Source: a virus (Duplodnaviria; Caudoviricetes). From it: DNA of 64,000 bases. Location of the stretch: the IMG/VR virus record IMGVR_UViG_3300025000_000055; one strand, written 5' to 3'. The position numbers were made by a program, and so were the translations under genes. Positions within the stretch are counted from its first letter, which is position 1. Each line of letters begins with the position of its first letter. Shown in pieces: positions 1 to 64,000 of this stretch. Under the pieces are notes generated by a model, which was not told the DNA's origin, ran no database searches, and saw only the letters and a list, made by a program, of their open reading frames with translations.

Positions 1-213
1 GACAATGCAATAATGTCAATAGCAGCCGCAAACAACGTAGAATATATTTCTTTATTTAAGTTGTTTAGAGATTATATTGATGCGAGAGGTATTAGTTTTG
101 ATACACTCTCTGCTGATGGATTACACCTTAACGATGCGGGTTATGATATTATGCTTTATCTTATTTTAAATGCTTTGGGACTGGGCAATAAAGTTAACGG
201 CGCTACTTGGTAA
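1..213 (+). CDS. C-terminal end of an SGNH/GDSL hydrolase-domain protein (5' truncated by window edge)
   Basis: Frame is open from base 1; DGLHLNDAGY matches SGNH block V (DxxH). Confidence 0.7.
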   Translation, partial: DNAIMSIAAANNVEYISLFKLFRDYIDARGISFDTLSADGLHLNDAGYDIMLYLILNALGLGNKVNGATW

Positions 214-260
214 GTTAACTAACGAAGGTGTGTCAGTTTCATAAAATAATTTATAAAAAA

Positions 261-303
261 ATAATCTATTCATATAATTATTTATATTATATGAATAGAT
301 TAT
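261..303. terminator. Bidirectional intrinsic terminator-like hairpin
   Basis: 18-bp perfect stem ATAATCTATTCATATAAT / ATTATATGAATAGATTAT between convergent genes. Confidence 0.75.
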
Positions 304-305
304 AT

Positions 306-2660
306 TTATCTTATGTCAATAATAACTTCACCTTTACGTACTGATATTAATTTTCTCCCTTTACTTAATCTAGGTAATTCTATTACATCATTTATTTTAA
401 TTTCTTCAACAGTATTTTTTAAATATGCTTTGAATACTTCATTACCTTTAACTGTTTTAATCATTACCACATATTCATCATCTTCTAAACTAATAATTCT
501 TAATGGTTTACTATTTCTATCCATAGTTTTAAATTCTTTTAAGGTACATTTCTTACCTGTACCTTTATTAGTTAAAGCAAATAAATATTTATCCTTTTCA
601 TTCACAATATCCATTCCAATTACTTCTTCATTTTCAGTTAATTCAATTGCTTTAATACCAATAGACATTCTAGTTGTTTCTCTAATATCAGATGAAGATA
701 TTCTAACCCCAAACCCTTTATTAGTATAAATAACAACATCTTTATCACCAGCTAGTAATTTAACTGATTTTAGTATATCATTATCTTTAATAATTAGTCC
801 AACTAAATCACTTTTAATATTCATATAATACTTAACTAGAGTTTTCTTAATAACACCATTCTTTGTAATCATTAAGAAATAAATTGGTGTTTTAATACTA
901 GATATTGATTCAATTGTAGGTTTAGGAAATATGGTATTAATATTTCCATTTATATTACAATATTTATTTAATTTCTCTCCATTACTAGTAATAATACTAT
1001 TGTCTAACATATGAACAGGTAATCTTGAAACCTTACCACTTTCATCAAAGATTAATAAGTCTGATGTGTTTCTTGATTCTATTATTTCAATAGGGTAATC
1101 CCCCTGAGATATATTGCCTATAGAAGTAGATTTATCAGATAATTTTTTCACAAATCCATTAAAAGTAAAAACTATTAAATGATTAGTGTCTTGTATTTTA
1201 GTTTCTCCTTCAATAGAAATAACTCTACTCTTTCTATCTTCACCAAATAATTTTATTCCTTCTTCTAACTCATTTTTAATTATTTTATCAATTCTTTTTA
1301 CTGATTTAACAATCTTTTCATATTTTTCAATCTTTTCATTAATATCTATCATTTCTTTCTTATATTTTTTATATGATTCTTTAGAGAAAGCGCTCATTCT
1401 CATTTCAGATATATTCTCAGCCTGTAAAGAAGTTATATCAAAAGCTGACATTAATTTATTAACAATCTCGGCTTTATTTTCAGATTTTTTAATAATTCTT
1501 AAAGTCTTCTCACCATTTTCTTCATTTAAGATAAACAATAATATTTTCAATATATGTTGTCTTTCTCTTACCTTAGTTATCTTATGATTATAAATTCTTC
1601 TTTTAGTATCTCTTCTAAAATCAATCCAAGATAATAGTAACATTCTGATATTAAAATCTTTATCTTCATAATCATCAATTAGTTTAAAATTAACAGGATA
1701 TGTCTTTTCAAGATCAGTTTTTCTATATAAGGTATGAATAATAGAAATTGGGTCAACTTCTTTTTTAAGAAATAGTCTTAATTTAATGCCATTTCTTTCT
1801 GAATATTCATCTTTAATATCTTTTAATCCAGGTAATTTTCCTTCATCAAATAAAGCAATTATCTGATCCTTTAAGACATCTTTTAAATGAACTCTTAAAG
1901 GACACGATGTAACAGTAATAATATTATTAACTTCATCTAAATCAAAACTAGCCCTCATTTTAAACTTGCCCTTACCGGTTTCGGATAATTCTTTAAAATT
2001 ATTTTCATCAACTATAAGAGCACCGGTTGGTGAATCTGGTATTAAAGTAATATTTTCATAATCTGGGTCATCTATTAATTTCAATGTTAATTCACAGACT
2101 TCTCTAAAATTATATGTTGGTAATGAACAGCTTAATCCATACCCTATACCAAAACTATCATTAATTAATACGTTTGGGTATTTAGCTGGTAAATATTCTG
2201 GTTCTAATAAATCACCACTATAATTAGGTTTCATATCAACAATATTTTTATTAAATTCCTCAAAGAAACATTTATAAGAATAAAAACTTAAACGGGCTTC
2301 AATATAACGAGAAGCCGCAGCTGAGTCACCAATAGGATTACCAAAGTTTCCACTACCTTCAATAAAGCATTGAATATTATGCCAAGGTTGAGCTAATTTG
2401 ACTAGTGTATCATAAACAGGTTTATCACCATGAGGATGATATGCTAAAACCTGACCTACAAGTGTTGACACTTTTTTAAATCTATCATTATATGAGCAGC
2501 CTAATTCATATAATGTATATAATATTCTTCTTTCTCCTATCTTTAATCCATCTTCAGCAAAGGGTATGTGTCTCATAAGATTTGTATTAGCACCATATAT
2601 TTGCATATAATGGGTACATATATCACCAATATTTTCTATTTTAACATTTTTATCAAACAT
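306..2660 (-). CDS. gyrA: Type IIA topoisomerase A subunit (GyrA/ParC-like) with beta-pinwheel CTD
   Basis: DGLKIGERRILY, YHPHGD, GNFG, AASRYIEAR (catalytic Tyr); C-terminal repeats (TKNGVIKK, TNKGFGVR, TNKGTGKK). No clear GyrA-box seen. Confidence 0.95.
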   Translation of the reverse strand: MFDKNVKIENIGDICTHYMQIYGANTNLMRHIPFAEDGLKIGERRILYTLYELGCSYNDRFKKVSTLVGQVLAYHPHGDKPVYDTLVKLAQPWHNIQCFIEGSGNFGNPIGDSAAASRYIEARLSFYSYKCFFEEFNKNIVDMKPNYSGDLLEPEYLPAKYPNVLINDSFGIGYGLSCSLPTYNFREVCELTLKLIDDPDYENITLIPDSPTGALIVDENNFKELSETGKGKFKMRASFDLDEVNNIITVTSCPLRVHLKDVLKDQIIALFDEGKLPGLKDIKDEYSERNGIKLRLFLKKEVDPISIIHTLYRKTDLEKTYPVNFKLIDDYEDKDFNIRMLLLSWIDFRRDTKRRIYNHKITKVRERQHILKILLFILNEENGEKTLRIIKKSENKAEIVNKLMSAFDITSLQAENISEMRMSAFSKESYKKYKKEMIDINEKIEKYEKIVKSVKRIDKIIKNELEEGIKLFGEDRKSRVISIEGETKIQDTNHLIVFTFNGFVKKLSDKSTSIGNISQGDYPIEIIESRNTSDLLIFDESGKVSRLPVHMLDNSIITSNGEKLNKYCNINGNINTIFPKPTIESISSIKTPIYFLMITKNGVIKKTLVKYYMNIKSDLVGLIIKDNDILKSVKLLAGDKDVVIYTNKGFGVRISSSDIRETTRMSIGIKAIELTENEEVIGMDIVNEKDKYLFALTNKGTGKKCTLKEFKTMDRNSKPLRIISLEDDEYVVMIKTVKGNEVFKAYLKNTVEEIKINDVIELPRLSKGRKLISVRKGEVIIDIR

Positions 2661-2679
2661 AAATCTCCATCTCCCTATA

Positions 2680-2753
2680 TTTTATTATAAATTAATAATA
2701 TATAAATAAAAAAATAAGGGTTAAATAAAACCCCTTATTTAATGTAAAGTTTT
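2680..2753 (-). repeat. Terminator + early promoter + RBS unit, copy 1
   Basis: AATAAGGG..CCCCTTATT hairpin then TATATATTAT (2695-2704); diverged copy of the units at 3005 and 3670. Confidence 0.7.
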
Positions 2754-2999
2754 TTAGCATATTAGAAAATAGTGCCAACGACCTTCATAATCATTACACT
2801 CTAAAGGTTGTGTTTCAGGATTTTTTTGAAAATCTGGTAATTCCCATCTACCATGATTAGTCCCAGGACTTCTTAATAATTCAAATACCATATCAGGTAT
2901 TTCATTAATATTTTCAGGTGGTATAGACGCACAAACAATTAAACTTAATACAGTTTCTTTAACAACTACTATTTTGGGTAAATCATTATATTTTTTCAT
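2754..2999 (-). CDS. Hypothetical protein (81 aa)
   Basis: ORF with GGGGTG RBS, own promoter and terminator. Confidence 0.7.
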   Translation of the reverse strand: MKKYNDLPKIVVVKETVLSLIVCASIPPENINEIPDMVFELLRSPGTNHGRWELPDFQKNPETQPLECNDYEGRWHYFLIC

Positions 3000-3004
3000 T
3001 CTAA

Positions 3005-3081
3005 CACCCCTTATAAATTATATTTACAATAATAATATATATTTAAAAAATAAGGGTTAAAAAACCCTTATATTAATTTTA
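3005..3081 (-). repeat. Terminator + early promoter + RBS unit, copy 2
   Basis: Near-identical to 3670-3749: TATTTACAATAATAATATATATTTAAAAAATAAGGGTTAAA..AACCCTTATA. Confidence 0.8.
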
Positions 3082-3672
3082 TTAAACTAGATGTTTAACT
3101 TTATTCCAAATAGGTAGGAATCTTTCATATGCAAACTTATCGGCATATATTTCTTCAGGGTGAAATTTATGAATTATTCTTATTCTTCCTACTTTTTCTT
3201 TTAAAGTAGGAAAATTAAATGTTAAATTTAATAGATTATTAAATGTATTATCTAGTATTTTACCAGTTGGTACAGTCTTAGCATATTTATAAAGACAGTC
3301 ATAATAGTCCATATGTCCAAATTCATGTAATAAAGATATCAAAAAGTAAGTTTCTTCAGTTAACTCTAAATTAATAGATTTTAAAAATACATTAAATCTT
3401 TCGATTTCATGTTGATAATATTCAGGAAATTTATTTTTTAAATATGATAATTGATCAGTTCTAACAATAATTGTTGCTTCATATATATCAGTATACTCCC
3501 TAATAAAAACCTGAGTATAATTAGGAAGTTTCTTTTTACCAGTAAAATTAAGAATATTATGTTCATTTTCTTCTGATGACAGTGCTATATTTTTAACTAT
3601 TCCAAACTCAAAATTATTTAATTCATCATTTACAACTTTAATGCACTCTTCATAAAAAGACATTAAAAGCAC
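3082..3672 (-). CDS. HExxH zinc-metallopeptidase-like protein, paralog 1
   Basis: LLHEFGH plus downstream EEIYADKFA; paralogous to 3750-4325. Confidence 0.7.
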   Translation of the reverse strand: MLLMSFYEECIKVVNDELNNFEFGIVKNIALSSEENEHNILNFTGKKKLPNYTQVFIREYTDIYEATIIVRTDQLSYLKNKFPEYYQHEIERFNVFLKSINLELTEETYFLISLLHEFGHMDYYDCLYKYAKTVPTGKILDNTFNNLLNLTFNFPTLKEKVGRIRIIHKFHPEEIYADKFAYERFLPIWNKVKHLV

Positions 3673-3749
3673 CCCCTATAAATTTATATTTACAATAATA
3701 ATATATATTTAAAAAATAAGGGTTAAATAAAACCCTTATATAAATTTTA
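3670..3749 (-). repeat. Terminator + early promoter + RBS unit, copy 3
   Basis: See copy 2; AATATATATTAT at 3698-3709. Confidence 0.8.
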
Positions 3750-4325
3750 TTAAATTAGATGTTTAACCTTATTCCAAATTAGAAAAAAGTTTTCTATTGC
3801 ATATTTATCAGCATAAACTTCCTCAGGTTTAAAACCATAAAATGAACCACTTTTCTTATTATTAAAAATAAGTTGTAAGGCATTTGCATATACCTTTTGA
3901 AAAGTCACCTTTTTAAATACATCTGAACCATAATGATAAAATTTATCTAAATACTCAACATGACCAAATTCATGTAATAATGCAATAATAAAATAGGTGT
4001 TATCGTTTAATGTAATACTACTATTAATTAAAAATTTATAGTGGTCTTTTATTTTTTCATATAATTCAGGCTTTCTAATTTTAGTAAGTTCTAATTCATC
4101 TGTTTTTATTATTATTTTTGCTTCAAAACCATAAAAATTAGAACATGAAAGATGATTGTAACTTACATGTGTGAAATTTGGAAGACGTTTACTCTTATTA
4201 TTATAATCATAACACTCAGAATGTTTATTTCCAATTGATGTTAAAATTATTGATGTAACTATTCCAAATTCAAAATTATTTAATTCATCCTTTACAACTT
4301 TAATACATTCTTCATAAAAAGACAT
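3750..4325 (-). CDS. HExxH zinc-metallopeptidase-like protein, paralog 2
   Basis: LLHEFGH, EEVYADKYA; shares MSFYEECIKVV start and WNKVKHL end with paralog 1. Confidence 0.7.
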   Translation of the reverse strand: MSFYEECIKVVKDELNNFEFGIVTSIILTSIGNKHSECYDYNNKSKRLPNFTHVSYNHLSCSNFYGFEAKIIIKTDELELTKIRKPELYEKIKDHYKFLINSSITLNDNTYFIIALLHEFGHVEYLDKFYHYGSDVFKKVTFQKVYANALQLIFNNKKSGSFYGFKPEEVYADKYAIENFFLIWNKVKHLI

Positions 4326-4344
4326 AATAAAATAACATCTCCTT

Positions 4345-6708
4345 TTAATTATCTAAATCTTCTCTATCTATCTTAAAGTTTTTCATTAATTGTTTTCTTT
4401 CACTAATTGCATCAGTTCCTTCACCATGTATAATTCTAAACTTTTCAACTTCTTTCTCAATATCTTTCATCGTTAATTGTATTAATATTCTTTTATTTGG
4501 ATTCATTGTTGTTTCCCATAAATCATTAGATTTTAATTCTCCTAATCCTTTAAACCTAGTTTTTATTTTAGGTTTATATTTTTGACATAATATGAAGAAT
4601 TCTGCTAAAGACATAACTCTTCTATATTCATTTTCAACACTAACATCATAATATATTTTTCTATTATTAACTTTATCGATAAATATTTTTAATCCATTTA
4701 TTCTTTTTCTAAACAATTCATCTATAATAACTATTTGAAACTTACCTTCAATAATGCCAGATATAACATTATCTTCTTTATTCATTTCAGGGAAAACTAC
4801 TTTTAAATCATTTAAAACATCTTTGTCATCAATATTAATAATAATAAATTCCATTAAAATAGGATGTATATTAAAATGGTTAGCAACTCGATATAATTCT
4901 TCTAAATACATTCTATTTTTTAATAAGAATTCTTTCATTTCATCAGTGTTTAATAGTTTTCCATTATCTCTAAGTTTAACTTTATCTCTAATTCTACGTT
5001 CAAATACTTCAATATATTCCTTTTTATCTAATATGAAAGGTTTTTCTTTATCATGAATTTCATAAAGTGGTGAAACCGCTTTATATAATAAACCTCGTTT
5101 AATTATTTCAGGTAAATGTATTAAAAAGAATACGCATATCAAAGAATTAATTCTATATCCATCAACATCAGAATCTGACATTATAATTATTTTTCTATAA
5201 TGTAATTTTTTAATATCAAAATTACTACCAACACCACATTTTAACCTTTTAACCAATTCTTTAAATTCAATATTGTCTAATACTTTATATAGTTCTAGAT
5301 TAAAACTATTTAAAGGTACACCGAATATTGAAAACAATGCTTGTGTATTAGTATCTCGTCCTTGTCTAGCTGTTCCTAAAGCTGAATCTCCTTCAATAAT
5401 AAATAATTCTCTATAAAGATCACCTTTATTATTAGCTTTAACGAAATTCTTCAAGGCATGATCAGCAAACGTCCCACTATCACCTTTAATAACAGCATTA
5501 CGAACTTTATTAGCTTGAGTTCTAGCTCTGGCTATAAGTTTAATATAATCAGTAACTTTCTTTAATTCTTTTGGATGATTTTTAAAATATTCAGTTAATG
5601 CTTTATATGTCATATCTCTTAATGGTTTAGAGAAAGAATTATTAGTTATTTTTTCTTTTACTTGCCCACTAAATTCTGGACGCATATCAGTACTTAAAAA
5701 TAAAGTAAGAACCAAATTAGATGTAATATCATTATATACAATATCAATATTTTTTAAATCCCTTTGACTTAAACTTTCTCTTGTTTGTTTACTTAAATAT
5801 TGTATAATACCTTGTTTAACAGCATCAACATGGACACCATTATCAATGGTATTAACAAAATTACAAAAAGAGTCAACTAACATTTCACCATTATTATTTT
5901 TAGAATTAAACGTAAATGCAACTTCTAATCCTATAAATCTATTGTATTCATTTCCTTTATCAAATTCTTTTATTTTCATTGATTGAAAGAAATGTATAGG
6001 ATCTAATAAAGGTTCTTTACATAATTTTTTTATATAATCAGCTAAACCATTTTTATTTCTATATTTCTTTTGTATAGTAGATTCTTTTCCTTTTCTTATA
6101 ACACTAAGGTTAATTTTTATATCAGGAGTGACTAAATAAATTATTTTTTCAATCCAATTTATTAAATCTTCTGTTATTATATTACATTCATCACCCATGT
6201 AAAATGGTGATGGTTTAAAAATAATAGTTAATCCATGTTTATCTTTATTAGACACTTTTGTTAGTTTTTCTTCTATTTTTTTACCATTTTCAAATCTTAT
6301 AGTAAATTTTTCACCATATCTAATTGAACTTATTTCAAATAAATATGACAATGAATTGATCGTTAATAATCCAACACCGTTCTCCCCAGCACTTTGATTA
6401 GATTGTTCTCTAGTAAATTTACTACCAGATTGTAATGTAGTACATAGTAATTCCAACTTATCAAATAAAATACCTCTACCGTTGTCTAAAACTTTAATTG
6501 TATTTTCAGCTTCATCTAGATAAATATCAATTTCATTTCCAGGGGAATTAACATTAATACATTCATCTATAGAGTTATTGATAGTTTCTTTTACTAGATG
6601 AAGTGAACCTTTTTCACCAAGATAACCTATGTAAACATTTGGTTTACATTGTACTTTTTCAATATCACTTTCTTTATGATCAATAATATCATCAATAAAT
6701 TTAGACAT
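4345..6708 (-). CDS. gyrB: Type IIA topoisomerase B subunit (GyrB/ParE-like)
   Basis: GHKL motifs ETINNSIDE, DNGRGI, GENGVG; TOPRIM EGDSA and DSDVDG; RFKGLGE. Confidence 0.95.
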   Translation of the reverse strand: MSKFIDDIIDHKESDIEKVQCKPNVYIGYLGEKGSLHLVKETINNSIDECINVNSPGNEIDIYLDEAENTIKVLDNGRGILFDKLELLCTTLQSGSKFTREQSNQSAGENGVGLLTINSLSYLFEISSIRYGEKFTIRFENGKKIEEKLTKVSNKDKHGLTIIFKPSPFYMGDECNIITEDLINWIEKIIYLVTPDIKINLSVIRKGKESTIQKKYRNKNGLADYIKKLCKEPLLDPIHFFQSMKIKEFDKGNEYNRFIGLEVAFTFNSKNNNGEMLVDSFCNFVNTIDNGVHVDAVKQGIIQYLSKQTRESLSQRDLKNIDIVYNDITSNLVLTLFLSTDMRPEFSGQVKEKITNNSFSKPLRDMTYKALTEYFKNHPKELKKVTDYIKLIARARTQANKVRNAVIKGDSGTFADHALKNFVKANNKGDLYRELFIIEGDSALGTARQGRDTNTQALFSIFGVPLNSFNLELYKVLDNIEFKELVKRLKCGVGSNFDIKKLHYRKIIIMSDSDVDGYRINSLICVFFLIHLPEIIKRGLLYKAVSPLYEIHDKEKPFILDKKEYIEVFERRIRDKVKLRDNGKLLNTDEMKEFLLKNRMYLEELYRVANHFNIHPILMEFIIINIDDKDVLNDLKVVFPEMNKEDNVISGIIEGKFQIVIIDELFRKRINGLKIFIDKVNNRKIYYDVSVENEYRRVMSLAEFFILCQKYKPKIKTRFKGLGELKSNDLWETTMNPNKRILIQLTMKDIEKEVEKFRIIHGEGTDAISERKQLMKNFKIDREDLDN

Positions 6709-6732
6709 CTAAACCATCCCCTATCTTTTTTA

Positions 6733-6744
6733 TATGTAAATGTT
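6733..6744 (-). promoter_or_regulatory. AACA-N6-TA promoter upstream of gyrB
   Basis: Minus strand AACA-TTTACA-TA just upstream of the RBS. Confidence 0.55.
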
Positions 6745-6848
6745 CCTAGGTTAATAAAAAACCATTATTGAACATAAATTTATTTTATAAAGAATAATAT
6801 AAAAAAATAGATGTGATAATAAAATATCACATCTATTTCTTATTAAAA

Positions 6849-7331
6849 TTATTTCCTTTTCCCGCCACCAATAAAAGAAATAGAACCAACACCGTAAGAA
6901 CCAATGTCATCTCTGTCATTTTTCTTCTTATTTCGTTTACCATAAATATCGGCATACCTCTCATACAGTTCCTTGGTTTCATTCATATTGAAATCTAACT
7001 CACCTAGCAACATGATAATTTTTTCATCTTTATCACAATCGGCAAAACTCCGTATTTGTTGAATTGCGTTGTGCATTGTGTTCAAAGCATCTTTCAATGC
7101 ATCCTTACTAATATGATTCATATTAAATACAGTTTTACAATATTTGCATTGATAATCACCAGGTTTACCTTTTTCATAAGGATAAATTTTTAATTTACCT
7201 TTTTCATTCTGGTGACAGCAATGAATTGCTATTTTTTTCTTTTCTTTATGAAAGTCTCTTTCCATCCCTTCCAGTCTTTCAAGTTTACTAATAATACGTT
7301 TTCTGTCTCTGTCTTTACTCATTAATCTCAA
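6849..7331 (-). CDS. Hypothetical protein with Cys/His cluster (CCH...CKYC)
   Basis: ORF with AGGAGG RBS. Confidence 0.75.
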   Translation of the reverse strand: MRLMSKDRDRKRIISKLERLEGMERDFHKEKKKIAIHCCHQNEKGKLKIYPYEKGKPGDYQCKYCKTVFNMNHISKDALKDALNTMHNAIQQIRSFADCDKDEKIIMLLGELDFNMNETKELYERYADIYGKRNKKKNDRDDIGSYGVGSISFIGGGKRK

Positions 7332-7374
7332 CCTCCTATTTTTTAAATTAAATTATTTTATTACATCTTGCTTA

Positions 7375-7384
7375 ATAATATATA
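7375..7384 (-). promoter_or_regulatory. Early-type promoter TATATATTAT
   Basis: Exact motif in the intergenic region upstream of 7331. Confidence 0.6.
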
Positions 7385-7448
7385 CTTAAAAAATTAATCA
7401 ATTTTAAATTTACAATAGTGTTTATACACTATTAATTTTTTACATGAA

Positions 7449-7488
7449 TATATAATAAAGTATAAGTTAACTTATACTTTATTATATA
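7449..7488. terminator. 40-bp perfect palindrome, terminator-like
   Basis: TATATAATAAAGTATAAGTT|AACTTATACTTTATTATATA just downstream of a stop codon. Confidence 0.65.
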
Positions 7489-7492
7489 AAAT

Positions 7493-7786
7493 TTAAGCAA
7501 AAATATATCTTTTTTCAATTATGTCAATAACAGTAGGTTCAGGAACCATTATTATTGATTCCAATGTATCTACAGGTTTATATACATAATATACATTACC
7601 TTTATTATCCTCTTCCTCCATCTTTATAACTTCAGTATTTTCAGCACCTATAATAAGAAAAACTTCTTCAAAAACAAATTCATCTCTCTTAAATACTTTT
7701 TTTGAAATGTTATTAAATATAAAACCTAATACTCTACTGTCTCCACCACCATCATTGATAATATTCTGTATATCAGCAATTCTCAT
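7493..7786 (-). CDS. Hypothetical protein (97 aa)
   Basis: ORF with GGAGGGG RBS. Confidence 0.75.
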   Translation of the reverse strand: MRIADIQNIINDGGGDSRVLGFIFNNISKKVFKRDEFVFEEVFLIIGAENTEVIKMEEEDNKGNVYYVYKPVDTLESIIMVPEPTVIDIIEKRYIFA

Positions 7787-8097
7787 TTATTTTCCCCTCC
7801 TATTTTTATTATTTTTCTTTACTATAAAATAAAGAAAAATATTCTTTTAATCTTTTAACTTTTTGTTCAATTGATTCATATTTCATTCCCTTACTATTGT
7901 TTAAAACAGAGGTTAATACCTTTCCTATATATTTTAAAAGAAATTATAATCATCCGCTACTTTAAAATATACTTTTAAATATATCTTATTACTCGTTTAG
8001 ATTTTTTTATAGTACCAATAGCCTACAGCAAACTAATTATTTTTCATAAGAAAGGGGAATAGTTTGGATTATTGTATAACTTTATAACCCCTTTTTA

Positions 8098-9270
8098 TTA
8101 AACCGCTATAATTAATCTACTAATAGCTCTAGTTATAGCAGTATATAGCCATTTAAAATAATATTCTTTACTACCCATTCTTTCATCATAAACTAATACA
8201 CTGTTATATTGAGAACCTTGTGATAGATGTGTTGTTATAGCATGGGCGAATTCAAATCTATTAACATAACTTCTTTTACTTTGTTTTCTTTCCTCATAAC
8301 TCTTAAATAAGTAATTATGATCTATTGGGATTCTTCTAAAAAATTCATCTGTTAAAAATTCGGGTCTAAAATCGATACATACTGATCTTTTATTATATGT
8401 ATCTAAATGGATATCTTTAACATATCCAACCAATCCATTAACAAGAGATATATTTTCTAAAATAGATAATGACCAATTATTTTGTCTACATATAATTTTA
8501 TCACCGATAATTGGAAATGGTTTATTTATTTTATTAATACCTTCCCTCACATAATTATTTATATTGTCTCTAGTTCTATTTTTACCACAAATAACTATAT
8601 CATTATTGACTAACATATTGTCAGTAATATCTTCTTTATTAATAACAAAACAATTATCCCCATATTGGCCAACTTTTAATAATTTATGTTTTATTGCTTG
8701 CTGGCTTAAATGAATAATGGGGTCATTTTTTTTCTGTCTTATTATTTCAGTTAATATAATGTCCGGATTATTTAAGAAGAAAGGTTTACCAAAAATTGGT
8801 GGTAATTGATTCAAATCACCTAATACTAAAACCGGTAAATTAAAACTTAAGATATCGGTTCCAATTTTTTCATCAATCATTGAACCTTCATCAACAACTA
8901 AAAGTTCAATATTATCAGGTAAATCAGTTTTTTTAACAAATGTTAGGGTTGTAAGAATGCGGCCATTCTTTCTTATAAAATTATTATTTTCATCCAATAT
9001 AGGAATATCTACTAGATCATAAATGACACTATGTATAGTTTGGGCTTTAATACCTTGTCGCATTAAAGCCATTGCTGCTTTACCAATGTACGCCATAAAT
9101 AAAACATTTTTCATTGGTATTCTTAATTCATTTATTAAATAACGTACAATAAATGTTTTTCCTGAACCAGCAGGTCCTGATAACTCAATTACCTGCTTAT
9201 TTTGTTTCTTTTTCCATAAAACAACTTTCTTTACAGCATTACTTTGTTGACTATATAATACATCACTCAT
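8098..9270 (-). CDS. SF1B helicase, Dda/RecD-like
   Basis: SGPAGSGKT, VVDEGSM, LGDLNQLPP, TTHLSQGSQY, LYTAITRA. Confidence 0.9.
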   Translation of the reverse strand: MSDVLYSQQSNAVKKVVLWKKKQNKQVIELSGPAGSGKTFIVRYLINELRIPMKNVLFMAYIGKAAMALMRQGIKAQTIHSVIYDLVDIPILDENNNFIRKNGRILTTLTFVKKTDLPDNIELLVVDEGSMIDEKIGTDILSFNLPVLVLGDLNQLPPIFGKPFFLNNPDIILTEIIRQKKNDPIIHLSQQAIKHKLLKVGQYGDNCFVINKEDITDNMLVNNDIVICGKNRTRDNINNYVREGINKINKPFPIIGDKIICRQNNWSLSILENISLVNGLVGYVKDIHLDTYNKRSVCIDFRPEFLTDEFFRRIPIDHNYLFKSYEERKQSKRSYVNRFEFAHAITTHLSQGSQYNSVLVYDERMGSKEYYFKWLYTAITRAISRLIIAV

Positions 9271-9407
9271 ATATTTTTTATATCACCTCTTCTATTAACG
9301 TAGGAAGTTAATAGTCACTATTCCTTTATATGATTGTGTAATAAATATTAAAAATCAATTACATTTATATAAATACAAAGTTGCTATGAAAATTAGGGGG
9401 TGAAATT

Positions 9408-10055
9408 ATGTTTAATGGTTTAGAAAGCCTTGGAGTTAAATCTGATGAATATTGTTTTTTATTAGAAGAATCTAATCAATATAACAAATCATTTAAAGTT
9501 AATATACCTAAATTTATGCCAATGTTTTCAATAGATGATACACCTAAAACTAATAATATAATTTTCGACAATAATATTTTTTTAAATGATGAAACTTGCA
9601 AACCAATTGTAAATAAATCAATAGTTACACAAAATTATATTTCATTAGAGAGATTTAGAAATACTAACTTTAGATTCCATCCTTCTAAAATACATAAGAA
9701 AACTAGATTTATTTGTAAAATAGTTAATATGAATTTAAGAAATATGGGTATTACTGACGATGAACTAAATTTAGATCAAGTAGATGGTAACAATCAAATT
9801 TTTATTAGAAACCCATCTCATGAAATAATAGATAGAATACAATCTGGGGATACTATAAAATTTGCAAATGGTGTTGGTGGAGCTGATGAAGAATATTCAA
9901 TATTAACAGGAAAAGTATCTCAAGTAAAAGAATGGGGAGTTATAGCTACATTACCACCAACCCATGATGTCCCATATGGTGTATTATCAAGTCATATTAT
10001 TGGTGTGTATACAACTACTGGAACATACAAAACTAATATAAGGGGTGATTATTAA
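9408..10055 (+). CDS. Hypothetical protein, probably virion-related
   Basis: ORF with GGGGGTG RBS, coupled to a baseplate-like gene. Confidence 0.6.
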   Translation: MFNGLESLGVKSDEYCFLLEESNQYNKSFKVNIPKFMPMFSIDDTPKTNNIIFDNNIFLNDETCKPIVNKSIVTQNYISLERFRNTNFRFHPSKIHKKTRFICKIVNMNLRNMGITDDELNLDQVDGNNQIFIRNPSHEIIDRIQSGDTIKFANGVGGADEEYSILTGKVSQVKEWGVIATLPPTHDVPYGVLSSHIIGVYTTTGTYKTNIRGDY

Positions 10056-10488
10056 AATGATAAATAGTATATATGATTGTAATACAATAGAAGAACTTGT
10101 GTTATATGGTAATTCTTTAGATATATCCCATAATAAGTTACATTTAAAAGCATCATTTTCAGATAGTTCTAATAATCTTATAATTTTTAACTATAGTTCT
10201 TTAGTTGAAAAATATAAATACTTTTTAGAAAAATATACTAAAAATATTGAATTCAGTGATATTGAGTATGAGAAATATAAATTTAAACCAAAAAGTTTAA
10301 GTGTTGATTTATATGGTACTACTGAACTATGGTCAGCTATTTTAAGAATGAATAATGTATTAAGTATTAGTCAATTTTCATTAAAAAAGATAAAATTATT
10401 TACAACTAATATATTATCTGTGTTAAATGAAATAATGATTCTTGAAGAAAATAATATAAAAGAAAATAAAAGTAATAATAGTATATAA
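10045..10488 (+). CDS. Baseplate wedge-like protein (T4 gp53/LysM-like)
   Basis: PKSLSVDLYGTTELWSAILRMN resembles the gp53 P..LS..LYG...LWW.IL..N motif. Confidence 0.6.
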   Translation: MIIKMINSIYDCNTIEELVLYGNSLDISHNKLHLKASFSDSSNNLIIFNYSSLVEKYKYFLEKYTKNIEFSDIEYEKYKFKPKSLSVDLYGTTELWSAILRMNNVLSISQFSLKKIKLFTTNILSVLNEIMILEENNIKENKSNNSI

Positions 10489-10501
10489 TAATTTTTTTAT
10501 T

Positions 10502-10511
10502 TATATATTAT
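10502..10511 (+). promoter_or_regulatory. Early-type promoter TATATATTAT
   Basis: Exact motif upstream of the AAGGAGG RBS of 10547. Confidence 0.6.
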
Positions 10512-10546
10512 AGATAAGGATTAATTATAAAAGGAGGATATAAATT

Positions 10547-11080
10547 ATGTTTAATTCTATTAAATCACCACAGGATATGATTAAACCATTAATTTGTAGA
10601 CCAATTGATGAAGAGTGGAAAAATAATCTTAAAGAAAGTGATCAATTTTGGTTCAGTGGTTTTGTAAGAAAAATAGAAGATATATTTTTACCTAATGAAA
10701 TAGTGAATATTAAAAAAATATTAATACTAAGAGATAAGCTATTGGAATTTGGTGGTGAAGAAGCATGTATGGTATTTTCAGAAGAAAATGTCGATAATAT
10801 ACTAAATAAAGGTGAATTTTGGTATGGAGATAAATGTCTTAAAATTAAAGGAGAAGATTCACGATGCCATAGTAACTCAGCATATTTATGGGAGACTAAT
10901 AAAGATAAAGTTGTTTTATGTACAGGGTATGCTTTATCAGAAGATGGAATGTGGAGGCAACATTCTTGGTGTATTGAAATTAAAAGTGGTATTATAATAG
11001 AAACTACTGTAAAAAGAATTGGTTATTTTGGTTTTATCTTTACTAATGAAGAGGCTGAAAAAATTTTATATAATTATTAA
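10547..11080 (+). CDS. Conserved hypothetical protein with possible Cys-His catalytic dyad
   Basis: RCHSNSA ... GYALSEDGMWRQHSW ... IETT. Confidence 0.7.
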   Translation: MFNSIKSPQDMIKPLICRPIDEEWKNNLKESDQFWFSGFVRKIEDIFLPNEIVNIKKILILRDKLLEFGGEEACMVFSEENVDNILNKGEFWYGDKCLKIKGEDSRCHSNSAYLWETNKDKVVLCTGYALSEDGMWRQHSWCIEIKSGIIIETTVKRIGYFGFIFTNEEAEKILYNY

Positions 11081-11109
11081 ATTTAGTTTTAGTATATAAA
11101 AACATTATA

Positions 11110-11121
11110 AATATATATTAT
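11110..11121 (+). promoter_or_regulatory. Early-type promoter AATATATATTAT
   Basis: Exact motif upstream of a three-paralog cluster. Confidence 0.65.
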
Positions 11122-11170
11122 TTAAATAGATACAAATAAATTTATATAGGGTTCTTATCATTCCCTACAC

Positions 11171-11746
11171 TTGGAGGTGTTCAATATGGATATTAAAAAT
11201 AAAAAATATTTCCCAATTATAGAAACTAAATCAGGTGCTATATGTTTATGGGAAAAGGGTGGTAGTTTAAGTGATGATATCGGTTCATCTCAAATTATTA
11301 CAGGTAAAAATTTTGAAAAACTTAATGCAAAGTTTATTAATAAAAACTCTAAAAGTTGTGGGAAGCACGCTCTTATACCAATAGAGGTTGGATGTTATAT
11401 ATTTGAAGGAATATATCACGCTCCTGACTACATTTTATTTGTATATAAAGTTACTAATACCAGTGGTATTCTTGCTGTTGGGGAATTATTTGGTAGTTGT
11501 ATATTAACAACTAATATGGATAAATCCCTTTTTAATTTATCAGATAATGAGAATTTCAATGCAGCTTTTGACGCTGCTTTAGACAAAGCTCAAGAAAAAA
11601 TGTGCAAAAAAGTATATTATGCTATACAGCCTATAAATAAAAAAGTTATTAATCACAAAGAAAATAAAAGGACTAATGATAAAAGTAAAATAGAACTAAT
11701 TGAAGGTGTTGTTGTAAAACAGTTCGGAGGATTTAAATGTGAATAA
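11171..11746 (+). CDS. Hypothetical protein, CLWE/HALIP family paralog 1
   Basis: CLWEKGG ... HALIPI. Confidence 0.75.
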   Translation: MEVFNMDIKNKKYFPIIETKSGAICLWEKGGSLSDDIGSSQIITGKNFEKLNAKFINKNSKSCGKHALIPIEVGCYIFEGIYHAPDYILFVYKVTNTSGILAVGELFGSCILTTNMDKSLFNLSDNENFNAAFDAALDKAQEKMCKKVYYAIQPINKKVINHKENKRTNDKSKIELIEGVVVKQFGGFKCE

Positions 11747-12221
11747 TATACTGAGTCATAAGAATTTTGATTTAACTTTATCTAATAAAAAAACACCATG
11801 TTTATGGGAATCTGGTGGTGTTTTTAATAACGATGGTTCAGCTACAATAATATGTGGTAAAAAATTTGAACAATTAAAAGCAGTTTATATTGTTCCCCAA
11901 TCAAAATCTACTATTTGTGGGAATCATGCTTTAATTCCTATAAAAATAGGGTGTCATATTATTGAAGTAACAAAGTCTTTTATTTTCATATATAAAATCA
12001 TTGGTATTTATATGAAATCTTCTGTTATAAAAACTTTATTGTTATATAACTTTGATTTAAACAATATCACTATTCAATATAGTAAGTTGTTAAAAAATGA
12101 TTTATTTAAAAGTGCTCAAAATTCAGCTATTAAAAAATCAAAGAGTTTATTTTGTGTAAAACCTTTTTATGTAATAAAACCAAAGAATAATAAAAGAAAG
12201 GGTTTAATATGTTATGAATAA
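11739..12221 (+). CDS. Hypothetical protein, CLWE/HALIP family paralog 2
   Basis: PCLWESGG ... HALIPI; overlaps previous stop. Confidence 0.75.
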   Translation: MNNILSHKNFDLTLSNKKTPCLWESGGVFNNDGSATIICGKKFEQLKAVYIVPQSKSTICGNHALIPIKIGCHIIEVTKSFIFIYKIIGIYMKSSVIKTLLLYNFDLNNITIQYSKLLKNDLFKSAQNSAIKKSKSLFCVKPFYVIKPKNNKRKGLICYE

Positions 12222-12711
12222 AAAAATAAATTTAACAATAGAAAATGAGCAAATACTTTTATATACTGTTATGAGTAAAAGCGGTTTGCCATGTTTATGG
12301 GAGTCAGGGATTTGCTACAATGATAGACTGGGTCATTCATTAATAGTAACTGATGAAAAATTTAAGAAAATTACTTCAATATCCATAAAAGATGATTTAA
12401 CTAAACAGGAGGAACATGCTCTTATTCCTGTATGTGAAGGATTCTTTATATTTACTGGTATTTTCCATAAACCAGAGGGTTATACTACTTATATATATAA
12501 GATTAGTGATATAAGTAGTTCGTTAATTCAAGCTGGTTTAGTTGGGTGTTCCATTTTAGCGACAAATATTAGTGGATTTTTAAGTAAAAATTATAAAAAT
12601 AAAGATTTTATTTCAGCTTATAATATAGTATCATATAAGGCTGAGGGTAAAAAGATTTTATATTGTTATCCTCCAAAAAATAAAAAGAAAGGAAAAATAA
12701 TAGTGAGTTAA
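12214..12711 (+). CDS. Hypothetical protein, CLWE/HALIP family paralog 3
   Basis: PCLWESG ... HALIPV; overlaps previous stop. Confidence 0.75.
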   Translation: MNKKINLTIENEQILLYTVMSKSGLPCLWESGICYNDRLGHSLIVTDEKFKKITSISIKDDLTKQEEHALIPVCEGFFIFTGIFHKPEGYTTYIYKISDISSSLIQAGLVGCSILATNISGFLSKNYKNKDFISAYNIVSYKAEGKKILYCYPPKNKKKGKIIVS

Positions 12712-12719
12712 TCTCACTA

Positions 12720-15133
12720 TTATTTTTTTTTATTTAATGCTGATGAAAAATCAAATAAATCTTCTTCCTTATCTTCTTTAATTACTTTTCTTTCTACTGC
12801 ATTTCTTTTACCTTTTTTATCTATATTTAAATCAACACCTTCAAAATCTGTTGATAGACTTTCTTCGGATAATGAATGATCTAAATGAACATCGTCAATA
12901 AGTCTAATTCTATTACCCATTTCAAATGGATGATTGAAATAAGATAATTCATAAGTATCCCTATATCTTATCTTAACTCTTTTAAATGTTAAGTAATAAT
13001 TATTATCATTATTTTTCTTTTTCTCTATATTGATAATACACGTCCAGTCTGAGTTTTCTACGATTTCCCCTTTTAATTCACATAGATCGTTAATCTATGC
13101 AGTTCTCTTATGAACTTCCTTAGTTTTCACTAAGATAATAGACTATATCTTCATCCATTATATAATCAGTATAATGGAGTTTCCTATTTCGATTTAAAGG
13201 ATTCTCACCCACCTACATAGGCCCTACTCCTGTTGTGTATTTCAACACCAATGGGATAGTCGTTGAACCTTTCTCATAATAATATATATGAGACTTGGCT
13301 GCGGATTACTCAATCCTAAAACCTTGTTACTATACCTTGGTTGATTAGTCCAAGCCATTATATTATTACTAATATAATTTAGTAGTTTTAGGCTCTAAGA
13401 GCTTCCCCGACAATTAAAGAAATAATAACATAATATTACTATTATGAAGCCCTATTTATTAAGGCAGAGCCCACATTACCACGTCCAAGAAATCTCGCTA
13501 AATCCTCTTTGTTAGCCATTAAAGCTGAATCTACACTTATTGCACCAGACCTATTTAATTGATGGGCTGTGATTACAGGTATATCTTTATCGACGGCTAA
13601 ATTCTTTAATTCATTAGTTATATTTTTTAATTCTTCTTTTTCATCTTTAGCTCTTTCATAAGGTCTAATTCTTTTAATATAATCTAAAATCAAAGATATT
13701 ACTTCTTTACCATCATCAGATAATTCATCTATTATTGTATATAAATCAGCTGTTGATATTTCTCTATTAGAATAATATTTAATAATAATATCAATATCAT
13801 TACTATCTGATAAAACTAATTCTCCATCTTCTTTTAATTTTTTTATTACTTGTTTAGCTGTAAAACTTCTAATATTGTCTGAAGTTACAGTCATATTAAA
13901 TAATCTTTCAACACTTTCTTGACGTTATATTCACATAGGTCGTTAATCTATGCAGTTCTCTTATGAACTTCCCTAACTTTCATTAGGATACTAGACTATA
14001 TCTTCTTTCTTTTTAGAAAGTCTCTCCATTTCGATTTAAGGGAATTTCACCCACCTACTTAGGCCCTACTCCTATTGATCATTTCAGATCCAAAGGGATA
14101 GTCGTTGAACTTTATTCCTTATTATATAAGGAATCTTAGCTGCGGATCACTCAATCTCTTACCTTGTTACCATACCTAAGGAATTACCCTTCGCCACTTA
14201 ATATAATAATATACTAAGTTTGGTAGTAAGAACTCTAAGAGTTTTCCCGACAATTAAAAAAGAACCGGCCAATAATCTAACCGTGTTTTCCATTGTTAGT
14301 AATAATACGCAGGGTTTTTTACCAGGTTTTTTAACTTTCATACCTTTGTTATATTTCTTTATATCTATTGCTGTTTTTAAAAGAATTCCAGATTTAAATC
14401 CAGCGGGTAAACCTAAATATGTATAAAGGCATGTACTCATATAGCCTGGAGATAATATATGATTTAATTTTTGTATACCTGTTTTTAATATACGTGCAGG
14501 ATCTTTTAACTCATTAACTATATCTGTTACGACATCTTCAAATACACCTTCTTCTAAACTAAAAGTCTGTGTATTATCAACAGTTGAAACTTTTCTACTA
14601 TGATTTAATATTTTACTGCATATATCAATTAAGTCTTCATTTATTTCCTGAAAACTATTATATGAACCACTATCAAGACGTTCAATACTTTCATATAATC
14701 TATCCTTATAATTAAATAAATATGCATATTTAAGTCTATCAACAATAGCTTTATTAATATATTTAATCTCTTCATAATTTATCTTCTTATATATGAGTAA
14801 AGATTTTATAATCTCTTCTATTTCTTTGTTGAAAGTATCAGTTCTACAATAATTAATTATCGCATCTTCGTTCTCAAAACCTCTATCTAAACGAGCTTCT
14901 AAAGCTCTTTTAATAAAATAAATTCTCGATTCTATCTTTTCATTTCCTTCATATATTCTTTCATCTATAATTTCAAATAAATTCTTTAAATTATTTAAAG
15001 ATTTTCTTGATACTTGTGAAGAATTTTTAAATAAAAAACCTATCAACATATTTAACATACTAATATCAAATTTTAAGCTTATTTTTTTTACTTCATTCTC
15101 AACCACCTTAAATAATTTTTTTCTACTTACCAT
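12720..15133 (-). CDS. dnaB: DnaB-like replicative helicase, spliced: exons 15133-14280, 13922-13462, 13069-12720 (554 aa)
   Basis: Walker A GLPAGFKS; removing two introns restores TMENTV-QESVERLF and GNVGSA-WEIVENSDW; IIIKYY region, PVITAHQLNR. Exon lengths 854+461+350=1665 nt, in frame. Confidence 0.85.
13070..13461 (-). ncRNA. Group I intron (ORF-less, 392 nt), helicase intron 2
   Basis: Core elements AATTGTCGGGGAA (P), AATCCGCAGC (Q), GTTCAACGACTA (R), AAGATATAGTCT (S); P1 GCCU/GGGC with U.G; ends in omega-G. Confidence 0.9.
13923..14279 (-). ncRNA. Group I intron (ORF-less, 357 nt), helicase intron 1
   Basis: Same P/Q/R/S elements; P1 CGGU/GCCG; 3' end CCTATGTGAATATAACG; splicing restores the frame. 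Confidence 0.9.
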
Positions 15134-16334
15134 TAAAAGATGTCCTCCTCTGTATCTGTTGATATAAATAGTATCTAATTTTATCTACTGTAATGTCTTT
15201 ATTATATTTTATTTTTATAAAATTAGAAATCTTTTCTTCTGGACATATATTCTTATTAAATATAAATCCATATTTCTCTAATAATAAATTTATCTTTTCT
15301 TCAGTTTCTTTTTTTTGTCTCAATTTACTATTATTATTAATAATAACTTTTACATTTGAATACTTATTAAATACTTCATTTATCATATTAGTAAATAATA
15401 AAGTATTATGAAAATCTTCTGGAATATTTATTATTAGTCTAATATAATCTATTATTAAACTATCAACTAATTGTATTAGATAATCTATTTGTTCTTTTTC
15501 ACTGTTATTAAAGAAAGATTTATTGTTATAATCTATAGTGATAGTATCATATCTTTTAGCTAAATTATTAATTATGAATTCAGTATTAAAACTTTTACTA
15601 ATAGGTGAATAAGAGAATAAATAAAATCCTTTATCATTTTCTTCTCCAAAACACCATCTAGAGAAAGAACCTGTATAAAATATACGTTCCTTTATTATTT
15701 GTGATTCATGTATATGACCAAACATTATTAATCCATCCGTTATATTTAATAAAGTATCTGAATTAAATATAGGAGCTTTACTCATTGTCATTTCACTTTC
15801 TTGTTTATTAGCAACAAAAACAACTTCACCAAATAAACCATGACCAAATATCATATCATATTTAGACTCAAAATATTCTTTATAATAGTCATCTTTATTT
15901 TCAACATATTCTTCGGGTAAATATAATACTTTTAAATCATCAAATAATAATTCACTTTCAACAGTGTAAATTATTTTAAAATCATATTTATTATTTTTGG
16001 TATATATTTCTAATATTTCTAATTGTTTATTATCATGAGACTCAGTTCCTTTTATTAGTCTAACCTTAATATTTTTTTTATAAGCAATTTCCAATAATCT
16101 AAAAATAAATTGTAAAGAATATTTGGCATGATCTGAATTCATTGAAATCTTAGTATTAAAAAAATCTCCTACTATAACTATAAAATCTATTACTTTTAAT
16201 TTTTCGATATAGTTTAAATATCCTTTTTGTAATTGATAGTATAAGTCTTTTGATTTAATGGATGAACCAAAATGAATATCACCTATAGAAATTCCAACAT
16301 AAACCTTATTACTCAAGTATATTCCCCCATTCAT
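15123..16334 (-). CDS. sbcD: SbcD/Mre11-like metallophosphoesterase nuclease (true start probably TTG near 16316)
   Basis: GDIHFG, VGDFF, GTESHD, GHG, GHIH, YTGSFSRW. Confidence 0.8.
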   Translation of the reverse strand: MNGGIYLSNKVYVGISIGDIHFGSSIKSKDLYYQLQKGYLNYIEKLKVIDFIVIVGDFFNTKISMNSDHAKYSLQFIFRLLEIAYKKNIKVRLIKGTESHDNKQLEILEIYTKNNKYDFKIIYTVESELLFDDLKVLYLPEEYVENKDDYYKEYFESKYDMIFGHGLFGEVVFVANKQESEMTMSKAPIFNSDTLLNITDGLIMFGHIHESQIIKERIFYTGSFSRWCFGEENDKGFYLFSYSPISKSFNTEFIINNLAKRYDTITIDYNNKSFFNNSEKEQIDYLIQLVDSLIIDYIRLIINIPEDFHNTLLFTNMINEVFNKYSNVKVIINNNSKLRQKKETEEKINLLLEKYGFIFNKNICPEEKISNFIKIKYNKDITVDKIRYYLYQQIQRRTSFNGK

Positions 16335-16986
16335 CAGTACAATTTAATTCATACCATGAATGAAATAAGGTTAATAAATGTTTAAAAACCTTTATATAAT
16401 TATTTAGTTTCCTTCTTGTAAAAATCCTTTCCTTATATCCAGAATTATTAATAATTAAAATACCTGCTTTTTCAACTTTTAATCCTTTTTCTTCAATTAA
16501 CATACAATAACCAGCTAATTGTAAAAACATTGTTGAATAAAAATTTTTAGATGTTTTAAAATCCAATATTGTTAATTTATTATCTATTTTACCATAAAAA
16601 TCTATAGTTCCTCCAAATTTATCTGATACTAAAGATTCTTCTAAATATATCGGTTTTATTGTATGTAAATCCTTCCATATATTAAACGCCTTAATATGTA
16701 AAAAATTAGGATTTAGTATATGATATAAATTACTATATTTTTTATTAATTAGATCTTTATCAATTGGTTGATTAGATAGAATACAATTAATAATATAGTG
16801 AACTAAGGTACCAATATCTGAATATTCTTGTATAACTAATTCATAACTTTGTCTTTTAAATCCTAGATGATTAACCCACTTTAATAACTTAGGTTTATTT
16901 AATAATTGTAATATAGTGGTAACACTAGGGACTTCTTCATTTTTATCATTTACATAAATAGTATGATTCTTATTATATTTACCCAT
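16309..16986 (-). CDS. PD-(D/E)XK exonuclease
   Basis: PSVTTIL, GTIDFYG, DFKTS, QLAGY. Confidence 0.85.
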   Translation of the reverse strand: MGKYNKNHTIYVNDKNEEVPSVTTILQLLNKPKLLKWVNHLGFKRQSYELVIQEYSDIGTLVHYIINCILSNQPIDKDLINKKYSNLYHILNPNFLHIKAFNIWKDLHTIKPIYLEESLVSDKFGGTIDFYGKIDNKLTILDFKTSKNFYSTMFLQLAGYCMLIEEKGLKVEKAGILIINNSGYKERIFTRRKLNNYIKVFKHLLTLFHSWYELNCTDEWGNILE

Positions 16987-17064
16987 ATTTTAAATTATCC
17001 TTTCTAATAAATTTTCTTTATTTAATAGTTGACTGAAAAATAATTTATGAAAAACGTATTATAA

Positions 17065-17076
17065 AACATACTAATA
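17065..17076 (+). promoter_or_regulatory. Late-type promoter AACA-N6-TA
   Basis: AACA-TACTAA-TA upstream of 17095. Confidence 0.6.
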
Positions 17077-17094
17077 AATACAAACAAAAAGGAA

Positions 17095-18051
17095 GTGAAT
17101 TATATTGTGGCTTTCAAATCATTAGAAGATACTTTTATTTATAAAAATTTAAATAAAGGTGATATTATATCAACTAATATAAGTAAAATATTTAAAGAAG
17201 GTATAATACTTGAACAAAAAAATCTAGAAGAAGCCTTTATCATTATTAATAAAAATTTTAAATTCCCTCTAAAATATAAAGTAATAGAAGATTTTCAAAA
17301 AGGTGGATTAATTTTAATGTATTCACCTGATCATGTTAAATTACCTACATCGTTGCCATTTTTTTTAACACGAAATTCTAAGGATGAAATAATTACAATA
17401 ATATTGGTTGATTTATATGGGAGTATGAATAAAGAGACTAGAAATATTAATATAGATGTTAAAAAATTATATTGTATTATGGAATCTGCTTATGTAGCTA
17501 AATTATGTTTTTTAAATGCTAATACAATTAATGTGTCTAGTACTGTAATGACTTATGGTTCTATAATATATGCAAATATGTTTACTAGAGTTTTAAATAA
17601 AAAATATGCATTGAATGTAGATAGAAATAAATTTAATAAAATTATTTTCTTATCCAGTAAATTCTTTTTAATAAATATATTGAATAAAACTGATAATGAT
17701 ATGATTTTCAATTATTGTTTAAAGAATTGTGTTGAAGGTAATAAATTTATTCTTAGTGAAGTTAATGATATTTTTAAAATTGAAGATTTTAATGATTTAT
17801 CCACATTTATTAATGGGATAATTAGAACAGAGCTAGGGATGAATTTTAAAGATTTATCTGTTAGAAATTATCTTGAATCATTCATTAATATGTATGATGG
17901 TTCAGCTTTATTAGCATTGGAGTCATTTCCTTATTTTATGTATAATATATTGGCTGTAATTACTGGTGCTTATTTAAACAATCAATATATTTTAGAAGAT
18001 ATTGTACAAACTAATGGAACTAAATTATATCAATATTTTTTAAATTTATAA
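17095..18051 (+). CDS. Hypothetical protein, probably virion structural
   Basis: 318-aa ORF after a late-type promoter in a structural cluster. Confidence 0.65.
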   Translation: MNYIVAFKSLEDTFIYKNLNKGDIISTNISKIFKEGIILEQKNLEEAFIIINKNFKFPLKYKVIEDFQKGGLILMYSPDHVKLPTSLPFFLTRNSKDEIITIILVDLYGSMNKETRNINIDVKKLYCIMESAYVAKLCFLNANTINVSSTVMTYGSIIYANMFTRVLNKKYALNVDRNKFNKIIFLSSKFFLINILNKTDNDMIFNYCLKNCVEGNKFILSEVNDIFKIEDFNDLSTFINGIIRTELGMNFKDLSVRNYLESFINMYDGSALLALESFPYFMYNILAVITGAYLNNQYILEDIVQTNGTKLYQYFLNL

Positions 18052-18114
18052 AAAATTATTATTTATTAATAAATAATAATTTAATACATCGAATTATAAA
18101 GAGGTGAAAAAAAT

Positions 18115-18438
18115 ATGAGTTATTTAATACGACAACGTAAAGTTACTATGGTTAATTGGGAGAGTATTGATCCTATATTAGCTAAAGGTGAAATTGGTAT
18201 TGAAATTAGCTCTGATAATATTATTAAAATTAAGGTTGGTAATGGTGTTGCTAAATGGAGTGAGCTTAACTATATATTTAACTCAGAAGATATATCTTTA
18301 ATTTATAGTAGTATTAACACTTTAACTACAAATTTAAATAATTTATCAATAGATGTGACTGATACAGTAACAGAAGAAAAGTATCAATGGGGTATGGAAA
18401 ATGGTGTAATATTTTTAGAAAAGGTGGTGGAACCATAA
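18115..18438 (+). CDS. Tail-associated protein with Mtd_N/hyaluronidase-N-like domain
   Basis: W..IDPILAKGEIGIE ... KIKVGNGVAKWSELNY. Confidence 0.7.
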   Translation: MSYLIRQRKVTMVNWESIDPILAKGEIGIEISSDNIIKIKVGNGVAKWSELNYIFNSEDISLIYSSINTLTTNLNNLSIDVTDTVTEEKYQWGMENGVIFLEKVVEP

Positions 18439-18439
18439 T

Positions 18440-19399
18440 ATGAGTGATAGAATTTTTTTAGGTTCAATAATAGATGTTGATAATTCATATTATAAATCCG
18501 TTATGAAGTTAGCTTTAATTACTAAAAAAGAAAGTTATCATCCATATGGAGGAATTATTAATAGTTTGGCTCAAGATACAGATTTTATTTATGTGGGTGG
18601 TGTCACTCTTAACACAATAATAAAACTAAATAAATCTGATTTATCAGAAGTGGCAAGAAGTATTGTTTATGGTGGTGCTATTAAAAAAATAATAGTTGAT
18701 GATTTATTTGTTTATGCTGCTGAAGCTAACGCAATAATAAAACTAAATAAATCTGATTTATCAGAAGTAACACAAACTTTAAAAGGCACTTGTGAGACTT
18801 TAACTCAGGATGCATTATATATTTATATAGCTTCTTATAATGGTGTTAATAATAAAGTACGAAAACTAAATAAATCTGATTTAATAGAAGTAGGGGAAAG
18901 TCTTGACTATGGTAATACTATTAAAGCTATACATCAAGATGAAAATTATATTTATATTGCAGGAGATGTACCTGGAAAAGTGAAAAAACTAAATAAATCT
19001 GATTTAATAGAAGTAGTAGCAGAATATCCTGGCTATGGTAATACTATTTATGATTTATTAATAGATATAGACTATATCTATACAGTTGACAATAGTGGAA
19101 TATTAAGAAAAATGCTTAAAACAAATTTGTCTGTTGTGGAACAAATTCAAACTTATGAAACTGTGTTATTTTCTATAGTGGGAAATGGAGATTACCTCTA
19201 TATTGCAGGAAATAGTGGAAAAATACTAAAAATACTTAAATCAAATTTATTGATAGTAGCAGAAGGATGTAGTAGTATTGATAATGCTATTTATTCTTTA
19301 ATAGAAGATGGTGATTATATCTATTCAGGTGGTGTTTCTCAAAAAGTTTATAATTTAGAAAATCTGTACCAATTATTAGGATACAAAAAAATTCAATAA
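18440..19399 (+). CDS. Beta-propeller repeat protein, possible receptor-binding protein
   Basis: About 7 repeats of roughly 40 aa, D..YIY.AG...KIIKLNKSDL.EV. Confidence 0.7.
   Translation: MSDRIFLGSIIDVDNSYYKSVMKLALITKKESYHPYGGIINSLAQDTDFIYVGGVTLNTIIKLNKSDLSEVARSIVYGGAIKKIIVDDLFVYAAEANAIIKLNKSDLSEVTQTLKGTCETLTQDALYIYIASYNGVNNKVRKLNKSDLIEVGESLDYGNTIKAIHQDENYIYIAGDVPGKVKKLNKSDLIEVVAEYPGYGNTIYDLLIDIDYIYTVDNSGILRKMLKTNLSVVEQIQTYETVLFSIVGNGDYLYIAGNSGKILKILKSNLLIVAEGCSSIDNAIYSLIEDGDYIYSGGVSQKVYNLENLYQLLGYKKIQ
18615..19016 (+). repeat. Intragenic direct repeats encoding propeller blades
   Basis: Exact 37-bp pair (18615, 18732) and exact 32-bp pair (18862, 18985); all share AAAACTAAATAAATCTGATTTA; spacings within pairs are multiples of 3. 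Confidence 0.85.
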
Positions 19400-19417
19400 A
19401 ATTTAATTTTAAATTTT

Positions 19418-19467
19418 ATTATTATAACAAGTTTTAAAGAATATTCTTTAAAACTTGTTATAATAAT
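19418..19467. terminator. 50-bp perfect palindrome
   Basis: ATTATTATAACAAGTTTTAAAGAAT|ATTCTTTAAAACTTGTTATAATAAT after the stop of 19399. Confidence 0.65.
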
Positions 19468-19504
19468 CTTTTCAAACAAATAAATAAAAATATTTAAAAA
19501 ATAA

Positions 19505-19516
19505 AACAAGTATATA
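19505..19516 (+). promoter_or_regulatory. Late-type promoter AACA-N6-TA
   Basis: AACA-AGTATA-TA upstream of the endolysin operon. Confidence 0.6.
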
Positions 19517-19544
19517 AAACCTTTTAATAGAGAGGTGATGAAAT

Positions 19545-19814
19545 ATGCCAGAACCAGTTCAAATATCTGCAATTCAACGTGTAAAATTACCTGATGGAAA
19601 TTATGCTATAGTTTATCCAATTAATACAGTTGATGATGTTTTTTTAAATACTGATAGAAAAGTTAGTTTAAATCAAGCATTAGATATAAAAAAAACTGTA
19701 ATAGATTGTGGAACAAGTGTAGTAACAGATGTTAATAATGAGGAGGATGGTGGAAATGCAGATTCTATTTATTCGATGCATTTTACCATAGATGGTGGGA
19801 GTTCCTTATTCTAA
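19545..19814 (+). CDS. Hypothetical protein, possibly tail-fibre associated
   Basis: GAGGTG RBS; DGG repeats (IDCG, EDGG, IDGG). Confidence 0.6.
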   Translation: MPEPVQISAIQRVKLPDGNYAIVYPINTVDDVFLNTDRKVSLNQALDIKKTVIDCGTSVVTDVNNEEDGGNADSIYSMHFTIDGGSSLF

Positions 19815-19831
19815 AAAAGGAGGTTGTTAAT

Positions 19832-20608
19832 TTGTCTTTATCAAAAAAATGGTTTATAGATATTGGACATGGTGGAAAAGATCCTGGTGCAATAAATACC
19901 TATATTACAGAAAAATCAATAAATTTAATAGTTGGTCTTGAAGTTGGAAGAATTCTTCAATTAAATGGTCAATTTGTTAAGTATTCGAGGGATACGGATA
20001 TTTCAGTTGATTTAAATCAAAGACCAATAATGGCTAATTCATGGGGGGCTGACTATTTTATTTCAGTCCACCATAACGCTGGTGGTGGTGATGGATTAGT
20101 AATAATTCATTCTGTTAATGGTGGGCCAGGTAAACACTTAGCTGAATTCATAACTCCTATTATATCAGAAGGAACTGGGCAAAATATTCGGGGGGTATAT
20201 TCAAAGAAAGGAAATAACGGAGACTATTATGCTGTAATTAAGTACACTGATATGCCTGCAATTATTATTGAATACGGTTTTCTAGATAATGTTGAAGACT
20301 ATAAATTGTTTGATACTAAACCCGAATTACTAACTGAAGCTAAATATATAGCAAAAGGACTTCTTAATTTTATTGGAATTACTGATATTACTTATGGGGA
20401 GGTGAACAATATTCCTCAGAATGTGAAAAAAAGTAAATATTTCTCTGATGTACCTGAAAATCATTGGGCTATTGAAAATATAGATAAAGCGAAAGAAATT
20501 GGTATTATTTTTGGTATTGGTGGTGGTAAACTTGGTTTTACTGAAGATATGGCCAGAATTATCACTTGGATGCTTAGGGTGATTGAAATTACAAATAAAA
20601 CATCTTAA
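19832..20608 (+). CDS. Endolysin: N-acetylmuramoyl-L-alanine amidase (Amidase_3) with C-terminal SLH domain
   Basis: IDIGHGGKDPGA, EK, FISVHHNA, PAIIIEYGFLDN; FSDVPENHWAIENI..AKEIGII.G. Confidence 0.9.
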   Translation: MSLSKKWFIDIGHGGKDPGAINTYITEKSINLIVGLEVGRILQLNGQFVKYSRDTDISVDLNQRPIMANSWGADYFISVHHNAGGGDGLVIIHSVNGGPGKHLAEFITPIISEGTGQNIRGVYSKKGNNGDYYAVIKYTDMPAIIIEYGFLDNVEDYKLFDTKPELLTEAKYIAKGLLNFIGITDITYGEVNNIPQNVKKSKYFSDVPENHWAIENIDKAKEIGIIFGIGGGKLGFTEDMARIITWMLRVIEITNKTS

Positions 20609-20714
20609 TTTTTTTATAATATAATAGATTTAATAAATCTATTATATTATTTTTTGTATTTTAATCCGAAACTATTATATAAAGATATTTATATAAAGGA
20701 GTTGTTAAAAAATA

Positions 20715-23333
20715 ATGACAGAAATTTTACAATTTAGTTATAATAATAATACTTTAGATTTAGAATCTATAGAAAAAACTATAGTAGAAATAAAACAAAA
20801 TTCATTTCATTATCTTTATAAATTACAATTAGATTTAGCTGGATATAAACGATTTAATTTTAAAATGAGTGATTTAAAATTAATAAATAATATCAATAAA
20901 TCAAGAAGTTATTATCCTAAAAAATATGTTGCCTTTGTTAATGAAAATTTTATTAGTGATATAAATAAAGTATTATATAGGAGATCTTTATTTTTTAATA
21001 AAGAGCTAACTATTTTTGATATATCAAATAATCCAAAAATTTTTACTAAAACATTTATGGTATTTATTAATGGTAAATTGTTTGATACTATTAATATTTT
21101 ATGTAAAGAAGATACCACATATATTATTTTTGATATATATTCAAATAATAATCAAACAGGTATACCATATGAATATTTTAATGAATTAATGAGTATTGAC
21201 GCTGATATAAGTGTTATATTTATAGCTAACTGTGAATATGGTATATATAATACAAATATTAATGTTTTAAAAAAATATTCAAATCAATTATCATTAGATA
21301 GATTTAATATAGTTAATAATTTAGATACTGAAAGTAATTATATTACTTTTATTAATGACAATTCTTTATTATTTCCATCTGTTATAACAGATACTGAAAA
21401 TTCTGAAGGACTTTTAAAATTTTTTAATAATACATTTAATGATTTCCAAAGTAAAATAATCCATATTAATATATTTGGATTCAGACATTTATTTGATCAA
21501 ATAGATTTAGTTGGTACTGAAAAATATTTTCAAATTCCAATTCAAGATATGCCAATTCCAATAGAAAATATAATGATTTTTAAAAATATTGATGGAAAAA
21601 AATATTTTGCTCATGATATTCAATTAAAATTATATTATCCAAATATATATGAAGTTATTAATAATATTAATAATGATAATTTAACATTTTATATTTTTTA
21701 TTCAAATGACACATTTAGTGTAGTTGAAAAATACCAAAATGATTTAGAATTATATTATCAATATACAAGTAATATTTTAGATAAATATAAAGATTCAACT
21801 ATTCTTGAAATTATTAAAACGTATACACCACCTGAATATATATATGATATAAAAGATTATGTGGAAAGTAATTTAGAACATGTTGATTATAAAATTAAAA
21901 CTTTAAAAGATTGGGTAAAATTAAATAGTAAATTATTAGATTCATATTTTACTAGACAAGTTTTAGAATATGGTGGATACTATATAGATGTATCAAAAAT
22001 TGATTTAGAAAGTAGATATAGGATTGATAATTATAGTGAAATTATAGATGAAAATTTACAAGAAACTTTTAGTGAACCTAGATATGTATTTATTTTTAAA
22101 AATGAATTTAATTCACAGTTCTTTAATTTAAGATTTTTTATAGATGGAAAATTATATATTCCTGATAAATTTTATAAAACACAAAAATTCGAATATTATT
22201 ATATTCCAACAACACTTATTACAGAAAATTCTTTAATAGAAATAGAAAAAATGGATAATTTATATATAGAGTTACCACTTAATATAAATTCATTAGATGA
22301 ATTTATATTATTAGAAAATTCAGATTCATCAGAAATTTCAATTAATGATGTATTTATAATTGATAATGATTTATTAACATTTATTGATAGAACCCTTTTT
22401 TCTGTCTTTGTTAAAGATGAAAATAATGAATATATTGAATTACTAGATAATAATACTTTTGTATCAGATAAACAATTATTTATTAAGTTAAAGGATATAG
22501 ATTTATTAACAAAAAATCTAACTTTATATGTTATAAAAAAATCTAAAATATATGAGTGGGAGATATTAACAGAACAAGATGAAAATAATAATAATTATTT
22601 TATAATAGAAAATGAAAATTTAATAAATGATATAAGACAATTTAGAATATACAAAAATGGTTATTTTTTACCATCATCTTTATATATAATCAAATTCATA
22701 GATTTTAATACAATTACGATAAATTTTACTATGAAAAAAAATATTGGAGATAAATTTATAATCGAAACGACTCCATATAAATATAAATTAATTCATAATC
22801 AAAGTACAATAAATAATAATGGATATATTGATTTAAATGGGCTTATTTGTAGACCACTAAATTTAAAGTGGTATGATTTGTATTTAAATGGTATTAAATT
22901 AAATAGAAATAATATTCATATTTTATCACCTACTAAAATGATTATTAAAAATGTACAAACTATTAAAAATTTTATTATAATTGAAAAAAACAGAGATGAT
23001 GAATTTATTTCATTAAAAGATTGTGTTCCTACAATTATTGATACATTATTAACAACTAATGGTGAATTTATAAATAATATTACTAGTCAAAATAGTGATA
23101 TTATAGATTCATTACCAGATATTTTATCAGATGTATTCACATTATTTGATATGGAATTACTTAATTTCTATACTAATATTTTATCACAAATGTTAATAAA
23201 TCCCGATTTAGAACAAATTATAGATGAGTTCAGAAATGAATTCCCAAATGTGTTTATTGAATCTGATTTTATAATAAAACCAGATTTAGAAACTAACCCC
23301 GATAATATTTTAGAAATAAATCCAGATAAATAA
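20715..23333 (+). CDS. Large virion structural protein (872 aa)
   Basis: Long ORF in a late cluster with repeated VFINGK/FFIDGK/IYKNG/LYLNG beta motifs; AACT-N6-TA at 20670. Confidence 0.6.
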   Translation: MTEILQFSYNNNTLDLESIEKTIVEIKQNSFHYLYKLQLDLAGYKRFNFKMSDLKLINNINKSRSYYPKKYVAFVNENFISDINKVLYRRSLFFNKELTIFDISNNPKIFTKTFMVFINGKLFDTINILCKEDTTYIIFDIYSNNNQTGIPYEYFNELMSIDADISVIFIANCEYGIYNTNINVLKKYSNQLSLDRFNIVNNLDTESNYITFINDNSLLFPSVITDTENSEGLLKFFNNTFNDFQSKIIHINIFGFRHLFDQIDLVGTEKYFQIPIQDMPIPIENIMIFKNIDGKKYFAHDIQLKLYYPNIYEVINNINNDNLTFYIFYSNDTFSVVEKYQNDLELYYQYTSNILDKYKDSTILEIIKTYTPPEYIYDIKDYVESNLEHVDYKIKTLKDWVKLNSKLLDSYFTRQVLEYGGYYIDVSKIDLESRYRIDNYSEIIDENLQETFSEPRYVFIFKNEFNSQFFNLRFFIDGKLYIPDKFYKTQKFEYYYIPTTLITENSLIEIEKMDNLYIELPLNINSLDEFILLENSDSSEISINDVFIIDNDLLTFIDRTLFSVFVKDENNEYIELLDNNTFVSDKQLFIKLKDIDLLTKNLTLYVIKKSKIYEWEILTEQDENNNNYFIIENENLINDIRQFRIYKNGYFLPSSLYIIKFIDFNTITINFTMKKNIGDKFIIETTPYKYKLIHNQSTINNNGYIDLNGLICRPLNLKWYDLYLNGIKLNRNNIHILSPTKMIIKNVQTIKNFIIIEKNRDDEFISLKDCVPTIIDTLLTTNGEFINNITSQNSDIIDSLPDILSDVFTLFDMELLNFYTNILSQMLINPDLEQIIDEFRNEFPNVFIESDFIIKPDLETNPDNILEINPDK

Positions 23334-23379
23334 TAATTAAATTCTATTTTACTCTTAAAGTAAACTTTTTAAATAAAAA

Positions 23380-23391
23380 AACATTATTATA
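23380..23391 (+). promoter_or_regulatory. Late-type promoter AACA-N6-TA
   Basis: AACA-TTATTA-TA. Confidence 0.6.
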
Positions 23392-23420
23392 ATAACTTTT
23401 AAAAAGAGGGTGAGATTTAA

Positions 23421-24047
23421 ATGGCAAATCGTTTTGCAGTTTCACTTTTATCAAGAGAAAATAAAAATATATCTTTACCTGAAGAGGTTATGATTCATAA
23501 AAGTACTGGTCAAATTTTAAATAAAACAATTTCAGGAGATATTATTTCATTTGATAAATTAGCTAGAATAAAAAATCATGTGGATACTACAAATATTATT
23601 TGTTTAAATTTAGATATTAACGGAGATATGTATACATTAGATTTAGGTGATGACGAACTACCAGTAATGGTAACATATGGTTTAAATTTATTATCAACAC
23701 CTGTAATAATTCATGAAAATAAAAATTTAGCTAGAACATTATTATCGATTGATTTAGATTGTATTGAATTATCTAATTTAACATCTTTAAATGGATTTGA
23801 ACCTAATGCTATAATAACTTTTGAATTAAAACATGATGTTGATAATCACGTAGTTTCACATATATTAGATGTTCCAATATCTGAATTAAATAATATTATT
23901 ACAGAATTTAATCAGCACATTAATGCTGATGAAAATTTAGAGGATTTTATTATTTCATTAGTATCTATTGTTTTAAATAAAAATATTTTAGATGTAAATG
24001 AAAAAAATGCAAGCATTTTATATAATATCCTAATTATAAATGAATAA
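23421..24047 (+). CDS. Hypothetical protein, probably virion
   Basis: ORF with RBS after a late-type promoter. Confidence 0.65.
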   Translation: MANRFAVSLLSRENKNISLPEEVMIHKSTGQILNKTISGDIISFDKLARIKNHVDTTNIICLNLDINGDMYTLDLGDDELPVMVTYGLNLLSTPVIIHENKNLARTLLSIDLDCIELSNLTSLNGFEPNAIITFELKHDVDNHVVSHILDVPISELNNIITEFNQHINADENLEDFIISLVSIVLNKNILDVNEKNASILYNILIINE

Positions 24048-24062
24048 GGATGTGATTAATCC

Positions 24063-24407
24063 ATGCCCCCATCTCTTAAATTTATAAAAAAAGTAAACTA
24101 TAAATCTACTGCTAATTTATTAGATATTTTAAAATCGTATATCGTTGGTAACACAGATATAAAAGAGTATACAGAAAATAAAATGTATATGAAAGATGAA
24201 TTAATTATTAGATTAAATCAAACTACAAATAAATATGAAGTATTAAAATGTAATTCAGATAATACCACAGGTGTATTTAATGCTAATAGTTGGACATTAA
24301 ATATCCCACCACCTATAAACTTTGATGATGCAATTATAGTTTCAGAAACACAACCTGAAAACACTAATAATAAAATTTGGTTTGAATTAATCAATTATAA
24401 AACTTAG
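24063..24407 (+). CDS. Hypothetical protein, tail-fibre-like C-terminus
   Basis: IIVSETQPENTNNKIWF resembles tail-fibre linker motifs. Confidence 0.6.
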   Translation: MPPSLKFIKKVNYKSTANLLDILKSYIVGNTDIKEYTENKMYMKDELIIRLNQTTNKYEVLKCNSDNTTGVFNANSWTLNIPPPINFDDAIIVSETQPENTNNKIWFELINYKT

Positions 24408-24424
24408 TGCTAATTAATTTTATA

Positions 24425-24466
24425 AACATAAAGAATATATGTAGACTTACATATATTCTTTATGTT
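24425..24466. terminator. Hairpin terminator
   Basis: 19-bp stem AACATAAAGAATATATGTA with GACT loop. Confidence 0.7.
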
Positions 24467-24482
24467 CTTATCTATATATTAA

Positions 24483-24494
24483 AACAATAATATA
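24483..24494 (+). promoter_or_regulatory. Late-type promoter AACA-N6-TA
   Basis: AACA-ATAATA-TA. Confidence 0.6.
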
Positions 24495-24528
24495 AAAATT
24501 TTATTAAAAAGGGGGTTATTATCAAATT

Positions 24529-25059
24529 ATGTTTAATTTTTTTAAGAAAGAACAATCTGACCTAAATGAGCATATCTTTTTTTCAAACATAAATTATTGG
24601 GTCAATATCGGTATCGACAAAATTCCCATTACTAATCCTATAAAAAAAAGAGTTGTTAGTAAATTTTTAAAAATTAAATTTCTTTCATACGATAAACATC
24701 TAAAAGATTTCATTAAGAAAACTGTTAATACAACAAAAGAATGTGATATAGTTGAAATACAAAATTTATTGATTGAAATTGTAAAAGATTATGAGGATGA
24801 AATTAATAAAAAAGGTATACCTGACATATTTATAGAAAAATTTAAAAAGATCCATGAAAATAATCTTCAGATAATATTTGATGCAATAGGTTCTATATGC
24901 ACAAGTAAATTTTATGAATCTTTATATGAAAAAATGGCTGCTATACTAGATATATTGTTATTTTCATTTAGAGTTACATTTACAGATGTTGAAAAAACTG
25001 TCAATGAATTAAATGGTGAAATAGAAAGTGTGCTTAAAGGTTCTATTTTTGATATTTAA
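24529..25059 (+). CDS. Hypothetical helical protein
   Basis: ORF with GGGGG RBS. Confidence 0.7.
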   Translation: MFNFFKKEQSDLNEHIFFSNINYWVNIGIDKIPITNPIKKRVVSKFLKIKFLSYDKHLKDFIKKTVNTTKECDIVEIQNLLIEIVKDYEDEINKKGIPDIFIEKFKKIHENNLQIIFDAIGSICTSKFYESLYEKMAAILDILLFSFRVTFTDVEKTVNELNGEIESVLKGSIFDI

Positions 25060-25069
25060 AAAATAAACC

Positions 25070-25582
25070 TTGGAGGTTTTTATTATGGAAAATCTCAGTA
25101 TTGATGTATTTTTACAATATGGGATTCTAGGTATTATAGCATGGGTTTTTTTAAAAATGACCAATAAACTTTTTAACTCCCAACTAGAACAATTTAAACT
25201 TTTACTCGATACTATAATTCAAAAAGATGAAAAACCAGTAAAAGATATTGAAGAAAGTATTTCATTAATACAGCAGATGATGAATAATCATCAAAAATAC
25301 CTGATCGAAAATATACATAATTTGACAGATAAAATTAATAACTGTATAAATGAAAAGGATGATGTTTGGAAATTATTTATGAATCATGAACAACAATCAA
25401 TACAACATGCACAAGACATAAATGAACATTTAAATGAATTCAGAACACTCTTAACTAACATCGAAAAAAGATATAATAACAAAATATCATATGAAAAATT
25501 AGAATTTCTATTGAACGAAAAGACAACATTGACACAATCTGACATAAGGGATATAATTGAAAATGTTAAAAGTAATGAATAA
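25070..25582 (+). CDS. Membrane-anchored coiled-coil protein, BhlA-holin-like N-terminus
   Basis: QYGILGIIAWVFLK transmembrane segment followed by coiled coil. Confidence 0.5.
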   Translation: MEVFIMENLSIDVFLQYGILGIIAWVFLKMTNKLFNSQLEQFKLLLDTIIQKDEKPVKDIEESISLIQQMMNNHQKYLIENIHNLTDKINNCINEKDDVWKLFMNHEQQSIQHAQDINEHLNEFRTLLTNIEKRYNNKISYEKLEFLLNEKTTLTQSDIRDIIENVKSNE

Positions 25583-25624
25583 AAAAATAAGATAAGATGA
25601 TATTTAGTATCATCTTATCTTATT

Positions 25625-25888
25625 TTATTTAGTTACTAATATATAATTATCTTGAAATAATACACTATTTTTACCACTTTTACTATTATATTTTTCAATT
25701 ACTAAATTTTCTTGTTCCAATAATTCTTTTAACTCATTACTTATTAATTCTTTTAATTTACTTTTATAAACATCAGACATTACTAATTTACATATTTTAT
25801 AAATTTTACATTTATCTGCATTACAAATATAGTCTTCTCTTAAACAATTATTAGTAACAGCTTTCTTTAAATCACAATTTGTAAACAA
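25625..25888 (-). CDS. Hypothetical protein with Cys cluster
   Basis: GGGGG RBS; C..C..C..C in the N-terminus. Confidence 0.65.
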   Translation of the reverse strand: MFTNCDLKKAVTNNCLREDYICNADKCKIYKICKLVMSDVYKSKLKELISNELKELLEQENLVIEKYNSKSGKNSVLFQDNYILVTK

Positions 25889-26004
25889 TTAAATACCCCC
25901 TCTTTTATTTTCAGGTAACTCTTATTATATTATTATAAACATTTACCCATTTTTAATTAAATTAATGTTAAATCATTCTGCAATTATAGTTCTATAGTAA
26001 AATA

Positions 26005-26223
26005 TTATAATGAAAATGTTAAAAATTTTCCTAGAAAATTATTATCCATCCAATATTTAACTATATCTTCCCGTGTATATATCTTAATTTTATCAATTAT
26101 TTTATATACATAAGTAGTATTATTTTCACAATCAAAAAAGGCATTAATCATTGCTTCATCTAATGTTTTATGGTATCTTCCTTTATCAATACCCATCTCA
26201 ATATAATTAGATACTATACTCAT
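26005..26223 (-). CDS. Hypothetical protein (72 aa)
   Basis: AGGAGG RBS. Confidence 0.7.
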   Translation of the reverse strand: MSIVSNYIEMGIDKGRYHKTLDEAMINAFFDCENNTTYVYKIIDKIKIYTREDIVKYWMDNNFLGKFLTFSL

Positions 26224-26246
26224 TTTAAAAAGTACCTCCTAATTAA

Positions 26247-26431
26247 TTATTTTGAATAAAAGTCGTTCATTCCAATATTTTTCAATACCATTTCTTCTAT
26301 ATATATTTTACATCATCACTTAATTTCATACTAAATATATGATTAGATAATCTAAATTCTGTCACTATAAAAGTTTCTATTAAACCATTCTTTAATTGAA
26401 CCTTTATCGTTTTTCTCATAAACAGTATCAT
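26247..26431 (-). pseudogene. Small ORF coupled to the ppk stop, apparently frameshifted at a (TA)n run
   Basis: ATG overlaps the ppk TGA; 44 codons to TAG at ...AAA TAT ATA TAG; the alternative frame continues EEMVLKNIGMNDFYSK*. Confidence 0.3.
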
Positions 26432-28551
26432 ATTATTTTCTTTATTTTAGACATTTTAGGAATTGTCCGTAATTTATAGTTATTAACAGCTTCATCCATA
26501 AAATACTCATGTATATTAAATACATTGTTAATAATCTTTAATAAAGAATATTTACCTTCTTTATCCATAACATATGTATTTACACTATCTTTAAAGTAAT
26601 ATGTTAATATAGATAAAGCTTTTATTTTTATATTTTCCTCATCTAGAGGAATTAAAATTTCTACCCTCCTATCTAAATTTCTAGTAAGTAAATCTGCACT
26701 TGAAATATAAATTCCTGTATTATGAAAGTAATACATACGGCTATGTTCTAAATATCTACCTATTATACTTCTGATAGTTATATTTTTATTAATAGGTTTC
26801 ATAGAACAAATTCCTCTACAAACAATATTAACCTTTACTCCATTTTCAGATGCAAAGTATAATTTCTTTATTATATCTTTGTCAGACAATGAATTTAATT
26901 TTAATGTAATACATGATTTCTTTTTATTTTTAGCTTGTTTAATTTCATTATCTATTAACTGATGTAATTTATTTCTTAAATTATATGGAGCAAAATATAA
27001 TTTATTTATATCTGTAGATGGTTCAGAAAAACCTGATAATATATTGAATATATTAAGTAAGTCCTCCCCTATCTTTTGATTAGAAGTGAAATAAGACAAA
27101 TCTGTATAAATCTCAGATGTTTTATCATTATAATTACCTGTGCCTAAATGAGAATATAATTTTAATCCTCCTTTATGAGTTCTTTTAACAACTACTATAA
27201 ATTTACAATGAGTTTTTAAATCATCCATTCCATGAATTATTCTACAACCAGCTAATTTTAATTTTTCTATTAAAGATATATTTCTATTCTCATCAAACCT
27301 AGCTTTTATTTCTAATAAAACACTAACTTGTTTACCATTTAAAGATGCTTTACATAAAGCTTCAACTATAGGTGAATCTATTGAAGAAACTCTGTATAAA
27401 GTTTGTTTAATGGCGACAATACTAATATCAACAGAAGCATGTTCAATAAATTTTACTATTGGATTAAAACTCTCATACGGATGATGTAATAAAATATCAT
27501 TGTTATCAATGGCTGTAAACATATCATGTTCACCTATTAATTCTTGTGGATATTGAGAACTAAATTCATCATACTGTAAAATTTGATTTTTAATTGGCAT
27601 AGAAATAAAAAATGAATAATCTAATATAGTATCAGTCTTAAATACATGACTTTTATTTAATTTAAATATTTTCGTTAATATCTTTATTACTTGTTTAGAT
27701 AAGTTATCTGTTACTTCCATAAATAGTGGATCACTATATTCTCTTAACAAGAGAGTTGATTTCATTCTATCAACAATATAAATGTCTATATCATGTTCCA
27801 TTTCAGTATTGGCTTCTTTTAAAATTCTCATGCACCCTTTATTTAAAATATTTTTATTAACAAATATTTTATTTAAGAATGTAAAAATAATATCTTCAAG
27901 AAAGATATATTTATTTGTTTCATCATCAGTTTCAATCTTATATAATCTGTCAAGATGTTCTATTGGTATTATAGATATAACTTGAAGATTATTATTATAT
28001 TTATCCTCTAATGATACAATTATATTCAATTGTTTAGATTTGATTGGTGGGAAGTCTTTAGTAGTATCATATGATATTGGTGTTAAAAGAGGGTAAATAT
28101 TTTTATTAAATAAATTTTCTATATATTCTTTCTCTTTCTTTGTTAAATTATCGTATTTGCAAATATGAATATTATTCTTGTTAATGATTTTTAATAAATT
28201 TTTATAACTACTATTTTGTAATAATTTAAATTCTTTAATAATATCTAGAACTTTATCATATTCATCCTCATAATTTAATCCAGATATATCTTCATTTCTT
28301 TCATTAATAAGATTATTTACTAAAGATGCAAATCTAACCATAATAAATTCATCTAAATTACTAGATGAAATACCTAAGAATTTTAATCTTTCTAATATAG
28401 GTACCTCATTTCTAATACTTTGATGTAAAACTCTTTTATTAAAATCTAACCAACTTAATTCTCTGTTAATATAAAAATGTGACTTATTAAAAGAATTAAA
28501 TTGTTTTATTTCATTATTTAATAAGGATGTAAAATTATTATTTAAAGTCAA
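26428..28551 (-). CDS. ppk1: Polyphosphate kinase 1, full length (707 aa)
   Basis: INRELSWLDFNKRVL, ERLKFLGISSSNLDEF, HHPYESF (autophosphorylated His), KQTLYR, ARFDE, KTHCK, HLGTGNYN, RYLEHSR, SSADLLTRNLDRRVE. Confidence 0.95.
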   Translation of the reverse strand: MTLNNNFTSLLNNEIKQFNSFNKSHFYINRELSWLDFNKRVLHQSIRNEVPILERLKFLGISSSNLDEFIMVRFASLVNNLINERNEDISGLNYEDEYDKVLDIIKEFKLLQNSSYKNLLKIINKNNIHICKYDNLTKKEKEYIENLFNKNIYPLLTPISYDTTKDFPPIKSKQLNIIVSLEDKYNNNLQVISIIPIEHLDRLYKIETDDETNKYIFLEDIIFTFLNKIFVNKNILNKGCMRILKEANTEMEHDIDIYIVDRMKSTLLLREYSDPLFMEVTDNLSKQVIKILTKIFKLNKSHVFKTDTILDYSFFISMPIKNQILQYDEFSSQYPQELIGEHDMFTAIDNNDILLHHPYESFNPIVKFIEHASVDISIVAIKQTLYRVSSIDSPIVEALCKASLNGKQVSVLLEIKARFDENRNISLIEKLKLAGCRIIHGMDDLKTHCKFIVVVKRTHKGGLKLYSHLGTGNYNDKTSEIYTDLSYFTSNQKIGEDLLNIFNILSGFSEPSTDINKLYFAPYNLRNKLHQLIDNEIKQAKNKKKSCITLKLNSLSDKDIIKKLYFASENGVKVNIVCRGICSMKPINKNITIRSIIGRYLEHSRMYYFHNTGIYISSADLLTRNLDRRVEILIPLDEENIKIKALSILTYYFKDSVNTYVMDKEGKYSLLKIINNVFNIHEYFMDEAVNNYKLRTIPKMSKIKKII

Positions 28552-28596
28552 ATCAATTACCTCCTAATATTTATTTATTTATTAATATTCACTGTT

Positions 28597-28606
28597 ATAA
28601 TATATA
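28597..28606 (-). promoter_or_regulatory. Early-type promoter TATATATTAT upstream of ppk1
   Basis: Exact motif, followed by the AGGAGG RBS. Confidence 0.6.
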
Positions 28607-28610
28607 AATA

Positions 28611-28642
28611 AAAAGAAGATAACTATATAGTTATCTTCTTTT
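28611..28642. terminator. 32-bp perfect palindrome
   Basis: AAAAGAAGATAACTAT|ATAGTTATCTTCTTTT. Confidence 0.65.
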
Positions 28643-28660
28643 ATAAAATAATTATTTTAA

Positions 28661-29044
28661 TCATTTTTTATTTATTTGTAAAACATGACACCATTTAAAA
28701 AATCTATCACCCTGATTAGTAGATATGTTAACCCCTCTCCAAGTAATTGCTTTTACAATACCATATCCTAAATCATTATCATATTTATAAATAATAGTAT
28801 CACCTAAATTTACTTTTTTTCTAAATGTATTTTCGTCCACTGATTTATATCCTATTGAACCATAACTACGGTTTTTGATTATTTCAGTTTTTGCATATTT
28901 TAATAAATCTACCTTGTCCTCTTCCAAATTAATATAAAATCATTCTGGTATAACAAGTAGTTGGTTTTTGTTTTTATTAGATTTAATTTTTTTAACTAAC
29001 TCACTAAATTTTTCACCATATACAACTTCTATAATTATTACCAA
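28661..29044 (-). pseudogene. Hypothetical gene with one in-frame TGA (28940-28942)
   Basis: AAGGAGG RBS before TTG at 29044; frame stays open after the TGA into the ORF called at 28927, which has no RBS. Confidence 0.4.
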
Positions 29045-29102
29045 TATATTAACCTCCTTTTTATATAAAAAATTAATTTAATGTATATAATATAATAAAT
29101 TT

Positions 29103-30347
29103 CTATTTTTCTTCATTAAATCCATATACATCTAACATTAATGTATTTATATATAAAGCATTTACATATATTATTAATCTATATGTTGAATATGTATTAA
29201 CATTTTTTGTTATTAGAGTTAATGTGCTAAAATCAATATCATACTCACCTATATCTCTATTTAACATTTTATTATCCATCATAACATAAAACTTCAGTAT
29301 TGTTTCTAATGGAATACCATGGGTTAAACAATAGTCAATGGATGCTAATATACTTTTATTTAATACTTGTTTTATATCCATTAAATCAGGTTGATCATTA
29401 TTTTCAACCTTATATAAAGGATAAGCATATAACGTCCATCCAGTAGGAATTTGTTCAGTAAATAAATTACTAATAGTAAACATTGGTATTATTTGATTTT
29501 TATTATCAACTATCGATAAATCAGTTTCTGTTATTATTCCTGATGATTGAGTTAGATAATAATACAAACCAGCACCATTAAATTCAGTTGAAACTGTAAA
29601 AGTTGTCGCATATGAATCTGCAATCATTCCTTTTTTATTTCCATCATCAATAGTTAAATTAGAAAAAGTTGTATCAATATTAACAGGATAAAATCTAAAA
29701 AATTCATCATTAGCTGAAGCATTTTTTACTTTATATGTTATTGGAAATATTGATACTCCATTCATATAATCTAAAAAAGTTTTAATACTTCCATCAATAG
29801 TATATAAATCAATTCCTATATCTTTAGCTAAAAGTTCCATAAGACCTCTAGGAATATAACTTTCTAAGCATGTTTCTAAAAAAAATGGTTTATCTTGTCT
29901 TATTCTATTCTTTAAATAATTAGCTTGATTTAATTGTTGTATTTGAGTATCTGTTATTATAGTTACATCAAAATACATTTTTATACGATTTAATAAATAT
30001 TTTATATAAACTCCTTTTGTTCTATCTTCAATAAATGGTTGTAGATTACTAAAATCTATATCCATAAAATTATCTGTAATTCTAGTAGTTAAATATGTTC
30101 CGTAAAGAAATGTATCACTATCATCTAATTCAATTCTTGGTTTAATTATTAATATAGGTTTATTCTTTTTTATAAATTCTTTATTTGAATTTTGAAATAT
30201 ATTAAACTGTTTATAAGCTATAGTGGAACTAATATGAATAGTTTTAAAATAATTTGGAGTAAATAAACTCCTAACAAATTCCGTCATAAAAGAAGTAATG
30301 TTACCAAATGTATGGGCCAATGATGTTTGAGCCATAGCATATTCCAT
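29103..30347 (-). CDS. Conserved jumbo-phage virion protein (414 aa)
   Basis: AGGAGG RBS; late-type promoter at 30379-30390. Confidence 0.65.
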   Translation of the reverse strand: MEYAMAQTSLAHTFGNITSFMTEFVRSLFTPNYFKTIHISSTIAYKQFNIFQNSNKEFIKKNKPILIIKPRIELDDSDTFLYGTYLTTRITDNFMDIDFSNLQPFIEDRTKGVYIKYLLNRIKMYFDVTIITDTQIQQLNQANYLKNRIRQDKPFFLETCLESYIPRGLMELLAKDIGIDLYTIDGSIKTFLDYMNGVSIFPITYKVKNASANDEFFRFYPVNIDTTFSNLTIDDGNKKGMIADSYATTFTVSTEFNGAGLYYYLTQSSGIITETDLSIVDNKNQIIPMFTISNLFTEQIPTGWTLYAYPLYKVENNDQPDLMDIKQVLNKSILASIDYCLTHGIPLETILKFYVMMDNKMLNRDIGEYDIDFSTLTLITKNVNTYSTYRLIIYVNALYINTLMLDVYGFNEEK

Positions 30348-30378
30348 AAAATTAACCTCCTAATTTTTTATTATGTAT

Positions 30379-30390
30379 TAAATGAATGTT
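30379..30390 (-). promoter_or_regulatory. Late-type promoter AACA-N6-TA
   Basis: Minus strand AACA-TTCATT-TA. Confidence 0.6.
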
Positions 30391-30437
30391 TTGATATAAA
30401 AAATAAAGGAAAAAAATAAGGATGAGATAAATCATCC

Positions 30438-30566
30438 TTATTTTACATTTAAAAATAATAATACACAAATATAACCAACAGAAAATATACCAAATAAACA
30501 AATAATAATAAAACCAATTTTTTCAATTGTTGTTAATTCACTGCCATTATCTTCTGGGTCTATCAT
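30438..30566 (-). CDS. Small membrane protein (42 aa), not in ORF track
   Basis: GAGGTG RBS; MIDPEDNGSELTTIEKIGFIIICLFGIFSVGYICVLLFLNVK with one TM helix. Confidence 0.65.
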   Translation of the reverse strand: MIDPEDNGSELTTIEKIGFIIICLFGIFSVGYICVLLFLNVK

Positions 30567-30595
30567 AAATTGAGATTCACCTCATAAGTTTGATT

Positions 30596-30973
30596 TTATC
30601 TAAGTTTTTTAATATCAAAATTTTTCTTAATATAATCAACTTCAGGTGAAGGTTGAAATTCACCCTTAGGGATATATATTGCTAACATATCTCTCCCATT
30701 AGGATCTTTAGAAGATATTGTAACAACATACTTTGTATTCACATCAAAGTTTGTTTTACCATCTCCTTTATATATAATATTACAGTTCTTAGGGATAATT
30801 AATGTTAACTTATCTCTAACTAATAAATACTTGTTAAATTTCATTGGATCATTTGTCACCCGAATTAGGTACTGGTTATCTATATCAATTTTATTGATAA
30901 GATATTCTAATTCATCTTTTGTTAATTCAGGTGCTCTCTTACTGATTATCCCAATCAGTCGGGCAACCTTCAC
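30596..30973 (-). CDS. Hypothetical protein (125 aa)
   Basis: ORF downstream of an early-type promoter; true start may differ. Confidence 0.6.
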   Translation of the reverse strand: MKVARLIGIISKRAPELTKDELEYLINKIDIDNQYLIRVTNDPMKFNKYLLVRDKLTLIIPKNCNIIYKGDGKTNFDVNTKYVVTISSKDPNGRDMLAIYIPKGEFQPSPEVDYIKKNFDIKKLR

Positions 30974-31048
30974 CTCCAGACGAATCTTCCTAAAGTATCC
31001 TCGTTTAATTTCATTCTCCCCCTTAAATTTTTCTTACTTATTACGCAA

Positions 31049-31060
31049 ATAATATATATT
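31049..31060 (-). promoter_or_regulatory. Early-type promoter AATATATATTAT
   Basis: Exact motif. Confidence 0.6.
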
Positions 31061-31108
31061 TATAACATTAGAATATACGATTTTTTAAATATTATTAAAT
31101 TTAAAGTT

Positions 31109-31462
31109 TTAATGTATAACAATAAAATCAACTGATTCAGAATAATAACCATTAGAATAACCATACCATCTAATAGTAACATAACCTTTTATTGTTGCAA
31201 ATTTATAAAAGGTCCATGTACAACTATGAATTACATGTTTACAATCATCTCTATTAGTGATTTTCTCTGCCATTATTATAGGGGAATTAATTAAATTATT
31301 TAGGTCTCCTATAATATCCTCAATAAGAACAGTTTCACAACATTTTTGGGCATGATACATTATATATTTGGTACCATCATTTTCACAAAAAAATAATTCA
31401 TCGTTTCCATTCTGTTTTATTTCTACTATTATTTTTCCAACTAATTCTTTAACATTAATCAT
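31109..31462 (-). CDS. Conserved phage protein
   Basis: MYHAQKCCETV.IEDI.GDL ... TWTFYK.AT.KG.VTIRW.G.SNGYYSE, a motif set common in small phage proteins. Confidence 0.75.
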   Translation of the reverse strand: MINVKELVGKIIVEIKQNGNDELFFCENDGTKYIMYHAQKCCETVLIEDIIGDLNNLINSPIIMAEKITNRDDCKHVIHSCTWTFYKFATIKGYVTIRWYGYSNGYYSESVDFIVIH

Positions 31463-31544
31463 AAAATTACCTCCCTTTATTCACGCTCCTAATTATGTTA
31501 TATAAATAATATAACATAATTAGGATATTTTAAATTATTATTTT

Positions 31545-34039
31545 TTAAATATTGTTAAATTCATATAGACCAATGATCTGGTCTTTTAATAGATTAAAAT
31601 CATCATTAAATAAACCATCATTTCTAGAAATAAACATGGAGGTCACTGGGTTAAAGGTCTTATTAAAGGCTTTTATATGTTTTTTAGACTTCAAGGATAT
31701 GATATTTAGAATATCTCCGTCAAACATTATGTTTTATATAAAACATAAACTGTATTTTCATACAGAATGGACTATATCTTCATCCTACTATTGTAGGAGC
31801 TATGTGCTTCCCAACCAGCCCACAAACTGATCAGTACTTTACTCACTTATATTCAATATATTTTACTTGATATAAGCTTTCAATAGTCTCTAGACCCATC
31901 TCCACTAGTTTATATAATTTAATATAATTTTTATCCATAAGATTCTCATATAAATAACTTCTATCAATGTTATCATCTAATCTAAAAACATACCATCCAC
32001 AAACACGATAACCATTTAAAATAAAATGACTAATTATATCTCTACCCTTACCAATAAAATTACCAAATAATTTTCCACTATCACAAATATAACAATTATT
32101 ATCTCTAAATACTATAACCCTTTTTGATTTTTTCTTTTTTGTAATACCTGTTTCTTTAAGACCTTTATGAGATTTTGACATTAATTCTTTGGTCGTTTGA
32201 TTTAAACAACCTTTTAAATCACCCAAGCGGGAATTATATCCAAATTCAGGATTTGTTGTATTAAAATACAGTATATAATATTTTTCCTTTCTGGATAATT
32301 CTTTTTTAGAAAAAGCATCATCTATTACTTCAAAACTAAAATTATGAAAACCTATTTTATTAATAATTCTCATAATTGTGTAATTATATTTTTTATTAGA
32401 AAAAACTTTACGTGTTTTATATTCATTAATTCTACGTATTATATTTTTAGTTTGACCGATATATTTTTTACCATTGTTTTTATTTGTTAGAACATATATA
32501 AACCCGTAAGGTTTTATGTTGATTATCATATATTTATTTTCACCTCCTTATTTTTCCTTATAAACTAGTGGAGTTTGGCACGGTATTGCCTGCTATCCAT
32601 ATTTCAGGACCGTAGGTTCTCTTAGTCAGTGTTTTCGCTTATGGACATGTCATATAGACAAGACTTGTAATTGTCATACAAGTAATCTTATTTAACTGAT
32701 ACCGTTAGCAAGTAATAATAAAATATTACTCACACCGCTTGTTAAGCGTTCACATAGAACTCGCTATATCATTACTGATACGCCGGACCTTGATGGTAGA
32801 TTGATCCGCATTTAAAACCTTTAATATTTGTATAGGTAAACTCATTGTATATTGATCTGTATTATCATTCTTAATATCAACTATTTTCATTAAAAGCATA
32901 GATCCATAATTAATTGTAGGGTTTCTATTGATAAGAACTTTTGGTTCCCACTTCTTTAATAAATATTTCATTATTTCATATATTTTATTATTATAAACAA
33001 TGGTACCTTTATACCAATATTCATATGCTTCATTCTCAGAAATATCATTTATTCTAGAAACATGAGTTATTATCTCATATTTATACAATTCTAAAAATGC
33101 CAAATAACCTAATTTAATTTCATTTGCTTTTAAAACAGGATCAGGTATTACAACGCAGCGGGCTGAAAAATTAATTTTACCACCGAGAATCTCCCATTTG
33201 ATATGACCTTTTCTTTGATCTATCTGTTTAAATATTAAATAACATAATTCAATTAATTTCTTTTGAATTATACTAAGAATTTTATTCTCATCTATATCCC
33301 CCCAGTCTTTATTCTTTCTAGTTTCTATTAAGTCTCTATCTTTTAATAGATTGCTTAAAGAAACTATTGGATTATATTTCTTATCCATAGAATTATAGAA
33401 AAATGATTCTCCTTTAAATTGAGAGGGTCTCAATACAGATGAATAAACTGGAATACATGAAGCAAATACTTTATCCTTCTCTTTATATAATTCTTCAATC
33501 ATTTCAATCTTATTCTTCTTTTTGGCTCTATAATAATCCATTATTTCATCAAATCTTTCTTTGAACTCCATAATACCAATACCTTTAAATGGAGTTTTAC
33601 CTTGTTTATTAATTATATGACCGTCCTTAGTAAATTCTTTATCATATTCAATAATTTCAAGGAAACCCTTTTCTCCAATTATTGATTTTAACATCCTGTA
33701 AAATATTGGATGTATTATAAAATACTCACCTAATTTAATCCAACCAGTAATCTTTAAATCAACATCTTTAAATTTAACTATTGTACCACATATAGAACAT
33801 TCTTCTTCATCATATAATCTACCTTTTAACTCACCACATTCACAAGTATATCTTTCAGCAAATGCATCATCATCTTCAAAATCTGTAGCAAATAAAGGTG
33901 ATTGGATACCATATTTAGATTTCTTCTGCTTACCTTTAAAAGCAGGTTCTTTTATTTCAAAACCTTTTCCTATAATAAAATCCTTTTCACACTCCTCATC
34001 CCAATTTAATTTTACTAGTCTAACTTCATCATGTTTCAA
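31545..34039 (-). CDS. rpoC: Non-virion RNA polymerase beta' N-terminal subunit, spliced: exons 34039-32804 and 31724-31545 (471 aa)
   Basis: Zn finger CECG..CSIC, GGKINFSAR, NRNPTI; splicing joins NAD+FDGD, the catalytic motif; C-terminal FNLLKDQIIGL resembles AR9 nvRNAP beta'N as recalled. Confidence 0.9.
31725..32803 (-). mobile_element. Group I intron (1079 nt) with GIY-YIG homing endonuclease, inside the NADFDGD motif
   Basis: P1 CGGAU/GUCCG; GCTAACGG (P4), AATACCGTG (Q), GAGACTA (R), AAGATATAGTCC (S); omega-G at 31725. Confidence 0.9.
31843..32529 (-). CDS. Intron-encoded GIY-YIG homing endonuclease
   Basis: GFIYVLTNKNNGKKYIGQT..RR..EY, E and GYN residues; NUMOD-like C-terminal half (ETKELMSKSHKG); AAGGAGGTG RBS. 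Confidence 0.9.
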   Translation of the reverse strand: MIINIKPYGFIYVLTNKNNGKKYIGQTKNIIRRINEYKTRKVFSNKKYNYTIMRIINKIGFHNFSFEVIDDAFSKKELSRKEKYYILYFNTTNPEFGYNSRLGDLKGCLNQTTKELMSKSHKGLKETGITKKKKSKRVIVFRDNNCYICDSGKLFGNFIGKGRDIISHFILNGYRVCGWYVFRLDDNIDRSYLYENLMDKNYIKLYKLVEMGLETIESLYQVKYIEYK

Positions 34040-34169
34040 ATATAATACACCTCCATTTAATTATCTTATTTAAAAGTTCTTAGACTTTTAAATCTCTACT
34101 AAAATATAATATATGTATAAAAAAAATATTGTTTATCAGAAAATTATATTCTGATAAACAATAATAAAA

Positions 34170-34529
34170 TTATTGAATTTTAAAAGGAGTTTTTAACAAT
34201 TTAAATATATCTTTTACCATTACCAATAATATATGAAAATGATGTTCATAAAAATCATTAACACCAGTTTTTTCTATTTCCTCTTTAAAACCTTTCATAA
34301 TCTCACACTTATCTTCTTTATAGTTATAATCAAGGATTTCTAAAATTTGTTCTTTAACATTTCTCTTACAAATTTCTTTATTTTTTACACCAGCTGGAGT
34401 TACAAATACCTCAGTTTTTTTCATAATTTCTTTTAATATATTTTCATTTAATTCATTAACATTTTTTAAAAATACATTAAAGTCAGTGGTATTATTTATT
34501 TCTAAAATTAATTTTTTATTCTCACCCAT
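34170..34529 (-). CDS. Hypothetical protein
   Basis: ORF with RBS in a co-oriented operon. Confidence 0.65.
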   Translation of the reverse strand: MGENKKLILEINNTTDFNVFLKNVNELNENILKEIMKKTEVFVTPAGVKNKEICKRNVKEQILEILDYNYKEDKCEIMKGFKEEIEKTGVNDFYEHHFHILLVMVKDIFKLLKTPFKIQ

Positions 34530-34554
34530 TTTTTCAACATCACCCCATTTTTAT

Positions 34555-34779
34555 TTATTCTTTCCAGTTCATATTCTCTTTAATTGTAGTTAATAATAGC
34601 TTTTCATATTCTTTTTTATTTTGTAAAACTTCTTCAATAGTATTATTTGAATGAACAAAAGCTATTACAGTTTCATGACCAATAGGATTTTTTAATACCA
34701 ATCTAGTAGTTGTTTTAGTAGTATCAACATATTTATTTGATACATCATGAACATCTATAAATAACTCAAAACCTATCAT
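34555..34779 (-). CDS. Hypothetical protein
   Basis: GGAGGG RBS. Confidence 0.65.
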   Translation of the reverse strand: MIGFELFIDVHDVSNKYVDTTKTTTRLVLKNPIGHETVIAFVHSNNTIEEVLQNKKEYEKLLLTTIKENMNWKE

Positions 34780-34802
34780 ATACCCTCCATTTAGAAAATA
34801 GT

Positions 34803-35204
34803 TTATACTTCGTTTTTCCTATTTTCTAATTCCATTAATGAGCGTTCTAACATTATTCTTTGAATCATATAAATTTCTTTCATATGATTTTCTTTTTCCG
34901 ATTCATATAAAACTATTAATATTTCTATTTCATTTTTTATCCAAATTGACAAATTTTTTATTCTATTATTAGCTCTAAATAATTCATTACTAAGTCTAGT
35001 ATTATGATCGTGAAAATGTTGTCTACTACGAATAAGTTGTTCTTTTGTAACATCTTTAAAAAGTTTATTTTCAATTTCAGTTAATTCTAAATCTGGTGTA
35101 GGAACATTACCAAATATTTTTTCAATTAGTTCCCAGCCTTTATCTAAAGCATTATTTATTTGTTGTTCAATTAAATCTTTATCAGCTTTATCATTAACAT
35201 GCAT
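34803..35204 (-). CDS. Hypothetical coiled-coil protein
   Basis: GGGGG RBS. Confidence 0.65.
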   Translation of the reverse strand: MHVNDKADKDLIEQQINNALDKGWELIEKIFGNVPTPDLELTEIENKLFKDVTKEQLIRSRQHFHDHNTRLSNELFRANNRIKNLSIWIKNEIEILIVLYESEKENHMKEIYMIQRIMLERSLMELENRKNEV

Positions 35205-35227
35205 TTTATAACATACCCCCTTTTAAT

Positions 35228-35497
35228 TTATTTTTCGTTTCCAGCTATTATTCTTATATCCTGTGAAGGAACATAATCAAGTATAACCTGTTTATTTAAA
35301 AATTCATTTAATTTAGGCATACTGTCAAAAGAACTCTCAACCTTCATATTATCAGGATTTAGTAATAAAACATTATCGTTAATCTTATTAAATATAATTA
35401 TACGCTTTATATGATATATACCATCAATATATTGAATATAATCTCCAATATTAAAGGCATACTTTGTCTTACTACCCTCTCTTATAAAAACAGGCAT
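35228..35497 (-). CDS. Hypothetical protein
   Basis: AGGAG RBS. Confidence 0.65.
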   Translation of the reverse strand: MPVFIREGSKTKYAFNIGDYIQYIDGIYHIKRIIIFNKINDNVLLLNPDNMKVESSFDSMPKLNEFLNKQVILDYVPSQDIRIIAGNEK

Positions 35498-35519
35498 AAG
35501 TTCACTCTCCTTTATTTTT

Positions 35520-36818
35520 TTAAATTATTTCTTTTAATAATAATTTTTCTTTATAAGTATTAAAACTTTTAACATGTTCATTTTTATTTTTAGTTAGAAT
35601 GTTATATGTTGTTTCAACCGCTTCTTCAATGGTTAAATCATTATTACATGCTAATAAATATTTGGTACCAGTCATGATTTCTTTTAGATTAGCCATAGGT
35701 AAATTATCACTATATTTAACAAAAAGTTCTATAACTGCATTATCACTATCAGGTTTATTATCATCTTTATAGACTTTATATTCTGATAATAATTTTCCAA
35801 TATTTCTATTTTGGAAAAATGCACGGCGTATATTTTCTGATGGGTTATCAATTTTATATGTGCGATCAAAACGACCAGATCTATTCATAAAGGCAGGATC
35901 AATATGATCAGGATAATTTGTTGTACCAATGATATACACTCCAGATTGAACATCAATACCATCTAAAATATTTAGAAATTCTGATCTATTTCTTCCACTA
36001 ATTATTGAATCAATATCTTCAATTATAATAATAGCCTTTTTACCATTTAGTGATTTAATTAATATTGATAAAATTTTAGGTATATCATTAATATTAGGGT
36101 TTATTACTATTTTAGAAATCCTAGGTAATATCCTGATAATTTCCCGTATCATAGCACTTTTACCATTACCAGGTTCACCATATAAAATAACCCCTCGCTT
36201 ATACGTAATTTGTAATTTTTTATACATATTATATGTTTCCTCTTTAAAGAATAAATCAATATCTTTCATAACTTCTGTTATTGTTGAATCTTCAGTAAAT
36301 ATAAGTTTTTCTTTAATAATTTTTTTCTTCACAATATCAGCAGGTCTCTTTTCATGATTAGAAGAATTAGAGATTTCAATATATTCTCTATTTCTACATT
36401 TAAAATCAATTTCCCGAAACATATTAGTATTAGTATCTCGTTGTAATATTATCTTTGCATTTTTTGAAAATGTTTCTAAATACTCAGTGTCAATTAAAAA
36501 AGTGCATCGAATATAATAATAACCATTAGCCGTATATAACACAATAGAATTAATTTTTTTAGATATAGCAATACGCTGAAACATATTAAAATTAGATGAT
36601 AACTCATAACCATTAATCATTTCTGGTTGAGGGAGAATATCAGGGTAATCATAAACATTTCCTATATTTTTAAATTTACATTCATGAAGGATATCTTTAA
36701 TAATATCTTCACTATGTACTTGAAAATCAACCTTTTGATATTTTTCTAAATAAACACTACGTTCAAACAATTCTTCATTAACTAAGTTAACAAGTGCTAA
36801 TTCCATGGTTTTATCCAT
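35520..36818 (-). CDS. AAA+ ATPase (classical AAA clade)
   Basis: GVILYGEPGNGKS, IIIIEDID, LDG, TTNYP..IDPA..RSGRFD. Confidence 0.9.
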   Translation of the reverse strand: MDKTMELALVNLVNEELFERSVYLEKYQKVDFQVHSEDIIKDILHECKFKNIGNVYDYPDILPQPEMINGYELSSNFNMFQRIAISKKINSIVLYTANGYYYIRCTFLIDTEYLETFSKNAKIILQRDTNTNMFREIDFKCRNREYIEISNSSNHEKRPADIVKKKIIKEKLIFTEDSTITEVMKDIDLFFKEETYNMYKKLQITYKRGVILYGEPGNGKSAMIREIIRILPRISKIVINPNINDIPKILSILIKSLNGKKAIIIIEDIDSIISGRNRSEFLNILDGIDVQSGVYIIGTTNYPDHIDPAFMNRSGRFDRTYKIDNPSENIRRAFFQNRNIGKLLSEYKVYKDDNKPDSDNAVIELFVKYSDNLPMANLKEIMTGTKYLLACNNDLTIEEAVETTYNILTKNKNEHVKSFNTYKEKLLLKEII

Positions 36819-36867
36819 TATTTATACCTCCTAAAAATTATTAATACCAATTAATAATTTTTTTCAC

Positions 36868-37323
36868 TTAAAATAATTTAACTAATTTTTCTAATAGTTC
36901 TTGATAAATATACCAATCCTTACAGCAATCTTCTTTTGAGTATCCCACTATACACTCCCCTATACTTGGAATTAAACCTCTTCCACCCATCGGACGTTCA
37001 TTAAATGGTAAACTACAACCTTGTTCTGTTAATAACATACACACACCACCCCAAGAGGGATCGACAATAGGTGCATTTTTATTTCTTATTCTAAGATATA
37101 ATGTACGGTCTCTATCCTTATCAAAAATATCACCGTCCCACCAATCAATTGATATATAGTCTTTTTCAATTAAATCCTTTAAAGTTTCAAAATCTATATC
37201 TTCGAAATCTTTAGGTGAAAAGTGACATCCTAAATTTTTACAACATTTACCACCACATTCAAAACATAATTTACTATTTTCATTATTACTTTGAAAGTTA
37301 TTTTCTATTTCTATATTTAACAT
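36868..37323 (-). CDS. YkgJ-like Cys-cluster (Fe-S/Zn) protein
   Basis: CFECGGKCC..LGC ... CMLL....C....ERP. Confidence 0.7.
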   Translation of the reverse strand: MLNIEIENNFQSNNENSKLCFECGGKCCKNLGCHFSPKDFEDIDFETLKDLIEKDYISIDWWDGDIFDKDRDRTLYLRIRNKNAPIVDPSWGGVCMLLTEQGCSLPFNERPMGGRGLIPSIGECIVGYSKEDCCKDWYIYQELLEKLVKLF

Positions 37324-37339
37324 AATAAAACCTCCTAGA

Positions 37340-37792
37340 TTAATTATAAAATTCTGTATATCTCCTAATAAAATTTCTTACTTTATTAAGTTCATCAATA
37401 GTTGGTGTAAGTATATTAATACTATTCAATGAATTTAAAAAATCTTCTTCTTCAAAATGTAATTCATATTGAGGTGAATTACAATCACCATATTCGAACT
37501 CAATAGTGTCACAATTTATTTTACCTGAAATATCAATACATGTTCCGTCAGGTTTAATACAATAAGCATGTACTAAGGCTTTACTATATGTGGTTTCTTT
37601 ATTTTGTTCATTAACAAATTCTGCTTCTAAATCAAATAAAAGTTTTATATTATAACCAAGTTCTAAATGAAGAGCTTGGGCGAATATATGACATTTCCCA
37701 TATAAATACTGTTCAATAAATTTTCCATTTCCTCCCATTACTCCATAAAATGAGTGTTGTTCCATAAATTTAATCATTCTTTCTAATCTCAT
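37340..37792 (-). CDS. Hypothetical protein with possible Cys-His-Asp triad
   Basis: YGKCHIFAQAL ... VHAYC ... IDISG. Confidence 0.65.
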   Translation of the reverse strand: MRLERMIKFMEQHSFYGVMGGNGKFIEQYLYGKCHIFAQALHLELGYNIKLLFDLEAEFVNEQNKETTYSKALVHAYCIKPDGTCIDISGKINCDTIEFEYGDCNSPQYELHFEEEDFLNSLNSINILTPTIDELNKVRNFIRRYTEFYN

Positions 37793-37828
37793 TTTTCATT
37801 ATCTCCTATTTATTTTATTTTCATATTA

Positions 37829-37877
37829 ATAATATATAAATTAAAAGATATATGATAATTAATTATCATATATCTTT
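37829..37877 (-). promoter_or_regulatory. Palindromic terminator (37844-37877) followed by early-type promoter (37829-37838)
   Basis: 34-bp perfect palindrome after the nrdD stop; TATATATTAT immediately downstream. Confidence 0.6.
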
Positions 37878-37893
37878 GTCTTAATTATTATGA

Positions 37894-40316
37894 TTATACT
37901 CCATCAATATGCGTTCCTCTATCTTTAAGTTCTGATTTCTTAGCACTATTAAACATATTTATTGTACTTAAATATCCTGTAATTCTTCTTACTCTATTAA
38001 TGTCTTCAGAACTACAGCTTGGACATTCCTTAGGATATACTCCCGAATAATTACATGAACGGCAAAAATCAACTGGGAAATTAATCCCACCGTACCCAAC
38101 ATCACACTCTTTCATATATTTAATAATATTAATTACAGCTTCAGTATTATAAAGAAAGGGAGATGATGACTCAATATAAGTAATATGACCGGCATTACAA
38201 TACTTATGAAAAGACCCTTCCAACATAATTTTACTGAACCAACCAATATTATATCCTACTGGTATATGAAAACTATTAGTATAATAATCTTTATCAGTAA
38301 CCCCTGGAATGATTCCAAATTGTTTTTTATCAAGTCTTAAAAATCGACCTGACAATCCTTCAGCTGGTGTTGCTAATAGAACAAAGTTAAGTTTTCTTTT
38401 AATTGTTTCATTATCACAAAATTTTCTCATTAATTTTATAATACTTAAACCAAGTTCATATACATCAGTATCTTCTCCGTGATGTTTACCAGTTAAAGAT
38501 ACTAATGCTTCTGCAAGACCAATAAATCCAATTGACATAGATCCATGTTTGATAGATTCTTCTATCTTATCATTATAATCTAATTTGTTAGAATCTAGAT
38601 ATAAACCTTGACCCATAATAAAAGGCATATCTCTTACAAGTAGATTCTTCTGTATGTCATATCTATGATTAAGTTGATCAAATATAAGATTTGATTTACT
38701 TTCAAGTAATGTAAAAAACTTTTCAATACTACCTTTTGCTTTTATTGCAAGTCTAGGTAAATTTAATGTTGTAAATGATAAGTTACCTCTCTTATCTGTA
38801 GTTTCAGGTCCATTAATATTACCAATAACCCTAGTTCTACAACCCATATAAGCTACTTCAGCATCACCTGTGTATTGCTTATTAAAACTAGAGTCCATAA
38901 ATGAAAAAGTTGGATTTAATTTAGTACCAGCTATTTCACAAGCTAATTTAAATAAATCATAATTTGGATCTCCTGGTTCTACATTAACACCATCTTTAAC
39001 TTTAAAAATAATATTTGGAAAAATTGGATTTTCTCCCTTACCTAAACCGGCTTTATATGCAAGTAAAATATTTTTTGTCACTTTTCTTCCTGCGTCACTC
39101 ATATCAGTACCAATATTTAAACTACTGAAAGGTACCTGAGCTCCAGCTCTAGAATGCATACTATTTAAATTATAAATAAGAGCTTCACATGCTTGATAAG
39201 CCTCGTTATCATTAGCATCAACAAAAAATTCAGCCATATCCTTATCAAAGAAAGCAAATGATTGACCACCGTGCATATCCACTGTACCGCCTCTTTTGAG
39301 GTATTTCAAACGGGTTAGACTATATCATATACCTATTTTTTATATAGGTACCCTGGCACTTCGGATCGGGATTTTCACCCTTATTACCCCTACTCTACTC
39401 GCTTCGTGTATCAATGATACCTTATTTTCAACATCAGAAAAGATGTGTATAGCTTTCGATAGTCGTTAGCGTTTCTCTAATATTTTTAAAAATATTAGAG
39501 CTTACGACGGTATTACCTGCTATCCATATTTCAGGACCGTAGGCTCTCTTAGAAAGTGTATTCGTTACTATATAACTAGTACTTATTTAACTTTTACCGT
39601 TAGCCAGATATTATATCTGACACCCATCTATTGATGGTTCACCAGGTTATTCAATGTACATTACTGTACAAGGGAACAAATTAATTATTCTGAGCACTTT
39701 GTAAAACTATAGCCGCTAATGCAGTTGCACTACTTGTTCTTTTAGGCGGTCTAATCCAACCATGTCCATTATCAAAACCTTTAGTTAGTATTTCTTTTAA
39801 AGGTATTTGTAAACATGTTAGAGTTTTTCCATAAAAATCTAAATCATGTATATGAATATAACCTTCTCTATGGGCATTTGATATTTCTTCAGGTATCATT
39901 CTAGATAAATAAAATTTTCTTGAAGCTTCGCTTGCAATTTGTAACATTTTAGCCATTGGTCCAGTACCAATATTTGCATTTTCTCTTGAAGTTTCTTTTA
40001 TTATATCTTCCACACAATCCATTAATTCACTTTGGCCTTCTCTAATACGAGTTCTATTATTTCTATATAAAATATATGCTTTTGCTGTTTTAGCTTTCCC
40101 ATTATCAATTAAGACTGTTTCAACAACATCCTGTATGTCTTCAACATTATGTATATCTTTACCTAAATTTTCTAATCTATTATAAACTTCTAAAGCTAAT
40201 TTAAAAGAAGTTGAATTATCATTTCCTCCTAATGACTGAGCTGCTTTAAAAATACAACTAGCCACTGTTTCAATACTAAAATCAACTATTCTACCATCAC
40301 GTTTCATAACTTGCAT
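37894..40316 (-). CDS. nrdD: Class III (anaerobic) ribonucleotide reductase, spliced: exons 40316-39687 and 39279-37894 (671 aa)
   Basis: ATP cone VMKRDGR, IHIHDLD; splice gives QSAQN-DMHGGQS; MGCRT, ATPAEG, YYTNSFH, CxxC..CxxC, RRITGYL glycyl-radical motif. Confidence 0.95.
39280..39686 (-). ncRNA. Group I intron (ORF-less, 407 nt) in nrdD
   Basis: P1 GAAU/GUUC; GCTAACGG, AATACCGT, AACGACTA, ATGATATAGTCT; omega-G at 39280; shares a long P5 segment with the beta'N intron. Confidence 0.9.
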
Positions 40317-40348
40317 TTATATTCCCCCTTATTTTTTAATTATAATTA

Positions 40349-40909
40349 TTACACAAAATATTTATAATAAAGCTCTTTGATTATTTCAGCATCCCATAAA
40401 GCATTATGTTTTAAAGCTTCAGAATTAATTTTTTTATCTAATAAATCTTCTCTTGTAACATTAAAAGCTTTACGAGCATCTTTATTAAAGTATTTGATTA
40501 GGTCATTGTTAATATCATAACATGCTGGACATACATTTTTAGGTAAGTCAAAAGCTGTACCAAATAAATCAATAAGTAATACAAAGTCATAATGACATAC
40601 ATCTGAAACAAATAAAATTTCTTCATTATTAAATTTATTTAACCATTTCTTTAATTCTATTACTATCTCTTTTTTACTACCATAAAAATAATAATCTGGC
40701 ATTTTTGCTTTTTGTTCAATAATATTTTTTCTATTTACCCATAATTTATCAATAACATTTTTTTGTATCCAATTATCTACTTGTGATTTATTATAATCAT
40801 TGAACTCAGCATAAAAGTTGTCATCATTTTCTGATATAATACCTAATGAAATTAGAGTAGTCTCCTTATGGAGCCCTGTGAATTCGCAATCAAAAAATAA
40901 TTTTATCAT
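40349..40909 (-). CDS. DEDDh 3'-5' exoribonuclease (Rv2179c-like)
   Basis: FFDCEFTGL, LISLG, FYAEF, HNALWDA. Confidence 0.8.
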   Translation of the reverse strand: MIKLFFDCEFTGLHKETTLISLGIISENDDNFYAEFNDYNKSQVDNWIQKNVIDKLWVNRKNIIEQKAKMPDYYFYGSKKEIVIELKKWLNKFNNEEILFVSDVCHYDFVLLIDLFGTAFDLPKNVCPACYDINNDLIKYFNKDARKAFNVTREDLLDKKINSEALKHNALWDAEIIKELYYKYFV

Positions 40910-40975
40910 AATTTATTCCTCTTTTTTGTATTAATCATCCAAAGTTGTTGTTTCAGTTAATATTTCTTTTAGGTC

Positions 40976-41314
40976 CTAATTATCTTTATCTTTTCCTTCT
41001 GTATTATTACTTATTGTTTCAATACATAAATCAATACATTTTTGACAAATAGAAGCATTTTCAGAATAAATAATAATATTTTCATCAGAATTCTTTTCCC
41101 CACAAAAAGAACAAAAAACACCACTTTCTCTATAACTAGCTTTTGTAGAAGTAATAAAAATATTTTTAAGATTAAATTTATTTTTTTCAACCCAATTTTT
41201 AAAAATATTAATAATATCTTCAATATACTTTTCTTCTGGAACTAAAATTTTTGAATCTAAATGTAATAATTTAGTATTTATATTACTATTTTTATTAATA
41301 AAAGGTATTTTCAA
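40976..41314 (-). CDS. Small protein with ClpX-type C4 zinc finger
   Basis: FCSFCGE...IIIYSENASICQKCIDLCIETI resembles the ClpX N-terminal ZBD. Confidence 0.75.
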   Translation of the reverse strand: MKIPFINKNSNINTKLLHLDSKILVPEEKYIEDIINIFKNWVEKNKFNLKNIFITSTKASYRESGVFCSFCGEKNSDENIIIYSENASICQKCIDLCIETISNNTEGKDKDN

Positions 41315-41335
41315 AATAATATTCTCCTTTATATT

Positions 41336-42379
41336 TTATTTATTTAACCAATTAACTAGTTGATTTCTTGATTCTATATTATCTAAAAAGAATTGAGCTA
41401 CACAACCACCACCACATCTCATTATTTTATCACATTCATTTACACATATTTCTGGTATTTTTCGTGTTCTTAAAAATATAAGAAGTTTATCATAATTCCA
41501 TATATTATATAAATTTGTTTTTAAAATATTATTAGGTGTTATAAAATTACCTAACCATTTAAATGCTTCACATGGAAATATATCACCTTTAGCAGATATA
41601 TTTAATTTATTAATACCAACTGAGCATGGTTTATTATTTTTATCATCAGTTATACAATTAAAAGGACAACCATATCTAATAGATAAATTTTTATATTTTT
41701 CATTACTAATTTTAATAGTTATTTCTTTTAATAAAGATTTCATATTATCCACACTAACTTTTAATTCATCATTATTTAAACACCTACCTTGTGAAACAAG
41801 TCTTAATAAACTTATTTTTTTAATACCAATATCATTAACTAAATCTATTAAATCTAAAAAATCAATATAATTTATATTTATAGGAACGAAATGAATTTCA
41901 GTTTCAATATTATATTTTAGACAACTTTTAATTGAATTTATAATAGTGTTAAACACATTTTTAATTTTAACAATTTTATATATTGTATCATCATTTGACC
42001 CATGTAAACTAATTACAATCTTATTAATATTTCTTTTAAAAAATAATAAAGTATCTTCAGATATAGATGATAATTCGTTATTATGATATATAATCCCACA
42101 ACTATAAACAGTAATGTGTAAACCTAATTTTTTAGCAAAAGAAATTATTTCTTTAAATTCAGGGTGAAGTAATGGGTCTCCACCTGATATGGATAAATTT
42201 TTAACTCCTTCAGAAACAGCATCTAATAATATATTTTTTACATCTGAAAATAATAACATATCATTACTCTTAGAATTAGCTTTAGAAGAACAATGAATAC
42301 AATTTAACATACATTTATTTGTTATTTCTATACATAAATTTTTTAAACCAATATCTGGGAACAACTGATACATTCTCAA
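41336..42379 (-). CDS. Radical SAM protein with SPASM domain
   Basis: CxxxCxxC (CMLNCIHC), SGGDPLL, C.VG..KL.I...GDIFPC, C..C....CGGGC. Confidence 0.9.
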   Translation of the reverse strand: MRMYQLFPDIGLKNLCIEITNKCMLNCIHCSSKANSKSNDMLLFSDVKNILLDAVSEGVKNLSISGGDPLLHPEFKEIISFAKKLGLHITVYSCGIIYHNNELSSISEDTLLFFKRNINKIVISLHGSNDDTIYKIVKIKNVFNTIINSIKSCLKYNIETEIHFVPININYIDFLDLIDLVNDIGIKKISLLRLVSQGRCLNNDELKVSVDNMKSLLKEITIKISNEKYKNLSIRYGCPFNCITDDKNNKPCSVGINKLNISAKGDIFPCEAFKWLGNFITPNNILKTNLYNIWNYDKLLIFLRTRKIPEICVNECDKIMRCGGGCVAQFFLDNIESRNQLVNWLNK

Positions 42380-42392
42380 ATTATCATCCCCC

Positions 42393-43947
42393 TTATATAA
42401 TTAAGTTATTTAATTTAACTTGTGATATCTGGGATGTACTATTGTGAAATTTCTTCATAGATAAATTAACTAATGTAGATGAAACTCTTGCTGATGTTAA
42501 TCCAATATTAGTTATATTTAACTTCTCATACATAAGTCCAGCACATACACGACATAATTTCTTAGATATACAACCCATAGGTGTTCTCATTTTAACTTTA
42601 ACTCCAAAATATTTATGTATATTATCATCATCTAATAAAATTAATTTGTTCCCTTCCATAATATATCTATATAAATAGTCGTTAATAGTATTTTTAGTTA
42701 TTATTACATCCATTAATCCTTTAGAACCACAATTACTCCCTTTATCATCTAAAACAACAGCTTGTAAAGCTGCAATAATTTTTTTAGAAAAATAACCTGA
42801 ATCAGCTGTTCCAATAGCTTTTGGATCTATATATTCACATAGGTCGTTAATCTATGCAGTTCTCTTATGAACTTCCTTATCTTTCGATAAGATACTAGAC
42901 TATATCTTCATCCTTATTATTTCTAATAAGGAGCTCTCCATTTCGATTTAAGGGATTCTCACCCACCTACTTAGGCCCTACTCCTATTGCTTATTTCAAA
43001 GCCAATGGGATAGTCGTTGAACTTTTCTCATATTTATGAGACTTAGCTGCGGATTACTCAATCCTAAAACCTTATTACTAATATAATTTAGTAGTTTTAG
43101 GCTCTAAGAGCTTCCCCGACAATTAAAAGAGTAAAACATAATATTACTATTATGCCGCCCATAATTTATAGGCACCTGTTATAATAGCATTACCATAAAC
43201 AGCTAAATCTTCTTTTGTTATACCTTCCATTAAACAATTTTCAACAAAATCAAACTCTCCTGTAGACGGATTATATACAGGGCCTTTCATAATATTAGTA
43301 TTTTTATAGTTATTACTAAAAGTACCTCTAGCACCAGATTTATAAAGTTCATAACCAGTGTCATATTTTAATTCTTCTTCAGCTAATTTTATTAATTCTT
43401 TTTCAATTTTAACAGCTGTTATAATATCACCCTGTTTTAATTTATCTTTATTTTCTTTTATTAACTTTTTTTTCATATCAATAACTTTAGGATTGGGTTT
43501 AAATAATTTCATTGTATATGAACCAGAAATAACAATATGAAATTGTTGTGCTAACCATTGAATATCATTAAGATATTTAACCATAATATTGGTATCTATT
43601 TTATCATTTAGTAATGCTTTAGATAATTTATCTTCTATTTTTAAAAGTACTTTTTTATCTATAGTTTCATTTATATATCCCAGAATATTAACTAAGCTTC
43701 TTTCAATTATATATTTATTATAAATAAATAAACCAATATTAGTTCTAACCTTATCTTTGTTAAAATACTCACTTGGTTTTAAATCAAACTCATCCCATGT
43801 TTTAAATCTACTTTTAATAATATTAATTTTCTTATTAATATCTTTTTTAACAGTATCACCAAATAATTCTATTAATAATTCAAAAGTTATATCCTCGGGT
43901 TTTAAATTTAATAGATATTCTTTATCTTTTTGAGATATCAAATCCAT
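42393..43947 (-). CDS. rpoC: Virion-type RNA polymerase beta' C-terminal subunit, spliced: exons 43947-43170 and 42826-42393 (403 aa)
   Basis: Splice restores GAYPKAIGTADSGYFSKK (bridge helix); KMRTPMGC..KKLCRVC.G; LSMKKFH trigger loop. Virion assignment is inferred from late promoter and context. Confidence 0.8.
42827..43169 (-). ncRNA. Group I intron (ORF-less, 343 nt) in RNAP beta'C
   Basis: Nearly identical to the intron at 13070-13461; P1 UGCCU/GGGCG; omega-G at 42827. Confidence 0.9.
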
Positions 43948-43980
43948 TATTTATACATCTCCTTTATATTTATTATAGGT

Positions 43981-43992
43981 TATAATTTTGTT
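43981..43992 (-). promoter_or_regulatory. Late-type promoter AACA-N6-TA
   Basis: Minus strand AACA-AAATTA-TA. Confidence 0.6.
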
Positions 43993-44012
43993 TTGGTTTA
44001 TATAAAAATAAA

Positions 44013-44054
44013 AAATTTATATAATTGATAAATATTTATCAATTATATAAATTT
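44013..44054. terminator. 42-bp perfect palindrome
   Basis: AAATTTATATAATTGATAAAT|ATTTATCAATTATATAAATTT. Confidence 0.65.
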
Positions 44055-44059
44055 AATTT

Positions 44060-44923
44060 TCATGATGTATAAATACGATAAATAATAGTTAAATCTTTAG
44101 CAAATTGTAATAACTCATTCCCAAGATTTAATTTAGAAAATAATTTTACTTGTTTATAATCATAAGAACCATCTGCCAATAAACTTTTAATACCTGTAAA
44201 CAAACCAATGGAATTTATTCTAGCCTGTTCAATATTACCATTAAGTTCAAACCATTCTCTTACATCCAATTTACTTATTTTTAAAATAAGTTCAATAAAT
44301 GTTTCAATCGGTTCAATACGTGTAGTGTTATGAACTCCGGCCTCAACCTCAGTTCCATCTTCATCTCCTTCAGCATCTTTCCAAAGAACTTTAATTTCAG
44401 GTATTACTTCAAAGTTCTTTAAATAATAGGCTTTTTTACCATCAACTAATATTGTTTTAAACCAATATTTATCAACATCTTGCAGAGAAAGTTCACCATC
44501 AATAACTCGAAATGGTACCATATCAAAAATTTCTCTTTCATAAAATTTAACATCTACAACAGAAGTTATTGAATCCCCACAACCACCAGTTCCCACACCA
44601 AATAAACATATTACATTATCTTTAGGATATATATCAGTTACTGCAACCCCAGTTGTTGCTATTCCCATAATGTTATTTAAATAGTCAACTGTTAAAGGAG
44701 ACGCTACACCAAATATTTTTTCTAAAACATATAAAGCCCCGCCCAATATTATTTGATTCTCTTCTTCAAAAAGAACCTCTCCCAATTCAGTAATACCATT
44801 TTCATTTTTTCTAGGATTATAACCACCTATAATTTTAGTTCTTTGTAATACGCTTGGTTTAAATTCAAAAGACAAAATATTATTTGAATTGAGACTATCT
44901 TTTTTCATAATTACTTTATCCAT
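44060..44923 (-). CDS. Virion structural protein, baseplate/tail-associated candidate
   Basis: Late-type promoter at 44967-44978; C-terminal IIYRIY is typical of such proteins. Confidence 0.55.
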   Translation of the reverse strand: MDKVIMKKDSLNSNNILSFEFKPSVLQRTKIIGGYNPRKNENGITELGEVLFEEENQIILGGALYVLEKIFGVASPLTVDYLNNIMGIATTGVAVTDIYPKDNVICLFGVGTGGCGDSITSVVDVKFYEREIFDMVPFRVIDGELSLQDVDKYWFKTILVDGKKAYYLKNFEVIPEIKVLWKDAEGDEDGTEVEAGVHNTTRIEPIETFIELILKISKLDVREWFELNGNIEQARINSIGLFTGIKSLLADGSYDYKQVKLFSKLNLGNELLQFAKDLTIIYRIYTS

Positions 44924-44966
44924 TTTTTAAAAATTCAACCCCTTTCTTTACGATTCAATACCATCT

Positions 44967-44978
44967 TATTTATTTGTT
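44967..44978 (-). promoter_or_regulatory. Late-type promoter AACA-N6-TA
   Basis: Minus strand AACA-AATAAA-TA. Confidence 0.6.
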
Positions 44979-47423
44979 TTATGATTCATGAATAATATTA
45001 ATATTATCTTTTAATGATAAAGGTGTTTTATTTATTATTAAAGAATTTATATTATTAGATGTCAATATATTACAATCATCATTAATAATAATTGTTTTTA
45101 TTAAAAGATTAATCAATGATTGTTCTGTTCTTTCAGAATCATTTTCAAAATATTTATTATCACTAAGTATTTTTTCATTTACCTTTAAAGTATTATATAA
45201 TGAAATAAAATTATCTAATAAAGATAATTTAACATCTTTATCCATATTAATACTAATTGCATTATTACAATCTTTATATATAAAATTAAAATTATCTTCA
45301 TTACCTAATACCTTATCAATAGTTTTAATATCATGTATTAATCTGACCATATTAAAGTATCTACTATTCATTAAATAAACTATATTTAATGATGTAATAT
45401 CAGTTGTATATGATTTAAAGAAATCTATAAGTGTTATTAAAGCATTTATTGTACCTGTGTTGGAATCATTTAAAAACATATCCATATATTTTAATTCACT
45501 AACAAGTTTAGTTAATCTAAATACACTATGTCTAATATATTCAGATATTTTTTCATCACCAGAAGAATTAATTATATTATACATGTCAAGATTAGAATCT
45601 TCTAAATATTCTAAAAAAGTTATAGCTATTTCACCATTAGATTTTATAAATATTTCATTATTTTCATTAGAAACCATTAAAGCATTAAATAATTTTGTAT
45701 AAGCTCTATATTCATCTATATTTTGGCTTGTTGCTATTTTTGTAACAATAAAATCATTTAAACCTTTAATATTAGCATAAAGGGAATTAATATCATTAGC
45801 ACTTGATATATTTAAATTATTTATATAATCAAGAATAGTAGTATCTATTAAGTCTGAATTTTCGTTTATATACTGACGTATTATATTAAAATCATTTTTA
45901 AAATTAAATCCCATTACTGATAATATTTTTGATGGTGTATATAAAATATTACCAGCCATTTTATTTTTTTTACAAACTAATGCTAATAAAAATACTACAA
46001 CATCAAATATTTTAAATTCAGTATTACTAAAAATTTTAGGTAATTTCATTAATATAGTTGAAACTTGTGATTTTTTATCTATTAACATTTTTAAAAAGTA
46101 TGTAGTTTCAAATAACATTTCGGTCATCTTATACATTACTTGAATATTTAAATATTTAGTTTCAATAAAATTAAAGTCTTCCTTATATAATTGAACTTTT
46201 ACTTCATCATCAAACCAATATGGGTCATCAGCAACAACTTCATCATAATCTAGTCTATTAGTATTGTCTTCTAGTGCAAGGGCTACATTACGTTCATTTA
46301 TATCCACTAATTGAAAATATAATGAATACATTTGTTCAACATCTTCAACAAGAGTAATATTTCCTAAACCATCATCTTCTTCCTTATAAAGAAATAAAGG
46401 ATTTTTATTTTCATCTAAATTATGCTGTTTTATTAAATAATATGAAAAAATTCTCACTCGTTCAAAATCTAATAAAGAACACAAATCATATAATACTTTA
46501 TCTGTTGATTTATATCGTAGAAGATTATTTAAATTCTTTAAAATAATTCTTTGATGAACTAAAGATAAATAAGATATAAAGGGTACATTATAAGATTCAA
46601 ACATCATTTTTATTGATTCCAAATCATAAAAATCCCTTGTAATACCACTTTTAAATACATCAGAGAAAGTTCTTTGAATGGTCATAAACATTATACACAA
46701 TGCAATAAAATTATCATACAAGTCATATGTTTTACTATATTCTTTTATATAAATTACTGTCATGAAATATTCTCTAGCCTGATTATAAAAATCATTAAAT
46801 TTTATATAGGTACTATCAGATATATCTTTTGTCATTTGTAGTATAGATAAGTTTTTAGCTTTTCTAGCATATGCAATTTCAATCTTATTTGAACCAAGAT
46901 AATTAAGATATTTTTTATCTGGATAATTATTTTTTATTGTTTCTAATAAACCGACATTTTTAATTGTATTTATATCTTCAACTGGATAATTATGAATAGC
47001 TATCCCATAATTTAAATTTAATTCAATACAAGTTTCTTCATCTAAATAAATAAAAGTGGTATCATCTATATCTGGCAAACCATTTAATGTCCTATAATAA
47101 TTATTATTTTCAATATAATTATTTATAATATATTCTCTTTGTTTCAGTAAGATAGTATCCCTTAAATTATAAGGTATTTTTAACTTATCTTCTGAATATT
47201 CTCTTGCTAAATCTAAGTTGGTAACACCAGCAGTTATTATTACTTCAATATTAAATTGACGATATGTATTAAAAGAGTCTAGTCCCAATACGGCAGATAC
47301 ATATTTATCACTTTCCTTTAAAGTATCAATAGTATCTAATGCTTTAGCATCATTCTCAAATTTAATTGTGATACTAGATGTAATTAATTTTATTTCATTA
47401 AAAATATTATCTATTAAATACAT
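44979..47423 (-). CDS. Large virion structural protein, baseplate-wedge candidate (814 aa)
   Basis: Long ORF; NNYYRTLNGLP and LLRYKST motifs; late-type promoter. Confidence 0.55.
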   Translation of the reverse strand: MYLIDNIFNEIKLITSSITIKFENDAKALDTIDTLKESDKYVSAVLGLDSFNTYRQFNIEVIITAGVTNLDLAREYSEDKLKIPYNLRDTILLKQREYIINNYIENNNYYRTLNGLPDIDDTTFIYLDEETCIELNLNYGIAIHNYPVEDINTIKNVGLLETIKNNYPDKKYLNYLGSNKIEIAYARKAKNLSILQMTKDISDSTYIKFNDFYNQAREYFMTVIYIKEYSKTYDLYDNFIALCIMFMTIQRTFSDVFKSGITRDFYDLESIKMMFESYNVPFISYLSLVHQRIILKNLNNLLRYKSTDKVLYDLCSLLDFERVRIFSYYLIKQHNLDENKNPLFLYKEEDDGLGNITLVEDVEQMYSLYFQLVDINERNVALALEDNTNRLDYDEVVADDPYWFDDEVKVQLYKEDFNFIETKYLNIQVMYKMTEMLFETTYFLKMLIDKKSQVSTILMKLPKIFSNTEFKIFDVVVFLLALVCKKNKMAGNILYTPSKILSVMGFNFKNDFNIIRQYINENSDLIDTTILDYINNLNISSANDINSLYANIKGLNDFIVTKIATSQNIDEYRAYTKLFNALMVSNENNEIFIKSNGEIAITFLEYLEDSNLDMYNIINSSGDEKISEYIRHSVFRLTKLVSELKYMDMFLNDSNTGTINALITLIDFFKSYTTDITSLNIVYLMNSRYFNMVRLIHDIKTIDKVLGNEDNFNFIYKDCNNAISINMDKDVKLSLLDNFISLYNTLKVNEKILSDNKYFENDSERTEQSLINLLIKTIIINDDCNILTSNNINSLIINKTPLSLKDNINIIHES

Positions 47424-47450
47424 TTATATTTAAACCCCCTTCTGATAAAA

Positions 47451-47472
47451 AACATACTATTAATGAAATGTA
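47451..47472. promoter_or_regulatory. Overlapping divergent late-type promoters
   Basis: AACA-TACTAT-TA-ATGAAA-TGTA: AACA-N6-TA on + and TACA-N6-TA on - share one TA. Confidence 0.5.
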
Positions 47473-47496
47473 CTTTCAAAAATCTTTTTTAAGGAG

Positions 47497-48159
47497 TTGT
47501 ATTATATGAGTAATAACATAGCAAATATCAAATTTAAGAATACTAAGAATAGACCGATTATTGATTCGGATACTTGTGCATTTGCTTTACCTTTTTATAA
47601 AAATGGAGAATACTTTTCTAATATAGATAATTTTGTATCTTTTATTAAAGCGGTTGAAAAACAAGTAAGGGGTGATAATTTTTATAAAAAATATATTTCA
47701 TATTTAAAAAATGATATTGGTTTAACTAGATGTCAAGTTCTATCCAATATAGATGATGAAAGCGCTGAGATTGAACTTCATCATGGTCCGATACTTACTT
47801 TATTTGATTGTGCATGTATAATAACTGATTATTATTTAGCTAAAAATAAAAAAATAAATACCTTTATTATATCCAATACTTTATTAGAGGAACATAAAAA
47901 CAATAATATTCAGGTAGTAATGTTATCTAAAAGTGTTCATCAACAAGTGCATGATAATAATATTTTTATTAATCTTAAACAAGCTTTCGGTAATTTAGTT
48001 ACATTCTTAAACAAATATAGAACAGGAATTCATCCCGAACAAATTCAGAAGATAAATAAATATATTGAATTATCTGAGAAGTATGAATCATTTGATAAAA
48101 ATGTACTTGAATTGAAAAAAAATATTAAATCATGGTCTAATGATGAAATTATTTTTTAA
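47497..48159 (+). CDS. HNH-like fold protein, paralog A
   Basis: IELHHGPILTLFD ... LSKSVHQQVH; similar to 55601-56263. Confidence 0.6.
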   Translation: MYYMSNNIANIKFKNTKNRPIIDSDTCAFALPFYKNGEYFSNIDNFVSFIKAVEKQVRGDNFYKKYISYLKNDIGLTRCQVLSNIDDESAEIELHHGPILTLFDCACIITDYYLAKNKKINTFIISNTLLEEHKNNNIQVVMLSKSVHQQVHDNNIFINLKQAFGNLVTFLNKYRTGIHPEQIQKINKYIELSEKYESFDKNVLELKKNIKSWSNDEIIF

Positions 48160-48208
48160 AATTATAATACTAATAACTTATTAAGTTATTAGTATTATAA
48201 TTAATTAG

Positions 48209-48844
48209 TTAGTTATCAAATAATTTAACTGTATTAAAAAGAATTTGACTTAATTCATCAGATATCCCAAATCTTTCTTTATTATCAATTACACTCTTAT
48301 AAATATCACCATTATTATGTCTCATTGAAGCGGCTTTCCAATCACAAATCATTTCAACCAAATCAATAAGATTCATACCTCTTAATGTATATCTTTCTTT
48401 AATTTCAGGATTTGAAGTATTACAATTAGGACATTTATTATAATATGAGTGGTTATTTAGATTATTCAATCCATATCCGCATTCAGTACAATATTTTTCT
48501 TTTTTATCATAGAATTCAGGATGATGTCTATTTTTAGAATAGTGTGAATCTAATGCAACTTTCATTTCTTTTAAAAAACTTCTATACTCTTCACTACCAT
48601 AAGTAGAATCTTTAAGTTTTGGTCCATATATAGCAAAAATATCTAATTCAGGTTGTTCCATTTTACTTTTATCATGATTTAAAACCCTTTCATTTAACCC
48701 ACTTATAATTAAATTTATAAAACTAGCAACTTTATCAATATGTGTTTTTGTATCACTTATAGATTCTTCTATAAGTTTCCCATCAATATTATTATTACTT
48801 GACAAATTTAACCCCTCTTTTCTTTTCTTATTATTAAATATCAT
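48209..48844 (-). CDS. HD-like (DUF5662-type) protein with zinc-ribbon insertion
   Basis: HI..V, HDKSK, NRHHPE, DLVEMICDW; CTEC..CPNC insert. Confidence 0.65.
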   Translation of the reverse strand: MIFNNKKRKEGLNLSSNNNIDGKLIEESISDTKTHIDKVASFINLIISGLNERVLNHDKSKMEQPELDIFAIYGPKLKDSTYGSEEYRSFLKEMKVALDSHYSKNRHHPEFYDKKEKYCTECGYGLNNLNNHSYYNKCPNCNTSNPEIKERYTLRGMNLIDLVEMICDWKAASMRHNNGDIYKSVIDNKERFGISDELSQILFNTVKLFDN

Positions 48845-49524
48845 AATTCCACTCCTGTCTGAATGAGTCCTTTTATATTAAGTTCTTTGTCAATAATTTT
48901 AATAAATCTATCTACACACCATATATCATCTTTAATTATATTACATTTACTAAATAAATCAAAGAATTTATTAGCATTATGATAGTATTTAAATATTTCA
49001 ACAATACCCAAAGTAGTTGTAATAATTGATTCAATTTGGTTCTCATTTAATATTTGTTTAATACCTTCGTCTAAATTCATTTCAGGATTTATTGCTTCTA
49101 CTTCTAAATAAGTATATGGACATATAAATCTACTATTCCATTTATCTATTTCATATAAAAAATTATTTAATTTAAAACTTTTTCTTAATTTATTTCCTAC
49201 TAAAATAGGAATATATAATAATTTTTCTTTATTATAATTAATTATAAGTTTTTCAAATACATCTGAATTTATAATAATAGTTCTTTCATTTTGAATTTTG
49301 TGTTTTTCCGTTCTTTCAACAATAGATTTTGTTGTGTGTTCATATGTTATAGATCTATCAATAAGAGATAATATTTTTCTTAATCTAATACTTTTATTTT
49401 TATATTTAAATATCCAGTTTGTTTGTTCCTCCAATTTAACAAATTGACATCCTTTGTCAATTAAAATCTTTTCAATTTCTTCAGCTGTACCAAGATTAAA
49501 AATCTTTATTTCTTTTTCTAACAT
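48841..49524 (-). CDS. CYTH / triphosphate tunnel metalloenzyme
   Basis: N-terminal ExExK (EKEIK), EQTN, IRLRK, KLRKSF, EID, YLEVE. Confidence 0.8.
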   Translation of the reverse strand: MLEKEIKIFNLGTAEEIEKILIDKGCQFVKLEEQTNWIFKYKNKSIRLRKILSLIDRSITYEHTTKSIVERTEKHKIQNERTIIINSDVFEKLIINYNKEKLLYIPILVGNKLRKSFKLNNFLYEIDKWNSRFICPYTYLEVEAINPEMNLDEGIKQILNENQIESIITTTLGIVEIFKYYHNANKFFDLFSKCNIIKDDIWCVDRFIKIIDKELNIKGLIQTGVEL

Positions 49525-49567
49525 TTTGGTATCCTCCTTTTAACTAACATAATTAAAAAAAATATTA

Positions 49568-50329
49568 TTAAATTAAAATACTAATTAAAGGAACTAAGTA
49601 ATGTATAAAATTATAATTAATATTTATATCATTAACATAAGATGTATCTTTAACACCAATTATTTCTTTATTATATTTTGGGTCATTTAATCTAAATAAT
49701 GATTGTATATTTAGTTCTCTATAATATTCAATATATAATTTTCTTCTCTTATAATAATCAATAAAATCTTTTAAAAATTCTACTACTCTTTTTCTTTTAG
49801 ATAATTCATTCATCTTAAAAAATGTATGTAGAAAATCTAACATATATTGTCTATGATATTCTAAAGTAGTATCTGATATTCCTTTTACATCAATAATACT
49901 ATTATTATAATAAAATTCATTTTCATTTAAATAATAATAAGATGTATAAATATTCTTTTCAATAAAAGAAATATTATCTAATTCTGTAACAAGACATCTT
50001 TTAGTAACTATAATAGCATCTTTTTTTATAGATAAAATATCCTCATCTTTGAGATTGTTGTTATTAAAAAACCATTCTCTTACTTCTATAAATTTCTCAT
50101 TCAATCTTTTAAATAATTCTTTATAATTTTTCATATACAAACCTATTTGAACTTGTTTTTGTTTTCTATCTAAAGTTTCTAAATAATTTATTTTATTAGA
50201 ATCTAAAAGATTGAATTTCTTTATGATATTAAATCCTGCTGATTTAATATCATATTCAATTATCTCGTTTGAAATCAAATATTCAATATTTTTATTTAAA
50301 TAAAAATGTTTTTTAAATAAAAAACTCAT
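49568..50329 (-). CDS. Conserved jumbo-phage protein, possible minimal family-B-polymerase-like palm domain
   Basis: EYDIKSAG (motif A-like), SIKKDAII (motif C-like), DVKGI. Confidence 0.4.
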   Translation of the reverse strand: MSFLFKKHFYLNKNIEYLISNEIIEYDIKSAGFNIIKKFNLLDSNKINYLETLDRKQKQVQIGLYMKNYKELFKRLNEKFIEVREWFFNNNNLKDEDILSIKKDAIIVTKRCLVTELDNISFIEKNIYTSYYYLNENEFYYNNSIIDVKGISDTTLEYHRQYMLDFLHTFFKMNELSKRKRVVEFLKDFIDYYKRRKLYIEYYRELNIQSLFRLNDPKYNKEIIGVKDTSYVNDININYNFIHYLVPLISILI

Positions 50330-50440
50330 AAATTATCAATCCTTTAAAAAAAATAAGATTTTTAATAATTTGTTAAAATAAAAGTATTTTTCTAATAAAT
50401 AAAGACCTTAGTATTTATACTAAGGTCTTTACTATTCAAA

Positions 50441-51109
50441 TTAACAAATCGCCTTTACTATAATTTTAATAAGGTCTTTCTTTTTATCATGTTTATCAAC
50501 TTTCATCAAGTTTGTTTTACAATATTTATATAGTTCTTCCCTTTCCATTGATTTTAATCTCTTAATAAGTTTATCCTTATTTACATCTGGTGACATTATA
50601 TCAGATGGTTTTAACTTATTGACAATATCCGTTAAATTATTGATAACCTGTTCTTTGTTTGGTATCTTAGTAACTTTATTCACATCTTTCTTTAACTTCT
50701 TATATGAATATGTTTTCAACTTATACTCATTCTCAATGAATTCACATAACATTTTAAGATATCCAAATTCATCTTCTGACTTTGAACATAATAAAATAAC
50801 ATTCATATTACTAAGAGCACCCTTAACAATAGTTGAAACCAATAAATTATTGTCATCTTTTTTAAGATACTCATAGTATTTCTTTTTATAAGTTTTTGTC
50901 ATACCATCATTAATAGATAATGACGCAACATGAGGTGGGGGTATTAATGCTTTAATAGCCATTACATTAGAATACTTTCCTTTCTTTCCTTTAGTTGTAA
51001 CATTATGTGATAATAATAAAAATTGAAATTTATTTGGGTCAAAATTTTTTAAAAAATCCCCAATAAATTCTTTTGAATTAATTCTAACTATACAACCCAT
51101 GTTCCACAC
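50441..51109 (-). CDS. Hypothetical protein
   Basis: ORF coupled to the kinase-like gene. Confidence 0.65.
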   Translation of the reverse strand: MWNMGCIVRINSKEFIGDFLKNFDPNKFQFLLLSHNVTTKGKKGKYSNVMAIKALIPPPHVASLSINDGMTKTYKKKYYEYLKKDDNNLLVSTIVKGALSNMNVILLCSKSEDEFGYLKMLCEFIENEYKLKTYSYKKLKKDVNKVTKIPNKEQVINNLTDIVNKLKPSDIMSPDVNKDKLIKRLKSMEREELYKYCKTNLMKVDKHDKKKDLIKIIVKAIC

Positions 51110-51114
51110 TCCTT

Positions 51115-52824
51115 TTAGTCATTATTAGTTAATCCCAGTTCCTCTTTTAATTTTTTCATTTCTTCACTTTCATCAGAATCATTTTCTTCAGTTGATTCTA
51201 TTTTATCTGTTAAAATAGTTACACCATTGCCTAAATCATGAACAGATAATGAAGTAAATTCACATCCTCCATTTGATTCATCTACAGAGGATAAATTTTC
51301 ATTATCATGTCGATTAGGTATTGTGCTACCATGTTCAGTAGGATTAAAAACAGTAATAGATAATGAGTCATTATCGCATTGGTATGTTGTCTCATCAGTC
51401 ACTGATACTCCTACATTTCTACCTTCATATGCTTTTTCTAAATCATCTTTTTTATCAATGTTATAAGGATAATCAGATAAAATATCAATATCAACAATTA
51501 CCCTTGAAATTGGTTCTTTATAAATATAACTAAGCTTCTCATTATCATCATGAGGAACAATATTTTTTACTGTTTCTTGAAGATATGTTTTAAGGTTTCT
51601 TAATACTTCTAATTGTTCTTCAGTTAAGATAGCTAGAATGTTATTATCTGTAAAAATTTCATCTTTACGTACATTAACATTAGATTGATTTAAATATTCC
51701 ATCTCGTCTTCACTTAAGTTATTTCTTAATATTTCTAGATACTTATTTTTAGCTTTAATTGAAATAAAGAATAATTCATCAACTGGTACTTTCAAATATT
51801 CTAATAAAATTAATTCCTCTTCTGTAAAATCATCAGCATAATTTTTCATATTACACTCTGCTGTGTCTTTTTTCATGTCAGACCAAGAATTTTCCTGCCT
51901 TTTATCAATAACATCTATTGGGGATAAAATATTTTCAATTTTTATTACTGCGGGTTCATTCATATTACCTTTAATAAGTGGAATAGAATCTAGTGCTTCC
52001 AAATATTTATCATTAGCCTCATCGTAATCAAAATTATGAATATCTTTTTTCATGTTAGTTTCCTCCTTTTGTATATTAGATATAACTTCCTCTTTAGAGT
52101 CACTTTCTACTTCCATTAGAGGTTTAGTTAATTTATATGCCATTTGTTTGGCAATATAATTTTCATTTCTTTCAATTTCCATTGAAATTTTCTTTCTTAA
52201 ATCAATGAATGTGTATTTCTTATTACATTTAGGACATTTTAAATCATGAAAATTATTGTCATAATCAACAAATTGGTTACAAACGGAACATAATAATTCA
52301 TCCCCATTTATACGATAAATATAGGCAAAATCTAGTATTACTAAGTCACCATTATCTCTATACCCCCAATTTAAATAATTTCTAGGTACTGTTCCAACAT
52401 CTCCTAATAAATAGGATTCTGCTAAAATTGATAAAATTGATTGAAGATTTCCTTTTTGTTCTATGAATTCTTCTTTACTTATAACAGTAATATACTCACA
52501 TGCCAATATAAGTTCATTAGTTTCATATACTTTAATTACATAAGGTTGTAATTCATCTGACATTGTGAACTCATTTAAATTATCCTGAATACCCCATTTA
52601 TCTAATGCTATTTTAAAGACATAGTTATCTATTAAAATAGCAAAACGATTGGTTCCTGGTCCTAATTCAACATAATCTAATTTATGTTTATTTAATACTT
52701 CAATCATTATATTAGTTTTTTGATTATTATCAGATATCTTAACCGATTTACACACATTATATAAATCTACTAATAATTGTTTGTTAAAGTATTCCAATAT
52801 TCTACTTCGAATTATTTTTTTCAT
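51115..52824 (-). CDS. Protein-kinase-like protein with zinc ribbon and acidic C-terminal region
   Basis: LGPGTNR (Gly loop), VFKIA, DNLNE, GDVG...NWG, VILDFAY; CSVC..CPKC. Confidence 0.7.
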   Translation of the reverse strand: MKKIIRSRILEYFNKQLLVDLYNVCKSVKISDNNQKTNIMIEVLNKHKLDYVELGPGTNRFAILIDNYVFKIALDKWGIQDNLNEFTMSDELQPYVIKVYETNELILACEYITVISKEEFIEQKGNLQSILSILAESYLLGDVGTVPRNYLNWGYRDNGDLVILDFAYIYRINGDELLCSVCNQFVDYDNNFHDLKCPKCNKKYTFIDLRKKISMEIERNENYIAKQMAYKLTKPLMEVESDSKEEVISNIQKEETNMKKDIHNFDYDEANDKYLEALDSIPLIKGNMNEPAVIKIENILSPIDVIDKRQENSWSDMKKDTAECNMKNYADDFTEEELILLEYLKVPVDELFFISIKAKNKYLEILRNNLSEDEMEYLNQSNVNVRKDEIFTDNNILAILTEEQLEVLRNLKTYLQETVKNIVPHDDNEKLSYIYKEPISRVIVDIDILSDYPYNIDKKDDLEKAYEGRNVGVSVTDETTYQCDNDSLSITVFNPTEHGSTIPNRHDNENLSSVDESNGGCEFTSLSVHDLGNGVTILTDKIESTEENDSDESEEMKKLKEELGLTNND

Positions 52825-52869
52825 AATAACAAATCCTTTCGTTATTTTAATAAAATTTAAAGGTTCGAT

Positions 52870-53808
52870 TTAATCATTCAAACCTAAATTACCTGATGTA
52901 AAATTTAACATATCTTCTTGAAAGTCTTCAAAACTATTATAATTATTATCAGTTACAACTCTTGTCATAAAATTATCATTTTTTTTATTTTTCTTTTTTC
53001 TTTTTTTATTTTCTCTGTCTTTTATCAATTTTGTAGCCCTTTTACTAACACCTTTCTCTTTCATAAGTTTAATAGAATTCCAGCCCATATCATTAAGATT
53101 TTGATAAACTCTTAATTCTTCAGCTGTGTCTCTAGTAACAAACCTTCCATTATAATGAATGACCTCATCCTGTTTAGTAGTATCTTGTATTTTATCAAAA
53201 TAATTACCATTCATTAATTCATTCAGTTTAGGAATATATTCTTTTTGTTTAGACTGTTTAATTTTTTCTTTACTTTCAAAGAACTCAGCTAATAAATCTA
53301 TGTTATGTATCGACTTTAATTTTTTATCTGGAATTGCTGTAACAGCACCATCTTTAATAATTTCTAAAACAACCTTATCGGTTATTTTAGAAGATTTAAA
53401 TTCTTGTATCTCATCATTATTAATTAATAATAACTTATCAATAATTTCTTCATCAGGATAAAGATGTTTAGTTCTACTTAGAATAATCTTATTCTTTATT
53501 AAAAATTTATTGATAACATTGTTTCTCATTCTTGGTTTAGCTGGAATAAATTCATTAATCATATCATTTCTTATTTTAATCTTTAATATTTCTATACCAC
53601 CATGTTTTTTAGCTAATTTATCCATATATTCATCATAAACCATCAAACCTACCATATAGTCATTTATGTTTTTATATCTTCTCCTAATCTTTTTAGCGGA
53701 TTTTTCTAGTTCCGTAGAAGGTTCTTCAGAACCTCTATGATAATTATCACCAAAGTCATTTACATAAACTTCAAATAAAAATTCATTTTTATTAATTGAA
53801 ACTTCCAT
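52870..53808 (-). CDS. Hypothetical protein (312 aa)
   Basis: ORF after an early-type promoter. Confidence 0.7.
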   Translation of the reverse strand: MEVSINKNEFLFEVYVNDFGDNYHRGSEEPSTELEKSAKKIRRRYKNINDYMVGLMVYDEYMDKLAKKHGGIEILKIKIRNDMINEFIPAKPRMRNNVINKFLIKNKIILSRTKHLYPDEEIIDKLLLINNDEIQEFKSSKITDKVVLEIIKDGAVTAIPDKKLKSIHNIDLLAEFFESKEKIKQSKQKEYIPKLNELMNGNYFDKIQDTTKQDEVIHYNGRFVTRDTAEELRVYQNLNDMGWNSIKLMKEKGVSKRATKLIKDRENKKRKKKNKKNDNFMTRVVTDNNYNSFEDFQEDMLNFTSGNLGLND

Positions 53809-53846
53809 CTAACCCTCACACTCCCAAATATTTCTTATTTATAATA

Positions 53847-53858
53847 ATAATATATATT
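53847..53858 (-). promoter_or_regulatory. Early-type promoter AATATATATTAT
   Basis: Exact motif. Confidence 0.6.
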
Positions 53859-53925
53859 TTAATAATTAGATTATTAAATTAGCATTAGAGTTTAATTCTT
53901 AACTCTAATGCTAATTTAAATAAAA

Positions 53926-54903
53926 CTATATCATCTTAGGTGCATATTGATTTTTAAAAGTTAAAATATTATCTATAACTAATTTAACCCATGTATCTAA
54001 ATTAGGTTTATTTAGTAAGTCATCACTAATTTCTAGTACAACCAACTTATGTTTTTCCGGTTCACCAGTTTGAATCTTATTTATAATATCATTAATATCA
54101 GTAACTTGTATATGATATATTAAACCAAAATGTTCACTTTCAGTTAGTGTCATGTATCCATTATATGTAAAGCTTGGTAATAATGGTATTGGTAAATAGA
54201 TATCATCTTTTAATATTAATTCTTCTTCTATCTCCCGCATAAGATTTTCTCTTAATATTGTAAATTGATTTTTAAGATAGCATGAACGCGTAAATTTAAC
54301 ATGACCTTGAATCATAGTTATTTTACTTTTCATTTTTCCATCAAGTGATTCTAAAAGAAGAATGTTTTTATTATCAGTTATATAACACGCTACTACTAAT
54401 TGTTTATAAAGTAAGTCATATTCAGCTTTAAATCTAGGAATAAAAATAAAATCATCGTCTTCTAAAAAAGTTTTATCATTTTTAAATAAAGGTTTATTTT
54501 CATTAGAAAATACTTTAGTTACAATATTCATATCCTCATCATACTCTTTTGATTGAAGTGAAAGACCATTATGTGGATGAACTAAGCCGACTAAAGAGTT
54601 CATTCTTCTTATTTCATCATATTCAATATAATTTTTATTATCATTCATAGCTTTTATATTAAATTTACTAGGTATACAAACTAATTGTTCTAAATTTTTA
54701 GAATCATTATATAAATGAGCTTCAATAGAATTTTTTATTCTTTTATAGTCATCTGACTTTATTGGATAATTAAATAAATCTTCTGCAAGATATTGTAAGT
54801 TCCCTCTCACCTCATATAACACTCCCTCATATTTTTTATTATTTAGGTGTTCCTTCTTGATTAATTTTATACTTTTTATAAGCTTCTTTAATAGCTCTAT
54901 CAC
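53926..54903 (-). CDS. Nudix-fold hydrolase with N-terminal extension
   Basis: YKQLVVAC, QGHV, LRENLMREIEEEL (Nudix box), EHFGLIY. Confidence 0.65.
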   Translation of the reverse strand: MIELLKKLIKSIKLIKKEHLNNKKYEGVLYEVRGNLQYLAEDLFNYPIKSDDYKRIKNSIEAHLYNDSKNLEQLVCIPSKFNIKAMNDNKNYIEYDEIRRMNSLVGLVHPHNGLSLQSKEYDEDMNIVTKVFSNENKPLFKNDKTFLEDDDFIFIPRFKAEYDLLYKQLVVACYITDNKNILLLESLDGKMKSKITMIQGHVKFTRSCYLKNQFTILRENLMREIEEELILKDDIYLPIPLLPSFTYNGYMTLTESEHFGLIYHIQVTDINDIINKIQTGEPEKHKLVVLEISDDLLNKPNLDTWVKLVIDNILTFKNQYAPKMI

Positions 54904-55426
54904 ACTCTTTATTATTTAAATATGCTCCTAAAAAATCTTCATAACTAATATCACATTTATTAAATTTATTAAAATACTTATGCTGTTGATATGTTTTATA
55001 TAAAGGCATATGTGAATTAATATGAAATATTCTTACTTTTTTTAACTTATTTAATAATTTAAAAGCTTTAATAATATATTCTTGATTAGCCACTATAGTT
55101 AGCTTTGATGTATATAACACTCCTTCAACAGAAGTTTTTAACCAATTATATATCCATTCTGTTAATGATTTTACACATAATAAAGAATCAGTATATAGTT
55201 CAATTGTATAATTATCAATTTTACTTACAGAGATATATTCATTTACTAATTCTAAAGATTTTTGTATAGAGTAAATTTCAGCAAAATTATTAGTTTTATC
55301 TTCAACAATTATTTCATCCTTAAGTAATAACTCATCATCTTTAAATATTCTATATGAAGAAACCGCTGTAAATTTCTTATTGCTCTTTTTAAATCCACCA
55401 CCATCTGTAAATATTCTTATTTTCAT
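54839..55426 (-). CDS. rnhA: Ribonuclease HI
   Basis: IFTDGG, TNNFAEIY, YTDSLLC, HINSH, N..CD. Confidence 0.85.
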   Translation of the reverse strand: MKIRIFTDGGGFKKSNKKFTAVSSYRIFKDDELLLKDEIIVEDKTNNFAEIYSIQKSLELVNEYISVSKIDNYTIELYTDSLLCVKSLTEWIYNWLKTSVEGVLYTSKLTIVANQEYIIKAFKLLNKLKKVRIFHINSHMPLYKTYQQHKYFNKFNKCDISYEDFLGAYLNNKECDRAIKEAYKKYKINQEGTPK

Positions 55427-55600
55427 TTTTACACCCCCTCATATTTTTTTTACATTTTATTTATATTTTTTTAAACAAATATATAATGGGATTGTGGAAA
55501 CAAAACCACATACTTTCATTACATCCTTACCTCCTTTATTTATATATTTCCTTACTAGAAGAAACGGGCTCTTCTAGTAAGGAAACTATCTTATCGTTGT

Positions 55601-56263
55601 TTATGAAGCATCTTCAATAATTTGTGGAAAGGTAAATCCTTTTATTTCAAGATAAATATATTTTTTCTCTAAAATACTCATATCAGGTTCACTAAGTTCT
55701 TTAGATATTTTAAATTTAGCTTCAAGTAATGATAATAAATCTTTAGATATATACTTTTCATATTCTTCAATAAAAGATACAAAATTACCAAATAGATTTT
55801 GTAAAGGTATAAATAATTTACCGTTATGAACTAATTCATGAACTGTAACACATAACGGTATTAAACCTACAGTATTTTTATAATGAAGTAGTACAACCTC
55901 TTCAGCTATTAATAAAGGGATTATATCTTTTTCCTCATTAACCCATTTATCTAAAACTATTTGTGTTAAATCAAATAAAGTAAATGGCTCATGATGAATC
56001 TCAATAGAAATTTTTTTGGTATTCTTATTATTAATATTGTTAAAAAAAGAACATAAAGTCATATCAATTTCATCTCTTAAGTATTGTATATATTGTTTAT
56101 ATTCCATCGAGCTTCGAACTATTCTTTCAATAGTTTTTATAAGCTTAATTTTATCCTTCTCATTCATAATAATAACATTACGAGTTGTTGTCGGTATTTC
56201 ATTTATTTTTACATATTCAATTTTATTCTTATTTTCATAATTATCAATTTTAGGCATTCTCAT
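55601..56263 (-). CDS. HNH-like fold protein, paralog B
   Basis: IEIHHEPFTLFD ... PLCVTVHELVH. Confidence 0.6.
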   Translation of the reverse strand: MRMPKIDNYENKNKIEYVKINEIPTTTRNVIIMNEKDKIKLIKTIERIVRSSMEYKQYIQYLRDEIDMTLCSFFNNINNKNTKKISIEIHHEPFTLFDLTQIVLDKWVNEEKDIIPLLIAEEVVLLHYKNTVGLIPLCVTVHELVHNGKLFIPLQNLFGNFVSFIEEYEKYISKDLLSLLEAKFKISKELSEPDMSILEKKYIYLEIKGFTFPQIIEDAS

Positions 56264-56335
56264 TTTTTATCACTCTCCATTTCTTATATTTTCTTTATTT
56301 AATTGTTGAAAATAAGAAATAAGAGTGATAAAATA

Positions 56336-56818
56336 TTAATATCGTCTTTCAATAAATTCCATTATCATTTTTTCTCTATCTAAATAAGAAAATTCACTTT
56401 CTTCTATTCCGTAATCTTCATCCATTATTATCTTGAGTATATTCATAAATTTTTTAATAGTTTTTTTAACTTTATGTCTTTCATTATCACTAAGATTAAA
56501 AAATTTAATAATTTCTTTCAAATCAATAATAGAAATTTCTAAATCTATTAAAAACTGATGAAATGATTCAGCAAATGCGGTTTCTTCATATTCAAAAACA
56601 GGAATATTATCATCGAAGCATATAAGTTCATATGATGAAAAATTACTTAATTCTTCAATACATGATCTATGTAATTTATTTTTTTTAACTTTTTTTATCT
56701 TATAATGTTTTTTACCCCTTTTCTCTAAAAATAAGTCTACTAATTTTTTTTTATCACTATGACCTAAAAACATTCCTGATTTTTTATTAAGAAAAAAATA
56801 TATAAACATATTAATCAC
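56336..56818 (-). CDS. Hypothetical protein
   Basis: ORF; weak similarity by eye to 62516-62980. Confidence 0.65.
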   Translation of the reverse strand: MINMFIYFFLNKKSGMFLGHSDKKKLVDLFLEKRGKKHYKIKKVKKNKLHRSCIEELSNFSSYELICFDDNIPVFEYEETAFAESFHQFLIDLEISIIDLKEIIKFFNLSDNERHKVKKTIKKFMNILKIIMDEDYGIEESEFSYLDREKMIMEFIERRY

Positions 56819-57060
56819 TTCTTTCCAACCTTTAACTTATTTTTATCTTCTTTTAATATTTTTTTAACTTTTAAATATTTATTTATGTCTTTAATAGATT
56901 TACTTTTTTTCATACCTTTAGTATGTTTATTAATTATATCAATTAACTCTTTATCCTGAAATTCATCATTAAAAAATTTAGTGAAATATTTAAATCTTTC
57001 ACATACACCATCTACTTTATCAACAAATTCATCTATAATAATACTTTTATTATCAATCAT
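56815..57060 (-). CDS. Hypothetical protein
   Basis: ORF with RBS; overlaps the next gene by 4 bp. Confidence 0.6.
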   Translation of the reverse strand: MIDNKSIIIDEFVDKVDGVCERFKYFTKFFNDEFQDKELIDIINKHTKGMKKSKSIKDINKYLKVKKILKEDKNKLKVGKK

Positions 57061-57130
57061 AGGCCCTCATCTCCCATACTAAAAATATAATAAAGGTGTA
57101 AAGTATTTTTACTTTACACCTTTATTATAT

Positions 57131-58096
57131 TTAACTATTTAAATATTCTTGTAATATACCAATTATACTGGTAAAAACTTTATCATTTTTTATTATAAAT
57201 CCGGCAGCTTTAGCATGTCCTCCACCACCAAAATGTTTCTCAGCCCATTTACCTAAATGGACATCATTTTCATTACTCCTTAAATCAACCTTACCCGATG
57301 TTAAATCAATCATTAGTGCAACATCAATTTCAGGATATTTTTCACATATTTTATTACCTAAAATACTAATAAAATCTGTAAATGAATTAATAAATACAAT
57401 ACCGGCCACATACCCTTTAATTTCAGCTATATGAACTTTTTCTAATTTCTTTTCAATAAATATTTCTTCTTTCTGTTTTATTCTATTTACTAGTATTTGT
57501 AATTCTGGATCAATCAAATCTTCCTGGTTTTTAATACTAACCTTCATACTATTTTTAAAGAGTTCTAATCCTAACAAACTACACGCTATACTTAAATCAT
57601 AGGCTTCAAAATTATTCTTTTTATACCATCTATAAGTATCATATTCAGTTACAAGGTAAATAAATTTATGCAATTTCCAATAAGTTCTACTGAATAATAC
57701 ACTATCAATCATATTTTTTTTATAATATTCCCCTATCAATTCAGTCCCTGATGTTAATATACCAACCCTTTCACTTATTACTTCGGCCCAGGAATAACGA
57801 TTTAAAAACTTGTTTGTATCGTGGTGATCTCTTAAAACTATTTCAAAGTCAGGTCTATTACTTATGTATAAATCTATAAGTTTAGCTGTTTCTAATGGAA
57901 CACCCATATCAGTAATAATTAATTTATCGAATTTATCAGCATGATTATTTAAAAAATCCTGAACTATTGTTCCTATTTTGAGTCTATCTACAAATCTAGT
58001 ATACACTTTATTACCTAGTGCTTCTTCAAATATTTCAATAACTACACCACAACCAGCACCATCTAGATCCCTATCAGTAAAAGATTGAACATTCAT
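57131..58096 (-). CDS. DHH/DHHA1 phosphoesterase (oligoribonuclease NrnB-like)
   Basis: DRDLDGAGC, TD, DHH, YD, GGGHAKAAG. Confidence 0.85.
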   Translation of the reverse strand: MNVQSFTDRDLDGAGCGVVIEIFEEALGNKVYTRFVDRLKIGTIVQDFLNNHADKFDKLIITDMGVPLETAKLIDLYISNRPDFEIVLRDHHDTNKFLNRYSWAEVISERVGILTSGTELIGEYYKKNMIDSVLFSRTYWKLHKFIYLVTEYDTYRWYKKNNFEAYDLSIACSLLGLELFKNSMKVSIKNQEDLIDPELQILVNRIKQKEEIFIEKKLEKVHIAEIKGYVAGIVFINSFTDFISILGNKICEKYPEIDVALMIDLTSGKVDLRSNENDVHLGKWAEKHFGGGGHAKAAGFIIKNDKVFTSIIGILQEYLNS

Positions 58097-58192
58097 TATT
58101 CAACATCTCCCTATAATTATATTTTTTATCCTTATTTGAATAATATATAAATGAAGAAGATGAAGATTTTATTCTCCATCTTCTTTATAAAA

Positions 58193-58660
58193 TTATTCAC
58201 TTGTTGTTTCGTCTGTTTGAGTTTGAAGTATTGTAACTCCTTCGAGTAATACATTATTAAATTTTTCTTTAACAATGAAGTTTTGAATATTAATATATAT
58301 CCAATCCTCAACATCACCGTATATCATTGATAACTGTTCCTTTGTATTTTCTGATAAAGTATTTAAAACAGTTTCAATTGCACCTGTGGTAATATCATTA
58401 ATTTCCTCTTCTGTTAATTTTCCATCCGAAGCGGCAACTTTTAATTTACCAACAGTAGTTTGGTTTAAAGAAATTACAACCTTGCGAATTATATCTAAGG
58501 CGTTGTCAATATATTTATTAACTTTTTCATTTTTAACACTGTCTTTAACATTATTAATTTTTATATTCATAAATGAAGATAGTTGTGCTCCCAATACTGT
58601 AATAAGAATAGATATAATACCTAAAATTAATTGTGTGATTGAGACATTGTTTACTTCCAT
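58193..58660 (-). CDS. Holin, LL-H-like family
   Basis: N-terminal TM helix; V..LNQT.V..LK....DGKLT.EE pattern typical of Firmicute-phage holins. Confidence 0.6.
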   Translation of the reverse strand: MEVNNVSITQLILGIISILITVLGAQLSSFMNIKINNVKDSVKNEKVNKYIDNALDIIRKVVISLNQTTVGKLKVAASDGKLTEEEINDITTGAIETVLNTLSENTKEQLSMIYGDVEDWIYINIQNFIVKEKFNNVLLEGVTILQTQTDETTSE

Positions 58661-58699
58661 AATAATAAACCCCCTTTTTATTTTTTAATTAGTTGTTTA

Positions 58700-60031
58700 T
58701 TATATATTTTTAAATTTATTTTTTACTTCTTCCATTTTACCACATGTTAAACTACCTTCTTTACATTTACCTTTGACACATGGGGGTTCAGCCTCTTCGA
58801 ATAATAGCTTTGATATTTTTTTCAATTCAATAACTTTCTTAGTTGAATTTTCTCTTATTTCTGTTGCAGCTGTCATACATAACCTATCTTTTAACATTTC
58901 AACATCATCTCTTGCATTATTACTGATAAAATATTTTATCATATCACAATTAAGTAGCATTGATAGAGGTAAATCTTTACCATATTTGATATACATATCA
59001 ATTCTAAATTTTTGTATGTCGTAAATTAATTGTTTATATGAATCAATAAAAATAGAATTTCTTATTGATTCAGGAATATAAAATTCTCTATTGATATTAT
59101 CAAGAATGATGTTTAATAAATCTTCCCTTACTATAGTAGGAATTCTATGTCTTATTTGTTGATGATATGATGATAAACTACATGACAATAAGAAAGAACT
59201 TCTACAATGTTCAGCTATACCTTTATGACCATATCCAAGAACCCTATCTATAACTTTTACTAATTCATCTTGATTATTTTCATATTTATCTGCAAATGCT
59301 TCAGTTGGTGATTGTTGTGTGCTTGTAAGTGCTGCTAATCCAACATTTTCATTAGCATGTAAGGAAAATGATGAATTTAATGATACACAATCACCTGTTG
59401 TAGTAATATTATTAAAAAGGTATGTTTTATATCCATCTAATATATTAGAATCATATGTTGTTTCTCTTTTAAAATCTTCAATTGTTAGTCCAAAAAGGTT
59501 TAATAAAACTTTTTTTATTATTAAATTAATAAGCTCATCATTAATATGTTTATACTCAGCAAGATAAAATAACATATCAATTAATTTATCTCCAGTTAAA
59601 GATATACTAATATTTGTCTTAGTTGCTAAAGGTAAACTATATCGAGCATCTTCAAAAGTAATACCATGTTTAAAATCTTCCACTTTAGGTCTACCTTTAC
59701 AACCTTCTTTAACTTCACTCATTTTTGAATATAAACTAAAACACTCTTCTATTAAAAAATGCGCCTTATTAGTATCTTCTTCATCAAATCCTTTTAGTTT
59801 ATTATATGCATCTGAATTCATTTGAACATATCTTTGACTTTGTTGAACATATGAATCTTTACACTCACAAATTAATGTACTTTGTACTCTATTAATCCCT
59901 TCTAATATAAAAAAAATATTTGTGAATTTTAATAACTCACGTAATTCACTCATACAAGGTTTAATATTATTATCACTTATTAATTCTTTAATAGTTAATA
60001 ATCCATCTGTATTTACAACTGTTACTTCCAT
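58700..60031 (-). CDS. thyX: FAD-dependent thymidylate synthase, tandem two-domain form
   Basis: Domain 1 SYVQQSQRYV and EDARYSLP; domain 2 GHKGIAEH, QQIRHR, RLC..A..EIR. Confidence 0.8.
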   Translation of the reverse strand: MEVTVVNTDGLLTIKELISDNNIKPCMSELRELLKFTNIFFILEGINRVQSTLICECKDSYVQQSQRYVQMNSDAYNKLKGFDEEDTNKAHFLIEECFSLYSKMSEVKEGCKGRPKVEDFKHGITFEDARYSLPLATKTNISISLTGDKLIDMLFYLAEYKHINDELINLIIKKVLLNLFGLTIEDFKRETTYDSNILDGYKTYLFNNITTTGDCVSLNSSFSLHANENVGLAALTSTQQSPTEAFADKYENNQDELVKVIDRVLGYGHKGIAEHCRSSFLLSCSLSSYHQQIRHRIPTIVREDLLNIILDNINREFYIPESIRNSIFIDSYKQLIYDIQKFRIDMYIKYGKDLPLSMLLNCDMIKYFISNNARDDVEMLKDRLCMTAATEIRENSTKKVIELKKISKLLFEEAEPPCVKGKCKEGSLTCGKMEEVKNKFKNI

Positions 60032-60071
60032 TTTCTCATTACCCCTTTTATTTTTTATTTTAACTATTTAA

Positions 60072-61172
60072 TTAGTTAGTATTCCTTAAAATTGTAATAA
60101 TTCTATATGCTTCAATTCTATCACTATTTTTTTCTTCCTCACTTAATTTTTCATAACATGTATCTATTTGTCTAGCCCATCTTTCGACAAATTCTTGAGG
60201 GATAGTAAGTGAGCCATTTTCATTTGTAATACATTTAGTAAATAAATATTCCATCCAACCGGACCACATCTGATGACATAAATCAGATAAAGTTTCTTTT
60301 ATTTTATATGAATTTTCTCTCATTTCATCAAAACTAATTTTATTAATAATTTCCTTGTTATCAATATTTAAAAACCCAATAATTTCACTATAAATTTTAC
60401 ACTTATCAAATTCTTTTAAACTAAAAGAAAATTCTCTTTTTCCTTCCAATAAATTAATAATTCTTTTTCTTTCCTCTTTAACACCTTTTTCTTTGTTAAT
60501 TTGAGCAAATTCTTTTAATGTATCAATACGTTGTTTTTCACACCAAATAGGTTCTGGTTCATATAATGATAATAAAATCTTACCATTATCTTTTAATTTT
60601 TCTATTTCTGAATTAATTAAATCATTAATTTGAATTAATGGAATATTTACATCTTTTAATAAGTTAATAGCCTCAATGTCATTATAAAGTTCATCATATA
60701 TAACTCTTTTAATACCTTTATGAAAAATTATTTTAGCACATAAAAAACATGGTGAACAGTTAACAAATAAATCACCATCACGTGCATTATCACCAGCTTT
60801 ATCTAAAGCTTGAAATTCAGCATGTATTGAATTACAAATATCTGCTCTGGCACCAGAAGATATATTTTCTTTTTTTCTTCTACATATATCTTTACAATTA
60901 ATAGTGTAGTTATGAGCTTCTGCAATAATCTTATCATTTTTTACAATAACACAACCAACTTTTCTACTTAAACATGTAGAATTTTTAGATAGTTTATATG
61001 CTCTAGCCATATATTCACTATATTTTAATTTTATTAAAGCACTTTCTTTTCGATGTAAAAAACAATCTAATTTTTTTGATTTATAAATACCACTACAATC
61101 CATTTGATGTAATTGGAAACAAGTTTGACATTCTTCATGTAAACTATTATTTTCATTTTTCATACAGTTCAC
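60072..61172 (-). CDS. dCMP deaminase fused to additional C-terminal domains
   Basis: CLSRKVGCVIV, HAE, SPCFLCAK; C-terminal H.MWS.WM ... YEKLSEEEKNSDR. Confidence 0.8.
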   Translation of the reverse strand: MNCMKNENNSLHEECQTCFQLHQMDCSGIYKSKKLDCFLHRKESALIKLKYSEYMARAYKLSKNSTCLSRKVGCVIVKNDKIIAEAHNYTINCKDICRRKKENISSGARADICNSIHAEFQALDKAGDNARDGDLFVNCSPCFLCAKIIFHKGIKRVIYDELYNDIEAINLLKDVNIPLIQINDLINSEIEKLKDNGKILLSLYEPEPIWCEKQRIDTLKEFAQINKEKGVKEERKRIINLLEGKREFSFSLKEFDKCKIYSEIIGFLNIDNKEIINKISFDEMRENSYKIKETLSDLCHQMWSGWMEYLFTKCITNENGSLTIPQEFVERWARQIDTCYEKLSEEEKNSDRIEAYRIITILRNTN

Positions 61173-61370
61173 TCCTTTAGATTTTTTTTCTTAAAGATTT
61201 CCATATTATTAATATAAAGACATTATATATTCATATGAGTTTATATCTACACCACCGACATTTTTCTATTAAATAATAATTTTCAATATCATTTCCAATA
61301 ATAAATACCTTTCTTTTTTATTATTTAAGTAATTTTAATATCCTGGATATATCTTATATAATCCTTAACA

Positions 61371-62093
61371 CTAAATAATATTAAATTTACTATTAATAAC
61401 TTTAATTATTTTTTCAGTTATTTCTTCTCTACTTAACATTTTATACTTATCATTTTCAGACATACAATCAATTCGTTCCCAGCCACATAAATGGATGAGA
61501 GTATCTTTTATTCTATTTACAGCATATTGATGTTCTTTCTTTTCATGAATGTCATTTATATCTTTAATGTTTTCCCCACTACGACTTTCTATATTCTGTA
61601 TAACCTGTCTTATGTTAACATCTAAAAATATAACTAAATCCGGCTTAGGTAATTTAAATACCCCGTACTCAATAGATTGAATCCAATCAACATATGAATA
61701 TATTTCTCTTGCCATATTATTTAGTTGTAAGTTAGCAGACATATGTAATATATTAGAAGTTGTATATCTATCACAAATTATATTAAGCCCTTCTGTCAAT
61801 TCCTCAAAATAACTTTTAACACCATTTTTTTTATTGAATATAGTGTATATTCTATCAACAGTATAAAAACTAGATGTTTGTTTAATATATGATAATATAT
61901 TAAACCCATCATTCCTAATAAACATACCTTCTAAATATTTCCTAACTAAATAAGATGAATCATCTTTATAATTCGGAAATGATAATAATTCAGTTTTAAA
62001 TGATAAGGAATTTAATAAATTAGTTAATAATTTGGATTGGGTTTCTTTACCTGACCCATCAACACCTTCAATAACAATTAGTTTACCTTTCAT
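61371..62093 (-). CDS. tmk: Thymidylate kinase
   Basis: LIVIEGVDGSGKETQ, FPNY, CDRY, LPKPDLVIFLDV. Confidence 0.9.
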   Translation of the reverse strand: MKGKLIVIEGVDGSGKETQSKLLTNLLNSLSFKTELLSFPNYKDDSSYLVRKYLEGMFIRNDGFNILSYIKQTSSFYTVDRIYTIFNKKNGVKSYFEELTEGLNIICDRYTTSNILHMSANLQLNNMAREIYSYVDWIQSIEYGVFKLPKPDLVIFLDVNIRQVIQNIESRSGENIKDINDIHEKKEHQYAVNRIKDTLIHLCGWERIDCMSENDKYKMLSREEITEKIIKVINSKFNII

Positions 62094-62198
62094 TTTTTAC
62101 CTCCTTTTTTGGAAAAAAATAATTATAATATAGTTATCAAAAAAATTAAAAATTACTATTATAGTAATTTTTATAATGGTTTATTTATATTAGTTCAT

Positions 62199-62498
62199 CT
62201 ACACTAAAATATTTAATCTATTCATTCTATTTAATTTTCTATTAAATTCAATTATATAATATTTATAATAATCATTTTGGATGTGTGTTTCTTTATTTAA
62301 TAATGCTTTTCTTATAAATTCTAAAGCTTCTTCTTTAGTTTCAAATAATTTTGGATTATAATTATAAGACAATTTTTTAAAATTCAATTCATTTTTATAG
62401 ATGTATAACTTAGCTTGTAATACTTTACATATAGAAAAACTAATAACAGGATAACCCTCAGTATAAAATATTTGTTCAATCATATAATAATTATCCAT
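62199..62498 (-). CDS. Hypothetical protein
   Basis: ORF in a co-oriented run. Confidence 0.6.
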   Translation of the reverse strand: MDNYYMIEQIFYTEGYPVISFSICKVLQAKLYIYKNELNFKKLSYNYNPKLFETKEEALEFIRKALLNKETHIQNDYYKYYIIEFNRKLNRMNRLNILV

Positions 62499-62515
62499 TA
62501 TTCAACAACTTCTTT

Positions 62516-62980
62516 CTATTTATACTTAATAAATAAATCTGATATATTAGTTTTAAAAATATAAAATATAAATTGTTTGATATCTAAAAGAATACTAATT
62601 CTTTTAGGTTTATTAATTCTTCTTAATAATTTAATTACTTTATCAATATTATTTTTATCTTTATTAGATATAATAGATAAATAATCTTTTATTAATAAAA
62701 GATTATTTATACTATCTGTTATTCTACATGTAAATTCATCTATACTATTATTAACAATATTTAGTTCTTCTGATGTGAGTATAAATTCATCAAATTCATT
62801 TAGCATTAATTCACTAAATGAATTTGTTAACTTTATTATTTCCTTTTTATTTGATATTTTACTAATATCAAATTCATTTATATTTTTTAAAAGAATATAT
62901 CTAATAATAAAATCTCTATCTTCTGATATAGCTATTATTTTTTTATTAATATTTTTAAGTACATAAAGTTTCATATCCAT
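62516..62980 (-). CDS. Hypothetical protein
   Basis: AAGGAG RBS. Confidence 0.65.
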   Translation of the reverse strand: MDMKLYVLKNINKKIIAISEDRDFIIRYILLKNINEFDISKISNKKEIIKLTNSFSELMLNEFDEFILTSEELNIVNNSIDEFTCRITDSINNLLLIKDYLSIISNKDKNNIDKVIKLLRRINKPKRISILLDIKQFIFYIFKTNISDLFIKYK

Positions 62981-62999
62981 ACTCCTTAAAAAATATAAA

Positions 63000-63608
63000 T
63001 TATTTACTTATAATATTAAATAAAACAGAATCATTCATGATTAAATTTATTTTATTAGACAATTCAAATATTTTTTGAAAATCACTTTCCTTAATCAATT
63101 TAATTTTTATAACAAACCTATCATTTTCATCTTCATAATAAAGAAAATCATATGATAATATTATAGCAGATAAATATTCCTTAGTTATTGTATCAATAGA
63201 ATCATATAAAGTATCAATATTAATTGCGCTTTGTATATAATTTTCTAAAAATATTATTTGAACTTTATCTAAAAATTTTACATTTATCGGATACTCTATT
63301 ATTATATCTTTAACTATTAATGATATTTCATCTTCCTCATTTTCAAACCTGTATTTATAAAAAGATTCTTCTGTTATGTTATTAATTATAAAGTCTTTCA
63401 TAAAAATATCAAAATTAAGTATATAAAAATTTTTAAATTCTGATATTTTTCTAATTAATTTCATATCATTTTTATTTTCTTTTACATATTTATGTAGTTC
63501 TTTAAAACTAAAACTCTTTCCTGATCGTTTTTCCATTTGTTCTTTTTCTAAAATACATATAGTTTTTTTAGCTAACCAATTTAAAAACTTTCCTTTGATA
63601 TTTAACAT
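63000..63608 (-). CDS. Hypothetical protein
   Basis: GGAGG RBS. Confidence 0.65.
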   Translation of the reverse strand: MLNIKGKFLNWLAKKTICILEKEQMEKRSGKSFSFKELHKYVKENKNDMKLIRKISEFKNFYILNFDIFMKDFIINNITEESFYKYRFENEEDEISLIVKDIIIEYPINVKFLDKVQIIFLENYIQSAINIDTLYDSIDTITKEYLSAIILSYDFLYYEDENDRFVIKIKLIKESDFQKIFELSNKINLIMNDSVLFNIISK

Positions 63609-64000
63609 TTTCCATCCTCCATTTTTTTATTTTTTATAATTGACTCTATATTAGAATCATATTCAGATAGTATTCTATAAAATTCACTTATTTGAGTAAA
63701 TACAAATGGTATTGTTATTTTAATACTATCCACTACTTCTATTTCTATATCTAAAGCTAATAAATCATATTTATTAAATATTGATTCTTGTTTTCCTTCT
63801 AATAAATCAATAGATAATATTTTAGATATATGGTCTTTAATATAAGTCAGTATAAAATGTTGTTCTATATTATTATATATTTTAATACTAATGTAATTAA
63901 ATGATATATTAAAATCTATATTTATACCATAGGTGATTGTATTACCTGATATAATTTTATCTATTCTTATATCATGAATTTTTTCATTAATAATTTTTTT
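63602..64000 (-). CDS. Partial hypothetical protein (5' end beyond window)
   Basis: Frame open from 64000 to TAA at 63602, overlapping the next start. Confidence 0.6.
   Translation of the reverse strand, partial: KKIINEKIHDIRIDKIISGNTITYGINIDFNISFNYISIKIYNNIEQHFILTYIKDHISKILSIDLLEGKQESIFNKYDLLALDIEIEVVDSIKITIPFVFTQISEFYRILSEYDSNIESIIKNKKMEDGKC

Follow-up and report, generated by a model that had tools for sequence, protein, structure and literature searches.

The window (the whole 64,000-nucleotide stretch that was analyzed) belongs to the 187-kb genome of an AR9-like jumbo phage, uncultured and of groundwater origin, with about 24% GC and two multisubunit RNA polymerases (RNAPs). The phage was present in four sequencing runs, all of them DNA and from one groundwater study. 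Two of its genes, encoding a DnaB-like helicase and the C part of RNAP beta', are interrupted by three introns (copies M, L, and K), as follows.

12720..13069, minus strand, DnaB-like helicase exon 3, continuous frame after splicing
13070..13461, minus strand, helicase intron at codon ~438 (copy M), 392 nt, ORF-less, with P2 and P5c, RF00028 64.9 bits; 5' exon ends in TGCCT, guide GGGC at 13449-13452, last base G, junction gapless against intron-less L083
13462..13922, minus strand, DnaB-like helicase exon 2, with the HQLNR motif, continuous frame after splicing
13923..14279, minus strand, helicase intron at codon ~285 (copy L), 357 nt, ORF-less, without P2, RF00028 55.6 bits; 5' exon ends in CGGT, guide GCCG at 14266-14269, junction defined against L083, nuclease-bearing site-mate in L031
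14280..15133, minus strand, DnaB-like helicase exon 1, continuous frame after splicing, PHROG DnaB-like helicase
42393..42826, minus strand, RNAP beta' C-part exon 2, starting within YPKAIGTADSGY, continuous frame after splicing, PHROG match
42827..43169, minus strand, RNAP beta' C intron (copy K), 343 nt, ORF-less, without the P5c hairpin, RF00028 80.6 bits; 5' exon ends in TGCCT, guide GGGC at 43157-43160, junction defined against intron-less L080, site occupied in L081/L038
43170..43947, minus strand, RNAP beta' C-part exon 1, continuous frame, PHROG 2962
42834..42875, 13077-13118, and 13930-13971, minus strand, 42-nt 3' block (P9.1-type hairpin CATAG/CTATG, closed by TTCA/TGAA), nearly invariant across the family

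Removal of the introns leaves continuous frames for a helicase of 554 amino acids and an RNAP beta' C part of 403 amino acids. All three introns exceeded the 50-bit gathering threshold of RF00028 (Intron_gpI), with matches on the minus strand at 13118-13471, 13971-14313, and 42875-43179. An Rfam scan covering the full window at an E value of ≤1 missed the RNAP intron, which a local scan of that region alone recovered; a scan of 31000-40400 gave no match, even though two further intron-like regions lie there. The splice boundaries are exact to the base, since each spliced junction aligned as a single gapless block with the intron-less homologue of a close relative (L083 for the helicase and L080 for RNAP beta'). 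Every intron ends in G, and the 5' splice site follows a U that pairs with a G of the internal guide (P1). These matches, frames, and junctions bear out the three ORF-less introns proposed in the initial annotation of this DNA. In the Rfam alignments, which follow the general RF00028 model, an insertion of ~67 nt separates P7 from P3' and contains a hairpin that covaries between copies. Judged from these features, they appear to be IA-type group I introns, ORF-less and functional-looking, in which P7.1/P7.2 is inserted as it is in the Twort-like and phage K-like introns. At 343 to 392 nt, they have no room for a nuclease ORF, and their P6a loops are clean hairpins without an ORF remnant, so their ORF-less state could be ancestral.

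Using a sequence profile (nhmmer) together with blastn, we found that the three introns belong to a family with at least 13 members in the 187-kb genome. The genes that host the family are the two RNAP beta genes, those for the N and C parts of RNAP beta', the terminase, a virion protein, the helicase, as well as one unknown gene. One of the RNAP beta genes contains three copies (E, F, and G) in a stretch of 1.9 kb. For the host exons outside the window, Pfam gave no match, while PHROGs did. The absence of an encoded endonuclease, correctly noted for the three introns, is a property of the family only inside the window: outside it, HNH/NUMOD4/AP2 nuclease ORFs occupy the P6a loop of five members, four with an intact ORF (E, G, H, and I) and one with a decayed ORF (D). 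With such members in the same genome, the suggestion of an undescribed mobility system is not supported. The family is also widespread and multicopy in IMG/VR, with copies on roughly 35 contigs. Two contigs terminate inside intron cores.

Over the profile columns, the pairwise identities of the three introns were 88.6%, 80.8%, and 73.4%. They form one family in nonhomologous genes, as had been claimed, although "near-identical" is too strong a description. The long identical blocks are present as quoted, but they correspond to the conserved ribozyme core and the 3' element and so give no indication of recency. The core blocks recur in introns of Vibrio and Staphylococcus phages; the 42-nt 3' block is identical at 42 of 42 positions in an intron of Vibrio phage vB_pir03, and ~130 nt of the core has 82% identity to the lysK intron of phage K. 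The vB_pir03 RNAP intron was considered as a site-mate of copy K and was rejected, as it lies at the DFDGD site. The 39-nt segment reported as missing from the RNAP intron is exactly the P5c hairpin of copy M (13070-13461). We also rejected the idea that nuclease ORFs sit at this indel, since the ORFs are in P6a. In their 5' halves, copies M and K are sisters (SH-aLRT, 96) with 96% identity.

The copies do not share a single history along their length. The intron that occupies the RNAP site in a relative was identical to copy M at 176 of 193 positions in the 5' half, P5c included, and its P8 was also M-like, whereas its P7.1 and P9 were K-like. For introns of distant phages, a shared site brought no closer relationship than that of other copies. 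The 5' half and the 3' half of an intron have different closest kin, so the copies recombine; these alignments demonstrate that they are mosaics made through recombination.

P1 was assigned by eye, as the automatic P1 finder was misled by P2 hairpins. As originally proposed, the two closest copies both follow TGCCT and have GGGC at intron nucleotides 10 to 13, giving the pairing GCCU/GGGC twice (M and K), while copy L has CGGU/GCCG. Across 11 copies, the guides covary with their exons. Similarity between the RNAP and helicase-438 sites is limited to the 5 nt of guide pairing. A second sublineage, with the same P2 and the guide GCCCAY, follows ATGGT both in RNAP beta and in beta', where it lies after DYDG in the DYDGD motif. 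By chance alone, the 66 pairs of copies in the phage genome should include about one that shares a tetramer. The flanks of the three sites had 6 to 10 differences per 60 nt against a background of ~10%, with no clear co-conversion tract, although power is low at 10% divergence.

Presence or absence in related phages, a check suggested at the outset, revealed polymorphic sites, either empty or occupied. Among close relatives (87 to 92% protein identity), the sites were empty, or introns were found elsewhere: in one helicase with 92% identity, the introns lie at codons 407/408 and 417, and a second helicase, with 91.7% identity, is free of introns. At the RNAP site, L080, L092, and L076 have no intron, and one is present in L081/L038; no nuclease-bearing intron was found there among six homologues, which displayed only the empty and ORF-less states. 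Intron-less alleles read GCAU at the RNAP site. At the helicase sites, in turn, empty, ORF-less, and nuclease-bearing states were all found across related phages. One more distant phage (L084) carries a nuclease-bearing intron at exactly the helicase-438 site (GCCT before the splice site, GGGC as guide), and another (L031) carries one at exactly the helicase-285 site (CGGT before the splice site, GCCG as guide), again without P2. The initial annotation had named endonuclease-bearing occupants as the evidence that would count against its proposal of reverse splicing "rather than by homing"; they were found at two of the three sites, in these more distant phages. With the same P1 at both helicase sites and nuclease ORFs in the same genome, the exclusion of homing is not supported.

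We consider it probable that a cycle of nuclease homing, followed by loss of the ORF and of the intron and overlaid by ectopic recombination between copies, explains the three introns. They would be part of one large family colonizing essential phage genes, most likely maintained and moved by I-HmuI-like HNH nucleases in the P6a loops of some members, which would home into cognate sites during coinfection. Later loss of the nuclease ORF may have left small introns such as M, L, and K, and the eventual loss of the intron itself would make the sites vary among close relatives. Each copy would retain a short guide that fits its own exon, while ectopic recombination would swap ribozyme bodies between copies and generate the long blocks common to unrelated genes. 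The 5' module of the RNAP and helicase-438 introns could then reflect a move to, or conversion between, two sites sharing TGCCT. Homing itself, the direction in which ORFs were lost, and the route of this module are inferred. Several observations fit the homing cycle poorly: the RNAP site had no nuclease-bearing intron among six homologues, the P6a loops of the three introns are clean hairpins, the flanks had no clear co-conversion tract (at low power), and a nuclease site of ~20 bp would not explain two TGCCT sites sharing 5 nt only.

The last of these observations also speaks for reverse splicing, in which the excised intron RNA enters another transcript or single-stranded DNA at a guide-complementary site and the DNA copy then recombines, so that the RNAP or the helicase-438 intron arose from the other. 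Copies M and K are sisters in the 5' half with a common TGCCT/GGGC and otherwise unrelated flanks; the relative with an RNAP-site intron that matches the helicase intron at 91% identity over the 5' half has an empty helicase site; the ATGGT sublineage recurs in RNAP beta and beta'; and no co-conversion tract was seen, at low power. A move between P1-constrained sites is thus plausible for the RNAP and helicase-438 introns. However, a filter for splicing viability would predict the shared pentamer equally well, as would gene conversion between sites with TGCCT in common by chance: a newly placed intron needs it to splice in any case, as does gene conversion in order to reach P1, and the chance level of one tetramer weakens the argument further. 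The helicase site of a distant phage already has a nuclease-bearing GGGC intron. A search of the 187-kb genome gave no RVT_1 match, so the phage has no reverse transcriptase of its own, although a host enzyme could still supply one. For group I introns, the pathway has no direct experimental support (review PMC3984707). On balance, we regard reverse splicing as the origin of either intron as unlikely. The wider proposal, that guide-directed reverse splicing brings ORF-less introns of this phage clade to new genes, with P2/guide sublineages recurring at sites alike in a pentamer only (TGCCT for the helicase and RNAP beta' sites, ATGGT for those in RNAP beta and beta'), we consider about equally unlikely.

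Movement at the DNA level, in trans or ectopically, seems improbable. Here, nucleases of other members or free-standing ones would cut nearby, and repair would copy an ORF-less intron from a coinfecting genome or from another site. A GIY-YIG gene is located within the window (31843-32529), and family introns contribute four intact nuclease ORFs; relaxed nuclease specificity is a recognized route to ectopic integration, and the free-standing HNH nuclease mobE of T4 mediates trans homing of a defunct intron nuclease (PMC2790892). Against this, the sites are similar over 5 nt only, and in the ORF list, no nuclease gene adjoins the helicase or RNAP beta' C genes. It is very doubtful that the sharing of TGCCT is a coincidence and the likeness of the two introns a product of conserved core and concerted evolution. 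The conservation of core blocks out to Vibrio and Staphylococcus phages, one shared tetramer at the chance level, and demonstrated recombination among copies would all allow it, but the pentamer-sharing pair is also the closest in the variable P2-P5b region, and the pattern is repeated in the ATGGT sublineage.

No new mobility machine is revealed. As for annotation, core genes of this phage group (helicase, RNAP, terminase, and others) are readable only after the removal of about 13 introns, and assemblies break inside introns. The clade, with its many polymorphic and recombining copies of one ribozyme, is a good natural data set, one in which nuclease homing, guide-constrained moves to new sites, and gene conversion between copies, commonly confounded with one another, may be separated. 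If the reverse-splicing reading were true, the dozens of polymorphic copies on groundwater phage contigs would be the first set from protein genes for a statistical test of a long-proposed pathway.

Several known systems resemble this one. Among intron-dense gut phages (Jug and crAss-like), essential genes likewise contain many group I introns and HNH nucleases; the Jug jumbo phages, which infect Bacteroides and are unrelated to the present phage, have 18.5 group I introns per genome, reported to be about 206 nt in length (PMC12880540). AR9-like jumbo phages are intron rich, and the number and position of their introns vary between close relatives (bioRxiv 10.1101/2020.12.14.422802). The AR9/PBS1-like phages (Bacillus AR9; Staphylococcus MarsHill, Madawaska, and Machias) also have two multisubunit RNAPs and introns in RNAP subunit, terminase, and replication genes; in the present phage, nearly all of the introns belong to one sequence family, which is not known to have been shown for AR9, compared here by its published description, or for MarsHill. 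Twort orf142 reportedly has three ORF-less introns (described by Landthaler and Shub in 1999). Like the present family, the introns of Twort and phage K (orf142, nrdE, lysK, and polA) are of the IA type, have HNH nucleases in some members, and include several small related introns packed into one gene, whereas here there are at least 13 copies over at least eight genes. For rDNA group I introns, spread by reverse splicing has been proposed (Roman and Woodson; Birgisdottir and Johansen; Bhattacharya et al., cited in PMC3984707), likewise from related introns at different sites with a guide-matching 5' flank; by comparison, the targets here are protein-coding genes of a DNA phage that encodes no reverse transcriptase, and nuclease-bearing relatives exist. 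A further correspondence is with the life cycle of homing endonucleases (invasion, ORF decay, ORF loss, and intron loss), whose empty, ORF-less, and nuclease-bearing states were all found at the helicase sites, with a decayed ORF in copy D; since the ribozyme bodies do not track the sites, this life cycle is overlaid by recombination between copies.

The three introns all lie on the minus strand of the window. The window covers bases 116891-180890, read on the reverse strand, in a 187,268-bp IMG/VR virus record (ca. 24% G+C; completeness rating, 100%). All DNA runs containing the phage come from one groundwater study. The Rfam group I intron model matched each intron, the RNAP copy only when its region was scanned alone.

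Copy M, helicase, 13070-13461, minus strand: match at 13118-13471, 64.9 bits
Copy L, helicase, 13923-14279, minus strand: match at 13971-14313, 55.6 bits
Copy K, RNAP beta' C part, 42827-43169, minus strand: match at 42875-43179, 80.6 bits

Excision of the helicase introns left an open frame for a 554-aa DnaB-like helicase with an HQLNR motif; with copy K removed, the C-terminal part of RNAP beta' reads through as 403 aa and contains YPKAIGTADSGY. PHROG matches were consistent with both identities. Both genes are intron-free in a close relative (contig 3300025000_000053), to which all three spliced junctions align as single gapless blocks, so that the boundaries are correct to the base. The intervals proposed in the initial annotation were thus confirmed, as were two of its details: copies M and K, 30 kb apart, both follow a TGCCT exon end and carry GGGC at intron nt 10-13, and the segment missing from K is exactly M's 39-nt P5c hairpin. 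Copy L follows CGGT, has the guide GCCG, and is without P2.

Calling these introns near-identical was, at pairwise identities over profile columns of 88.6% (K/M), 80.8% (K/L), and 73.4% (L/M), an overstatement. Of the two long identical blocks cited in the initial annotation, one is the J6/7-P7-P3 core, which has 82% identity over ~130 nt with the intron in lysK of phage K-like Staphylococcus phages. The other is a 42-nt 3' element that matches an RNAP beta' intron of the Vibrio jumbo phage vB_pir03 at 42/42 positions; that intron occupies another site (DFDGD) and has diverged elsewhere. The blocks are therefore evidence of family membership and not of recent copying. The 3' element (42834-42875, 13077-13118, and 13930-13971, minus strand; also L089:2501-2556, a stretch from another phage) matches those of Vibrio phages JA-1 and VCO139 at ~96% of positions; outside it, the introns of all three Vibrio phages are diverged and higher in G+C. 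Its stem covaries in a few copies, and its primary sequence is very strictly kept.

A profile built from the three introns detected at least 13 family members in the genome (A to M), in the following host genes.

Copies A and B: unknown gene at the contig start
Copy C: virion structural protein
Copy D: large terminase
Copies E, F, and G: one RNAP beta gene, all within 1.9 kb, with intervening exons of 43 nt and ~110 nt
Copy H: RNAP beta' N part, GRSVI motif
Copies I and J: second RNAP beta gene
Copy K: RNAP beta' C part
Copies L and M: helicase

Endonuclease genes are absent from the family within the window alone. Beyond it, the P6a loop of five members (D, E, G, H, and I) is interrupted by a 640- to 860-bp insert, which encodes NUMOD4/HNH_3 proteins in E, H, and I, an HNH-AP2 protein in G, and a broken NUMOD4/HNH remnant with internal stops in D; every HNH_3 and NUMOD4 match in the genome falls within family introns. 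No RVT_1 reverse transcriptase was found in the 187,268 bp. Across 11 copies the guide varies together with the exon (for example, CUGAU/GUCAG, GGGGU/GCUCC, AUGGGU/GCCCAU, GGGAU/GUCCC, and GUGU/GCAC), a covariation that supports P1 and means that every copy matches its own site. Intron J (G000:C1:107260-108057 on the full genome contig, beyond the window) has no ORF in the sense direction; a 114-aa ORF (107487-107831) runs antisense to it. The contig begins inside intron A (G000:C1:1-249, also beyond the window), whose missing 5' half is absent from the opposite contig end, and two relatives' contigs likewise end within intron cores; the repeat family therefore breaks assemblies.

Two further elements lie in the window.

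39310-39680, minus strand: different group I intron in nrdD (anaerobic ribonucleotide reductase; exons 39681-40316 and 37894-39309), with a P2 similar to that of the family and a different core; RF00028 only 17.7 bits
31843-32529, minus strand: GIY-YIG homing endonuclease ORF, with part of a group I 3' core immediately after it (P7'/P9, ~31749-31874; 28 bits)

The latter pair (31749-32529) is probably a nuclease-bearing intron of another family.

In IMG/VR, 73 stretches from ~35 contigs contain the 3' block pattern, and many of these contigs have multiple copies. These stretches hold 156 profile matches, often in tandem clusters with exons down to 15 nt, and two related records have 16 and 20 matches. 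Such a 15-nt exon (GGNAP) separates two family introns in the relatives' stretches L020 (near 10670) and L056 (near 3874), both on the minus strand; the downstream intron has the P2 of K and M but the guide GGGUG with exon CACCU, one compensated change from UGCCU/GGGCG.

Intron occupancy in homologues was as follows (protein identity in parentheses).

Helicase, 3300025000_000053 (91.7%): no introns
Helicase, 3300025000_000078 (92%): introns at codons 407/408 (ORF-less) and 417 (HNH ORF); 285 and 438 empty
Helicase, L031 (64%): nuclease-bearing intron exactly at the L site, after CGGT, guide GCCG, without P2, like copy L
Helicase, L084 (63%): nuclease-bearing intron exactly at the M site, after GCCT, guide GGGC
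Helicase, three further homologues (~65%): no introns
Helicase, one further homologue (60%): small intron near codon 400-405
RNAP beta' C, L080, L092, and L076 (61 to 87%): K site empty
RNAP beta' C, L081 and L038 (~86%): K site occupied
RNAP beta' C, L093 (~59%): ORF-less intron 5 nt downstream of the K site, CCCU/GGGG

Nuclease-bearing introns, which the initial annotation had named as evidence that would refute its reading, thus occupy both helicase sites in relatives, while none was found at the RNAP site among six homologues. Divergence from the intron-less 92%-identical helicase has a local peak at CDS nt 1216-1275 (window ~13510-13570, minus strand; 13 differences in 45 nt), exactly where another relative has two introns; this pattern may be a co-conversion scar from earlier intron gain and loss.

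A relative's RNAP-site intron is split over two contig ends that nearly abut inside the core, the repeat having interrupted the assembly. Its 5' half, anchored to exon 1, is identical to helicase copy M at 176 of 193 positions and contains P5c and M's P1 loop, against only 71% identity to K; its 3' half combines a P8 of the M type with P7.1 and P9 of the K type and is 97.4% identical to relatives' terminase-site and B-site introns. A tree built from the 5' halves places K next to M as its sister (SH-aLRT, 96; 96% identity over 102 columns). The nearest 3' halves are a relative's C-site intron for K (94.3%), copy C of the same genome for L (94.6%), and yet another copy for M (94.2%). Introns that occupy the same site in distant phages show no greater similarity to L or M than other copies do. 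Ribozyme bodies have therefore been swapped between sites, the guide staying with the site.

K and M are a true pair, with a common pentamer, guide, and P2 and otherwise dissimilar flanks, and a second sub-lineage behaves alike, one P2 with guide GCCCAY following ATGGT in copy I (RNAP beta) and in a relative's beta' DYDGD motif (5' splice site after the G). This pattern is compatible with new sites being chosen through the guide, as reverse splicing would do. Any mechanism would also leave shared pairing bases: essential genes tolerate a newly arrived intron only when it splices immediately, and gene conversion reaches through P1 only between sites that have these bases in common. By chance, with U fixed at -1, one tetramer is expected to be shared among the genome's 66 pairs; the signal is that the matching pair is at the same time the closest one. 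The M site was already occupied by a nuclease-bearing GGGC intron in a distant phage (L084). A test for exon co-conversion at the three sites counted 6-10 differences per 60 nt, against a background of ~10%. According to a review from 2014 on group I introns of bacteria, reverse-splicing mobility lacks direct experimental evidence, relaxed nuclease specificity being the alternative (PMC3984707). We regard reverse splicing as unlikely for the K/M pair. The initial annotation's observation is confirmed; its interpretation is partly supported, by what K and M share, but spread by a route other than homing is not, in view of the nuclease-bearing site-mates at the helicase sites and the mosaic copies. 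A new mobility system is not indicated.

Twort and phage K are the classical cases of small related introns, and the phage K-like lysK intron resembles this family in its core. Intron-rich AR9-like jumbo phages are also known, in which RNAP subunit, terminase, polymerase, and gyrase genes are interrupted at positions that vary between sister phages (bioRxiv 10.1101/2020.12.14.422802), and the Jug gut phages have a mean of 18.5 group I introns per genome (PMC12880540). The phage studied here adds a new, large, and well-resolved example to this already described kind.

Follow-up and report, generated by a model that had tools for sequence, protein, structure and literature searches.

Described polyphosphate kinases and related phage systems

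Polyphosphate kinase 1 (PPK1) reversibly transfers the terminal phosphate of ATP to a growing polyphosphate (polyP) chain, ATP + polyP(n) <-> ADP + polyP(n+1), and can phosphorylate ADP and GDP from polyP. The enzyme is usually treated as cellular, and its viral copies as scattered metabolic passengers. Phage-carried host genes of phosphorus metabolism are represented by pstS, phoA and phoH of cyanophages; these phosphate-stress genes serve phosphate uptake or scavenging and occur sporadically, whereas the phage ppk1 described here encodes an intracellular polymer kinase, is kept by most of its lineage and stands in a genome without PhoH. E. coli PPK1 (PDB 1XDO/1XDP) has in common with the phage enzyme the four-domain architecture, both histidines and the ATP-site residues. 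On the other hand, the phage sequence diverges widely from 1XDO, and its gene is viral, with a promoter of the virion-RNA-polymerase type and a place on a viral-only branch.

Virus-encoded ppk1 as such is already known from virome surveys and from GenBank phage annotation. In PMC13188868, ppk1 and ppk2 auxiliary metabolic genes from viromes are read as boosting host polyP metabolism, and a virus-encoded ppk1 is credited to Li et al. (2025, Water Res 268:122678). To the extent that they are described there, these reports are community surveys, whereas the present case concerns a defined jumbo-phage lineage with its synteny, promoter class and near-core status. Two cultured Vibrio phages, vB_VcorM_GR7B and GR11A (MT366760 and MT366761; genomes of ~195-208 kb), carry an annotated full-length PPK1 which is 31-33% identical to the enzyme described here. 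An alignment of the split RNA polymerase subunit of the present lineage found no match in GR7B, in a search run without a positive control, and GR7B probably represents a separate phage group. Our literature search returned no paper on Vibrio phages GR7B/GR11A and none that joins polyphosphate kinase with jumbo or huge phages. The original prediction had called PPK1 seldom described in phages, a statement that, in view of the virome genes and the two Vibrio annotations, is not supported in that form. What appears to be new is the near-core, syntenic, early-gene status of ppk1 in an AR9-related lineage.

With regard to transcription, the system to be compared is phage AR9. Its early promoter, recognized by the virion polymerase and mapped on transcripts, reads AAATATATATTAT-(6N)-G(+1), and its late promoter AACA-(6N)-TA/G (PMC5312081). 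The phage described here shares with AR9 the core TATATATTAT, the 6-nt spacer and the G start; directly 5' of it, this genome has A-N-N where AR9 has AAA. In AR9, early units stand among late AACA-(6N)-TA genes, and here such a late promoter precedes the neck gene next to ppk1.

Genome context and layout of the ppk1 locus

The window, i.e. the whole stretch of 64,000 nucleotides that was analysed, is part of a 187,268-bp IMG/VR virus record, a linear metagenome contig that CheckV rates as complete (100%). Its GC content is ~24% throughout. In addition to ppk1 it encodes gyrase A and B, a Dda-like helicase, SbcD, a split RNA polymerase subunit, the anaerobic ribonucleotide reductase NrdD (PF13597, E 4.8e-148) and virion proteins; two Rfam-scored group I introns are also located in the window. 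The ppk1 gene lies ~26 kb into the window, away from the contig edge, between the neck protein gene and other phage genes, and with viral genes on both sides it classes as a virus-encoded auxiliary metabolic gene. The phage genome holds one PPK1 copy. PPX, PPK2, NDK and PhoH were not found in it, an absence that was counted toward the need for ppk1.

The features of the locus are listed below in the direction of ppk1 transcription.

30390-30379, minus strand: late promoter of the neck gene, AACA-(6N)-TA (motif match)
29103..30347, minus strand: tail-terminator-like neck protein of 414 aa, conserved upstream of ppk1 throughout the clade
28661..28927, minus strand: 88-aa ORF without a known family, flanked by the neck gene and the intrinsic terminator
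28611..28642, minus strand: predicted intrinsic terminator with 14-bp stem, 4-nt loop and T-tail, ending the upstream late unit
28597..28606, minus strand: AR9-type early promoter core TATATATTAT with A at -3 (motif statistics and AR9 consensus)
28590, minus strand: predicted transcription start, a G seven nt past the motif, preceded by T (motif-flank counts and AR9)
28560..28565, minus strand: AGGAGG ribosome-binding site, at a distance of 8 nt from the TTG start codon (sequence)
26428..28551, minus strand: ppk1 coding sequence, 707 aa, with catalytic His448 and His468 (ORF, domain and structure alignment)
26005..26223, minus strand: 72-aa ORF with its own AGGAGG, separated from ppk1 by no terminator
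25625..25888, minus strand: 87-aa ORF without a known family, the final gene ahead of the bidirectional terminator
25584..25626, no strand assigned: bidirectional terminator (stem of 19-20 bp), at which both the ppk1 unit and the plus-strand genes converging on it end

The strong ribosome-binding site and the upstream terminator of the original prediction are both recovered at this resolution, the hairpin of the latter being predicted to insulate ppk1 from the upstream late unit. Terminator-like sites are rare by chance in this region, with 3 found against 0.2 expected. The late motif of the neck gene, AACA-TTCATT-TA, is a perfect match to the consensus and has its own terminator upstream. On the other side of the locus, the 72-aa ORF is possibly co-transcribed with ppk1, and the ppk1 unit may also include both downstream ORFs (26005-26223 and 25625-25888). 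Neither the 72-aa nor the 87-aa ORF gave a family match, and both are conserved only in the nearest relative(s).

Identity and active site of the phage PPK1

The 707-aa product contains four Pfam domains, PP_kinase_N, PP_kinase, PP_kinase_C_1 and PP_kinase_C (E 7e-29 to 5e-65), arranged in the order N - head - C1 - C2 on a single chain, each near full length. The PPK1 class is defined here by TIGR03705 together with Pfam PF13089/PF02503/PF17941/PF13090; against TIGR03705, an NCBIfam equivalog model with a cut-off of 465.85, the phage protein scores 677 bits. The NCBIfam subfamily models that match it carry the name 'RNA degradosome polyphosphate kinase'.

Residues 25-665 align with E. coli PPK (PDB 1XDO) at E 4.8e-96. 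In this alignment His448 and His468 fall on E. coli H435 and H454, the autophosphorylated histidine and the second essential histidine, respectively. The ATP site of the E. coli enzyme is formed by N45, R375, S380, R405, Y468, F488, P507, R564, H592 and R621, a list that reportedly goes back to Zhu and co-workers in 2005. All equivalents are present in the phage enzyme, i.e. N65, R387, S393, R418, Y482, F502, P522, R579, H603 and R629. Furthermore, H448, H468 and all ten aligned ATP-site residues are invariant among 30 homologues down to 37% identity. On these alignments the original assignment is confirmed, and the 707-aa product is an intact PPK1 with all catalytic motifs.

A predicted early promoter of the AR9 type

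Proceeding from the terminator toward ppk1, one encounters, five bases on, the 10-mer TATATATTAT (28606-28597), then the spacer AACAGT and a G at 28590, which would give ppk1 a 39-nt leader. This arrangement matches the AR9 early core, its 6-nt spacer and the start base G. The bases 5' of the ppk1 core are ATT versus AAA in AR9, and in this genome only the A at -3 is kept (32/35 copies). Position 28606, where the motif begins, is also the exact end of the interval flagged in the original prediction.

The bare 10-mer is only weakly above chance, with 12 occurrences in the window versus 7.1 +/- 2.7 in shuffled sequences. The distribution over the genome is more telling. Of its 42 copies, 35 fall into the intergenic segments, which make up 10.7% of the genome; a first-order simulation of those segments predicts 3.3 +/- 1.7, so that the enrichment is approximately tenfold. 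Among the 35 intergenic copies, 30 are co-directional with a gene start within 150 nt, and their flanks are strongly biased, with A at -3 in 32/35, T at +6 in 24/35 and a purine at +7 in 35/35; the copy in front of ppk1 displays all three features. The exact 10-mer also stands upstream of ppk1 in 19 distinct relatives, some of them at 33-45% identity. The split RNA polymerase subunit encoded at 32750-34039 of the window matches phrog_2987, a match in which virion and non-virion RNA polymerase sets are taken together, and its orthologues carry PF00623.

Other promoter classes were considered. For a late promoter of ppk1 the only candidate was AACA-(5N)-TA, which overlaps the early motif and deviates from the consensus in its spacing, so that no claim is made for it. 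For sigma-70-like promoters the region shows no enrichment (27 found, 44 expected). The own early promoter of the original prediction is thus substantiated by the motif statistics. Because the promoter matches the AR9 early class, transcription of ppk1 is expected to be early, and the gene would form an early unit with late structural genes around it.

A gene native to the phage lineage

PPK1 is overwhelmingly a cellular enzyme, and the source record is a linear metagenome contig. Both facts would suit an artefact, in which host DNA has been mis-joined to a phage contig, or a recent, functionless moron. Composition speaks against it. The GC content of ppk1 is 22.0%, compared with 24.7 +/- 3.8 for the phage genes, its GC3 is 12.3% versus 13.4 +/- 3.7, and its codon-usage distance is the fourth lowest of 37 long phage genes. 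With base composition and codon use so close to those of the phage, host mis-assembly is very unlikely, and synteny excludes it in practice, as numerous assemblies made independently from different samples show the gene in an identical position. Furthermore, comparison with the orthologues at 90% and 87% identity gives a dN/dS of ~0.13, a phage early promoter precedes the gene, and no cellular homologue exceeds 41% identity. Mis-assembly, which the original prediction had named as a possible refutation, is in practice ruled out by synteny and dN/dS, and an artefact or passenger taken as a whole is regarded as extremely improbable. A megablast search of the 20-40 kb part of the window against GenBank phages and PLSDB plasmids returned no match. 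The gene is, judged by these sequence properties, a long-term resident of the phage lineage, not freshly borrowed from a host; it is truly phage-borne and, with its own early promoter and the upstream terminator, wired into the phage programme as first proposed.

Database matches to the protein comprise one at 100%, one at 90% and then about a hundred at 45-67% identity, many of the latter on contigs of 200-275 kb. Orthologues at 43-90% identity keep the same position after the tail-terminator-like neck gene on many independent phage contigs of this size. Seven relative contigs were inspected, two of which are assigned in the database to a 'Herbinix sp.' MAG and a Romboutsia ilealis assembly, respectively. 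In most of them the gene order is RNA polymerase subunit, a protein of ~414-429 aa, PPK1, with one or a few small genes inserted before PPK1 in some contigs, and in most a converging block with an ~875-aa protein follows PPK1. A profile scan of IMG/VR, part of the viral-database survey that had been proposed, yielded 52 viral PPK1 loci, mostly on contigs of 200-290 kb. In 28 of these the 414-aa neighbour is found directly upstream on the same strand, at 23-92% identity; beside the best 80 bacterial PPK1 genes it was found in 0 cases.

For the AlphaFold model of this neighbour (pLDDT 72), structural matches are the phiKZ neck chain 9xps_w (E 3.6e-15), tail terminators of the T4 gp15 type and a protein of PBS1. 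A role as polyphosphate partner was considered for it and rejected, the predicted structure being that of a neck protein or tail terminator. As the neighbour appears to be a structural gene, its linkage to ppk1 is understood as shared ancestry, not shared function.

In order to estimate prevalence, relatives were recruited by the split RNA polymerase subunit, not by PPK1, and 37 IMG/VR records were searched. PPK1 is present in 23/37 of these, and in 12/14 of the records rated >=90% complete, 10 with a full-length form and 2 with a short form of ~600 aa that matches the catalytic half only. Since 2 of the 14 near-complete relatives are without PPK1 and two others carry the short form, ppk1 seems to be dispensable in some backgrounds. 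N-terminally extended forms of phage PPK1 were encountered in addition to the short ones. The original prediction implied a sporadic acquisition and held that PPK1 being already common in this phage group would count against it. With 12/14 near-complete relatives carrying the gene in conserved synteny, PPK1 is indeed common in the group, and the finding shifts from an odd acquisition to what is best described, on sequence evidence, as a near-core early gene. In a tblastn search of a phage collection (50,697 records), PPK1 was detected in 17 records only. No Bacillus phage is among these 17; AR9/PBS1 would appear if the collection includes them.

Phylogeny and origin of the viral PPK1

Among 185,579 species genomes, the best cellular PPK1s reach no more than 41% identity to the phage enzyme and belong mostly to Lachnospiraceae and other Bacillota. 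The phylogeny that had been suggested was built twice. In a FastTree analysis of 45 viral and 77 bacterial PPK1s, a single branch splits viral from bacterial sequences (SH-like support 94), and the same split is obtained with IQ-TREE for 25 viral and 29 bacterial PPK1s (SH-aLRT 97); these trees are unrooted, many of their rows are compositionally skewed and the bacterial rows were picked by similarity. The PPK1 of the window is placed inside a viral-only clade with support of 99-100. The simplest reading of these trees is that ppk1 was captured once, long ago, and then inherited vertically, being lost or trimmed now and then, and the source of the captured gene was probably a Bacillota-like host.

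Proposed role in infection

It is reasonably probable, in our judgement, that ppk1 provides a phosphate and energy buffer under phage control, by means of an early-expressed, functional PPK1 that has long been part of the lineage. The identity of the enzyme, its regulation and its clade-wide conservation are shown by the results above, and the direction of flux and the benefit to the phage are what we infer. In such a buffer, ppk1 would stand alone as a transcription unit between late structural genes, and an injected virion RNA polymerase would, judging from the promoter match, transcribe it within minutes of infection. The enzyme would phosphorylate itself on His448 from ATP and build polyP processively, and it would reverse once ADP or GDP rise. 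During the early phase, phosphate and ATP energy would be banked as polyP; at a later phase the polymer would be returned as ATP/GTP to meet the nucleotide demand of a genome of ~190-250 kb. AR9 infection strongly lowers host mRNA levels (PMC5312081), so that a phage relying on polyP turnover would have to bring its own enzyme, and the phage PPK1 would sustain this turnover after the collapse of host transcription. As a precedent, phages P1 and fd need polyP in order to grow lytically (Li, Rao, Kornberg 2007, cited in PMC2435150).

The requirement of P1 and fd for polyP also fits a signal, in which early polyP reprogrammes the host and is not a store. Possible routes are Lon degrading ribosomal and other proteins to amino acids, nucleoid/Hfq condensates, or modulation of RNA polymerase and the degradosome. 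The early timing agrees with such a takeover, as does the activation by polyP of Lon degradation of ribosomal proteins, as stated in PMC2435150, and the matching NCBIfam models bear the degradosome name mentioned above. However, none of the relatives links ppk1 to a gene for Lon, Hfq or another polyP effector, the gene conserved beside it codes for a structural neck protein, and the effects on Lon and Hfq are known in Proteobacteria, whereas the likely hosts are Bacillota. The signal is considered rather unlikely. It is compatible with the buffer model.

The reverse reaction, too, might be all that the phage exploits. The enzyme would then drain host polyP granules, serving as ATP regenerator and nucleoside-diphosphate kinase, and the NTPs would go to the two RNA polymerases of the phage and to its class III (NTP-reducing) ribonucleotide reductase. 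The presence of NrdD together with the lack of an NDK points in this direction, and a polyP-driven NDP kinase activity of PPK1 was reportedly described by Kuroda and Kornberg in 1997. Most genomes of a likely host family have PPK1, and such hosts could hold polyP. Against an exclusively reverse function it has to be held that PPK2-type enzymes are the specialists for polyP use, whereas the present clade keeps a full processive PPK1 including the N and head domains. A further point, weak because completeness of the bin is not established, is that the bin holding a related phage contig has no PPK1, PPK2 or PPX of its own. Taken together, a reverse-only role is judged improbable.

In this context the polyP capacity of the host deserves a closer look. 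The 'Herbinix' bin with the related phage contig contains the phage PPK1 only and neither PPK2 nor PPX, whereas PPK1 occurs in 34/40 other genomes sampled from the same bacterial family. The idea of a host lacking polyP metabolism meets conflicting observations in the bin and in its family. As the likely host families mostly own PPK1, the phage copy may just top up a host function.

A more far-reaching reading would make early polyP synthesis obligatory and lineage-defining for AR9-related jumbo phages of anaerobic Bacillota, with a dedicated role for the polymer. We regard this as doubtful and quite unlikely on present evidence. If it were true, polyP might, for example, act as a phosphagen and make phage replication independent of the energy metabolism of the host, or it might organise condensates or form a scaffold, and phage polyP would do more than top up a host pathway.

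Wider implications

Purifying selection has maintained a single viral PPK1 lineage, in one position and under one promoter class, across phages whose PPK1s are by now only ~35-45% identical. This pattern argues that jumbo phages infecting low-GC anaerobes make regular use of polyP. Systems in which the proposed role can be tested include the related 244-kb phage contig in the Romboutsia ilealis assembly and the cultured Vibrio phages with PPK1. Furthermore, public 'bacterial' PPK1 records of Romboutsia ilealis and Herbinix sp. are phage genes, and the public PPK1 entries of Brevinematia are probably phage genes as well. Misfiled phage PPK1 records of this kind matter for surveys of phosphorus cycling.

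Probable phage PPK1 genes filed under bacteria

The order of genes around PPK1 on two related contigs is that of the jumbo phages (split RNA polymerase subunit, protein of ≈ 414-429 aa, sometimes small genes, PPK1), though both are filed under bacterial assemblies:

L010: NCBI GCA_949063285.1, contig CARSOV010000002.1, 244,210 bp, filed as 'Romboutsia ilealis'
L008: GCA_028691795.1, contig JAQUYQ010000001.1, 213,358 bp, filed as 'Herbinix sp.'

Because its contig shows this jumbo-phage gene order around PPK1, RefSeq WP_304576597.1, labelled as Romboutsia ilealis PPK1, is probably a phage protein, and the same probably holds for the PPK1 of a 'Brevinematia bacterium' (3.6-kb contig, 62% identity). 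One genome in the bacterial family to which the 'Herbinix' bin belongs has a further copy (G049:C1:240303-242327), lying ≈ 240 kb along the first contig; it scores 669 bits, like the phage copies, whereas the family's own PPK1s score about 900 bits. This region may represent another binned jumbo phage.

The length of PPK1 varies among the relatives. Short forms of ≈ 600 aa, present in some related IMG/VR records (G017, G037, G026 and G030), align to model positions ≈ 235-655 only, that is, to the catalytic C1/C2 half, and long open frames with additional N-terminal sequence are found in G027 (1041 aa) and L043 (798 aa).

The neck protein and other genes in the window

29103-30347, minus strand: 414-aa protein, conserved upstream neighbour of ppk1
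31843-32529, minus strand: free-standing GIY-YIG homing-endonuclease-like gene (PF01541, 6e-09; phrog_7168)
37894-39309, minus strand: NrdD open frame, 471 aa

The 414-aa protein is assigned to phrog_21946, 'unknown function'; its predicted fold resembles the phiKZ neck chain 9xps_w as well as gp15-type tail terminators, and its top BFVD match is an uncharacterised PBS1 protein of 416 aa. It can be annotated as a tail-terminator/neck protein of AR9/phiKZ-like phages. The GIY-YIG gene separates the RNA polymerase subunit gene from the neck-gene block, and a similar gene occurs nearby in the relatives L006 and L007. In NrdD, the PF13597 match covers profile positions 101-562 only, and the N-terminal part may reside in a separate upstream exon or ORF; the GC content of the window peaks in this region (31.5% at 38-40 kb).

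Group I introns

13118-13471, minus strand: group I intron (RF00028, 64.9 bits)
13971-14313, minus strand: group I intron (RF00028, 55.6 bits)

Both introns reach the Rfam gathering score, and the 12-mer AGAACTGCATAG stands after each of them. It recurs in a third copy at 42852-42863, behind a stretch that looks structured, and this copy is likely to mark one more intron, below the Rfam threshold, at about 42864-43150 (minus strand). The 12-mer ranks among the most over-represented words in upstream regions only because the crude gene calls count introns as intergenic.

Compared with the whole-genome sequence, the window carries three mismatched bases (10176, 10178 and 10179) and is otherwise identical.
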